The notes under the pieces were generated by a model. That model did no database searches and was not told where the DNA came from. It worked only from the letters and a program-made list of their open reading frames with translations. This document shows positions 1-64,000 of a DNA stretch of 64,000 bases, one piece after another; the stretch's first letter is position 1, and each line of letters begins with the position of its first letter. Both the position numbers and the translations under genes were made by a program. This stretch comes from Scyliorhinus canicula (lineage: Eukaryota). The DNA lies in contig NC_052148.1 of NCBI RefSeq assembly GCF_902713615.1, forward strand, positions 228,121,336 through 228,185,335. The letters are read 5' to 3'.

Positions 1-383
1 TTCCACCGAGAGGGTTTGTGTCAGCTATTGCATTACCTGTATTGTGAACCACAATGGCTCAGAGGTCGGTTTGTATTCACGATCATTAGGTGTGTCACCT
101 GAGAAAAGAGAAATGCAAGAGCGCGATAAAGGTAGGAAGTTACGCAGTGTGGGGTTTAATTTGTTATGCTTCAGAAAGGCCATGACTGATGGAAGAGGGA
201 TAAACTATAAAGTGATGAAATAACACGTGTAAGATTAAAATGTTGGCTTTTTTAGAGTATTTATCGCACTCAGGTGTGACTGGCAACACTGGTTTTGATT
301 TACAAATGCCTGCAGGTCCTCTGGTTAGTCAGCACCGAGACATTTGGCTGCACGTTCAGCCCTTTCACCTGGAGAAAATTACC

Positions 384-1500
384 CAGGAGGCTGACGAGCT
401 GCAGCCGCATATACGCACTTCACTCCCCACACACACGCCATTCCAGCCAACAAGATGGCAGCAATAATGCCGAGCTGGAGGCCCTGCTGGACCCAGTGGA
501 GGAGAGGCGGTTGACTCTGTATTCCGGCCCGGGATGGAGGCTGCCAGCCCGCCGCTGACTGCCGTGCCTAGGTGCCTAGGTGCAGGTTGCAGAGGCTGTC
601 AGCGGCATGAGCAATACCGTCCGGACGGGCCAGCAGTGCCTGTAAAAACTGCACAACCTCCTCAGGGCGGCCAGGGTGAGTAGGCAGCACTTTGCCACTG
701 GCATTAACTCATGTCCACACACCCATAACCCGACTATCCCCCCACCCCGGAGGGCGGTGAAACCCCCATCCTCCACCAGATGCCGACCCCCATACCAGCC
801 AGTATGGCCGGGTGCCCTGGCCACTGAAGCCACCAACTAACTACCCCCCGGGCTGCATGCGTTTGGACTGTCTAAGACTGTACGTTTTCTGTATCTCCCC
901 TCCCCTCCCCACTCCACAGGGGAAGGGCAGCCATAGCCGGCGGGTGAGGGAGAAAACTGGAGGACTGTCGGACCCGCAGCCCCTCATCAGGGCAGAGCAG
1001 AGGGGCCTGGACATGGTCAGCGGCCTGGAGGAAATGGTGGTCGCCGGGTTGGAGGTCGGCCATGGGCAAGGAAGTGAGACCCAGTTGAGTCCCGGTTGCC
1101 AGTGACATGTGAGTCAACAACCCACCCCCACCCTCGCCCCACATCGCCATCACCCCACCCTCACCCCCACACCACGCTCATCTCCACCTGCACCCGACAC
1201 CACCCTCACTCCCACCCTCAGCATCACCCACACTTTCACCCCCCCACCAACGGGGACCCAGGTCGCAGGATGGGAATCACTCCCAATGTACTGTTTGGGA
1301 ATCCACCTAGACGTAAGGCCAGAAAGTTAGACACCGATTACGTTGGCCAGGGGGCTAGGGCACGGTACACTCCGCGGCCCCAGCCTGGCATGCCCGTAAG
1401 GGCTACAATGGATGCTGCCCTTGAGTGGGCCGTCTGATGTCCCTCCGGTGGGTGGCGTCCGGGTGGAGGGTGTATGGCGGAGGGTGGGGTGCGGGGGTGG
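384..1500 (+). mobile_element. PIF/Harbinger-type transposon remnant encoding a decayed Myb/SANT-like (NAIF1-type) protein; also ~21765-25260 and ~43860-44990
   Basis: Frame-broken translation AELEALLDPVEERR...VAEAVSG-SNTVRTGQQC-KKLHNLLRAAR, a GTGAGT..CAG intron, then KGSHSRRVREKTGG. Unit B keeps a TIR-like 5' end, GTGGAATTCTCC, at 21765-21776. Boundaries approximate. Confidence 0.65.
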
Positions 1501-1878
1501 GGGCTTAGGGGTATCCATTAGAATAAGTAGAGCAACAATTTAAGAACTTTTTTTAAAATTGAGGAGGTTCAGGAATTTCTGATCAATACGTTCTCTGAAT
1601 CATAGAAACCCACCTTCACATTATTCTCAAAACAGTCAAGGTATTCAGAGCCATTTCAGAAATATTGAATTCCTTTCTTTTGTTCAAAACGCTTGCAATC
1701 TAAAATTTTAATTTAAGAAATATTTTTGACACTCGATACTGTTATCCAGCAGACAAATGATAATTTTCTTTGGTATAATATGTAACAGGATGAATGCATT
1801 TAAATTGTTTTGTATTTTGCATGTGTGTGAAATTGAAAAGAAGTCAGCAAGCCATCAATTTTATGTATGATTCCGTTC

Positions 1879-1989
1879 GGGGGCTGCAGGAATTCAAGAA
1901 AGCAGCTCACCACCACCTTCTGAAGGGCAATTAGGGATGGGCAATAAATGCTGGCCTTGCCAGCGATGCCCACATCCCGTTCAAATGAG
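1879..1989 (+). mobile_element. 3' terminal fragment of an L2/CR1-group LINE (also ~45355-45463; deleted in unit B)
   Basis: CAGCTCACCACCACCTTCTGAAGGGCAATTAGGGATGGGCAATAAATGCTGGCC resembles a LINE 3' end; recognised from memory only. Confidence 0.5.
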
Positions 1990-1999
1990 CAGAGGTGTC

Positions 2000-3400
2000 G
2001 TTCAGAGCGACGTAATTTGGAAACTAGGCAACACCGCATATATCACCGTACCTCATTTTAACTTCTTCAGCCACTTCAGCCGGCACAGCTTGCACGACAG
2101 GAGAATTCTCCCTGAGGATCTCCAACGCATCCTGCATCCAGATCCTGGAATGGGCCAGTGTCTTGCATCAATAGTTCATTGATAATCATAAGGTAAGGAT
2201 CTTAAAATGGCAAGATGATTTGTAGCTGTCCAATATGTTGATCGCCAAATAAAACAAGGGTCAGTTCTTTGCATAGTTTCAGCTCTATGCTGCAATTTCA
2301 CAAGAACACCCCGAAACTTGCATATTCTATAATATCCATAAGTCACTTCACCTCCGGCAATGGGTGCTGGCCCTTCTAGCTAAAGCTTGAGGAATGAAGG
2401 CTGTATGACACTTCACCAATTTGGCCTTTCCCTCCCAGGGTTTCATGGGCACTGACCTCTCGTTCCTTCGAGCTTGGCTTTGTGCAACAGAATTTTCAAA
2501 TGAGCAATCAGCTTGCAAACCCATCCGTCATAAGTGGCTGATTTTGCTTGAGGAGAAAATGAATGCACCACAGAGATATTCCCCTTCACCCTTTGAGTTG
2601 TTGCTTCATCCGCCAGTTGTATGTTTCGAAGGGGAAGAATGAATAAGTCCACAAGGGTTTATGAGCACCATCCAATGATTTAATGAAATATCTGAAAGCA
2701 ACCCGCTTAAACATGGCAGGCTGACGAACTATAGTCACGTGTGTGACTCGGAGACCTTTCTGGTATGTCCTCTCAGCCAATTGTCTCAGGGGCCTTGCGA
2801 CATAACTTGGCTGCTTAATGGATAGTAGATGCTCACACCGCACAGCTATACATCAGGGAGACCAGATGTCGGATTACTCATTTGCTGGTGAGGAAAGCTA
2901 CAATTTAGATAACTGGCTGACAAATCAAAGGCAGTGTGAGGTCAGGGGGTTAAACCCTCAGACAATGCAAAACGTGGCAAGTTCACAAAAGCATCGGGTG
3001 CCTCAGCCACTCAAATTGTCCTTCCCTGTTCCAGCGTCCTGACATTTCATGAAGAATTTCACCATCCATCCTGATGTCACACTCACAGACATCTACTGGA
3101 TATGTCACAACCCAGTCTTCTACCTCAGTAGGATGGTAACACAAGCCACATCCATAATATCCATTAAACCTGGCCGTATTCTGCACGTCAGCACAAATGG
3201 GAAAATCTACACAGCAGCGATGGAAGCATCTTTACCAGCACCCCCTCAAATCAACCCCTTCTTCTGACAGTCAGCTCACTTCATTGCCAGCATCATCCAG
3301 GAACATTTCATTTTTGGATTGCATTTTCTGCACCATAATCCATCTGGAATAAGATTACCCAGTTCTGAGTTTTGGAGGAAGCCCATCAATCTAGAGGGGA
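2000..3400 (-). mobile_element. Degenerate CACTA/EnSpm(CMC)-like transposase remnant (also ~25321-26640 and ~45470-47270)
   Basis: Minus-strand peptides CCVDSPICADVQNTARFNGYYGCGLC-HP and GLW...PKM fit the D-PAR...FNG-YGC--C signature of EnSpm/Mirage transposases; many stops and frameshifts. Confidence 0.6.
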
Positions 3401-3411
3401 AAATCAGAAAG

Positions 3412-5245
3412 AACAGGAGGCAGGAAAAGAACAGAAAGCAGGAGAGAACAGAAATCAAGAGAGAGCAGGAAGCAGGAGAGAGGAGGAAGCAGGAGAGAGG
3501 AGGAAGCAGGAGAGAGGGCAGGATGCAGGAGGGAGAGCAGAAAGCAGGAGAGAGAGCAGGAAGCAGGAGAGAGCAGGAAGCAAGAGGGAGAGCAGGAAGC
3601 AGGAGATGAGAGCAGGACGCAGGAGGGAGAGCAGAAAGCAGGAGAGAGAGCAGGAAGCAGGAGAGAGCAGGAAGCAGGAGGGAAAGCATGAAGTAGGAGA
3701 GAGCAGGAAGCAGGAGAGAGAGCAGGAAGCAGGAGGGAGAGCAGGAAGCAGGAGATAGCAGGAAGCAGGAGAGAGCAGGAAGCAGGAGGGAGATCATGAA
3801 GCAGGAGAGAGCAGGAAGCAAGAGGGAGAGCAGGAAGCAAGAGGGAGAGCAGGAAGCAAGAGGGAGAGCAGGAAGCAGGAGAGAGCAGGAAGCAGGAGAG
3901 AGCAGGAAGCAGGAGAGAGCAGGAAGCAGGAGGGATAGCAGGAAGCAAGAGGGAGAGCAGGAAGCAAGAGGGAGAGCAGGAAGCAGGAGAGAGCAGGAAG
4001 TAAAAGAGGGCAGGAAGCAGGAGAGCAGGAAGCAGGAAACAGCAGGAAATAGGAGACCGCAGGAGGGCAAGCGAGAGCAGGAAGTAGGAGACAGCAGGAC
4101 ATAGGAAGGGGTAGGACGTAGGAGAGTGCAGGAAGCAGGAGAGAGTAGAGAGTATGTGAGAGCATGAAGTAGGAGATAACAGAAAGTATAATAGAACAGG
4201 AACTAGGATAGAGCAGAAAGTATGAATGAGCAGGAAGTGGGAGAGAGGAGGAAGTGGGAGAGACAGGAAATGTGAGAGAGTAGGAGACAGCAGGATTCAG
4301 GAAAGAACAGGAAGCAGGAGAGAGTAGGAGAGAGCAAGAAGCAGGAGAAAGAAGGAAGCAAGAGAGCAGGAAGCAGGGGAGAGGAGGAAGCGGGGAGAGG
4401 AGGAAACAGGGGAGTGAAGGAAGCAGGAGAGAGGAGGAAGCAGAAGAGACAATGAAGCAGGAGAGAGGAGGAAGCAGGAGAGAGGAGGAAGCAGAAGAGA
4501 GGAGGAAGCAGGAGAGAGGAGGAAGCAGAAGAGAGGATGAAGCAGGAGGAAGCAGGAAGCAGGAGAGAGAGGAGGAAGCAGGAGAGAGGAGGAAGCAGGA
4601 GAGAGAGCAGGAAGCAGGAGGGAGAGGAGGAAGCAGGAAAAAGCAGGAAGCAGGAGAGAGGAGGAAGCAGGAGAGAGGAGGAAGCAGGGAAGAGGAGGAA
4701 GCAGGAGAGAGGAGGAAGCAGGAGAGAGGAGGAAGCAGGAGAGAGAGCAGGAAGCAGGAGAGAGAGCAGGAAGCAGGAGGGAGAGGAGGAAGCAGGAGGA
4801 AGCAGGAAGCAGGAGAGAGGAGGAAGCAGGGAAGAGGAGGAAGCAGGAGAGAGGAGGAAGCAGGAGAGAGGAGGAAGCAGGAGAGAGAGCAGGAAGCAGG
4901 AGAGAGAGCAGGAAGCAGGAGAGAGGAGGAAGCAGGGAAGAGGAGGAAGCAGGAGAGAGGAGGAAGCAGGAGAGAGGAGGAAGCAGAAGAGAGGATGAAG
5001 CAGGAGGAAGCAGGAGAGAGGAGGAAGCAGGGGAGAAGAGGAAGCAGGGGAGAGGAGGAAGCAGGGGAGAGGAGGAAGCAGAAGAGATTAGGAAAGAGGA
5101 GAGAGCAGGAAAGAGGAGAGAGCAGGAAAGAGCAGGGAGCAGGGGAGAGCAGGGAGCGGGGGAGAGCAGGGAGTAGGAGAGAGCAGGAAGCAGGTGCGAG
5201 CAGGAAGCAGGAGAGAGGAGGAAGCAGGGGAGAGGAGGAAGTGGG
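3412..5245 (+). repeat. Purine-rich compound minisatellite (GCAGGAAGCAGGAGAGA / GAGGAGGAAGCAGGAGA units), unit A
   Basis: Almost T-free A/G-rich tandem units in two sub-arrays separated by a degenerate spacer (~4040-4310); ends ~660 bp upstream of the TATA box. Confidence 0.95.
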
Positions 5246-5832
5246 GCTTGGGGCTCCATCTCTGCCCTGTCTCATTGTCCCTTCCACAGGATAACGTAGA
5301 ATATACAGCACAGAAACAGGCCATCCAGCCCAGCAAAACCAAGCCAGTCTTTCTGCTCCAGTTGAGCCTTTTCCCACCTTTTCCCATCTAAATCTATCAT
5401 TGCAATTCTCTTTTTCCTCCTTCCACAGTATCCCCTGAAATAAATCGATCATTTGCTTCAACCATTCCCTGTTGTAGTGTGTTCGACAATCTCATCGCCC
5501 TTCATTAGTAGTTTCTTCTGAATTCTTTACTGCTCTAACGTCCAGGGAGGTAATCTAACTTGACCAGCTGTATTTCTGCCTTGTTCGTCTTCTTCATGGA
5601 CAGTGTTCATTATAAAATTAATTTTCACTTTAATATCACCTACATTGAATATGTCAATGTGTTCATTACAAAACCTTCCATTCATTTTAGTTGGAATTAA
5701 GAGTTAATTTTGACCACCTGGCTTTGAAAAAGAAAGTAAAGATTCTAATTGAAGTGCTCCGATAGATGTAATTAACAAATAAACACATTTCCAGTTTAAT
5801 TTTACCATACATTGTTTCATCAATAATAAGCT

Positions 5833-5911
5833 TTGTTGTAAATCCACACATCCGGAGAAATTCCAAAATGAGCCAACTCCTCCGAGTGAGTCACAGATTT
5901 CTGGCTATAAA
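5833..5911 (+). promoter_or_regulatory. Inducible proximal promoter of copy A: C/EBP-like site, kB-like site, AP-1 site, TATA box
   Basis: TGTTGTAAAT at ~5834, GGAGAAATTCC at 5854-5864, perfect AP-1 TGAGTCA at 5887-5893, TATAAA at 5906-5911 (~95 bp before ATG). AP-1 + C/EBP + NF-kB is the established control set for IL-8. Confidence 0.8.
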
Positions 5912-6001
5912 TACAGCATGTGAGCCTCAGTAGGTCAGTCACAGGCAGCAGCAGCAGCACAGCAGCAAGAAGATAAAAGATCACCAAACAAGTAAAGCAC
6001 A

Positions 6002-8047
6002 ATGAACAGCAAAGATACTCTCGTCGTTCTCGCTCTCCTGGCACTGGGAGTGTTATCCATACAAGGTAAGAAATCTCTAGTTTCACAGCATCTATACAGC
6101 ATCTATAATGATATGGCTCCTTTTCCCTGCTGACTCTGCTGCATATTGTAGATGACATTGTACAGCAAGAGGAATTCTTCTCAGTATTTATTGAAACATA
6201 TGGCAATTGTTCAATGTTTGTGTGACTCTTTAGACAGAAGACTTCAGCAGAGTTGGGAGTATATGTAATTAGAATGAATGGGATAGATTTTATCATGGGC
6301 TTCCGAACACAAATATCAAGTTGCACGGCTGGTCCCAAGCTGGGACCATAATTATTCAGATTGGTTGCTTGGCTCACTGGATCAGACAGATGATTATCCT
6401 CACAGTGCGCCTCCTGTCAGCTGTTGGCAAACCTCCCCAGTGACAGGGAGCCATCCTGGCCAAACTCCCTGCTATCTCACCAATCACTACTGTCTCCGTT
6501 TCCTCTACTGGCGGCTGGTAAAATTCAGTCCAACGAGCATGTGTCAAAATCATTGGAAAATTGATGGAAGTTACTAAAATAATTTTGGCACAGGAAAAAT
6601 TTGAAACTCTTCTTTCGATTAGTTTGAGTGCTACCAATTATTACAACAGGAATGCAAGCCCTCCTTTCAGCTTGGGGTGCTGATTCACTGAGGTTCCTGT
6701 TGGACTGCTTGGTATCAGAAATGTGACAGTCAGGAAGAATATTATAGAGGATATCTAGCAGTTTAGTCCCAGCAGAGAATGTGGAGCACATGAGAGGGAC
6801 ACCCTGTGCAAATCTGGAAATCAATCCATTTGTTTAATTTACAGCTGCATCGATTGGAAACACAGGAATGAACCTCCGCTGCCAATGTATCAAAACACAT
6901 TCAAAATTCATCCACCCGAAGCACATCGAGAACATCGAAATTATACCAAGTGGTCCTCACTGCGGGAACGTTGAAATTATGTAAGTGTTTAATTCCTCTT
7001 CAGTTTCCTGTATTGTAAAAACACAGCAATTATTCTAGGTTTAAATAGGAGTTCAAGCTTCTTACAAGAGGGTGAATGGCTAATGATCAATGTCATTCTT
7101 CATTTCTTTCAGTGCCACCCTTAAAAGTACGAATCGTGTGTGTCTCCATCCTGATGCTGGCTGGGTGAAGAGAGTCATAGACAGGATGATCAAACAGTAA
7201 GTTTCATTCTGTGTATGGTGAGGGTGGGGAGGTTTCTTTTTTCACTGTACTTTTATTGAGTTTCCCACTTTCTGTTAGATCACAATATCTAATTCTGTCC
7301 AGTCAGGTGTGGTATAAGTCAGGCCTTCCTACATTTACTCGAACCCAACCTCAGCGAAATACTCTTGATCATTTTCTCATCATATCATTCAGAGTTGAAC
7401 GGCTGAATTGAAAACATAGGCCCCAATGTGTCAGTGAATCAGTACACCTTGTGACTGGGCACTGACCACTAGGAGAATGCCAGGGATTGCTGGTTTGTGC
7501 TGGATTAGACAACTAGAGCAGAAAGCTCCCAGTGTTGGTTACATAGACACAAACCTAGTGAAGGAAAGCAGTCCACACGGTTCCTGCTCCTCGTCACTAT
7601 CTAGTGAGTGCCCCCGTTACCACGGGTGATCTTGAAATGGGCTCAAGGCAGGTGCAGGATGGGAAATAATAGTCTCATCGTCAAACAGCTCAAGAACACT
7701 CCAGGAATGGCCACCCAAAGGAGATGCCAGAGTATATGAAACTATAGTTCCCAGATGGAACAAGATTGTCAACACAATGCTGGGCTGAAGCTGCAGTCAA
7801 TGTTGAATATGTTAATAGATGACATGACTCTTCAGGGATGATCTTCAATCTGAATGTTTAACATTCTGATTCAATTAAATATATTATTACTTAATATTTC
7901 ATTCAGCTTCAAGTAAATGTTGTAAATATATCCAGTTAATTTCCGACCTAACATATTTTGAAAGCTTTTTGTATTTCATATCTTTGTATGCCATAAACTT
8001 AATTTCTTCATTCTCTCATTTTCCATAGTTCCAAGAAGATGAATTAA
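6002..8047 (+). CDS. CXCL8: CXC chemokine, interleukin-8/CXCL8-like, copy A (4 coding exons: 6002-6065, 6845-6980, 7113-7196, 8029-8047)
   Basis: Manual splicing at GT-AG sites (intron phases 1, 2, 2) gives 303 nt encoding [100 protein letters not shown]. It has a signal peptide, CXC motif, SGPHC, EII, VCL-P and WV motifs typical of CXCL8. Coding exon sizes 64/136/84 match the mammalian CXCL8 layout as I recall it. Confidence 0.93.
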
Positions 8048-8514
8048 CCTCGCCGAAGAGAAGCTCAATTTTTCTTGTCAAGAGATTAGAAAACACTGGT
8101 AGAAAGTTGGGATTTTCCATCTGCCTGCCTGGCTTGGCGCAGACCCGTCACAGTCAATGAGGTTCAACTTAGCTTGAAGTGTTTCTGTTTATTGAACTGT
8201 TTTAGCACCTGGAACACTGAAGCATGAACATTTCCTTCGGTAATTAGGCCCCAGCTCTTTGGAATAATTACTTTTCATTGTTATTCAAACAAATTCTTAA
8301 CACTTGCTGCCATGTAGCAGTGTTACAGGATGTAGTTACTCAATGGTATATTGTTCAGTATGACAAATTGTCAGTCAAGTGTTTGCTATTTATGTCTATT
8401 TTATTATCCAGATATCTCTAAAAATGGTTGATTTTACTACTGGGTTCCAAGAATTATGTTGCATTAATAATTAAAATGTTTATTGATTTGTGATTGTTTT
8501 CCTAATAAGAATTT

Positions 8515-8701
8515 GGGCAGGATTCTCCGGTCCCCCAGCCTTGTGTTTCTCGGTGGCATTCCATTCGTTGGAGGAGGGATTCTATCCTCCTGCCGCTTGT
8601 CAATTTGATTTCCCACCGGAAAGATCCATGCCGCCGGGAAATCCGCGAGTGGGAGTGCATTGTCGGGAACAGTGAATTGCAGCGGCTGGAGAATTCCAGC
8701 C
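8515..8701. mobile_element. MITE (Harbinger-like TIRs) within the chemokine 3'UTR; also 32250-32436 and 52064-52250
   Basis: GC-rich 187-bp insert in an AT-rich UTR; ends GGGCAGGATTCTCC ... GGAGAATTCCAGCC are imperfect inverted repeats; flanked by TTT/TTT. Confidence 0.65.
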
Positions 8702-8779
8702 TTTATCTGAAGCTTTTCTCTTTAATTTATTATTATATTATTAATATGGAATGGAAAGATTGTGGCTGTACATGTCTTG

Positions 8780-8799
8780 ATTTATTTATTTAAAATAAA
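8780..8799 (+). promoter_or_regulatory. 3'UTR AU-rich element plus polyadenylation signal, copy A
   Basis: Overlapping ATTTATTTATTTA at 8780-8792 followed by AATAAA at 8794-8799 and downstream TG-rich sequence. Further ATTTA at 8388 and 8725. Typical of cytokine mRNAs. Confidence 0.7.
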
Positions 8800-9663
8800 C
8801 ATTTTAAAAATTGGAATTGTTTTGTCTTGCTTTGCAAGTTGCCAGAATGTCCTGTTTTCTAAAGAATGTGAGAATAATGCAGCAAGCAACAAAAAGGTAG
8901 CCGTAACCATTATTGATCCGCAGGTATAGAGTTTTCTTTAAATGACCTTTATCTGTGACTGACACCTTTAAGAAGTGTCCACAGGTGACCTGTGGGGGAT
9001 AGGACACATGGGTTTGCTGCATTGTTCATTCACATTCCCCGTGTGGCTTTCACTGGTGTAAAACCAACCTAAGGAGCTGATCTACTTTGAAGCTTCTGGG
9101 TAGCTTGTTAAAAAATGCAGTAGGATGAATTTCCTCCGCCTTTTCGGAATACTAGCAGGGGCTTTGGCTGAGAAAGGAACTTTGGGCGGAGGCTGCTCTC
9201 TACCTTTACAACAACAACTCGCATTATATTACACATTTGATAGAATTTTAAAAGTCCCAAGGCGTTTTCATAGCAGCAAAACATGGATATGGATCGTCGC
9301 AAGGAGATAGTTGGGCGGATGGCCAAGCGTTTTGTCACCAAGGTGGGCTCTAAGGAGGGTCTTAAGAGAGAAGAGAAAGATGGAGAGGCTCAAGGAGGCC
9401 GTCGCAGTCTGGTTATGGGTGTGTGGACATGAGTTAAGGCCTACAGTCATCAATAATGGGGAGTCCAAAACAAGGTCAGTCATTTAGTACAGAAAGGAGA
9501 ATATTTCTTCACTCAAAGGATTGTGAATCTTTGGAATTCTCAACCCTAGGAAACAATGGATTCTCAGCCATTAGCCGAGTATGAGCAAGACAGAAGCCAG
9601 AGTGTCGGGCAGGCAGTGAGCGAAGGGTTATGAAGATAATGCAGGAAGGTGGAGTTGAAGCTG

Positions 9664-9859
9664 GTTTAGCTCACTGGGGCTGGTTTAGCTCACTGGGCTA
9701 AATCGCTGGCTTTTAAAGCAGACCAAGCAGGCCAGCAGCACGGTTCGATTCCCGTACCAGCCTCCCCGGACAGGCGCCGGAATGTGGCGACTAGGGGCTT
9801 TTCACAGTAACTTCATTGAAGCCTACTCGTGACAATAAGCGATTTTCATTTTCATTTTC
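9664..9859 (+). mobile_element. tRNA-derived SINE with (TTTCA)n tail, specific to unit A
   Basis: Absent from units B and C (empty site GTTGAAGCTGAAGGG); TSD AAGCTG; A-box-like head and B-box GGTTCGATTCCC. Confidence 0.85.
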
Positions 9860-10049
9860 AAGCTGAAGGGATCAAACATGAGTAAGGGGTATATATGCCA
9901 AATCATTGATTCCCTTTGCAGGGGACTAGCTCATTTATTTGGCTTTGACATCACGATGAAGCAGTGGAGAGACATTTTAGGGGGTTTTCCCCTTCCCCAA
10001 GCTTCCGGACGCTTTTGAGAGCACGGAAGTCACAATCCTCCAGCACCAT

Positions 10050-10420
10050 CTCACCTGAGACGAGGAAGGGATTCCACTCCATGGATATGCAGCTAGTTTG
10101 TGACGGTACTCAGAGCCTCCTTCAGGTCAACACTCCACAACCAAGATTACTTCCCCCCCCCCACCCCCCCCCCCTCCCCATCCCCTCCCCACCCCCCTCC
10201 CACCAGCCCCGAAGATTTCCAGGGGTATGGGATTCCCGGCAATAGTCGAGGTGGTTCAAACTCCCAGTTGGAAACTCCCCTGCAATGTGAATTAGATAAT
10301 GTGATTCAAAACCCAAACTTTGCATGGTTCTGGTGTGCTACATCCATAATTACCAAGATAAAATTAAAAACCACTTCTGCCTTCTGGGTAACTATTTTAC
10401 AGACCTTTTCCCATCCCAGT
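10050..10420 (+). mobile_element. Decayed Harbinger/HARBI1-type DDE transposase fragment (also ~33570-33920 and ~53410-53765)
   Basis: RKGFHSMDMQLVCD, RFPGVWD and (W/C)LLGN peptides in order correspond to Harbinger NRKG-HS-N-Q-VCD, ARYPGS-HD and WLLGD motifs; interrupted by a poly-C run. Confidence 0.65.
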
Positions 10421-10619
10421 ACACCAAGATCCCAGCCTGGGGATCCTCCATGGAACACTCAACACCTCACGGGACCTCTGTAATCCAGAACTGGACCACC
10501 CCACCTACTCCAAACATTGCCCCAATCAGCCCCCCCCCCCCACCGGCCCACAGACAGTCTCCCCCAATCCACATAGCTCCTCCTGACTGCATTCCCGCCC
10601 CAACAGCCCGGTACTCACC

Positions 10620-12000
10620 CCCCACTGACTGACCCCCCCAAAAACCACCCCCAAATGAGACCCCCAACTGACACAACCTATTGATTGACCGAATGATCCA
10701 CCAACTGACACCCCTGGCTGCAACCCCCCAACTGACTCACACCCCCCGACTGACCCCCCTGACTGACTCCCCCTGACTGACTCCGCCCCCCCGACTTACT
10801 CCCCTGACTGGCTCTCCCCTGACTGACTCCCCCTGACTGACTCCGCCCCCCCCCGACTGACTCCCCCGACTGACTCCACCCCTCACCTCCTCCCAACTGA
10901 CTCCCCTGACTGCTCTCCCCTCTGGCTCACACCCACCCAGCAGAAACACCCCCAACACTTGACTGACACCCCAAGTCAGAGCCCCAACAACTGACACCCC
11001 CACCTGAGAACCTGACTGACACTCACACTGACCCTCTGACTCACCTTCTCACTGACTCCTTCCCCACTAACCCTCCCTGACTGATGCCCCCCCCAACGTA
11101 CCCCCCCCGACTGATTCTCCCGACTGACCCCCACGACTGATTCTCCCAACTGACCCCCCACAACTGATTCTCCCAAACGACCCCCCCTCGACTGATTCTC
11201 CCGACTGACCCCCCACGACTGATTCTCCCAAACGACCCCCCCTCGACTGATTCTCCCGACTGACCCCTCCCCGACTGACCCCTCCCCCGACTGACCCCCC
11301 ACGACTGATTCTCCCAAACGACCCCCCCTCGACTGATTCTCCCGACTGACCCCTCCCCGACTGATTCTCCCGAGTGACCCCCCCCGACTGATTCTCCCAA
11401 CTGACCCCCCCGACTGCTTCTCCCGACTGACCCCCCCCCCGACTGTCCCCTCCCCCGACTGACCCCCCCTGACTGATTCTCCCGACTGACCCCTCCCCCG
11501 ACTGATTATCCCGACTACTCCTTCCTAAGTGACTGCCCGCCGACTGATTCCACCCCCAACTGACTTCGCCCCCGACTCAACCCCCACCACGACTGATTCC
11601 CCCCCACCCGACTGACCCTACCCCGACTGACTTCCAGTCTTGCCCTGGCAGTCACCTCCCCGGTTGGCCCAGCCCCAACTTACTCCCCTCCCCAGAATGG
11701 CACCCCCAAGTGACTCCATCCTGACTCACCCACAGATTGACTCCCTCCTGATTGACACCCCCTGGTTGATTCCCCCCCCCCACTGACCACTCGACTGATC
11801 ACCTAATCGACCCCGTCGACACCTTCGACAGACGCCCCCTGAATGAAACCTCCTGACTGACCCTCCCCCGCCATTGACATTCTCCCCCCCCCCCCCCCGG
11901 CTGATCCTGTGTCTCCCCCAGCTGACCGACCCCTACTGATCCCCCAGACTGACTCTCCCCCAAGAGACACCCTCAACTGACTCCCTCCTGATTGACCCCC
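10620..12000. repeat. C-rich degenerate tandem array (CCGACTGACCCC / GACTGATTCTCCC), unit A; also ~34140-35560 and ~53980-54980
   Basis: Visible repeated GACTGA cores separated by C-runs; length varies among units. Confidence 0.9.
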
Positions 12001-13007
12001 AGTACTTACCGGCACTAAGGGGAGCGAATTGTTCACTGGCAAGATTCTCCATTCCGCTGGCTACGCACCCCCACCCGTGGGTTTGCTGGCAGCATCGGGT
12101 GGACACAAGGGAAATCCGATTGGCCAGCGGCAGGAACATAAAATCCCACTGCTGGCAAAGACACTCCACCAAGGGACATGTGGCTGGGGAGGGAGGGAAT
12201 TCACCTCATGGACTTTGCATTCTTATTTGCATTGGCACAATTAGCAAAACCATACCACACAAAATCATCTTTACACTGCTTTGTTCGCAAGTTAAGTTTC
12301 TTCTTTGTAGACTGTTAACCAGAGACCCTGGAGCTCTGTACATAGCTAACATTAGCATTGCTCTGTCCTGCCCAGGGCTCTCCTGCGCAACAATCTCCAA
12401 ATATGAGATCCTGGGCAGAAGGTGCACTGTTTATTTGTGCCTCTGGCTGTCTCTACCATGTACCAAAATGATCCATCTTCACAGTCCTCTTGCCTTGCTT
12501 GCCAGCAGCTAGAAAATGGAAGAAGCTCTTCTCCATGATTTCACACCAAAGCCCGTACATACAGGATGCATAACGTCAAGTGTTCATCAATGGCTCGTGA
12601 CCTGCGCATTGCTGCCACCTCTGGCCAGAAGGCTATACACAGCCTCATGTTGTTCTCATTTTAAAGCCAGTCATGGCAGCCATTCTTAATTTAAACACCG
12701 GTAGTGGCCGTTGGGCGCTTCTCCCTCGATCGGAATCACCGCGGGAGTGCTGCGACTCATCACTCCATGACCCTCCCAGCACCCACCAGGGACACCTCCC
12801 CTCAGCCCCCCCCCCCTCCTTTTGTGCTGCCAATTTCTGCTCCTTTGGACCTGGAGACACTGGTTCCTCGCTGATGCTTTTTGTTTTGGTTGGCGATCCG
12901 TTGCAGTTTTCAGTCCAATGGCCACATTTTCTATTTTATTCTCAGAATAAAGGCGTCACCGGGCAAAGCCAACATTTATTACCCTTTCCTGGTTCCCCAA
13001 AGACATT

Positions 13008-13614
13008 GGGCCGGAATCTCTTTGCCCTGGGCCGGGCCGGAGAATCCCCGTGACTGGCGCGAATCGCACCACGCCGCCCCGACGCCAGGATGCGATTCTC
13101 CGATCCATTGGCGCAGACATGGTCGGCGCACCGCCAGTCAGGGCCCGCTCTACGCAGCCCCCCTGCCGATTCTCGGCCCGGGATGGGCTGAGCAGCCGTC
13201 GCAAAAAACCCGAGTTCCACTGGCGCCGTTCACAACTGTTCACAGCCGGCGGGACCTCGGTGTGGAAGGATCAGGGAGTGGCTTGTGGAGGCGGGAGGGG
13301 GGATTGACCCCGGGGGGGCCTCCAATGTGGCCTGGCCCGTGATCGGGGCCCAGCAATCGGCAGGCCAGCCTCTCTGGCTAGGGGCCTCCTTCCTTCCGCG
13401 CCAGCCCCTGTAGCCCTGCGCCATGTTGTATCGGGGGCGGCACGGAGAAGGGGGCCACTGCGCACGTGAGCATTGGCGCCGGTGGCACTGTGCATGCACG
13501 GCCCCCTGTCAGGGCCAGAATTGCTGATCCTGACGCCGTGTTGACGCTGCCGAGAAACGCAACGGCGTTTCCGATGGTCTCAACTTTTAGCCTCAGGATC
13601 ACAGAATCCCGCCC
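13008..13614. mobile_element. PIF/Harbinger-type MITE (also 55987-56637; only the right end survives in unit B, ~36061-36167)
   Basis: TIRs GGGCCGGA(A/T)TCTC ... AGAATCCCGCCC with a 3-bp TSD ATT/ATT. Confidence 0.8.
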
Positions 13615-13830
13615 ATTGTATTGAACAAGACCGCTTGTGAGGTCACAGAGGCCAGTTACGAGTTAACCACAATGGTGTGAAGCTGAAGTTGAATATAAAC
13701 CAGATCAGATAACACGGAACGTTTGCTTCCCTAATGAATCTATGTGGCCTACTCGATGTTCCTGTGACAATCAAACAACTTCCTCACCATTCGCACCGAT
13801 AAAGGGTGAGATATCTGAGAAATTGAATCT

Positions 13831-14183
13831 GTTCGGGGCCCACCGATTCACGGGCAGGCCTGTGCCGTGGGGGCACTCTATTGTTCTGCACCAGAGGCCA
13901 TGGTCCTCCGCCATGCCCGGTGCAAAAGTGAATCCCTCTGAGCATGCGCGGGAATGACGCCAGCACGCGCTGGTGCTCCCGCACATGCGCCGACTCGCAC
14001 CAGCTGGCGGAGGCCCTTCGGCGCCGGTTGGCGTGGTGCCAAGCCCCTTTCCCGCTGGCTGGCGGGGCGCCAACCACTCTGGGGCGAGCCTAGCCCCTGA
14101 AGGTGCAGAGAACCAGGAAATGGTTCACGCCACTCCATCCCGCCGGGACCCCCCGCCCCGCTGGGTACAAGAGAATCCCACCC
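13831..14183. mobile_element. Right-hand fragment of a related GC-rich MITE, units A and B only (B ~36384-36736)
   Basis: Ends in GAGAATCCCACCCC (same TIR family); occupies the place of ~1.8 kb present in unit C (56861-58636). Confidence 0.55.
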
Positions 14184-14505
14184 CTAATTTATCGAGTCCA
14201 ATGACTCTTTGTCAAAGGTGTGCAGGTTAGGTGGATTGGCCTTGCTAAACTGACCCTTAGTGTACAAAGATGTGTAGGTTATATGGGGTTGCAGGGATGG
14301 AGTGTGGGGGTGGGCCTAGATGGGGTGCTCTTTCAGAGTGTCAGTGTGGATTCGATGGGCCAAGGAGCCTCCTTCTGCACTGTAGGAATTCTATGTACTT
14401 GACCTCATTCTGAGCAATATACTTGTGGCAGATGTGGCTGTCCATGACAGGATTGGTAGAAGTGATCACCACACAGACCCTAAGGGCCAAAGTGAATCTT
14501 CACAC

Positions 14506-17500
14506 TGTTATGGGAGAGGTGTTTTCAGAACCCCAAAATGTATCATGGAGTTCAACCAACCTCTCCCTTTAATGTATTGTTGCTTTTGAAGCACACGGCT
14601 TGGTCTCCAGGTGTGGTATTACAATTATGGACACATGGGTTTTTAAACACAAAACAATGTTTATTCCATGAATTCAACTTAACCTTTTCAAATAAACATT
14701 GGATCCCTTAACACCCCTTACGTCAAAGATAACCCCGAATATAATACAACACTAAATAATCCTTCAAAATGTTCCTTCAAACCTCCAAAAGACTTAACAC
14801 CTTTAAACAGAAACACATCAGGTTAAAGACATTACTATTATGATTTTAAATGACCCAAATGATTCAGAGATAGTCTTTTCTGGCAGAGATCACCGCAGAT
14901 CCAGCTCACTGCAAACACAGACACACCCAAGCTCTTTTCCTCAAAAATGAACCTAAACACTGCAAATTGGCTGAGCTAAAACCCAGCTCCACCCACACTC
15001 TGACATCACTTCAGTAATATGAGCTGCTTTATTTCTTAAAGGTACATCGCTTAAACATCAATTTCTTAAAGGTACTCTCACATGACACCTCCCCCCAGAA
15101 ACAAAAGAAACCATCAATTTCAAGATGGTTTCATTTTTCACTTTTGCACCATCCACTAAGAAATGTACACAGTAAATATAATTTTTCGTTTCACAAAAAA
15201 ACACACACAAACAGGCATAATAATAAAGTCCATGTTTCCCGTTCTTCCTCCAACCAAAATCCTTCTCGATTGACAGTCTCTTTGAACAAGAAAGTCAATG
15301 CACGATTCATCCATTCCTCTACGCCTCGGCATTTCTCTTTAAAGTCAGATACTTTAGTTCAATCTGACCACAGATCCCCTTGCAATTCTCCAGCACAGGA
15401 GCATCGGTTATCACAGCTTTCAGGCCATCACATGCCTGTTGAAAGTCCGCTGTCCATTGAAATTTTTAACGTTTCTTTAGCAAGTCCATCAGTGGAGTAA
15501 TCACGCCACAAAACTTTTGCACAAAGGTTCGATCAAATCCACTCATGCTACGAAATCACATTATTTTCCTTCGTCTTGAGGGTATTGGAAACTCCTCAAG
15601 GAAAGTGATTCGGGCTCCTCCAAATTAACTTTCGGCTAGGTTCATCACCAAACCCGTCTCCTGAAGTGGATCGAAGAACTCCATACGATGCTTTAAATGT
15701 TCTTTCCATGTCTGGAAGTTGGAAATAAAAGCAGATTGTCCCACTTTCTCACGGCAATCCTTCAAACGTGGGAAAGTGTAAGAGTCCGTTCTTGTAACTG
15801 CATTCACCTTTCGATAGTCCACACACAACCGTTGGGTACTGTCTGGTTTAGGTACCATCACTATGGGTGAGCTCCATTGGCTGCAACCCACGTTAATTAT
15901 GCCATTTTTCAGCATACTCTCAATCTCTCTGTTAACCTATGCCAATTTTAAAGGATTAAGCCTATATGGATGTTGTTTGATAGGAGCAGCATTTCCCACA
16001 TCTACATCATGTATAGCCATTTTAGTACTTCCCAATTTATCTCTACAAACTTGCCCATGTGATATCAATAACTCTTTCAGGTCAGTTCGTGTTTCCTCTG
16101 GAAGGTAACTTTACAATTCATCCCAATTTTTAAGAACATCCTCATTTTCCAATTTAATTTGAGGTATGTCAAATTCACAGTTAACTGGATTTGGTTTGTC
16201 ACTTTGAGTTAGAATCATTAAAACTTCCCTTTTCTCTCCTTCCCTTTCAAAGTACCTTTTAAACATATTCACGTGACACATTTGGTGAGTCTTCCTTCTA
16301 TCTGGTGTTTTTACCACATAATTCACCTCACTTAATTTCCTTTCAATCTGATACAGTCCACAAAACCTAGCTTTTAAAGGTTCACCTACCACTGGTAACA
16401 ACACTAAAACTTTATCTCCACTGACAAAACTAGGAACTTTGGATTTCTTGTCCGCTACTCGTTTCATCACATTTTGTGCAACTTTCAAATGTTGTCTAGC
16501 CAATTCACCTGCTTTATTTAATCGTTCCCTAAAATTTGACATGTAATTCAACAGTGTAATTTCAGATTTCTCAACCACCGATTTTTCCTTAATCAATTTA
16601 AGTCGTCCTCTTACCTCATGACCAAAAATTAGTTCAAAAGGACTAAATTTGGTCGACTCATTAGGTGCATCACTAATTGCAAATGATACGATTGGAATTC
16701 CTTTATCCCAATCCTCTGCATAATGTTGACAATACGCCCTCAACATTGTCTTTAATGTCTGATGCCACCTTTCTAACTCTCCCTGCGATCCTGGATAGTA
16801 CGCAGTTGATTTAAATTGTTTTATTCCTAAGATATCCATAACTTCTTTGAAAAACTGTGAATTAAAATTTGATCCTTGATCCAATTGAATTTCTGTGGGT
16901 AGTCCATATCTAGTAAAGAATTTAAGTAACTTCTCCACAGTCCTTTTAGCTGTAATATTACGGACGGGAATGGCCTCTGGAAACCTAGCAGACACATCCA
17001 TTATAGTCACAAGATATTGATTCCCACTTTTTGTTTCAGGAAGCGGTCCTACGCAATCAATTAGGACCCTTGTAAAAGGTTCCTCAAATGCTGGAATGGG
17101 TATTAAGGGCGCTGCTTTTATCACTGCTTGAGGTTTCCCTATCACTTGACATTTGTGACATGATTGACAAGATTTAACTACACTTTTATGTAGCCCAGGC
17201 CAATAAAAATGTTTCTGGATTTTAGCTTGAGTTTTCCTTATTCCCAAATGACCACCCACTGGTACCTCATGTGCAACTCGCAACACCGCCTTTCTATACC
17301 CTACCGGCAATACTATTTGATGAACTTCTGCCCACTTTTCATCCGTCTGCATATGTACAGGTCTCCATTTTCTCATCAAGACATCACTTTTACAGTAATA
17401 ACACTCTGGTATACTCTCAGATTCCTCTTCCGTATATGCTTTCTGATATATCCGTTTTATTTCTAAATATTTCTGTTGTAACTCCGCCAATTTTCCTGAA

Positions 17501-18392
17501 CTAAAAATATCTGCCTCATCCTCCACCTGTTCTTGTTCTTTTTCAACCATCTGATCAAAGATCGATTCTGATAATTGCACTTCAACTTCATCTTCACTCT
17601 TTGATTTCTCCTCCTGTTTTAACCTGTGACTTTGCGACCGGGTTACTACACAATCCGGAAAAATCCCAGGATATTCATCCTTCAACCCTTCAGTTGTCTG
17701 ATTTTCCACTGGCTTATCAACCACAGTAGGCATCATTCCCACCTGTGATCCAGCTATATCATTACCCAAGATAAACTGTATTTCTGGACAAGATAGTTGA
17801 TCTATTACTCCTACTACCACTTCACCACTCTTCACTGGACTTTCCAACCTTACCTTATATAATGGAATGCTACTCCTCTCACCTTGAATTCCACATATCA
17901 CCACCTTTTCTGGCAACATTCTTCCCAAACTACATAATTCCTCATCTCTTGCCATTAACGACTGACTAGCCCCTGTATCTCTTAAAATTGTGACTTCTTT
18001 ACCTGCTCCTCCTGATACACATGAGTAATTCTTTAAAGACATCTGGCAACTTCTTAAAAATTACATATTGAACAGGCTGTACAATTGTTTGCACCTCCTT
18101 CGCTTCCCTTGGGCTTTCCTTTACCACTCCAACAAATCCCATTGTTTTATCCTGTTTTACCACATCAGCCTTCCCAGTGCTTTTCTTCAACCACCAACAC
18201 TGTGACTTTACATGGCCTAGTTTATTACAGTGAAAACATTTGAAACTTTTCATCTTTTTCCACCCTCCTGGATTTCTTTTTTAATCTGAGGTACACTCTC
18301 TTTACTGTCTCCCATCAGATCACCTTTACCTTTACCACTTGAGTATTTCTCATGTCCCCAGTTTCTATCCCTCACCGGCTGAAACTGATGTC
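14506..18392 (-). mobile_element. 5'-truncated Gmr1-like Ty3/Gypsy LTR retrotransposon, unit A (3' LTR 14506-15087)
   Basis: 582-bp LTR with TG..CA inverted termini (TGTTATG/CATGACA) and an adjacent PPT (GGGGGGAGG on minus). Minus-strand order: zinc knuckle CFHCNKLGHVKSQC, protease LRDTGAS, integrase HHCC + DDE (DCVGP, DQGSNF, ERWH), then partial RT (SSPIVMVPKPD..RLCVDYRKVN). Confidence 0.9.
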
Positions 18393-19465
18393 TGGTAACA
18401 GCGGGGAAGAAGCTGTTTTTGAATCTGTTTGTGCATGTTCTCAGACTTTTGTATCTCCTGCCCGATGGAAGAAGTTGGAAGTGTGAGTAAGCCGGGAGGG
18501 AGGGGTCTTTGATTATGCTGCCCGCTTTCCCAAGGCAGCGGGAGGTGTAGATGGAGTCAATGGATGGGAGGCAGGTTTGTGTGATGAACTGGGTTGGGTT
18601 CACAACTCTCTGAAGTTTCTTGCGGTTTTGAGCTGAGCACTTGCCATACCAGGCTGTGATGCAGCCCGATAGGATGCATTCTCTGGTGCACCTGTAAAAA
18701 TTGGTAAGAGTCAGTATGGACATGCCGAATTTCCTTAGTTTCCTGAGAAAGTAAAGGCGCTGTTGTGCTTTCGTGGTGGTAGCGTCGACATGGGTGGACC
18801 AGGGCAGATGTTTGGTGATGTGTACACCGAGGAATGTGAAGCTGTCAACCATCTCCACCTCGGCCCCATTGATGCTGGCAGGGGTGTGTACAGTTCTTTG
18901 CTTCCTGAAGTCAATGACCAGTTCTTTAGTTTTGCTGGCATTGAGGAATTGATTGTTGTTGTTACACCACTCCACTAAGTTCCCTCCTGTAATCTGACTC
19001 GATGTTGTTCGAGATCCAACCCACTATGGTTGTGTCGTTTGCAAACATGTAAATAGAGTTGGAACCAAATTTTGCCACGCAGCCGTGTATGCATAGGAAG
19101 TATAGTAGGGGACTAAGTACGCAGCCTTGCGAGGCCCCGGTATTGAGGATTATTATGGAGGAGGTGTTGTTTATTCTTACTGATTGTGGTCTGTGGATCA
19201 GAAAGTCGAGGATCCAGTTGCAGAGTGAGGAGCCAAGTCCTAGGTTTTGGAGCTTTGATATGAGCTTGGCAGCGATTATGGTGTTGAGGGCAGAGCTGCA
19301 GTCAATAAATAGGATTCTGATGTAGGGGTCACTTGTTGTTGAGATGCTCCAGGAATGAGTGAAGGGCCAGGGAGGCGGTGTCTGCTGTGGACCGGTTGTG
19401 GCGGTAAGCAATTGCAGTGGGTCTAAGCATCCTTGGAATATGGAGTTGATGAGCTTCATGGCCAA
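18390..19465 (-). mobile_element. Truncated Rex-Babar-clade LINE reverse transcriptase fragment
   Basis: [37 protein letters not shown] (FADD decayed), KTKEL-IDFRK, KAQQRLYFLRKL, LLPSGRRY, FKNSFFP. Confidence 0.85.
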
Positions 19466-19503
19466 TGATAGTGTGTAAAAAAGACATTGAAGTGTCTGAT
19501 CAG

Positions 19504-19695
19504 CAGGGTGGAACAGTGGTGCAGTGGTTAGCACTGCTGCCTCACGGCACCAAGAATTCAGGTTTGATCCCAGCCCCGGGTCACTGTTCGTGTGGAGTTT
19601 CCGCATTCTCCCCATGTCTGCATGGGTCTCATCCTCACAACCCAAGGATGTGCAGGTGGATTGGCCATGCTAAATTGCCCCTGAATTGGAAAAAT
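19504..19695 (+). mobile_element. tRNA-derived V-SINE (HE1-like); also ~42084-42275
   Basis: A-box GGTGCAGTGGTTAGC, B-box-like GGTTTGATCCC and V-domain-like GTGTGGAGTTT..TTCTCCCC..GGATTGGCCATGCTAAATTGCCCC. Confidence 0.8.
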
Positions 19696-19744
19696 TTTAA
19701 AAATGAAACAAAAAAGAAGTGTCCAATCAGCCGTGATCTTATTA

Positions 19745-20080
19745 AATAACAGACCAGGCACGACGGGCTGAATGACCTACTCCTGTTCCTATGTTCCAGG
19801 TTGGTTCGGCATGATTTCCCTTTCACAAAACCATGTTGACTCTGCCTGATTACCTTGAACTTATCCAAGTGGCCTCCTTTCACTTCTTTAATAATGGCTT
19901 CCAACATTTTCCCTATGACAGATGTGAAGCTAACTGGCCTGTACTTACCCCCTCTCTATCTCCCTCTCTTTTTGAATAATGGAGTTGCGTTTACTACCTT
20001 CCAATCTAATGGAACCGTCCACAAATCTTTGGAAAATTCAAACTAAATGCATCAACTATCTCACTAGCCACTTCTTTCAA
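19745..20080 (-). mobile_element. CR1-type LINE fragments (also ~42325-42660)
   Basis: MLEAIIKE...IRQSQHGFVKGKSC-TNL is the CR1 RT N-terminal motif. Confidence 0.75.
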
Positions 20081-22702
20081 GAATAATTTAATTCCTGTTT
20101 TAATTTGGTCCATGATGATCAGTGTAGAAACTGGGCCTGGGAAGTAAGGTTATCTTGCTGAGAAAAGATCAGAAATCATTGCTGAGGAACAGGACCCCTC
20201 CACCACACTCCTGATCAAACAAGCGCCCCACTCCCACTCCCATCTACAGCAGCCTCAGAGCCCCCTACCAGACCTCAACTTTCCGCCTGTGAAGCAAGCC
20301 ATCTTCAGGAATAGGAGGTGCAACAGTTGCCAGCAGCCCACCCAAACAATGATCAATTTGTGGAGGAGTAAACTTAGTTGAGCTTTTGGATTCCCTTCGC
20401 TGGGACAAGTGCGATCAGCACACTATCGGATTCTCACTTTGTGCCGGGAAAACCAGTTTCTACCACTGAGCATGAAAACAATCTCAGTTTCTGCTGAAAC
20501 CTGTTTGCACTGAATTCTGTGATCCTCGCCAATTAGAAGTTGTCTTTGCCATTTTAATGTAACTACTCGACCCAATGGTAAAGTGAGTGACTGTAAGTTA
20601 GAACATTTTCCAGCTAAAAAGAGGTTTATGCAATCATGCCAATAATCAACGTGTAAGCAATCTTTCCTCTAGTTTGTACATATTTTATTTCCTTTTGCTT
20701 CAGGGTGGATGTGCAAGTTGTGCGGTTTTTTTTAACATAGTGAAGGAATCTGAAGACATTATTTGAACTATTATCTTTTCCACCGAGAGGGTTTGTGTCA
20801 GCTATTGCATTACCTGTATTGTGAACCACAATGGCTCAGAGGTCGGTTTGTATTCACGATCATTAGGTGTGTCACCTGAGAAAAGAGAAATGCAAGAGCG
20901 CGGTAAAGGCAGGAAATTACGCAGTGTGGGGTTAATTTGTTATGCTTCAGAAAGGCCATGACTGATGGAAGAGGGATAAACTATAAAGTGATGAAATAAC
21001 ACGTGTAAGATTAAAATGTTGGCTTTTTTAGAGTAATTATCGCACTCAGGTGTCACTGGCAACACTGGTTTTGATTTACAAATGCCTACAGGTCCTCTGG
21101 TTAGTCAGCACCGAGACATTTGGCTGCACGTTCAGCCCTTTCACCTGGAGAAAATTAAACAAGCAACGCTCCCAAAATGGTGGACAATGATCCACCAGCA
21201 TTACGGCTGTCACTGTGGCGACAGCAACGTTCACTGGGGGGACACCAGAGTCAGGCACTACAGGCCTATTTACCATGTTAAGCAGGGTGCTGGGGTCCAG
21301 GGTAAGACCCTGATTTGACCGGCATGTATACTCTGGTCATTGTTGGGGGTGAGGGGGCAGTGGAGGAAGGGGAGCTGAAGTGGATCCTAAAGGGGGGACT
21401 TATTTTCATTATTGTGGGACCAGGAGGTAGAGGAGTAGACACATGCCCAAACCCAGCGTGGGTCCCGCTATCCCAGTTTGCCTTGCTCGTCTTTAGTTGA
21501 CTGAATTTGTTCCAGAAATCCAGGGGGCCCTCAGAGTCCATTTTGAAAGCAGCCATTAAACTCAGCCCAAGGTTTAAAGAAATAAAGGTCTTAAAAAGCT
21601 CTGAATATCACAATTGCACACAGTAACACAATGTTTGGCTGCAGCCCACTTGAAAATGGACCAGTCCCCTCAGAAGGTATATGGATAGTGGGAACTAGTG
21701 GGATACTCACACTGGTGTTGCACTGAGCGGATACACAAATACCGCTCTGCATAAAATGTCTGCAGTGGAATTCTCCGTTCTTGAGACTAAGTGTTGATGC
21801 CGGCACAGGTTTCGTGGAGATCCACGAATGCAAAACTGGCGCCGCAACTGTTAAGGGGCGAGATTCGCATGGTCCAAGATTGACACATACAGGAGGCTGA
21901 CAAGCTGCAGCCGCATAGACGCACTTCACTCCCCACACACACGCCATTCCAGCCAACAAGATGGCAGCAATGATGCCGACTGGAGGCCCTGCTGGACCCG
22001 GTGGAGGAGAGGCGGTTGACTCTGTATTCCGGCCCGGGATGGAGGCTGCCAGCCCGCCGCTGACTGCCGTGCCTAGGTGCCTAGGTGCAGATTGCAGAGG
22101 CTGTCAGCGGGGTGAGCAATACTGTCCGGACGGGCCAGCAGTGCCTGAAAAAACTGCACAACCTCCTCAGGGCAGCCAGGGTGAGTAGGCAGCACTTTGC
22201 CACTGGCACTAACTCATGTCCACACACCCATAACCCGACTATCCCCCCACCCCGGAGGGCGGTGAAAGCCCCATCCTCCACCAGCTGCCGACCCCCATAC
22301 CAGCCAGTATGGCCGGGTGCCCTGGCCACTGAAGCCACCAACTAACTACCCCCTGGGCTGCATGCGTTTGGACTGTCTAAGACTGTACGTTTTCTGTATC
22401 TCCCCTCCCCTCCCCACTCCACAGGGGAAGGGCAGCCATAGCCGGCGGGTGAGGGAGAAAACTGGAGGACTGTCGGACCTGCAGCCCCTCATCAGGGCAG
22501 AGCAGAGGGGCCTGGACATGGTCAGCGGCCTGGAGGAAATGGTGGTCGCCGGGGTGGAGGTCGGCCATGGGCAAGGAAGTGAGACCCAGTTGAGTCCCGG
22601 TTGCCAGTGACATGTGAGTCAACAACCCACCCCCACCCTCACCCCCACACCACGCTCATCTCCACCTGCACCCGACACCACCCTCACTCCCACCCTCAGC
22701 AT

Positions 22703-24967
22703 TGTAGCCATGCTGGCCACGCAAAATGGACACTGAGCCAAAGTAAAATGGAAGACAGAAGGAAAAGCCTGTTTAGTGAGAGCAGACAGTCTGCTCTCAA
22801 CTAATTAGCATTTTGCAAGCAGCAAACCAGTTTCTGGCCAGGTGCAAGATCTCCAAGCCAAAGGTGTTAATGGCAAAGCGCTTAGCATTCTGATGAGGCA
22901 GCCCAGATCCAGGCACGGACAATGGCAACATTTCCATCTCAATGTAACACTTAATTGGTTGCGCAGACAGGATGGCACCAGAGTAACGAATATCGAAACC
23001 ACCCCCCAACACCGAGGAAGGCCCTCGCATTGGAGGATTTCGAAGGTAACCGTTTGGAAACGCTCCAATCGGTACCGAAAGGTAGAGCCCGCCTAGAAGG
23101 GGGCAAGGACATTAGAGAGGGGTATAAAGGCAAATTCCCCACATAGCCCGGTCTGTTAAACCCGTGCTCCGGCTCTGACTGACATCTTGCATCCTGACTC
23201 CAGCCGTTGAGCACCAGCCGCCGAAACCGTAAGTTCAACGCTCGCTACGCGATCCAAGCCCACTAGACTCCCAGTACCAGAACGCTTGCTGAAGGCTGCA
23301 GTACAAGACCAGGACGAAGGCCTCGTTCTCTGACCTTGCCTGTTCCTGTTAGATAAGTATTCTTTTTTTTTTTTAAATAATTTTTATTGAAATTTTTCGA
23401 TACAAACATTTACCCCTATTACATTTTAAATTATAACACCACAAGTCCCCCCTGGAAAAACCTCCCCACGCCCTCCCCCGCGCGCACCCCCCCCCACCCT
23501 CCCTCCCCCCCCCCCCCCCCCCCCCTCCGCGCTATCAGTCTAGCAACCAAACCGTTTTTCCCTTTCTGCCGATGGCCTCGGGCAGTCCTTGCCCGCGACC
23601 CCCCGCTGACGTGCTCCCTTCGTTGCTATCCCCCCCCCCCCCCCCTCCCTTCCCCCCCCCCCCCTTTTTCTCCCCGGGTTGCTGCTGTTTCGGCCTCCGG
23701 TTCCTATCTCTGATCCAGAAAGTCAAGGAAGGGCTGCCACCGCCGGAAGAACCCCTGTACCGACCCTCTCAGGGCGAATTTGATTCTTTCCAATTGGATG
23801 AAGCTTGCCATGTCGTTTAACCAGGTGTTAACACTTGGTGGCCTTGTGTCCCTCCACTGAATCAAGATCCTTCTCCGAGCTACCAAGGACGCAAAGGCCA
23901 ATATTCCGGCCTCCCTTGCCTCCTGTACTCCTGGCTCCACCCCAACCCCAAAAATCGCTAGCCCCCACCCTGGTTTGACCCTGGTTCCCACCACTCTCGA
24001 TACCGTCCCCGCCACCCCCTCCCAGAACTCGTCCAGTGCCGGACACATCCAGAACATATGTACATGGTTCGCAGGGCTTCCCGAACACCTAACACACCTG
24101 TCCTCCCCCCCGAAGAACCGACTCATCCTAGTCCCCGTCATATGGGCTCTGTGCAGCACCTTAAATTGGATGAGGCCCAACCTTGCGCACGACGACGACG
24201 AATTGACCCTCTCTAGGGCATCCGCCCATGTCCCATCTTCTATCTGCTCTCCCAGCTCCGCTTCCCACTTGTCTTTCAGCTCCTCTATCGGTACCTCCTC
24301 CACCTCCTGCATTATTTTGTAGATGTCCGAGACCTTCCCTTCTCCGACCCAGGCCCCTGACAGCACCCTATCACTCGCCCCTCCATCGGGAAGCAAGGGG
24401 AATCCTTCCACCTGTCGTCTGGCAAATGCCTTCACCTGCAGGTATCTAAACGTGTTCCCCGGGGGGAGCTCAAATTTCTCCTCCAGCTCTCCCAGGCTCG
24501 CAAACCTCCCCTCTATGAACATGTCCCTCAGTTGCCTGATGCCCGCCCTGTGCCAGCTCTGGAATCCCCCGCCAGTGTTCCCCGGGACAAATCTGTGGTT
24601 CCCTCTCAGTGGCGCCGCCATCAGACCCCCCACTTCCCCCCTGTGTCGCCTCCACTGCCCCCAGTTTAGATAAGTATTCTGATCACTTAAGTTTAGTTAT
24701 AGCTTAGTCTCTTAGTGTGCGTATGAGTATTTATTATAACTGTATAATAAATATTGATCGTTTGAACCTTACTAATCGGTGTATCGTCTTTATTACTTTG
24801 AACTTGACCTTGGAATACTTGTGACGGTGTCTATACGGCACCTGGCGACTCCAGAGCTGAATAAATACATAGAACAGAGCCTAGTAGTGTTAAGCACACG
24901 TCGAATACGGAGGCGTGTTAATACACTCCAATAAACGCGTTTTACAACCACAGTAAAACGTGCAACA
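22703..24967 (+). mobile_element. Solo LTR (~950 bp without its nested insert), specific to unit B
   Basis: TGTAGC...GCAACA termini, 4-bp TSD GCAT (22699-22702, 24968-24971), TATAAA near 23124; units A and C show the empty site CAGCATCACCC. Confidence 0.88.
23364..24665 (-). mobile_element. 5'-truncated L1-clade LINE nested in the solo LTR
   Basis: 15-bp TSD TTAGATAAGTATTCT (23349-23363, 24666-24680); poly(A) tail and AATAAA on minus; open ORF2 C-terminus 23704-24633 with QFKVLHR..C--C...H-FW-CP zinc-finger region. Confidence 0.9.
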
Positions 24968-26647
24968 GCATCACCCACACTTTCACCCCCCCACCAACGG
25001 GGACCCAGGTCGCAGGATGGGAATCACTCCCAATGTACTGTTTGGGAATCCACCTAGACGTAAGGCCAGAAAGTTAGACACCGATTACGTTGGCCAGGGG
25101 GCAAGGGCACGGTACACTCCGCGGCCCCAGCCTGGAATGCCCGTAACGGCTACAATGGATGCTGCCCTTGAGTGGGCCATCTGATGTCCCTCCGGTGGGT
25201 GGCGTCCGGGTGGAGGGTGTATGGCGGAGTGTGGGGTGCGGGGGTGGGGGCTTAGGGGTATCCATTAGGATAAGTAGAGCAACAATTTAAGAACTTTTTT
25301 TAAAATTGAGGAGGTTCAGGTTGCACGACAGGAGAATTCTCCCTGAGGATCTCCAACACATCCTGCATCCGGATCCTGGAATGAACCAATGTCTTGCATC
25401 AATAGTTCATTGATAATCATAAGGTAAGGATCTTAAAATGGCAAGATGATTTGTAGCTGTCCAATATGTTGATCGCCAAATAAAACAAGGTCATTTCTTT
25501 GCATAGTTTCAGCTCTATGCTGCAATGTACACAAGAACACCCCGAAACTTGCATATTCTATGATGTCCATGAGTCACTTCACCTCCGGCAATGGGTGCTG
25601 GCCCTTCTATCTAAAGCTTGAGGAATGAAGGCTGTATGACACTTCACCAATTTGGCCTTTCCCTCCCAGGGTTTCATGGGCACTGACCTCTCGTTCCTTC
25701 GAGCTTGGCTTTGTGCAACAGAATTTTCAAATGAGCAATCAGCTTGCAAACCCATCCGTCATAAGTGGCTGATTTTGCTTGAGGAGAAAATGAATGCACC
25801 ACAGAGATATTCCCCTTCACCCTTTGAGTTGTTGCTTCATCCGCCAGTCGTATGTTTCGAAGGGGAAGAATGAATAAGTCCACAAGGGTTTATGAGCACC
25901 ATCCAATGATTTAATGAAATATCTGAAAGGAACCCGCTTAAACATGGCAGGCTGACGAACTATAGTCACGTGTGTGACTCGGAGACCTTTCTGGTATGTC
26001 CTCTCAGCCAATTGTCTCAGGGGCCTTGCTACATAACTTGGCTGCTTAATGGATAGTAGATGCTCACACCGCACAGCTATACATCAGGGAGACCAGATGT
26101 CGGATTACTCATTTGATGGTGAGGAAAGCTACAATTTAGATAACTGGCTGACAAATCAAAGGCAGTGTGAGGTCAGGGGGTTAAACCCTCAGACAATGCA
26201 AAACGTGGCAAGTTCACAAAAGCATCGGGTGCCTCAGCCACTCAAATTGTCCTTCCCTGTTCCAGCGTCCTGACATTTCATGAAGAATTTCACCATCCAT
26301 CCTGATGTCACACTCACAAACATCTACTGGATATGTCACAACCCAGTCTTCTACCTCAGTAGGATGGGAACACAAGCCACATCCATAATATCCATTAAAC
26401 CTGGCCGTATTCTGCACGTCAGCACAAATGGGAGAATCTACACAGCAGCGATGGAAGCATCTACTATTTACCAGCACCCCCTCAAATCAACCCCTTCTTC
26501 TGACAGTCAGCTCACTTCATTGCCAGCATCATCCAGGAACATTTCATTTTTGGATTGCATTTTCTGCACCATAATCCAGCTGGAATAAGATTCCCCAGTT
26601 CTGAGTTTTGGAGGAAGCCCATCAATCTAGAGGGGAAAATCAGAAAG

Positions 26648-29024
26648 AACAGGAGGCAGGAAAAGAACAGAAAGCAGGAGAGAACAGAAATCAAGAGAGA
26701 GCAGGAAGCAGGAGAGAGGAGGAAGCAGGAGAGAGGAGGAAGCAGGCGAGAGGGCAGGACGCAGGAGGGAGAGCAGAAAGCAGGAGAGAGAGCAGAAAGC
26801 AGGAGGGAGCAGGAAGCAAGAGGGAGAGCAGGAAGCAGGAGATGAGAGCAGGACGCAGGAGAGAGAGCAGGAAGCAGGAGAGAGAGCAGGAAGCAGGAGA
26901 TGAGAGAAGGAAGCAGGAGAGAGAGCAGGAAGCAGGAGAGAGAGCAGGAAGCAAGCGGGAGAGCAGGAAGCAGGAGAGAGAGCAGGAAGCAGGAGAGAGC
27001 AGGAAGCAGGAGGGAGAGAAGGAAGCAGGAGAGAGAGCAGGAAGCAAGAGATGAGAGCAGGAAGCAAGAGGGAGAGCAGGAAGCAGGAGAGAGAGCAGGA
27101 AGCAGGAGGGAGAGAAGGAAGCAGGAGAGAGAGCAGGAAGCAAGAGATGAGAGCAGGAAGCAAGAGGGAGAGCAGGAAGCAGGAGAGAGAGCAGGAAGCA
27201 GGAGAGAGCAGGAAGCAGGAGAGAGAGCAGGAAGCAGGAGAGAGCAGGAAGCAGGAGGGAGAGCAGGAAGCAGGAGAGAGGAGAAAGCAGGAGGGATAGC
27301 AGGAAGCAAGAGGGAGAGCAGGAAGCAGGAGAGAGAGCAGGAAGCAGGAGAGAGCAGGAAGCAGGAGATGAGAGCAGGAAGCAGGAGAGAGAGCAGGAAG
27401 CAGGAGAGAGCAGGAAGCAGAAGAGAGCAGGAAGCAGGAGGGAGAGCAGGAAGCAGGAGAGAGGAGAAAGCAGGAGGGAAAGCAGGAAGCAAGAGGGAGA
27501 GCAGGAAGCAGGAGAGAGAGCAGGAAGCAGGAGGGAGAGCAGAAAGCAGGAGAGAGCAGGAAGCAGGAGAGAGCAGGAAGCAAGAGGGATTGCAGGAAGC
27601 AAGAGGGAGAGCAGGAAGCAGGAGAGAGAGCAGGAAGCAGGAGGGAGACCAGGAAGCAGGAGAGAACAGTAAGTAAGAGGGAGAGCAGGAAGCAAGAGGG
27701 AGAGCAGGAAGCAGGAGAGAGAGCAGGAAGCAGGAGAGAGCAGGAAGCAGGAGGCAGAGCAGGAAGTAGGAGAGAGCAGGAAGCAGGAGAGAGAGCAGGA
27801 AGCAGGAGGCAGAGCAGGAAGTAGGAGAGAGAAGGAAGCAGGAGAGCAGGAAGCAAGAGGGAGAGCAGGAAGTAGGAGAGAGCAGGAAGCAGGAGAGAGA
27901 GCAGGAAGCAGGAGAGAGCAGGAAGCAGGAGAGAGAGCAGGAAGCAGGAGAGAGCAGGAAGCAGGAGAGCAGGAAGCAAGAGGGAGAGCAGGAAGTAGGA
28001 GAGAGCAGGAAGCAGGAGAGCAGGAAGCAGGAAACAGCAGGAAATAGGAAACCGCAGGAGGGCAAGCGAGAGCAGGAAGTAGGAGACAGCAGGACATAGG
28101 AAGGGGTAGGACGTAAGAGAGTGCAGGAAGCAGGAGAGAGTAGAGAGTATGTGAGAGCATGAAATAGGAGAGAACAGAAAGTATAATAGAACAGGAACTA
28201 GGATAGAGCAGAAAGTATGAATGAGCAGGAAGTGGGAGAGAGGAGGAAGTGGGAGAGACAGGAAATGTGAGAGAGTAGGAGACAGCAGGATTCAGGAAAG
28301 AACAGGAAGCAGGAGAGAGTAGGAGAGAGCAAGAAGCAAGAGAGCAGGAAGCAGTGGAGAGGAGGAAGCGGGGAGAGGAGGAAGCAGGGGAGCGGAGGAA
28401 GCAGGAGAGGAGGAAGCAGAAGAGACGAGGAAGCAGGAGAGAGGATGAAGCAGGAGGAAGCAGAAGAGAGCAGGAAGCAGGGGCGAGGAGGAAGCAAGAG
28501 AGAGGAGGAAGCAGGAGAGAGAGGAGGAAGCAGGAGAGAGAGCAGGAAGCAGGAGAGAGAGCAGGAAGCAGGAGAGAGAGGAGGAAGCAGGAAGCAGGAG
28601 GAAGCAGGAAGCAGGAGAGAGGAGGAAGCAGGAGAGAGGAGGAAGCAAAAGAGAGGATGAAGCAGGAGGAAGCAGGAGAGACGAGGAAGCAGGGGAGAGG
28701 AGGAAGCAGGAGAGAGGAGGAAGCAGAAGAGAGGAGGAAGCAGGAGAGGAGGAAGCAGGAGAGAGCAGGAAACAGGGGAGAGGAGGAAGCAGAAGAGATT
28801 AGGAAAGAGGAGAGGGCAGGAAAGAGCAGGGAGCAGGGGAGAGCAGGGAGCAGGGGAGAGCAGGGAGTAGGAGAGAGCAGGAAGCAGGGGAGAGCAGGGA
28901 GTAGGAGAGAGTAGGAAGCAGGTGCGAGCAGGAAGCAGGAGAGAGTAGGAAGCAGGTGAGAGCAGGAAGCAGGGGAGAGGAGGAAGCAGGAGAGAGGAGG
29001 AAGCAGGGGAGAGGAGGAAGTGGG
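26648..29024 (+). repeat. Purine-rich compound minisatellite, unit B (expanded)
   Basis: Same units; first sub-array about twice as long as in unit A. Confidence 0.95.
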
Positions 29025-29611
29025 GCTTAGGGCTCCATCTCTGCTCTGTCTCATTGTCCCTTCCACAGGATAACATAGAATGTACAGCGCAGAAACAGGC
29101 CATCCAGCCCAGCAAAACCAAGCCAGTCTTTCTGCTCCAGTTGAGCCTTTTCCCACCTTTTCCCATCTAAATCTATCATTGCAATTCTCTTTTTCCTCCT
29201 TCCACAGTATCCCCTGAAATAAATCGATCATTTGCTTCAACCATTCCCTGTTGTAGTGTGTTCGACAATCTCATCGCCCTTCATTAGTAGTTTCTTCTGA
29301 ATTCTTTACTGCTCTAACGTCCAGGGAGGAATTCTAACTTGACCAGCTGTATTTCTGCCTTGTTCATCTTCTTCATGGACAGTGTTCATTGTAAAATTAA
29401 TTTTCACTTTAATATCACCTACATTGAATGTGTCAATGTGTTCATTACAAAACCTTCCATTCATTTTAGTTGGAATTAAGAGTTAATTTTGACCACCTGG
29501 CTTTGAAAAAGAAAGTAAAGATTCTAATTGAAGTGCTCCGAAAGATGTAATTAACAAATAAACACATTTCCAGTTTAATTTTACCATACATTGTTTCATC
29601 AATAATTAGCT

Positions 29612-29690
29612 TTGTTGTAATTCCACACATCCGGAGAAATTCCAAAATGAGCCAACTCCTCCGAGTGAGTCACAGATTTCTGGCTATAAA
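29612..29690 (+). promoter_or_regulatory. Proximal promoter of copy B
   Basis: TGTTGTAAT, GGAGAAATTCC 29633-29643, TGAGTCA 29666-29672, TATAAA 29685-29690. Confidence 0.8.
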
Positions 29691-29780
29691 TACAGCATGT
29701 GAGCCTCAGTAGGTCAGTCACAGGCAGCAGCAGCAGCACAGCAGCAAGAAGATAAAAGATCACCAAACAAGTAAAGCACA

Positions 29781-31782
29781 ATGAACAGCAAAGATACTCT
29801 CGTCGTTCTCGCTCTCCTGGCACTGGGAGTGTTATCCATACAAGGTAAGAAATCTCTAGTTTCACAGCATCTATACAGCATCTATAATGATATGGCTCCT
29901 TTTCCCTGCTGATTCTGCTGCATATTGTAGATGACATTGTACAGCAAGAGGAATTCTTCTCAATATTTATTGAAACATATGGCAATTGTTCAATGTTTGT
30001 GTGACTCTTTAGACAGAAGACTTCAGCAGAGTTGGGAGTATATGTAATTAGAATGAATGGGATAGATTTTATCATGGGCTTCCGAACACAAATATCAAGT
30101 TGCACGGCTGGACCCAAGCTGGGACCATAATTATTCAGATTGGTTGCTTGGCTCACTGGATCAGACAGATGATTTGCCTCACAGTGCGCCTCCTGTCAGC
30201 TGTTGGCAAACCTCCCCAGTGACAGGGAGCCATCCTGGCCAAACTCCCTGCTATCTCACCAATCACTACTGTCTCCGTTTCCTCTACTGGCGGCTGGTAA
30301 AATTCAGTCCAACGAGCATGTGTCAAAATCATTGGAAAATTGATGGAAGTTACTAAAATAATTTTGGCACAGGAAAAATTTGAAACTCTTTTTTCGATTA
30401 GTTTGAGTGCTGCCAATTATTACAACAGGAATGCAAGCCCTCCTTTCACCTTGGGGTGCTGATTCACTGAGGTTCCTGTTGAAGTGCTTGGTATCAGAAA
30501 GGTGACAGTCAGGAAGATTATTATAGAGGATAGCTAGCAGTTTAGTCCCAGCAGAGAATGTGGAGCACATGAGAGGGACACCCTGTGCAAATCTGGAAAT
30601 CAATCCATTTGTTTAATTTACAGCTGCATCGATTGGAAACACAGGAATGAACCTCCGCTGCCAGTGTATCAAAACACATTCAAAATTCATCCACCCGAAG
30701 CACATCGAGAACATCGAAATTATACCAAGTGGTCCTCACTGCGGGAACGTTGAAATTATGTAAGTGTTTAATTCCTCTTCAGTTTCCTGTATTGTAAAAA
30801 CACAGCAATTATTCTAGGTTTAAATAGGAGTTCAAGCTTCTTACAAGAGGGTGAATGGCTAATGATCAATGTCATTCTTCATTTCTTTCAGTGCCACCCT
30901 TAAAAGTACGAATCGTGTGTGTCTCCATCCTGATGCTGGCTGGGTGAAGAGAGTCATAGACAGGATGATCAAACAGTAAGTTTCATTCTGTGTAGGGTGA
31001 GGGTGGGGAGGTTTCTTTTTTCACTGTACTTTTATTGAGTTTCCCACTTTCTGTTAGATCACAATATCTAATTCTGTCCAGTCAGGTGTGGTATAAGTCA
31101 GGCCTTCCTACATTTACTCAAACCCAACCTCAGCAAAATACTCTTGATCATTTTCTCATCATGTGTCAGTGAATCAGTACACCTTGTGACTGGGCACTGA
31201 CCACTAGGAGAATGCCAGGGATTGCTGGTTTGTGCTGGGTTAGACAACTAGAGCAGAAAGCTCCCAGTGTTGGTTACATAGACCCAAACCTAGTGAAGGA
31301 AAGCAGTCCACACGGTTCCTGCTCCTCGTCACTATCCAGTGAGTGCACCCGTTACCACGGGTGATCTTGAAATGGGCTCAAGGCAGGTGCAGGATGGGAA
31401 ATAATAGTCTCATCGTCAAACAGCTCAAGAACACTCCAGGAATGGCCACCCAAAGGAGATGCCAGAGTATATGAAACTATAGTTCCCAGATGGAACAAGA
31501 TTGTCAACACAATGCTGGGCTGAAGCTGCAGTCAATGTTGAATATGTTAGTAGATGACATGACCCTTCAGGGATGATCTTCAATCTGAATGTTTAACATT
31601 CTGATTCAATTAAATGTATTACTACTTAATATTTCATTCAGCTTCAAGTAAATGTTGTAAATATATCCAGTTAATTTCCGACCTAACATACTTTGAAAGC
31701 ATTTTGTATTTCATATCTTTGTATGGCGTAAACTTAATTTCTTCATTCTCTCATTTTCCATAGTTCCAAGAAGATGAATTAA
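29781..31782 (+). CDS. CXCL8: CXCL8/IL-8-like chemokine, copy B (exons 29781-29844, 30624-30759, 30892-30975, 31764-31782)
   Basis: Same exon structure and intact splice sites. Protein identical to copy A (CAA>CAG synonymous). Intron 3 is 44 bp shorter. Confidence 0.93.
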
Positions 31783-32514
31783 CCTCGCCGAAGAGAAGCT
31801 CAATTCTTCTTGTCAAGAGATTAGAAAACACTGGTAGAAAGTTGGGATTTTCCATCTGCCTGCCTGGCTTGGCGCAGACCCGTCACAGTCAATGAGGTTC
31901 AACTTAGCTTGAAGTGTTTCTGTTTATTGAACTGTTTTAGCACCTGGAACACTGAAGCATGAACATTTCCTTCGGTAATTAGGCCCCAGCTCTTTGGAAT
32001 AATTACTTTTCATTGTTATTCAACCGAATTCTTAACACTTGCTGCCATGTAGCAGTGTTACAGGATGTAGTTACTCAATGGTATATTGTTCAGTATGACA
32101 AATTGTCAGTCAAGTGTTTGCTATTTATGTCTATTTTATTATCCAGATATCTCTAAAAATGGTTGATTTTACTACTGGGTTCCAAGAATTATGTTGCATT
32201 AATAATTAAAATGTTTATTGATTTGTGATTGTTTTCCTAATAAGAATTTGGGCAGGATTCTGCGGTCCCCCAGCCTTGTGTTTCTCGGTGGCATTCCATT
32301 CGTTGGAGGAGGGATTCTATCCTCCTGCCGCTTGTCAATTTGATTTCCCACCGGAAAGATCCATGCCGCCGGGAAATCCGCGAGCGGGAGTGCATTGTCG
32401 GGAACAGTGAATTGCAGCGGCTGGAGAATTCCAGCCTTTATCTGAAGCTTTTCTCTTTAATTTATTATTATATTATTAATATGGAATGGAAAGATTGTGG
32501 CTGTACATGTCTTG

Positions 32515-32534
32515 ATTTATTTATTTAAAATAAA
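32515..32534 (+). promoter_or_regulatory. ARE plus polyA signal, copy B
   Basis: Identical motif; AATAAA at 32529-32534. Confidence 0.7.
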
Positions 32535-35500
32535 CATTTTAAAAATTGGAATTGTTTTGTCTTGCTTTGCAAGTTGCCAGAATGTCCTGTTTTCTAAAGA
32601 ATGTGAGAATAATGCAGCAAGCAACAAAAAGATAGCTGTAACCATTATTGATCCGCAGGTATAGAGTTTTCTTTAAATGACCTTTATCTGTGACTGACAC
32701 CTTTAAGAAGTGTCCACAGGTGACCTGTGGGGGACAGGACACATGGGTTTGCTGCATTGTTCATTCACATTCCCCGTGTGGCTTTCACTGGTGTAAAACC
32801 AACCTGAGGAGCTGATCTACTTTGAAGCTTCTGGGTAGGTTGTTAAAAAATGCAGTAGGATGAATTTCCCCCGCCTTTTCGGAATACTAGCAGGGGCTTT
32901 GGCTGAGAAAGGAACTTTGGGCGGAGGCTGCCTCTGCCACTTCTCTACCTTTACAACAACAACTCGCATTATATTACACATTTGATAGAATTTTAAAAGT
33001 CCCAAGGCATTTTCACAGCAGCAAAACATGGACATGGAGCGTCGCAAGGAGATAGTTGGGCGGATGGCCAAGCGTTATGTCACCAAGGTGGGCTCTAAGG
33101 AGGGTCTTTAGAGAGAAGAGAAAGATGGAGAGGCTCAAGGAGGCCGTCGCAGAGTTTAAGGCCTACAGTCATCAATAATGGGGAGTCCAAAACAAGGTCA
33201 GTCATTTAGTGCAGAAAGGAGAACATTTCTTCACTCAAAGGATTGTGAATCTTTGGAATTCTCAAACCCAGGAAACAATGGATTCTCAGCCATTAGCCGA
33301 GTAAGAGCAAGACAGAAGCCAGAGTGTCGGTCAGGCAGTGAGCGAAGGGTTATGAAGATAATGCAGGAGGGTGGAGTTGAAGCTGAAGGGATCAAACATG
33401 AGTAAGGGGTATATATGCCAGGCCATTGATTCCCTTTGCAGGGGACTAGCTCATTTATTTGGCTTTGACATCACGATGAAGCAGTGGAGAGACATTTTAG
33501 GGGGTTTTCCCCTTCCCCAAGCTTCCGGACGCTTTTGAGAGCACGGAAGTCACAATCCTCCAGCACCATCTCACCTGAGACGAGGAAGGGATTCCACTCC
33601 ATGGATATGCAGCTAGTTTGTGACGGTACTCAGAGCCTCCTTCATGTCAACACTCCATATCCTAGATTACCTCCCCCCCCCCCCCCCCCCCCCCCTCCCC
33701 ATCCCCTCCCCACCCCCCCTCCCACCAGCCCCGAAGATTTCCAGGGGTATGGGATTCCCGGCAATAGCCGAGGTGTTTCAAACTCCCAATTGGAAACTCC
33801 CCTGCAATGTGAATTAGATAATGTGATTCAAAACCCAAACTTTGCATAGTTCTGGTGTGCTACATCCATAATTACCAAGATAAAATTAAAAACCACTTCT
33901 GCCTTCTGGGTAACTATTTTACAGACCTTTTCCCATCCCAGTACACCAAGATCCCAGCCTGGGGATCCTCCATGGAACACTCAACACCTCACGTGACCTC
34001 TCTAATCCAGAACTGGACCACCCCACCTACTCCAAACATTGCCCCAATCAGCCCCCCCCCACCGGCCCACAGACAGTCTCCCCCAATCCACATGGCTCCT
34101 CCTGACTGCATTCCCGCCCCAACAGCCCGGTACTCACCCCCCACTGACTGATCCCCCCAAAAACCACCCCAAATGAGACCCCCAACTGACACAACCTATT
34201 GATTGACCGAATGATCCACCAACTGACTCCCCTGGCTGCAACCCCCCAACTGACTCCCACCCCCCGACTGACTCCCCTGACTGACTCCCCCTGACTGACT
34301 CCGCCCCCCCGACTTACTCCCCTGACTGGCTCTCCACTGACTGACTCCCCCTGACTGACTCCGCCCCCCCCAGACTGACTCCCCTGACTGACTCCCCCCG
34401 ACTGACTCCACCCCTCACCTCCTCCCAACTGACTCCCCTGACTGCTCTCCCCTCTGGCTCACACCCACCCAGCAGAAACACCCCCAACACTTGACTGACA
34501 CCCCAAATCAGAGCCCCAACAACTGACACCCCCACCTGAGAACCTGACTGACACTCACACTGACGTTCCATGTGTGACCCTCTGACTCACCTTCTCACTG
34601 ACTCCTTCCCCACTAACCCTCCCTGACTGATGCCCCCCCCGACTTACCCCCGCCGACTGATTCTCCCAACTGACCCCCACGACTGATTCTCCCAAACGAT
34701 CCCCCCCTGACTGATTCTCCCAACTGACCCCCCCCCGACTGATTCTCCCAACTGACTCCCAAACGACCCCCCCTCGACTGATTCTCCCGACTGACCCCTC
34801 CCCGACTGATTCTCCCAACTGACCCCCCCTCGACTGATTCTCCCGACTGACCCCTCCCCGACTGATTCTCCCGAGTGACCCCCCTGACTGATTCTCCCAA
34901 CTGACCCCCCCCGACTGCTTCTCCCGACTGACCCCCCGCCGACTGACCCCTCCCCGACTGACCCCCCCGACTGATTCTCCCAACTGACCCCCCCCGACTG
35001 ACCCCTCCCCCGACTGACCCCCCGACTGATTCTCCCGACTGACCCCTCCCCCGACTGACCCCCCCGACTGATTCTCCCGACTGACCCCTCCCCAGACTGA
35101 TTATCCCGACTACTCCTTCCTGAGTGACTGCCCGCCGACTGATTCCACTCCCAACTGACTTCGCCCCCGACTCACTCCCCACCACGACTGATTCCCCCCC
35201 ACCCGACTGACCCTACCCCGACTGACTTCCAGTCTTGCCCTGACAGTCACCTCCCCGGTTGGCCCAGCCCCAACTTACTCCCCTCCCCAGAATGGCACCC
35301 CCAAGTGACTCCATCCTGACTCACCCACAGATTGACTCCCTCCTGATTGACACCCCCTGGTTGATTCCCCCCCCTACTGACCACTCGACTGATCACCTGA
35401 TCGACCCCGTCGACACCTTCGACAGATGCCCCCTGAATGAAACCTCCTGACTGACCCTCGCCCGCTATTGACATCCCCCCCCCGACCGACCCCTACTGAC

Positions 35501-37058
35501 CCCCCAGACTGACTCTCCCCCAAGAGACACACTCAACTGACTCCCTCCTGATTGACCCCCAGTACTTACCGGCACTAAGGGGAGCGAATTGTTCACTGGC
35601 AAGATTCTCCATTCCGCTGGCTACGCACCCCCACCCGTGGGTTTGCTGGCAGCATCGGGTGGACACAAGGGAAATCCGATTGGCCAGCGGCAGAAACATA
35701 AAATCCCACTGCTGGCAAAGACACTCCGCCAAGGGACATGTGGCTGGGGAGGGAGGGAATTCACCCCATGGACTTTGCATCCTTATTTGCATTGGCACAA
35801 TTAGCAAAACCATACCACACAAAATCATCTTTACACTGCTTTATTCGCAAGTTAAGTTTCTTCTTTGTAGACTGTTAACCAGAGACCCTGGAGCTCTGTA
35901 CATAGCTAACATTAGCATTGCTCTGTCCTGCCCAATTCTCTCCTGCGCAACACTCTCCCAATATGAGATCCTGGGCAGAAGGTGCACTGTTTATTTGTGC
36001 CTCTGGCTGTCTCTACCATGTACGAAAATGATCCATCTTCACAGTACTCTTGCCTTGCTTGTCAGGGCCAGAATTGCTGATCCTGAGGCCGTGTTGACGC
36101 TGCCGGGAAACGCAACGGCGTTTCCGATGGTCTCAACTTTTAGCCTCAGGATCACAGAATCCCGCCCATTGTATTGGACGAGACCACTTGTGAGGTCACA
36201 GAGGCCTGTTACGAGTTAACCACAATGGTGTGAAGCAGAAGTTGAATATAAACCAGATCAGATGACACGGAACGTTTGCTTCCCTAATGAATATATGTGG
36301 CCTACTCGATGTTCCTGTGACAATCAAACAACTTCCTCACGATTCGCACCGATAAAGGGTGAGATATCTGAGAAATTGAATCTGGTCGGGGCCCACCGAT
36401 TCACGTGCAGGCCTGTGCCATGGGGGCACTCTATTGTTCCGCACCGGAGGCCATGGTCCTCCGCCATTCCCGGTGCAAAAGTGAATCCCTCTGAGCATGC
36501 GCGGGAATGACGCCAGCACGCGCTGGCGCTCCCGCACATGCGCCGACTCGCACCAGCCGGTGGAGGCCCTACGGCGCCGATTGGTGCGGTGCCAAGCCCC
36601 TTTCCCGCTGGCTGGCGGGGCGCCAACCACTCCGGGGCGGGCCTAGCCCCTGAAGGTGCGGAGAACCAGGAAAGGGTTCGCGCCACTCCGTCCCGCCGGG
36701 ACCCCCCGCCCCGCTGGGTACAAGAGAATCCCACCACTAATTTTTCGAGTCCAATGACTCTTTGTCAAAGGTGTGCAGGTTAGGTGGATTGGCCTTGCTA
36801 AATTGACCCTTAGTGTACAAAGATGTGTAGGTTATGTGGGGTTGCAGGGATGGAGTGTGGGGGTGGGCCTAGATGGGGTGCTCTTTCAGAGTGTCAGTGT
36901 GGATTCGATGGGCCAAGGAGCCTCCTTCTGCACTGTAGGAATTCTATGTACTTGACCTCATTCTGAGCAATATACTTGTGGCAGATGTGGCTGTCCATGA
37001 CAGGATTGGTAGAAGTGATCACCACACAGACCCTAAGGGCCAAAGTGAATCTTCACAC

Positions 37059-40000
37059 TGTTATGGGAGAGGTGTTTTCAGAACCCCAAAATGTATCATG
37101 GAGTTCAACCAACCTCTCCCTTTAATGTATTGTTGCTTTTGAAGCACACGGCTTGGTCTCCAGGTGTGGTATTACAATTATGGACACATGGGTTTTTAAA
37201 CACAAAACAATGTTTATTCCATGAATTCAACTTAACCTTTTCAAATAAACATTGGATCCCTTAACACCCCTTACGTCAAAGATAACCCCGAAAATAATAC
37301 AACACTAAATAATCCTTCAAAATGTTCCTTCAAACCTCCAAAAGACTTAACACCTTTAAACAGAAACACATCAGGTTAAAGACATTACTATTATGAGTTT
37401 AAATCACCCAAATGATTCAGAGATAGTCTTTTCTGGCAGAGATCACCGCAAATCCAGCTCACTGCAAACACAGACACACCCAAGCTCTTTTCCTCAAAAA
37501 TGAACCTAAACACTGCAAATTGGCTGAGCTAAAACCAAGCTCCACCCACACTCTGACATCACTTCAGTAATATGAGCTGCTTTATTTCTTAAAGGTACAT
37601 TGCTTAAACATCAATTTCTTAAAGGTACTCTCACATGACACCTCCCCCCAAGAAACAAAATAAACCATCAACTTCAAGATGGTTTCATTTTTCACTTTTG
37701 CACCATCCACTAAGAAATGTACACAGTAAATATAATTTTTCGTTTCACAAAAAAAACACACGCAAACAGGCATAATAATAAAATCCATCTTTCCTGTTCT
37801 TCTTCCTCCAACCAAAATCCTTCTCGATTGACAGTCTCTTTGAACAAGAAAGTCAATGCACGATCCATCCATTCCTCTATGCCTCGGCAATTCTCTTTAA
37901 AGTTAGATACTTCAGTTCAATCTGATCACAGAGTCCCTTGCAATTCTCCAACACAGGAGCATCGGTTATCACTGCTTTCAGGCAGTCACATGCCTGTTGA
38001 AAGTCTACTGGCCATTGATATTTTTAACGTTTCTTTAGCAAGTCCATCAGTGGAGTAATCACGCCACAAACCTTTTGCACAAAGGTTCAATCAAATCCAC
38101 TCATGCTAAGAAATCACATTATGTTCCTTCATCTTGAGGGTATTGGAAACTCCTCAAGGAAAGTGATTCGGGCTTCTCCAAATTAACTTTCGGCTAGGTT
38201 CATCACCAAACCCGTCTCCTGAAGTCGATCGAAGAACTCCATACGATGCTTTAAATGTTCTTTCCATGTCTGGAAGTTGGAAATAAAAGCAGATTGTCCC
38301 ACTTTCTCACGGCAATCCTTCAAACGTGGGAAAGTGTAAGAGTCCGTTCTTGTAACTGCATTCACCTTTCGATAGTGCACACACAACCGTTGGGTACTGT
38401 CTGGTTTAGGTACCATCACTATGGGTGAGCTCCATTGGCTGCAACCCACGTTAATTATGCCATTTTTCAGCATATTCTCAATCTCTCTGTTAGCCTATGC
38501 CAATTTTAAAGGATTAAGTCTATATGGATGTTGTTTGATAGGAGCAGCATTTCCCACATCTACATCATGTATAGCCATTTTAGTACTTCCCAATTTATCT
38601 CTACAAACTTGCCCATGTGATATCAATAACTCTTTCAGGTCAGTTTGTTTTTCCTCTGGAAGGTAACTTTACAATTCATCCCAATTTTTAAGAACATCCT
38701 CATTTTCCAATTTAATTTGAGGTATGTCAAATTCACAGTTAACTGGATTTGGTTTGTCACTTTGAGTTAGAATCATTAAAACTTCCCTTTTCTCTCCTTC
38801 CCTTTCAAAGTACCTTTTAAACATATTCACGTGACACACTCGGTCAGTCTTCCTTCTATCTGGTGTTTTTACCACATAATTCACCTCACTTAATTTCCTT
38901 TCAATCTGATACAGTCCACAAAACCTAGCTTTTAAAGGTTCGCATAACACTGGTAACAACACAAAAACTTTATCTCCACCGGCAAAACTAGGAACTTTGG
39001 ATTTCTTGTCCGCTACTCGTTTCATCACATTTTGTGCAACTTTCAAATGTTGTCTAGCCAATTCACCTGCTTTATTTAATCGTTCCCTAAAATTTGACAC
39101 GTAATTCAACAGTGTAATTTCCGATTTCTCAACCATCGATTTTTACTTAATCAATTTAAGTCGTCCTCTTACCTCATGACCAAAAATTAGTTCAAAAGGA
39201 CTAAATTTGGTCGACTCATTAGGTGCATCATTAATTGCAAATGATACGATTGGAATTCCTTTATCCCAATCCTCTGGATAATCTTGACAATACGCCCTCA
39301 ACATTGTCTTTAATGTCTGATGCCACCTTTCTAACTCTCCCTGCGACTCTGGATAGTACGCAGTTGATTTAAATTGTTTTATTCCTAAGCTATCCATAAC
39401 TTCTTTGAAAAACTGTGAATTAAAATTTGATCCTTGATCCGATTGAATTTCTGTGGGTAGTCCATATCTGGTAAAGAATTTAAGTAACTTCTCCACAGTC
39501 CTTTTAGCTGTAATATTACGTACTGGAATGGCCTCTGGAAACCTAGTAGACACATCCATTATAGTCACAAGATATTGATTCCCACTTTTTGTTTCAGGAA
39601 GCGGTCCTACACAATCAATTAGGGCCCTCGTAAAAGGTTCCCCAAATGCTGGAATGGGTATTAAGGGTGCTGATTTTATCACTGCTTGAGGTTTCCCTAT
39701 CTCTTGACATGTGTGACATGATTGACAAGATTTAACTACATCTTTATGTAATCCAGGCCAATAAAAATGTTTCTGAATTTTAGCTTGAGTTTTCCTTATT
39801 CCCAAATGACCTCCCACTGGTACCTCATGTGCAACTCGCAACACCTCCTTTCTATACCCTACCGGCAATACTATTTGATGAACTTCTGCCCACTTTTCAT
39901 CCGCCTGCATATGTACAGGTCTCCATTTTCTCATCAAGACATCACTTTTACGGTAATAACACTCTGGTATACTCTGAGACTCCTCTTCCGTATATGCTTT

Positions 40001-40970
40001 CTGATATATCCGTTTTATTTCTACAAATTTCTGTTGTAACTCCGCCAATTTTCCTGAACTAAAAATATCTGCCTCATCCTCCACCTGTTCTTGTTCTTTT
40101 TCAACCATCTGATCAAAGATCGATTCTGATAATTGCACTTCAACTTCATCTTCACTCTTTGATTTCTCCTCCTGTCTTAACCTGTCACTTTGCGACCGGG
40201 TTACTACACAATCCGGAAAAATCCCAGGATATTCATCCTTCAACCCTTCTGTTGTCTGATTTTCCACTGGCTTATCAACCACAGTAGGCATCACTCCCAC
40301 CTGTGATCCAGATATATCATTACCCAAGATAAACTGTATTCCTGGACAAGATAGTTGATCTATTACTCCTACTACCACTTCACCACTCTTCACTGGACTT
40401 TCCAACCTTACCTTATATAATGGAATGCTACTCCTCTCACCTTGAATTCCACATATCACCACCTTTTCTGGCAACATTCTTCCCAAACTACATAATTCCT
40501 CATCTCTTGCCATTAAAGACTGACTAGCCCCTGTATCTCTTAAAATTGTGACTTCTTTACCTGCTCCTCCTGATACACATGAGTAAACATTACCCACACA
40601 AGTTAATTCTTTAAAGACATCTGGCAACTTCTTAAAAATTACATATTGAACAGGCTGTACAATTGTTTGCACCTCCTTTGCTTCCCTTGGGCTTTCCTTT
40701 ACCACTCCAACAAATCCCATTGTTTTATCCTGTTTTACCACATCAGCCTTCCCAGTGCTTTTCTTCAACCACCAACACTGTGACTTTACATGGCCTAGTT
40801 TATTACAGTGAAAACATTTGAAACTTTTCATCTTTTTCAACCCTCCTGGATTTCTTTTTTAATTTGAGGTACACTCTCTTTACTGTCTCCCATCAGATCA
40901 CCTTTACCTTTACCACTTGAGTATTTCTCATGTCCCCAGTTTCTATCCCTCACCGGCTGAAACTGATGTC
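37059..40970 (-). mobile_element. Same Gmr1-like element, unit B (3' LTR 37059-37640)
   Basis: ORFs 39143-40840 (knuckle-PR-IN), 38669-39136 and 38183-38473 (partial RT); same LTR and PPT. Confidence 0.9.
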
Positions 40971-42045
40971 TGGTAACAGCGGGAAAGAAGCTGTTTTTGA
41001 ATCTGTCTGTGCAGACTTTACCAGACTTTTGTATCTCCTGCCCGATGGAAGAAGTTGGAAGTGTGAGTAAGCCGGGAGGGAGGGGTCTTTGATTATGCTG
41101 CCCGCTTTCCCAAGGCAGCGGGAGGTGTAGATGGAGTCAATGGATGGGAGGAGGGTTTGTGTGATGAACTGGGCTGGGTTCACAACTCTCTGAAGTTTCT
41201 TGCGGTCTTGGGCCGAGCAGTTGCCATACCAGGCTGTGATGCAGCCCGATAGGATGCATTCTCTGGTGCACCTGTAAAAATTGGTAAGAGTCAGTATGGA
41301 CATGCCGAATTTCCTTAGTTTCCTGAGGACGTAAAGGCGCTGTTGTGCTTTCGTGGTGGTAGCGTTGACATGGGTGGACCAGGGCAGATGTTTGGTGATG
41401 TGTACACCGAGGAATGTGAAGCTGTCAACCATCTCCACCTCGGCCCCGTTAATGCTGACAGGGGTGTGTACAGTTCTTTGCTTCCTGAAGTCAATGACCA
41501 GCTCTTTAGTTTTGCTGGCATTGAGGAATAGATTGTTGTTGTTACACTACTCCACTAGGTTCCCTCCTGTAATCTGACTCGATGTTGTTCGAGATCCGAC
41601 CCACTATGGTTGTGTCGTTTGCAAACTTGTAAATGGAGTTGGAACCAAATTTTGCCACGCAGTCGTGTATGCATAGGGAGTATAGTGGGGGGCTAAGTAT
41701 GCAGTCTTGCGGGGCCCCGGTATTGAGGATTATTATGGAGGAGGTGTTGTTTATTCTTACTGATTGTGGTCTGTGGATCAGAAAGTCGAGGATCCGGTTG
41801 CAGAGTGAGGAGCCAAGTCCTAGGTTTTGGAGCTTTGATATGAGCTTGGCAGCGATTATGGTGTTGAGGGCAGAGCTGCAGTCAATAAATAGGATTCTGA
41901 TGTAGTAGTCCCTTGTTGTTGAGATGCTCCAGGAATGAGTGAAGGGCCAGGGAGACGGTGTCTGCTGTGGACCGGTTGTGGCGGTAAGCAATTGCAGTGG
42001 ATCTAAGCATCCTGGGAATATGGAGTTGATGCGCTTCATGACCAA
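40968..42045 (-). mobile_element. Rex-Babar-clade LINE RT fragment, second copy
   Basis: ORFs 40950-41438 and 41542-42225 carry the same motifs. Confidence 0.85.
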
Positions 42046-43232
42046 TGATAGTGTGTAAAAAAGACATTGAAGTGTCTGATCAGCAGGGTGGCGCAGTTTT
42101 GCAGTGGTTAGCACTGCTGCCTCACGGCACCAAGGATTCAGGTTTGATCCCAGCCCCGGGTCACTGTTCGTGTGGAGTTTCCGCATTCTCCCCATGTCTG
42201 CGTGGGTCTCATCCTCACAACCCAAGGATGTGCAGGTGGATTGGCCACGCTAAATTGCCCCTGAATTGGAAATTTTTAAAAAATGAAACAAAAAAGAAGT
42301 GTCCAATCAGCCGTGATCTTATTAAATAACAGAGCAGGCACGACGGGCTGAATGGCTTATTCCTATTCCTATGTTCCAGGTTGGTCCGGCATGATTTCCC
42401 TTTCACAAAACCATGTTGACTCTGCCTGATTACCTTGAACTTATCCACGTGGCCTCCTTTCACTTCTTTAATAATGGCTTCCAACATTTTCCCTATGACA
42501 GATGTGAAGCTAACTGGCCTGTACTTACCCCCTCTCTATCTCCCTCTCTTTTTGAATAATGGAGTTGCGTTTACTACCTTCCAATCTAATGGGACTTTCC
42601 CCAAATCTTTGGAAAATTCAAACTAAATGCATCAACTATCTCACTAGCCACTTCTTTCAAGAATAATTTAATTCCTGTTTTAATTTGGTCCATGATGATC
42701 AGTGTAGAAACTGGGCCTGGGAAGTAAGGTTATCTTGCTGAGAAAAGATCAGAAATCATTGCTGAGGAACAGGACCCCTCCACCACACTCCTGATCAAAC
42801 AAGCGCCCCACTCCCACTCCCATCTACAGCAGCCTCAGAGCCCCCTACCAGACCTCAACTTTCCGCCTGTGAAGCAAGCCATCTTCAGGAATAGGAGGTG
42901 CAACAGTTGCCAGCAGCCCACCCAAACAATGATCAATTTGTGGAGGAGTAAACTGAGTTGAGCTTTTGGATTCCCTTCGCTGGGACAAGTGCGATCAGCA
43001 CACTATCGGATTCTCACTTTGTGCCGGTAAAACCAGTTTCTACCACTGAGCATGAAAACAATCTCAGTTTCTACTGAAACCTGTTCGCACTGAATTCTGT
43101 GATCCTCGCCAATTAGAAGTTGTCTTTGCAATTTTAATGTAACTACTCGACCCAATGGTAAAGTGAGTGACTGTAAGCTAGAACATTTTCCAGCTAAAAA
43201 GAGGTTTATGCAATCATGTCAATAATCAACGA

Positions 43233-43426
43233 TGTGGAGATGCCGGCGTTGGACTGGGGTGAGCACAGTAAGAAGTCTTACAACACCAGGTTAAAGTCCA
43301 ACAGGTTTGTTTCAAACACGAGCTTTCGGAGCACGGCTTGATTCACCTGAAGAAGGAGCCGTGCTCCGAAAGCTTGTGTTTGAAACAAACCTGTTGGACT
43401 TTAACCTGGTGTTGTAAGACTTCTTA
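43233..43426. mobile_element. Penelope-like element remnant forming a 71-bp-arm inverted repeat; present only upstream of copy C
   Basis: Arms 43268-43338 and 43357-43427 with one mismatch; 13-bp TSD CAATAATCAACGA; empty site at ~20640-20652. Confidence 0.75.
43344..43378 (+). ncRNA. Putative minimal type I hammerhead ribozyme motif (Penelope-associated)
   Basis: CAC-CUGAAGA-A-GGAGC(CGU)GCUCC-GAAA-GC-UU-GUG: core CUGANGA and GAAA, 5-bp stem II, palindromic AGCU helix III, 3-bp stem I. Confidence 0.55.
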
Positions 43427-46138
43427 CAATAATCAACGAGTAAGCAATCTTTCCTCTAATTTGAACTATTATCTTTTCCACCGAGAGGGTTTGTGTCAGC
43501 TATTGCATTACCTGTATTGTGAACCACAATGGCTCAGAGGTCGGTTTGTATTCACGATCATTAGGTGTGTCACCTGAGAAAAGAGAAATGCAAGAGCGCG
43601 ATAAAGGCAGGAAATTACGCAGTGTGGGGTTTAATTTGTTATGCTTCAGAAAGGCCATGACAGATGGAAGAGGGATAAACTTTCAAGTGATGAAATAACA
43701 TGTGTAAGATTAAAATGTTGGCTTTTTTAGAGTAATTATCGCACTCAGGTGTCACTGGCAACACTGGTTTTGATTTACAAATGCCTGCAGGTCCTCTGGT
43801 TAGCCAGCAACGAGACATCTGGCTGCACGTTCAGCCCTTTCACCTGGAGAAAATTACCCAGGAGGCTGACAAGCTGCAGCCGCATATACGCACTTCACTC
43901 CCCACACACACGCCATTCCAGCCAACAAGATGGCAGCAATGATGCCGAGCTGGAGGCCCTGCTGGACCCGGTGGAGGAGAGGCGGTTGACTCTGTATTCC
44001 GGCCCGGGATGGAGGCTGCCAGCCCGCCGCTGACTGCCGTGCCTAGGTGCCTAGGTGCAGGTTGCAGAGGCTGTCAGCGGCATGAGCAATACCGTCCGGA
44101 CGGGCCAGCAGTGCCTGTAAAAACTGCACAACCTCCTCAGGCCGGCCAGGGTGAGTAGGCAGCACTTTGCCACTGGCACTAACTCATGTCCACACACCCA
44201 TAACCCAACTATCCCCCCACCCCGGAGGGCGGTGAAACCCCCATCCTCCACCAGCTGCCGACCCCCATACCAGCCAGTATGGCCGGGTGCCCTGGCCACT
44301 GAAGCCACCAACTAACTACCCCCTGGGCTGCATGCGTTTGGACTGTCTAAGACTGTACGTTTTCTGTAACTCCACTCCCCTCCCCACTCCACAGGGGAAG
44401 GGCAGCCATAGCCGGCGGGTGTGGGAGAAAACTGGAGGACTGTCGGACCTGCAGCCCCTCATCAGGCAGAGCAGAGGGGCCTGGACATGGTCAGCGTCCT
44501 GGAGGAAAGGGCGGACGCCGGGGTGGAGATCGGCCATGGGCAAGGAAGTGAGATCCAGTTGAGTCCCGGTTGCCAGTGACATGTGAGTCAACAACCCACC
44601 CCCACCCTCGCCCCACATCGCCATTACCCCACCCTCACCCCCACACCACGCTCATCTCCACCTGCACCCCGACACCACCCTCACTCCCACCCTCAGCATC
44701 ACCCACACTTTCACCCCCCCACCAACGGGGACCCAGGTCACAGGATGGGAATCACTCCCAATGTACTGTTTGGGAATCCACCTAGACGTAAGGCCAGAAA
44801 GTTAGACAGCGATTACGTTGGCCAGGGGGCTAGGGCACGGTACACTCCGCGGCCCCAGCCTGGCATGCCCGTAAGGGCTACAATGGATGCTGCCCTTGAG
44901 TGGGCCGTCTGATGTCCCTCCGGTGGGTGGCGTCCGGGTGGAGGGTGTATGGCGGAGGGTGGGGTGCGGGGGTGGGGGCTTAGGGGTATCCATTAGAATA
45001 AGTAGAGCAACAATTTAAGAACTTTTTTAAAAATTGAGGAGGTTCAGGAATTTCTGATCAATACTTTCTCTGAATCACAGAAACCCACCTTCACATTATT
45101 CTCAAAACAGTCAAGGTATTCAGAGCCATTTCAGAAATATTGAATTCCTTGCTTTTGTTCAAAACGCTTGCAATTTTAAATTCTAATTTAAATAATATTT
45201 TTGACACTCTACACTGTTATCCAGGAGACAAATGATAATTTTCTTTGGTATAAAATGTAACAGGATGAATGCATTTAAATTGTTTCGTATTTTGCATATG
45301 TGTGAAATTGAAAAGAAGTCAGCAAGCCATCAATTTTATGTATGATTCCGTTCGGGGGCTGCAGAGATTCAAGAAAGCAGCTCACCACCACCTTCTGAAG
45401 GGCAATTAGGGATGGGCAATAAATGCTGGCCTTGCCAGCGATGCCCACATCCCGTTCAAATGAGCAGAGGTGTCGTTCAGAGCTACGTAATTTGGAAACT
45501 AGGCAACACCGCATATATCATCGTACCTCATTTTAACTTCTTCAGCCACTTCTTCAGCCGGCACAGCTTGCACGACAGGAGAATTCTCCCTGAGGATCTC
45601 CAACACATCCTGCATCCAGATCCTGGAATGAACCAATGTCTTGCATCAATAGTTCATTGATAATCATAAGGTAAGGATCTTAAAATGGCAAGATGATTTG
45701 TAGCTGTCCAATATGTTGATCGCCAAATAAAACAAGGGTCACTTCTTTGCATAGTTTCAGCTCTATGCTGCAATGTACACAAGAACACCCCGAAACTTGC
45801 ATATTCTATGATGTCCATGAGTCACTTCACCTCCGGCAATGGGTGCTGGCCCTTCTAGCTAAAGCTTGAGGAATGAAGGCTGTATGACACTTCACCAATT
45901 TGGCCTTTCCCTCCCAGGGTTTCATGGGCACTGACCTCTCGTTCCTTCGAGCTTGGCTTTGTGCAACAGAATTTTCAAATGAGCAATCAGCTTGCAAACC
46001 CATCCGTCATAAGTGGCTGATTTTGCTTGAGGAGAAAATGAATGCACCACAGAGATATTCCCCTTCACCCTTTGAGTTGTTGCTTCATCCGCCAGTTGTC
46101 TGTTTCGAAGGGGAAGAATGAATAAGTCCACAAGGGTT

Positions 46139-46511
46139 AGGGGCAGCAGGGTAGTAGGGGCAGCAGGGTAGCATGGTGGTTAGCATAAATGCTTCACAGC
46201 TCCAGGGTCCCAGGTTCGATTCCCGGCTGGGTCACTGTCTGTGTGGAGTCTGCACGTCCTCCCCCTGTGTGCGTGGGTTTCCTCCGGGTGCTCCGGTTTC
46301 CTCCCACAGTCCAAAGATGTGCGGGTTAGGTGGATTGGCCATGCTAAATTGCCCGTAGTGTCCTAATAAAAGTAAGGTTAAGGGGGGGGGTTTGTTGGGT
46401 TACGGGTATAGGGTGGATGCGTGGGTTTGGGTAGGGTGATCATGGCTCGGCACAACATTGAGGGCCGAAGGGCCTGTTCTGTGCTGTACTGTTCTATGTT
46501 CTATGTTCTAT
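46139..46511 (+). mobile_element. Full-length V-SINE (HE1-like) with (GTTCTAT)n tail, specific to unit C
   Basis: B-box GGTTCGATTCCC, V-domain, CR1-like 3' tail, TSD GGTT; absent in units A and B. Confidence 0.9.
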
Positions 46512-47272
46512 GGTTTATGAGCACCATCCAATGATTTAATGAAATATCTGAAAGGAACCCGCTTAAACATGGTAGGCTGACGAACTATAGTCACGTGTGT
46601 GACTCGGAGACCTTTCTGGTCTGTCCTCTCAGCCAATTGTCTCAGGGGCCTTGCGACATAACTTGGCCGCTTAATGGATAGTAGATGCTCACACCGCACA
46701 GCTATACATCAGGGAGACCAGATATCAGATTACTCATTTGCTGGTGAGGAAAGCTACAATTTAGATAACTGGCTGACAAATCAAAGGCAGTGTGAGGTCA
46801 GGGGGTTAAACCCTCAGACAATGCAAAACGTGGCAAGTTCACAAAAGCATCGGGTGCCTCAGCCACTCAAATTGTCCTTCCCTGTTCCAGCGTCCTGACA
46901 TTTCATGAAGAATTTCACCATCCATCCTGATGTCACACTCACAGACATCTACTGGATATGTCACAACCCAGTCTTCTAACTCAGTAGGATGGGAACACAA
47001 GCCACATCCATAATATCCATTAAACCTGGCCGTATTCTGCACGTCAGCACAAATGGGAAAATCTACACAGCAGCGATGGAAGCATCTACTATTTACCAGC
47101 ACCCCCTCAAATCAACCCCTTCTTCTGACAGTCAGCTCACTTCATTGCCAGCATCATCCAGGAACATTTCATTTTTGGATTGAATTTTCTGCACCATAAT
47201 CCATCTGGAATAAGATTACCCAGTTCTGAGTTTTGGAGGAAGCCCATCAATCTAGAGGGGAAAATCAGAAAG

Positions 47273-48796
47273 AACAGGAGGCAGGAAAAGAACAGAAAGC
47301 AGGAGAGAACAGAAATCAAGAGAGAGCAGGAAGCAGGAGAGAGGAGGAAGCAGGAGAGAGGAGGAAGCAGGAGAGAGGGCAGGACGCAGGAGGGAGAGCA
47401 GAAAGCCGGAGAGAGAGCAGGAAGCAGGAGGGAGCAGGAAGCAAGAGGGAGAGCAGGAAGTAGGAGATGAGAGCAGGACGCAGGAGGGAGAGCAGAAAGC
47501 AGGAGAGAGAGCAGGAAGCAGGAGAGAGCAGGAAGCAGGAGATGACAGCAGGAAGCAGGAGAGAGAGCAGGAAGCAGGAGAGAGCAGGAAGCAGGAGAGA
47601 GCAGGAAGCAGGAGAGAGAGCAGGAAGCAGGAGAGAGAGCAGGAAGTAGGAGAGAGCAGGAAGCAGGAGAGCAGGAAGCAAGAGGGAGAGCAGGAAGTAG
47701 GAGAGGGCAGGAAGCAGGAGAGCAGGAAGCAGGAAACATCAGGAAATAGGAAACCGCAGGAGGGCAAGTGAGAGCAGGAAGTAGGAGACAGCAGGACATA
47801 GGAAGGGGTAGGACGTAGGAGAGTACAGGAAGCAGGAGAGAGTAGAGAATATGTGAGAGCATGAAGTAGGAGAGAACAGAAAGTATAATAGAACAGGAAC
47901 TAGGATAGAGCAGAAAGTATGAATGAGCAGGAAGTGGGAGAGAGGAGGAAGTGGGAGAGACAGGAAATGTGAGAGAGTAGGAGACAGCAGGATTCAGGAA
48001 AGAACAGGAAGCAGGAGAGAGTAGGAGAGAGCAAGAAGCAAGAGAGCAGGAAGCAGGGGAGAGGAGGAAGCGGGGAGAAGAGGAAGCAGGGGAGCAGAGG
48101 AAGCAGGAGAGAGGAGGAAGCAGGAGAGAGGAGGAAGCAGAAGAGAGGAGGAAGCAGGAGAGAGGAGGAAGCAGGAGAGAGGAGAAAGCAGGGGAGCGGA
48201 GGAAGCAGGAAGCAGGGGAGAGGAGGAAGCAGGGGAGAGGAGGAAGCAGGGGAGAGGAGGAAGCAGGAGAGAGGAGGAAGCAGGAGAGAGGAGGAAGCAG
48301 AAGAAAGGATGAAGCAGGAGGAAGCAGAAGAGAGCAGGAAGCAGGGGAGAGGAGGAAGCAGGAGAGAGAGGAGGAAGCAGGAGAGAGAGCAGGAAGCAGG
48401 AGAGAGAGCAGGAAGCAGGAGGGAGAGGAGGAAGCAGGAGGAAGCAGGAAGCAGGAGAGATGAGGAAGCAGGAGAGAGGAGGAAACAGGGGAGAGGAGGA
48501 AGCAGAAGAGAGGATGAAGCAGGAGGAAGCAGGAGAGAGGAGGAAGCAGGGGAGAGGAGGAAGCAGGAGGGGAGGAAGCAGGAGAGAGCAGGAAGCAGGG
48601 GAGAGGAGGAAGCAGAAGAGATTAGGAAAGAGGAGAGAGCAGGAAAGAACAGGGAGCAGGGGAGAGCAGGGAGTAGGAGAGAGCAGGAAGCAGGGGAGAG
48701 GAGGAAGCAGGAGAGAGTAGGCAGCAGGGGAGAGGAGGAAGCAGGGGAGAGGAGGAAGCAGGAGAGAGGAGGAAGCAGGGGAGAGGAGGAAGTGCG
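47273..48796 (+). repeat. Purine-rich compound minisatellite, unit C (shortest)
   Basis: Same units. Confidence 0.95.
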
Positions 48797-49383
48797 GCTT
48801 GGGGCTCCATCTCTGCTCTGTCTCATTGTCCCTTCCACAGGATTACATAGAATGTACAGCACAGAAACAGGCCATCCAGCCCAGCAAAACCAAGCCAGTC
48901 TTTATGCTCCAGTTGAGCCTTTTCCCACCTTTTCCCATCTAAATCTATCATTGCAATTCTCTTTTTCCTCCTTCCACAGTATCCCCTGAAATAAATCGAT
49001 CATTTGCTTCAACCATTCCCTGTTGTAGTGTGTTCGACAATCTCATCGCCCTTCATTAGTAGTTTTGTCTGAATTATTTACTGCACTAACATCTAGGGAG
49101 GAATTCTAACTTGACCAGCTGTATTTCTGCCTTGATCGTCTTCTTCATGGACAGTGTTCATTGTAAAATTAATTTTCACTTTAATATCACCTACATTGAA
49201 TGTGTCAATGTGTTCATTACAAAACCTTCCATTCATTTTAGTTGGAATTAAGAGTTAATTTTGACCACCTGGCTTTGAAAAAGAAAGTAAAGATTCTAAT
49301 TGAAGTGCTCCGATAGATGTAATTAACAAATAAACAAATTTCCAGTTTAATTTTACCATACATTGTTTCATCAATAATTAGCT

Positions 49384-49462
49384 TTGTTGTAATTCCACAC
49401 ATCCGGGGAAATTCCAAAATGAGCCAACTCCTCCGAGTGAGTCACAGATTTCTGGCTATAAA
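49384..49462 (+). promoter_or_regulatory. Proximal promoter of copy C with consensus NF-kB site
   Basis: GGGGAAATTCC 49405-49415 (fits GGGRNWYYCC), TGAGTCA 49438-49444, TATAAA 49457-49462. Confidence 0.82.
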
Positions 49463-49552
49463 TACAGCATGTGAGCCTCAGTAGGTCAGTCACAGGCAGC
49501 AGCAGCAGCACAGCAGCAAGAAGATAAAAGATCACCAAACAAGTAAAGCACA

Positions 49553-51596
49553 ATGAACAGCAAAGATACTCTCGTCGTTCTCGCTCTCCTGGCACTGGGA
49601 GTGTTATCCATACAAGGTAAGAAACCTCTAGTTTCACAGCATCTATACAGCATCTATAATGATATGGCTCCTTTTCCCTGCTGACTCTGCTGCATATTGT
49701 AGATGACATTGTACAGCAAGAGGAATTCTTCTCAGTATTTATTGAAACATATGGCAATTGTTCAATGTTTGTGTGACTCTTTAGACAGAAGACTTCAGCA
49801 GAGTTGGGAGTATATGTAATTAGAATGAATGGGATAGATTTTATCATGGGCTTCCGAACACAAATATCAAGTTGCACGGCTGGTCCCAAGCTGGGACCAT
49901 AATTATTCAGATTGGTTGCTTGGCTCACTGGATCAGACAGATGATTTGCCTCACAGTGCGCCTCCTGTCAGCTGTTGGCAAACCTCCCCAGTGACAGGGA
50001 GCCATCCTGGCCAAACTCCCTGCTATCTCACCAATCACTACTGTCTCCGTTTCCTCTACTGGCGGCCGGTAAAATTCAGTCCAACGAGCATGTGTCAAAA
50101 TCATTGGAAAATTGATGGAAGTTACTAAAATAATTTTGGCACAGGAAAAATTTGAAACTCTTTTTTCGATTAGTTTGAGTGCTACCAATTATTACAACAG
50201 GAATGCAAGCCCTTCTTTCAGCTTGCGGTGCTGATTCACTGAGGTTCCTGTTGGACTGCTTGGTATCAGAAAGGTGACAGTCAGGAAGATTATTATAGAG
50301 GATAGCTAGCAGTTTAGTCCCAGCAGAGAATGTGGAGCACATGAGAGGGACACCCTGTGCAAATCTGGAAATCAATCCATTTGTTTAATTTACAGCTGCA
50401 TCGATTGGAAACACAGGAATGAACCTCCGCTGCCAGTGTATCAAAACACATTCCAAATTCATCCACCCGAAGCACATCGAGAACATCGAAATTATACCAA
50501 GTGGCCCTCACTGCGGGAACGTTGAAATTATGTAAGTGTTTAATTCCTCTTCAGTTTCCTGTATTGTAAAAACACAGCAATTATTCTAGGTTTAAATAGG
50601 AGTTCAAGCTTCTTACAAGAGGGTGAATGGCTAATGATCAATGTCATTCTTCATTTCTTTCAGTGCCACCCTTAAAAGTACGAATCGTGTGTGTCTCCAT
50701 CCTGATGCTGGCTGGGTGAAGAGAGTCATAGACAGGATGATCAAACAGTAAGTTTCATTCTGTGTAGGGTGAGGGTGGGGAGGTTTCTTTTTTCACTGTA
50801 CTTTTATTGAGTTTCCCACTTTCTGTTAGATCACAATATCTAATTCTGTCCAGTCAGGTGTGGTATAAGTCAGGCCTTCCTACATTTACTCGAACCCAAC
50901 CTCAGCAAAATACTCTTGATCATTTTCTCATCATATCATTCAGAGTTGAACGGCTGAATTGAAAACATAGGCCCCAATGTGTCAGTGAATCAGTACACCT
51001 TGTGACTGGGCACTGACCACTAGGAGAATGCCAGGGATTGCTGGTTTGTGCTGGGTTAGACAACTAGAGCAGAACGCTCCCAGTGTTGGTTACATAGACC
51101 CAAACCTAGTGAAGGAAAGCAGTCCACACGGTTCCTGCTCCTCGTCACTATCCAGTGAGTGCCCCCGTTACCACGGGTGATCTTGAAATGGGCTCAAGGC
51201 AGGTGCAGGATGGGAAATAATAGTCTCATCGTCAAACAGCTCAAGAACACTCCAGGAATGGCCCCAAAGGAGATGCCAGAGTACATGAAACTATAGTTCC
51301 CAGATGGAACAAGATTGTCAACACAATGCTGGGCTGAAGCTGCAGTCAATGTTGAATATGTTAGTAGCTGACATGACCCTTCAGGGATGATCTTCAATCT
51401 GAATGTTTAACATTCTGATTCAATTAAATATATTATTACTTAATATTTCATTCAGCTTCAAGTAAATGTTGTAAATATATCCAGTTAATTTCCGACCTAA
51501 CATACTTTGAAAGCATTTTGTATTTCATATCTTTGTATGGCGTAAACTTAATTTCTTCATTCTCTCATTTTCCATAGTTCCAAGAAGATGAATTAA
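49553..51596 (+). CDS. CXCL8: CXCL8/IL-8-like chemokine, copy C (exons 49553-49616, 50396-50531, 50664-50747, 51578-51596)
   Basis: Same structure and identical protein; synonymous CAG, TCC and GGC changes relative to copy A. Confidence 0.93.
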
Positions 51597-52328
51597 CCTC
51601 GCCGAAGAGAAGCTCAATTCTTCTTGTCAAGAGATTAGAAAACACTGGTAGAAAGTTGGGATTTTCCATCTGCCTGCCTGGCTTGGCGCAGACCCGTCAC
51701 AGTCAATGAGGTTCAACTTAGCTTGAAGTGTTTCTGTTTATTGAACTGTTTTAGCACCTGGAACACTGAAGCATGAACATTTCCTTTGGTAATTAGGCCC
51801 CAGCTCTTTGGAATAATTACTTTTCATTGTTATTCAAACGAATTCTTAACACTTGCTGCCATGTAGCAGTGTTACAGGATGTAGTTACTCAATGGTATAT
51901 TGTTCAGTATGACAAATTGTCAGTCAAGTGTTTGCTATTTATGTCTATTTTATTATCCAGATATCTCTAAAAATGGTTGATTTTACTACTGGGTTCCAAG
52001 AATTATGTTGCATTAATAATTAAAATATTTATTGATTTGTGATTGTTTTCCTAATAAGAATTTGGGCAGGATTCTGCGGTCCCCCAGCCTTGTGTTTCTC
52101 GGTGGCATTCCATTCGTTGGAGGAGGGATTCTATCCTCCTGCCGCTTGTCAATTTGATTTCCCACCGGAAAGATCCATGCCGCTGGGAAATCCACGAGCG
52201 GGAGTGCATTGTCGGGAACAGTGAATTGCAGCGGCTGGAGAATTCCAGCCTTTATCTGAAGCTTTTCTCTTTAATTTATTATTATATTATTAATATGGAA
52301 TGGAAAGATTGTGGCTGTACATGTCTTG

Positions 52329-52348
52329 ATTTATTTATTTAAAATAAA
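52329..52348 (+). promoter_or_regulatory. ARE plus polyA signal, copy C
   Basis: Identical motif; AATAAA at 52343-52348. Confidence 0.7.
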
Positions 52349-55300
52349 CATTTTAAAAATTGGAATTGTTTTGTCTTGCTTTGCAAGTTGCCAGAATGTC
52401 CTGTTTTCTAAAGAATGTGAGAATAATACAGCAAGCAACAAAAAGATAGCTGTAACCATTATTGATCCGCAGGTATAGAGTTTTCTTTAAATGACCTTTA
52501 TCTGTGACTGACACCTTTAAGAAGTGTCCACAGGTGACCTGTGGGGGATAGGACACATGGGTTTGCTGCATTGTTCATTCACATTCCCCGTGTGGCTTTC
52601 ACTGGTGTAAAACCAACCTAAGGAGCTGATCTACTTTGAAGCTTCTGGGTAGGTTGTTAAAAAATGCAGTAGGATGAATTTCCTCCGCCTTTTCGGAATA
52701 CTAGCAGGGGCTTTGGCTGAGAAAGGAACTTTGGGCGGAGGCTGCTTCTGCCACTTCTCTGCCTTTCCAACAATAACTCGCATTATATTACACATTTGAT
52801 AGAAGTTTGAAAGCCCCAAGGCATTTTCATAGCAGCAAAACATGGACATGGAGCGTCGTAAGGAGATAGTTGGGCGGATTGCCAAGCGTTATGTCACCAA
52901 GGTGGGCTCTAAGGAGGGTCTTAAGAGAGAAGAGAAAGATGGAGAAGCTCAAGGAGGCCGTCGCAGTCTGGTTATGGGTGTGTGGACATGAGTTAAGGCC
53001 AACAGTCATCAATAATGGGGAGTCCAAATCAAGGTCAGTCATTTAGTACAGAAAGGAGAACATTTCTTCACTCAAAGGATTGTGAATCTTTGGAATTCTC
53101 AACCTCAGGAAACAATGGATTCTCAGCCATTAGCCGAGTAAGAGCAAGACAGAAGCCAGAGTGTCGGTCAGGCAGTGAGCGAAGGGTTATGAAGATAATG
53201 CAGGAAGGTGGAGTTGAAGCTGAAGGGATCAAACATGAGTAAGGGGTATATATGCCAGGCCATTGATTCCCTTTGCAGGGGACTAGCTCATTTATTTGGC
53301 TTTGACATCACGATGAAGCAGTGGAGAGACATTTTAGGGGGTTTTCCCCTTCCCCAAGCTTCCGGACGCTTTTGAGAGCACGGAAGTCACAATCCTACAG
53401 CACCATCTCACCTGAGACGAGGAAAGGATTCCACTCCATGGATATGCAGCTAGTTTGTGACGGTACTCAGAGCCTCCTTCATGTCAACACTCCACAACCA
53501 AGATTACTTCCCCCCCCACCCCCCCCTCCCCACCCCCCCCCCCCCCCCTCCCCACCCCCCTCCCATCGGCCCCGAAGATTTCCAGGGGTATGGGATGCCC
53601 AGCAATAGCCGAGGTGGTTCAAACTCCCAATTGGAAACTCCCCTGCAATGTGAATTAGATAATGTGATTCAAAACCCAAACTTTGCTTAGTTCTGGTGTG
53701 CTACATCCATAATTACCAAGATAAAATTAAAAACCACTTCTGGCTTCTGGGTAACTATTATACAGACCTTTTCCCATCCCAGTACACCAAGATCCCAGCC
53801 TGGGGATCCTCCATGGAACACTCAACACCTCACGTGACCTCTGTAATCCAGAACTGGACCACCCCACCTACTCCAAACATTGCCCCAATCAGCCCCCCCC
53901 CACCGGCCCACAGACAGTCTCCCCCAATCCACATGGCTCCTCCTGACTGCATTCCCACCCAACAGCCCGGTACTCACCCCCCACTGACTGACCCCCCCAG
54001 AAACCACCCCAAATGAGACCCCCACTAATTGACCGAATGATCCACCAACTGACTCCCCCTGACTGACTCCCCCTGACTGACTCCGCCCCCCGACTGACTC
54101 CCCTGACTGGCTCTCCCCTGACTGACTCCCCCGACTGATTCCGCCCCCCCCCCCCCCCCCCCCCGACCGACTCCCCTGACTGGCTCTCCCCTCTGACTCA
54201 CACCCACCCAGCCGAAACACCCCAACACAGAGCCCCAATAACTGACACGCCCACCTGAGAACCTGACTGACACTCACACTGACGCTCCATGTGTGACCCT
54301 CTGACTCACCTTCTCACTGACTCCTTCCCCACTAACCCTCCCTGACTGACGCCCCCCCCCGACTGACCCCCCCGACTGATTCTCCCGACTGACCCCCCCC
54401 GACTGATTCTCCCAACTGACTCCCAAACGACCCCCCCCCCCGACTGATTCTCCTGACTGACCCCTCCCCGACTGATTCTCCCGACTGACCCCTCCCCCCG
54501 ACTGATTATCCCGACTACTCCTTCCTGAGTGACTGCCCGCTGACTGATTCCACCCCCAACTGACTTCGCCCCCGACTCACTCCCCACCGCGACTGATTCC
54601 CCCCCCCCCCCACCCGACTGACCCTACCCCGACTGACTTCCAGTCTTGCCCTGACAGTCACCTCCCGGTTGGCCCAGCCCCAACTTACTCCCCTCCCCAG
54701 AATGACACCCCCAAGTGACTCCATCCTGACTCACCCACGGATTGACTCCCTCCTGATTGATTCCCCCCCCTACTGACCACTCGACTGATCACCTGATCGA
54801 CCCCGTCGACACCGTCGACAGACGCCCCCTGAACGAAACCTCCCGACTGACCCTCGCCCGCTATTGACATCCCCCCCCGGCTGATCCTGTGTCTCCCCCC
54901 AGCAGACCTACCCCTACTGACCCCCCAGACTGACTCTCCCCCAAGAGACACCCTCAACTGACTCCCTCCTGATTGACCCCCAGTACTTCCCGGCACCAAG
55001 GGGAGCGAATTGTTCACTGGCAAGATTCTCCATTCCGCTGGCTACGCACCCCCACCCATGGGTTTGCTGGCAGCATCGGGTGGACACAAATCGGACAAAT
55101 CCAATTTGCCAGCGGCAGGAACATAAAATCCCACTGTTGGCAAAGACACTCCACCAAGGGACATGTGGCTGGGGAGGGAGGGAATTCACTTCATGGACTT
55201 TGCATTCTTATTTGCATTGGCACAATTAGCAAAACCATTCCACACAAAATCATCTTTACACTGCTTTGTTCGCAAGTTAAGTTTCTTCTTTGTAGACTGT

Positions 55301-56999
55301 TAACTAGAGACCCTGGAGTTCTGTACATAGCTAACATTAGCATTGCTCTGTCCTGCCCAGGACTCTCCTGCGCAACACTCTCCCAATATGAGATCCTGGG
55401 CAGAAGGTGCACTGTCTATTTGTGCCTCTGGCTGTCTCTACCATGTACCAAAATGATCCATCTTCACAGTACTCTTGCCTTGCTTGCCAGCAGCTAGAAA
55501 ATGGAAGAAGCTCTTCTCCATGATTTCACACCAAAGCCCGTACATACAGGATGCATAACGTCAAGTGTACATGAAGAGATTGTGACCTGCGCATTGCTGC
55601 CACCTCTGGCCAGAAGGCTATACACAGCCTCATTTTGTTCTCATTTTAAAGCCAGTCATGGCAGCCATTCTTAATTTAAACACCGGTAGTGGCCGTTGGG
55701 CGCTTCTCCCTCGATCGGAATCACCGCGGGAGTGCTGCGACTCATCACTCCATGACCCTCCCAGCTCCCACCAGGACACCTCCCCCCCCATCCCCTCCTT
55801 TTGTGTTGCCAATTTCTGCTCCTTTGGAACTGGAGACACTGGTTCCTCGCTGATGCTTTTTGTTTTGGTTGGCGATCCGTTGCAGTTTTCAGTCCAATGG
55901 CCACATTTTCTATTTTATTCTCAGAATAAAGGCGTCACCGGGCAAAGCCAACATTTATTACCCTTTCCTGGTTCCCCAAAGACATTGGGCCGGATTCTCT
56001 CTGCCCTGGGCCGGGCCGGAGAATCCCCGTGACCGGCGCGAATCGCACCACGCTGCCCCGACGCCGGGATGCGATTCTCCGATCACGCAGGGCTCTACGC
56101 AACCCCCCTGCCGATTGTCGGCCCGGGATGGTCTGAGCGGCCGTCGCAAAAAACCCGAGTTCCACTGGCGCCGTTCACAACTGTTCACAGCCGGTGGGAC
56201 CTCGGTGTGGAAGGATCAGGGAGTGGCCTGTGGAGGGGGGTGGAGAGTGGGTGGATTGACCCTGGAGGGGGCCTCCAATGTGGCCTGGCCCGTGATCGGG
56301 GCCCAGCAATCGGCAGGCCAGATTCTCTGGCTAGGGGCCTCCTTCCTTCCGCGCCAGCCCCTGTAGCCCTGCGCCATGTTGTATCGGGGGCGGCACGGAG
56401 AAGGGGGCCACTGCGCTCGTGAGCGTTGGCGCCGGTGGCACTGTGCATGCACGGACTCCGTGGCGCTCAGTTCATGCCGGGATCAGTAGCTGGAGTGACA
56501 TGGTCCGCTCCAGTGCTGTGCTGGCCCCCTGTCAGGGCCAGAATTGCTGATCCTGACGCCGTGTTGATGCCGCCGAGAAACGCAACGGCGTTTCCGATGG
56601 TCTCAACTTTTAGCCTCAGGATCACAGAATCCCGCCCATTGTATTGGACAAGACCGCTTGTGAGGTCACAGAGGCCAGTTACGAGTTAACCACAATGGTG
56701 TGAAGCAGAAGTTGAATATAAACCAGATCAGATAAGACGGAACGTTTGCTTCCCTAATGAACATATGTGGCCTACTCGATGTTCCTGTGACAGTCAAACA
56801 ACTTCCTCACCATTCACACCGAGACCAATAAAGGGTGAGATATCTGAGAAATTGGATCTGATAGAAAGAAATAAAGGGACGATATTTCAAAATTGGCTGG
56901 ATGCAAATCAGAAAAGTCAGCCAGTCCAGAGGAGATGCATACTAGCTTGCTGAGAAAAGTAAAGATGAAGAAAGTGGAGGCTCTCATCCACATTCTACC

Positions 57000-57420
57000 A
57001 ATGCCCCTTTGATCTGGGGGTTGTGCCAGAGGCCTGAGGGAGCCTGATTAACTGTTTTTAAAATGAAAAGAGAGGGATAAAGTGGTCGGTCAGCCTAACA
57101 TTAATGATGGGGAGCACTGTGGGAATGATCTGAGGCCACATTAATCATCATTTGGAAAAATATGAGGTAACGGCCGACACAGATTTTTTAAAGGAAACTT
57201 GAATTTGATCAACTTGCTGCAGGTAGTGTGGCTGAGGTCCAGTATATGGACGTTCAAAAGTCCTTTGATAAAGTGCTGTATTTTAGGAATGTTATCAAAA
57301 TTGAAACCACTGGGTTCAAAGGGCAATGACATTGTGGATATGAAATTGGGCAAGAGAAAGAAAGCAAAGTACCATCGTGAATGGTTGTTTTACAAACTGG
57401 AGGATACTAGACTGAGGTGT
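57000..57420 (+). mobile_element. Highly decayed CR1-like LINE fragment
   Basis: Residual G-VPE, IN-HLEK, V-MDFKK-FDKV-like sequence across frames; weak similarity. Confidence 0.45.
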
Positions 57421-58006
57421 CCTCTGCTCTCTGATATAAAACTCACAAATATAATGAACAGCACAGAGCTATGCAAAACTATAACATGAATGAAACTGTA
57501 CAGACCATTCAGCATCAACCAGGCATCAGACACGACATAGGCTCACAGTGTCCGGTCAACTCTGCAAGGACCCCTCACTATCACCTAAAACTGGGAGAGC
57601 TGTCTCAGCCTGGCCAAGCAACATCCTGATATCATCACACTCACCAAATCGCTTCTCTGACTCCTCCATCACCACCCCTATGTGTGTCCTGTCCCACCAA
57701 CAAGGAGATATCTACCAATGTTTATGGCATAGCGATAAACTGATAGTCAGAGGCGATGTGCCCTGGAGTCTTCAGCATTGACTCCAGACCCCGCATGTTC
57801 TTTTGGCATCAGGTCAAATATTGGCATGGAAACCTCACTCTGATTATAATCTACCGCCTCCTTCAGTTGATGAGTCAGTCCACCGCCATGTTGAACACCA
57901 CTTGGAAGGAGCAGCAAAGGCACAGAATGTCCCCGGATGGGACACTCCAATTTCCATCACCAAGAGTGGTTGGGTAGCACCATTACAGTCCAGGTGGGCC
58001 AGATTC

Positions 58007-58332
58007 ATGGGCAGCACGGTAGCACAAGTGGATAGCACTGTAGCTTCACAGCACCAGGGTCCCAGGTTCGATTCCCCGCTGGGTCACTGTCTGTGTGGAG
58101 TCTGTACATTCTCCCCGTGTCTGCGTGGATTTCCTCCAGGTGCTCCGGTTTCCTCCCACAGTCCAAAGACATGCAGGTTAGGCGGATTGGCCATGATAAA
58201 TTGCCCTTAGTGACCAAAAAAGGTTAGGAGGGGTTATTGGGTTACGGGGATAGGGTGGAAGTGAGGGCTTAAGTGGGTCGGTGCACACTCGATGGGCCTC
58301 ATGGCCTCATTTTGCACTGTATGTTCTATGTT
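58007..58332 (+). mobile_element. V-SINE (HE1-like)
   Basis: GGGCAGCACGGTAGC head, GGTTCGATTCCC, V-domain, TGTTCTATG tail, ATTC duplicated at the flanks. Confidence 0.85.
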
Positions 58333-58403
58333 ATTCTGCAGGACAAAGCGACCAGACAAGGCCAGAGGCAGGTGATGAAAGTAAACACGATGGATTAACC
58401 TTT

Positions 58404-58840
58404 GGGATGCCATGGTAGCACAGTGGTTATCACTGCTGCCTCACAGGGACCCGGGTTCAAATCCAGCTTTGGATGACAGTCTGTGGAGTTTGCACTTTCT
58501 CCCCGTGTCTGCGTGGGGTTCCTCTGGGTGCTCCAGTTTCCTCCCACAGCCCAAAGGTGTGCAGCGAAACAGAAAATGCTGGAAAATCTCAGCAGGTCTG
58601 GCAGCATCTGTAGGGAGAGAAAAGAGCCGATGTTTCAAGTCCAATGACTCTTTGTCAAAGGTGTGCAGGTTAGGTTGATTGGCCTTGCTAAATTGTCCCT
58701 TAGCGTCCAAAGATGTGCAAGTTATGTGGGGTTGCAGGGATGGAGTGGGGGGGGGGGGCCTAGATGGGGTGCTCGTTCAGAGTGTCAGTGTGGATTCCAT
58801 GGGCCAAGGAGCCTCCTTCTGCACTGTAGGGATTTTTTGT
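58404..58840 (+). mobile_element. V-SINE interrupted by a Penelope-like fragment (58565-58655)
   Basis: SINE halves separated by a ~90-bp insert flanked by duplicated CAAAGGTGTGCAG; the 3' half is also at ~14215-14400 and ~36768-36950. Confidence 0.78.
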
Positions 58841-59339
58841 ACCCTACCTCATTCTGAGCAATATACTTGTGGCAGATGTGGCTGTCCATGACAGGATTGG
58901 TAGAAGTGACCAACACACAGACCCTAAGGGCCAAAGTGAATCTTCGCACTGACAGAAGCCTCTTTAGTATTGTGTGGCATGACCACCATGCTAAACGGCT
59001 AGATTCAGAATAGATTTAGGTATTCAACGACAGTCTGTAACCTCATGGCCAAGCATATCGTTCATTCTACCATTACCAACAAGAAGGGATCAATTCTCAT
59101 TAAATAAGAAGTAAAGATCAAAACTTTGAAGTTCTACCACACCCAGTTGTGAATGTTGCTGGACAATTAAACAATTGAGAGGAGATGGAGGTTTCATGAG
59201 TAGCCCGTCCTCATTGATAGAGAAGATCAGCGCGAGGGCAAAAGCCAAAGCTGGATACATTCACACCCATCTTCAGCCACAAGTGGATGAGTGGATGATC
59301 CTTCTCAGACTCCCCCGGAGGTCCCAAACATTGCAGAAG

Positions 59340-60226
59340 CCAACTTCAACCAATTTGATTAACTCCACATCATATCCCCAATGGCTGAACATCCTGGATA
59401 CAACAACCCTGGCCCTCCGAGTTTGTCGGACCCTCACTGCTGCCACCTGTCCTGCAGCCTCTGGCTGGTCCTCTGGTTTCTCCCTGGGATCGTCCTCCAG
59501 TCCCTGCTGGTCCAGCACCGCCTCATCGAGACACAGTGATGGCATTGTTAGCCGCATGCGTGGTTCACAGTGGTGGGGGTGGGGGGGGGGGGGGTGTAGG
59601 AAGAGTTTTGGGGGGTTGGAGGGAGAGGGTGGGTGAAAGGAGGGTTGTGGGCCGCATGGAGATTTGGAGGAGGTGGATGCTCACATGGGGGCAGAAAGGT
59701 CTCAGCGGGTGGAGTGGGGGCATTGGTGTCTAATCACCCATGCTGCCTAGTGTAGGTCATTGACCTTTTTACGGAACTGGAGGCCTGTCCTCCTGGTAAT
59801 GCTCCCAGAGCTTACAGTCGCCGCCATCTCGTCCCAGGCAGCACTGGCTGTCTTGTGGTTCACCCTCCGGGACCCTCGGAGGAACATGACATCCCTCCTG
59901 ACCTCCACCGCATCTAGGAGCCTGGCCAAGTCTGCACCGCCGAATCTTGGGGCGGGGTCTTCTCAGCATTGTGGTTGCAAGCTGACTGGGTTTCGCTGTG
60001 CGAGTGTTGTTTAAGCACTGCTTGACCTTGTTAGCAAGGGGGTTGGCGAGTGAGCTCCCGGTGAATCGGCTGGCGAGCCTTCATTTGCAGCGAGAAGTCC
60101 ATGAGCCGTTGTTAAGTGGACCAATTAACGTTGAATGATGTTGCTGGCCTCGCTGGGGTAGCCCGGAAGATCACAGCAGTTCCCGCTCACTACCACACTT
60201 AGAAATCTTTCCAGAGAATCATGACC
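59340..60226 (-). mobile_element. Second Harbinger-type remnant (Myb/SANT-like ORF plus transposase C-terminal-like segment)
   Basis: PRF...LARLLDAVEVRRDVMF...AAWDEMAATVS...RTGLQFRKKVNDL (59747-59950) is a Myb/SANT-like domain; TIR-like GAGAATC near 60215. Confidence 0.6.
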
Positions 60227-60308
60227 ATAAACTGTGCATTTTATATTAAATAAAGCTTAGATCCCAGACACTCATTTAGGAAGTCTTGAATGACAAAGGA
60301 TCCACGAT

Positions 60309-61006
60309 TGTAAGAGGTATAAGGTTTAGTAATGGGTGAGTTGATATATTACCCTTGGTGGTAATATGTCATTGTTCTTTGCCTTTTGATCCAGAATGGT
60401 CCGTTGAGTTGATGACAAAGAAACCACCAATTATTAAATTGAAAGAAAACTAATTTATTGGATAACGTTTAATTAAATGAAGTTCGCACATGCTACTGAG
60501 CTATAGTTAATAAGAAAGTAATCAGGGCGGCATGTGGTGCAGTGGTTAGCACTGGGACTGTGGCGCTGAGGACCCGGGTTTGAAACGCGGCTCTGGGGAA
60601 CTGTCCGCGAGGAGTTTGCACATTCTCCCCATGTCTGCGTGGGTTTCACCCCTACAACCCAAAAGACGTGCAGGTTAGGTGGATTGTCCATGCTGAATTG
60701 GCCCTTAATTGGAAAAAAAATAATTGGGTACTCTAAATTTATTTTAAAATAAATAAATAAATAAATAATAAAGTAATATTGAATCTGTCTAGCAGTAATC
60801 AATAATCTAAATCGTCACTAATAATATCCTCGTGTTAATTCTCTCTAAACTAATCTACTCCTCGTGCTGTTCTCAGGCTTTACTAACCACCTAATTCCCT
60901 GAGGTCTGATTTATATACTCAGAACTGGTGGTGCCCTCTAGTGTTTGAATTACACAGAGATATATAATTAACCCTTCACTAGCTTGCCAGCATACATGTC
61001 ATTACA
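60309..61006 (-). mobile_element. Possible solo LTR containing a SINE
   Basis: TGTAA...TTACA inverted termini; TATA-like (60910) and AATAAA (~60455) on minus; no matching TSD. Confidence 0.4.
60525..60765 (+). mobile_element. V-SINE with (AAAT)n tail
   Basis: GGTGCAGTGGTTAGCACT head, V-domain, AAAGTAAT repeated at both flanks. Confidence 0.8.
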
Positions 61007-61807
61007 AAGTTTTCCATCAGGGGGGGTAACTGGAATCTGTTTAACTGTGTAAGCACAGGATTGGTAATCTCCCTCCAGCGAGAGCTGATTCTGTGTCCTG
61101 CAGTTAGATAGTTTTTCCTCCTCTGGTTGCTTAGTCAGAAATAGATGTGTAAGATTAATCATACAGGTCAGGGAATTCTTAAACTGTTGATGCCCAACGT
61201 GGGGCTTGCGAGGTTTATCCTCATAAAAATATTTAAAACATGATGCGAGAAAAAAAAGTGTGATTCCTAATAGAACGGGTTTCAACCTGAACACATGGCA
61301 AATAAACAAAATGCAGGAAAAATATATAGAGCAGCCCAAGAAATAGATGAAGTGGTAAAAGCAGAGGTCCCTCAATGGGTTAACAATTTGCAGCCAGAAT
61401 TTTTTGGCATCCAGAGACTGCTTATTAGTCAAGCTTCGACATGAACAATCTTGGCAGCAGTTCTTGCTGTCACAAGATATCTTCTTTCGGAGAGACAGAG
61501 CTTACTGTAGTAGCAAGTATTTGCCTGCTTGATTAATATTAACAGACTACCCATTCTAATTAATAGGACCTCTCAACCAAGCAAAAGTTAAGCCAGTTCT
61601 TGCAATGATCTTTATGCCAGCTTTAACAAAATAGTTTCTTTTAAAAATGGTAGCTAAGAGACAGTGGACTCCTAGCAGCCTATGAAAAAAAACATCTGTC
61701 AGAAGAGTTAAAAAGGGGCTGACAGGGACCCCGGTTCCATCAACGTAAATTATTCTCAGGAGAACCCCCTCAAGGACCCCCTTGACAACCACCACCTAAA
61801 CAGCAGT

Positions 61808-64000
61808 TGTGGTGAAATGCGTCACCATATATACACAAGGGGTTAATGTAAATACACTACAACTAAGTAAACACTAGAGGGAGCACCGGAGATGTCATGA
61901 CATGCAGACATACAGCTAATGAACACATAGAATAGGACACGACCAATGGGCAGTCAAGACACCTAGAGGTGACACTACCACAAGGGGGCATTAAACAACC
62001 CATATAAAAGGACAGGGCACACATGCTCTGTCTCTTTCCACAGTCAGACACTTAGAGAGAAGGACAGGGGCAGATCAGAATCATCACGCCCACCACGTGG
62101 CTTAGAGCAGACTGGTTAGTTAGACTGAGTTACTATAGCAAGATTAGCAGGAGAGTCAAACTCATAGAGAACTGTGTTAATGGTTCAATAAATCACATTG
62201 AACTTACGTCAAAGTCTGGAGTATCTTTTGGTCAAAGCTGCATCGAGTTGCAGCCTGTGTTATCCCAGAGTACATAACACAACATGGTACCAGTAGTGCA
62301 TGTTGAATCTATATAATTCGTAGACATAGAACATAGAACAGTACAGCACAGAACAGGCCCTTCGGCCTTCGATATTGTGCCGAGCAATGATCACCATACT
62401 CAAAGCCACGTTTCCACCCTATACCCGTAAACCAACAACCCCCCCCCCCCCCCCTCCCCCCCATAACCTTACTTTTTAGGACACTACGGACAATTTAGCA
62501 TGGCCAATCCACCTAACCCGCACATCTTTGGACTGTGGGAGGAAACTGGAGCACCTGGAGGAAACCCACGCACACACGGGGAAGACGTGCAGACTCCGCA
62601 CAGACAGTGACCCAGCCGGGAATCGAACCTGGGACCCTGGAGCTGTGAAGCATTTATGCTAACCACCATGCTACCGTGCTGCCCCCAATTCAACTCAGCA
62701 AGATCCGTGACTACCAGCAACAGCACCCAGGCAAGATAATCGAGATTCTGGTTCCTCAGCAGCTCAGGTACCACGGCAATCTCTGCCAACTGGGGTGCAT
62801 TCAAGCAGAGATTTGAGATTTACCTGGTAGCATCCGACCTAGATGGCGTGGCCGATGCTGAGAAGATAGATCTTCTACTCACCATTGCGGGTAAAAGTGC
62901 AACAGAAATCTTCAACTCCTTCAAGTACTCCAAAGGGCAGGACAAGAGAGACTTCCAGACAGTCCTGGACAAGTTTGAAAACTACTGCGAGGTAAACACA
63001 AAGAAAATCGGTAAAACTGGCGCCTATACTCACCACGAGGCAAAGGTAGGCTTGCAGCAGGGGCGAACGGCAGTTTTGATTGGCAGCCATCTTGTGCAAG
63101 GAGCCGCACATGCGCAGTTCCCGAGAAGACGCGAACCGGCAAAACAGTGTTGCATTGAGAGCGCACAGATCGACTCCACAGCGAGATCACTGCATGACTC
63201 CACATAGGGAATGATGCCAGACTCCACAGAGAGAGCAATTCAAGCCTCCACAGCGAGCTCGTTGACAGACTCCACGATGGAAGCAACGCAAGACTCCAGA
63301 GCGCAGACCTTGCATGAACAAGACCATGAAGGTCCAGCAACTTTATCTGACCAACCAGCAGCAGACGATGCAAGTCTGCCACGCTCAAGTGCACAGCAAG
63401 ACGACTATGACAGTCTAACCAAATTATTTGAGCCACCAGAAGAAGACTCTGACAGTCTGCCCAGCTCATCTCACCGACAAGAAGACACTGAAGGTCAACC
63501 CACTGTATGTGCGACAAGTGACAAAGGCTTCACAATTCCCATACAAGATGTACGGCATCTCAGCGAGACTGACAGATCTCAGCTAGTATGTACATAGGCA
63601 TTCAACAATCAAAGTGAGGCTACTAGTGACTCCAGTGATACTACGTTAATTCAAACCTCATCTACTCGAGCCTCTCCACAAGAACCTGAAATGACTCCAG
63701 ACGGGGAGCATCAAGAAACCAAAGGTGATTCAGGTGAACCAGAAAGGGCTCCAGACGGGGAGCATCGACAAGTCAAGGATGATTCAAGTGAACCGGGCAT
63801 GACTCCAGACGGGGAGCGTCGAGGAATCAGAGACGGCACGCTCAATGAAACCAGATGCCATAAAGGACACTGACACAAGTAACTTTGTGAAGGACTCGAA
63901 TTCTCCACTCGGTGTGGTCATTGAGCGCAACAAACACAACAACAAAACTTACAATTACAACAACACAGACAACAACAAGAAGCGTACCAAAGGCACCAAC
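61808..64000 (+). mobile_element. 5' part of a Ty3/Gypsy-like LTR element: LTR 61808-62284, PBS TGGTACCAG, decayed gag
   Basis: TGTGGTG...CACAACA termini, TATAAAA (~62004), AATAAA (62187), TGG immediately after the LTR; gag-like FKQRFEIYL-AS...KI-LLLT-AG--A-EIFNSF...VLDKFENYC. Confidence 0.8.
62320..62686 (-). mobile_element. V-SINE (same subfamily as 46139-46511) inserted in the LTR element leader
   Basis: Reverse complement of the 46139 SINE; TSD AATTC (62315-62319, 62687-62691). Confidence 0.88.

Follow-up and report, generated by a model that had tools for sequence, protein, structure and literature searches.

Tandem array of interleukin-8-like chemokine genes encoding one identical protein in the catshark Scyliorhinus canicula

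CXCL8 genes have multiplied in a lineage-specific manner in several non-mammalian vertebrates. Zebrafish chromosome 7 carries three tandem CXCL8 genes, CXCL8b.1 to CXCL8b.3, and multi-copy CXCL8 groups occur in Xenopus (5), chicken (3) and elephant shark (4) (Nomiyama et al. 2013, PMC3568907). The array of Scyliorhinus canicula described here appears to be a further case of such multiplication; unlike in those groups, the catshark copies encode an identical protein and are carried on a 20-kb segmental unit with transposons and minisatellites. ELR-less shark chemokines of the CXCL8 group are likewise known from the catshark IL-8 cDNA CAD91126 (W0TYK0; XP_038648283), which is the 'catshark IL-8' of published phylogenies (PMC7687281), and from Triakis scyllium IL-8 (Q8UW91). 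The lineage of these two proteins is a different, older paralog of 103 aa, 63-65% identical to the array protein, and the CAD91126 lineage forms a separate well-supported clade in trees; XP_038648283 is encoded on the same chromosome as the array, and its RefSeq accession number comes directly after those of the array, which is at most a hint of conserved synteny with a CXC cluster. Several IL-8-like genes are also found in each of Cetorhinus maximus, Carcharodon carcharias, Amblyraja radiata and Leucoraja erinacea, with proteins that are >90% or fully identical (three identical proteins in Amblyraja and at least nine accessions in Cetorhinus; RefSeq), but these shark and skate clusters belong to other paralog lineages than the catshark array.

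In the congener Scyliorhinus torazame (GCA_047496885.1), too, a single chromosome carries an array of four such genes, and their products share the 100-aa architecture. Three of its proteins (XP_072351834/835/837) are identical to each other and the fourth is XP_072351838. Residue 81 is E in all four S. torazame copies and D in all four S. canicula copies, and one S. torazame copy additionally has F70. The genes of S. torazame measure 2019 bp (three copies) and 2012 bp, compared with 2044-2046 bp in S. canicula, where one further gene has a 44-bp deletion.

Here we describe the S. canicula array within a window of 64 kb, which is the whole stretch of DNA that was analysed. Self-BLAST resolved three head-to-tail units of 20-23 kb each (Table 1), all in direct orientation and each with a complete four-exon gene, in agreement with the preliminary description of this DNA, which had proposed the tandem amplification of an intact gene to at least three copies. 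The distance from ATG to ATG is 23,779 bp between copies A and B and 19,772 bp between copies B and C, and the span 6002-51596 corresponds exactly to the interval from the ATG of copy A to the stop of copy C. No gene copy or fragment besides A, B and C was found in the window by tblastn. No other host gene was found in the window either, its large ORFs apart from the chemokine genes being minisatellite read-through or pieces of Gypsy-type pol.

An exact protein look-up in the S. canicula assembly GCA_902713615.2 returned XP_038648278/79/80/82, encoded by four genes on one 277-Mb chromosome with lengths of 2046, 2044, 2044 and 2002 bp. The genes in the window are the 2046, 2002 and 2044 bp entries. 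Since four genes are present on the chromosome and three in the window, a fourth copy lies outside it, and the array as a whole is estimated at roughly 90 kb; further copies had been anticipated from the first inspection. The array genes are already in RefSeq under the name "interleukin-8-like". Neither a description of the array nor a divergence date for the two catsharks was found in the literature searched.

Table 1. Coordinates of units, genes and repeats in the 64-kb window
Feature	Position	Strand	Details	Method
Unit A	1..20760	+	truncated by window start, ~17 bp inside unit head	self-BLAST
Unit B	20761..43458	+		self-BLAST
Unit C	43459..58951	+	last unit in window	self-BLAST
Gene copy A	5854..8815	+	CDS exons 6002-6065, 6845-6980, 7113-7196, 8029-8047; 3'UTR to ~8815	
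Gene copy B	29633..32550	+	CDS exons 29781-29844, 30624-30759, 30892-30975, 31764-31782	
Gene copy C	49405..52364	+	CDS exons 49553-49616, 50396-50531, 50664-50747, 51578-51596	
Promoter, copy A			NF-kB-like site 5854-5864; AP-1-like TGAGTCA 5887-5893; TATA 5906-5913	
17-bp purine-rich minisatellite, unit A	3410..5241	+	~106 copies, ~0.75 kb upstream of gene A	TRF
Same minisatellite, unit B	26642-29020		~136 copies	TRF
Same minisatellite, unit C	47271-48792		~89 copies	TRF
Segment in units A and B only	13507..20654 (B: 36060-43235)	-	Gypsy-type integrase and reverse-transcriptase reading frames	
tRNA-derived SINE, unit A only	9664..9856	+	tRNA-like head 9677-9766	alignment gap; ARAGORN (head)

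The units are 96-98% identical over long repeats and differ from each other by 1.5-4.5%. Positions 1-381 of unit A align with 20778-21157 of unit B and 43476-43856 of unit C, and the identity between A 1-2659 and C 43476-46138 is 97.4% (both self-BLAST). The head of unit B contains B-specific insertions at approximately 21158-21889 and 22695-24965, and unit B is without a counterpart of A 12506-13506. The homology of unit C to the other units stops at 58951 (equivalent to A 14507 and B 37060), and the remaining ~6 kb of the retroelement segment common to A and B is missing from it. Unit A can be recognised as a distinct copy because the SINE is unique to it.

All three gene copies have coding exons of 64, 136, 84 and 19 nt separated by GT-AG introns, which is the coding-exon pattern of all vertebrate IL-8 genes compared (PMC7687281). 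The three 303-nt reading frames translate into one identical 100-aa pre-chemokine, made up of a signal peptide and a mature chemokine of ~78 aa with four cysteines. The only coding differences between copies A, B and C are at CDS positions 105 (A/G/G), 123 (A/A/C) and 174 (T/T/C), all of them third-position, synonymous and located in exon 2 (window positions 6885, 6903 and 6954 in copy A), while intron 1 differs between A and B at 13 sites. In the 3'UTR, copy-specific variants fall at 8071, 8238, 8289, 8291, 8478, 8527, 8635, 8645 and 8650 (copy A numbering). The coding and intron 1 counts reproduce those of the preliminary description, which listed an identical protein, three synonymous differences and roughly a dozen intron 1 differences. 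Intron 3 of copy B has a 44-bp deletion between positions 31160 and 31161. Some sequencing runs, tentatively taken as RNA, seem to contain the mature mRNA.

Between roughly -150 and the ATG, the three promoters are identical save for one base in the NF-kB-like site, where copy C (49405-49415) has G and copies A and B have A. All three copies have a TATA box and a polyA signal, and each 3'UTR contains three to four AUUUA motifs (counted to 8784 in copy A); together with the GT-AG introns, these features match the intact promoters, splice sites, AREs and polyA signals initially reported. NF-kB and AP-1 also act at the promoter of human CXCL8, a gene with an AU-rich 3'UTR. The suspicion of an inverted-repeat element in the catshark 3'UTR was not upheld on checking.

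The protein matches the Pfam family PF00048 (IL8) over residues 33-91 (E=2e-16; 60.3 bits, cut-off 21.3). Residues C34-Q-C36, C61 and C77 are invariant in an alignment with shark and chicken IL-8. Among proteins of solved structure, human IL-8 is the best relative (83.5 bits), followed by CXCL7 (67), CXCL1 (64), CXCL10 (49), CXCL13 (47) and CXCL12 (24); the alignment with human CXCL8 covers residues 2-97 and the CQCIKT, HPK and SGPHC blocks are kept. The best 120 profile matches, which represent cartilaginous fishes, birds, reptiles and amphibians, all bear the name IL-8 or IL-8-like. These comparisons of sequence support placement of the protein in the CXCL8 group and uphold the CXCL8/IL-8-like identity first assigned to it. 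Residues 31-33, directly before the CXC motif, read NLR in place of ELR, and the mammalian hallmark is accordingly missing; human CXCL8 is single-copy with ELR, whereas the catshark array is multi-copy with NLR. Most fish IL-8 proteins are reported to be without ELR and still attract neutrophils (PMC7687281; PMC6145007). The NLR motif argues against a 'mammalian-type ELR+' chemokine, not against membership of the CXCL8 group.

We consider it probable, with good confidence, that the locus is a genuine CXCL8-group array of S. canicula in which the protein is held by purifying selection, the units exchange with each other and the copies may serve gene dosage. Long repeats of 96-98% identity interspersed with minisatellites are hard to assemble, and the haplotypes of a single-copy gene, or mis-joined reads, might in principle have been laid out in tandem; such an artefact is nevertheless very improbable, as two haplotypes cannot yield four copies and the units, besides their sequence differences of 1.5-4.5%, are told apart by the SINE of A, the 44-bp deletion and kilobase inserts of B, the retroelement segment confined to A and B, and the length of the minisatellite. 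Four copies also occur in S. torazame, whose chromosome-level assembly is independent, and similar clusters are present in other elasmobranch assemblies. An explanation by neutral young duplicates, identical merely through recency and with unselected extra copies, would accommodate the small number of coding differences (just three) and the low pairwise divergence of the gene block (1.5-1.8%), but we regard it as unlikely in view of where the changes fall. A comparison of the copies in the window shows changes at 3 of 65 synonymous sites and at 0 of 235 nonsynonymous sites (P=0.0098); for two transitions and one transversion, the probability that all three fall on synonymous sites is 0.017. 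The introns differ at a rate of 35/1697, from which 4.8 nonsynonymous changes were expected, against none observed (P=0.0075); over the intron and flank rates the expectation is 4.8-6.0 and P=0.002-0.008, while change at synonymous sites is at least as fast as the neutral rate. The protein encoded by the fourth copy is identical too. The array proteins of S. canicula and S. torazame are 98-99% identical, with 1-2 of 100 residues changed. Another IL-8-like paralog encoded on the same chromosome, used as a yardstick (P0147 vs P0023, taken as orthologs on best match alone), has changed at 14 of 103 residues (86% identical), and the near-constancy of the array protein between species also speaks against neutral duplicates. 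Purifying selection on the protein within the array is moderately supported, on the basis of three substitutions, and gains support from the between-species comparison. The three sites had earlier been credited with only weak statistical support; the within-array tests give P of about 0.01-0.02, and purifying selection stands on firmer ground than was assumed at the time.

Homogenisation alone does not account for the identical proteins because synonymous sites are not depleted. It is possible, though doubtful, that gene conversion or unequal crossing-over is the main force keeping the copies identical, with selection acting on the whole array and not on each copy. Concerted evolution of this kind would be in keeping with the single species-specific residue, 81, common to all copies and with the uniform gene length within each species. 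E81 is also found in Mustelus and in several other paralogs, and is likely the ancestral state; the presence of D81 in every S. canicula copy and of E81 in every S. torazame copy implies either independent amplification or concerted evolution of the two arrays. Along the unit, the share of branch length that falls to A, B and C varies over five blocks (chi-square 34.4, P=3.5e-5), a mosaic that fits unequal exchange between units. The gene block is also less diverged than the A-B retroelement segment, at 1.58% vs 2.78% and, for non-CpG sites, at 1.40% vs 2.10% (P=0.008); this lower divergence could in part reflect a lower mutation rate than that of methylated transposon DNA. Against recent homogenisation of the coding region stand the three synonymous differences in exon 2 and the 35 intron differences, and the excess of synonymous over nonsynonymous changes needs selection. 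Within the gene block, variant patterns showed no significant clustering of the kind expected from conversion tracts (P=0.17 and 0.10). Concerted evolution complements the reading of a selected, exchanging array more than it excludes it. The preliminary description had overlooked that exchange or independent amplification is needed for a residue shared within one species.

In the mechanism we propose, each unit of 20-23 kb contributes one complete ELR-lacking CXC chemokine gene with a near-identical promoter, and purifying selection would keep the protein unchanged across the copies. Mosaic divergence and the species-specific residue suggest that units may exchange sequence, or be gained and lost, when their long direct repeats undergo unequal crossing-over or gene conversion with each other. 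Upon stimulation, the expected consequence would be a larger burst of one identical inflammatory chemokine, and we infer that this is likely a dosage array and not a diversifying array. A broader pattern can be proposed tentatively, with somewhat less than even confidence: elasmobranchs (catsharks, basking and white sharks, skates) may repeatedly build and homogenise arrays of identical IL-8-like genes, with copy number as the selected variable, and the Scyliorhinus arrays would then be parallel or concerted and possibly polymorphic in copy number.

The locus is a real yet fairly ordinary immune-gene tandem array. The general picture is unchanged: chemokine genes are well known to undergo tandem birth-and-death, and CXCL8 groups with several copies are equally familiar. 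For a vertebrate lineage that evolves slowly, the array offers a clean, dated-by-sequence case of the growth of an inflammatory chemokine locus. The 'catshark IL-8' of the literature differs from the array paralog, and expression studies that ignore the four identical genes will mis-assign reads.

Comparison of the window against itself resolved three direct head-to-tail repeat units, A, B and C, each with a single interleukin-8-like gene. Three intact genes encoding an identical protein, as put forward in the preliminary description, were recovered with the same coordinates, and the tandem amplification proposed there is supported by this layout, in which every unit holds a complete gene. Within the 64-kb window no additional gene copy or fragment was found, and past 58951 the matches consisted of dispersed repeats only. 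Exons were located from splice signals and reading frame (see the table of features), and all introns of the three copies begin with GT and end with AG. The 303-nt reading frames specify the same 100-aa protein and differ at three third-position, synonymous sites in exon 2 (CDS 105, 123 and 174), while copies A and B are distinguished by 13 sites in intron 1, close to the dozen estimated earlier. The final 150 bp of the promoter and the 5'UTR are the same in all copies except for one base of an NF-kB-like site, which is G in copy C. As the sole difference in this stretch of promoter, it could alter the response of copy C to stimulation. Downstream of the NF-kB-like site lie an AP-1-like heptamer and a TATA box, and every 3'UTR contains 3-4 AUUUA motifs. 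The array is thus made of tandem, complete and near-identical transcription units whose promoter, splice, coding and 3'UTR features are conserved.

Coordinates of repeat units, genes and other features in the window
Feature	Position	Remarks
Unit A	window start to about 20760	self-comparison
Unit B	20761-43458	self-comparison
Unit C	43459-58951	self-comparison
Copy A exons	6002-6065, 6845-6980, 7113-7196, 8029-8047	exon 4, coding part
Copy B exons	29781-29844, 30624-30759, 30892-30975, 31764-31782	exon 4, coding part
Copy C exons	49553-49616, 50396-50531, 50664-50747, 51578-51596	exon 4, coding part
NF-kB-like site, A	5854-5864	GGAGAAATTCC
NF-kB-like site, B	29633-29643	GGAGAAATTCC
NF-kB-like site, C	49405-49415	GGGGAAATTCC
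PolyA-signal area, copy A	within 8785-8820	
44-bp deletion, intron 3, private to copy B	31160/31161	A 7382-7425, C 50933-50976
2-bp deletion, private to copy C		corresponds to A 7712-7713
17-bp purine-rich minisatellite, unit AGAGCAGGAAGCAGGAG	3410-5241, 26642-29020, 47271-48792	about 106, 136, 89 repeats
C-rich 28-bp minisatellite	11091-11516 (A), 34633-35100 (B)	higher-order periods 55, 95, 141 bp
tRNA-derived SINE	9664-9856	unit A only
SINE tRNA-like head	9677-9766	ARAGORN
Segment common to A and B, 7.1 kb	13507-20654 (A), 36060-43235 (B)	
Gypsy-type integrase frames in common segment	16111-18042, 39143-40840	minus strand
Frame matching Pfam ALKBH8_N in common segment	18250-18975	
Reverse-transcriptase fragment in common segment	18962-19645	
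59-aa product, public gene table	22309-28616	unit B head, 5' of gene B only
B-specific insert	22695-24965	
309-aa ORF	23704-24633	minus strand

The exact protein is publicly annotated as "interleukin-8-like" in S. canicula (XP_038648278, 279, 280 and 282), and a single 277-Mb chromosome of GCA_902713615.2 carries its four genes. From ATG to stop these measure 2046, 2044, 2044 and 2002 bp, against 2046 (A), 2002 (B) and 2044 bp (C) in the window, which places a fourth copy of 2044 bp outside it, in line with the earlier suggestion of further copies; the private deletions in B and C account for the gene-table lengths of 2002 and 2044 bp. The fourth copy more likely lies upstream, since the homology of unit C stops within the window and the window starts 17 bp inside the head of unit A.

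The array is unlikely to be an assembly artefact: four copies exceed two haplotypes, and the units diverge from one another by 1.5-4.5%. The SINE is found in A only, the 44-bp intron deletion and kilobase inserts in B only, and the retroelement segment in A and B, and the 17-bp minisatellite differs in repeat number between units. Moreover, the independent assembly of the sister species Scyliorhinus torazame has an equal copy number.

A 4.35-kb block aligned across A, B and C contained 107 variable sites. Expressed as tree-length divergence over the three copies, regional rates were 2.1% in introns (35/1697), 3.7% in the 5' flank (25/672), 4.1% in the 3' flank (35/848), 1.2% in the 3'UTR (9/768), 0% in the 5'UTR (0/87) and 1.0% in the CDS (3/303). 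At the intron rate 4.8 nonsynonymous changes were expected and none was observed (P=0.0075; 235 nonsynonymous and 65 synonymous sites). The contrast of 0/235 nonsynonymous with 3/65 synonymous changes gave P=0.0098, and the chance of all three being synonymous, given two transitions and one transversion, was 0.017. Because synonymous sites are not depleted, recent exon homogenisation cannot explain the identical protein. The comparison with S. torazame is the stronger line of evidence: its four array proteins differ from that of the window by D81E in all and additionally by L70F in one, whereas for another IL-8-like paralog on the array's chromosome the best-matching canicula and torazame proteins show 14 differences over 103 residues. 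The array protein is therefore under constraint, and purifying selection on it is well supported. The preliminary description had claimed such selection for all copies; its action on every copy individually is less certain.

D81 is present in all four canicula copies and E81 in all four torazame copies, and E also occupies this position in the Mustelus sister gene and several other paralogs. Gene lengths are likewise uniform per species (torazame, 2019 bp in three and 2012 bp in one; canicula, 2044-2046 bp and one 44-bp-deleted copy). Had the array predated the species split and evolved without exchange, four parallel changes would be required; the sequences thus suggest either that the gene was amplified in each species after the split or that sequence is exchanged between copies. 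When the unit is divided into five blocks, the proportions of branch length falling to A, B and C vary strongly from block to block (chi-square 34.4, 8 d.f., P=3.5e-5), the outlier being B in the upstream block and C downstream. Divergence in the gene block was 1.5% for B-C, 1.6% for A-B and 1.8% for A-C, so that B is as close to C as to A, although A and B share the 7.1-kb segment. Between A and B, divergence was 2.78% in the shared retroelement segment against 1.58% in the gene block, or 2.10% against 1.40% at non-CpG sites (P=0.008). This mosaic is consistent with unequal crossing-over or gene conversion between units, and local mutation-rate differences may also contribute.

Assignment to the CXCL8 group, also made in the preliminary description, is supported by several features of the gene and its protein. 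It matches Pfam IL8 (PF00048, E=2e-16), and its best solved-structure match is human IL-8 (83.5 bits, residues 2-97), ahead of CXCL7 (67), CXCL1 (64), CXCL10 (49), CXCL13 (47) and CXCL12 (24). The best 120 of 959 profile-search matches were all named IL-8 or IL-8-like and came from cartilaginous fishes, birds, reptiles and amphibians. In PMC7687281 every vertebrate IL-8 gene compared is reported to have the same four-exon structure. According to that paper, ELR is generally absent from fish IL-8, which nevertheless keeps its action on neutrophils; the tripeptide before the CXC motif is here NLR, not ELR. Trees limited to chondrichthyan IL-8-like proteins contained several old paralog lineages, with the array copies and one Mustelus gene forming a well-supported clade (98/92). 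The catshark IL-8 cloned earlier (CAD91126, identical to XP_038648283) belongs to another lineage and is 63% identical to the array protein; it has 103 aa and is encoded on the array's chromosome, and its accession number directly follows those of the array. Its best match in S. torazame has only 86% identity, as against 98-99% for the array protein, so this classical IL-8 evolves far faster.

Multi-copy CXCL8 groups, including tandem ones, are already documented: according to PMC3568907, zebrafish has three genes in tandem, Xenopus has 5, chicken 3 and elephant shark 4. Cluster look-ups likewise returned several near-identical IL-8-like genes per species in other elasmobranchs: at least 9 accessions in Cetorhinus, 4 in Carcharodon, three identical and others in Amblyraja, and several in Leucoraja. 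The genes of the present array are in RefSeq, but no description of the array itself was found in the literature searched.

Indirect evidence of expression came from presumed-RNA runs of at least eight studies, which contained 56-89% of sampled exon 4 and 3'UTR words and only 25-41% of whole-gene-region words, near the 33% predicted for exons alone; DNA-like runs contained 66-78% of words. Human CXCL8 is induced through NF-kB- and AP-1-type sites, and its mRNA is rapidly turned over through AU-rich elements. By analogy, the catshark copies would be induced through their corresponding sites and their AU-rich elements would confer fast mRNA turnover, the array multiplying the output of a single granulocyte-attracting chemokine. 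Both this gene-dosage role and neutrophil specificity of the predicted chemokine are plausible. The long direct repeats, together with the flanking 17-bp minisatellite, would render the locus prone to unequal exchange, which would change copy number and keep copies alike. The minisatellite, about 0.75 kb 5' of each gene copy, may favour such exchange or influence promoters; it also yields long spurious ORFs on both strands.

The annotated 59-aa product in unit B overlaps the B-specific insert, the minisatellite and the 309-aa ORF, for which no Pfam match was obtained, and is unlikely to be a genuine host gene. Of the segment common to A and B, unit C has homologs of the first ~1 kb only. The SINE site is empty in B and C; the alignments on either side of it overlap by 9 bp, suggesting a target-site duplication. 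The C-rich 28-bp minisatellite lies about 3 kb 3' of genes A and B, and alignment with the corresponding stretch of unit C is poor (about 79%).
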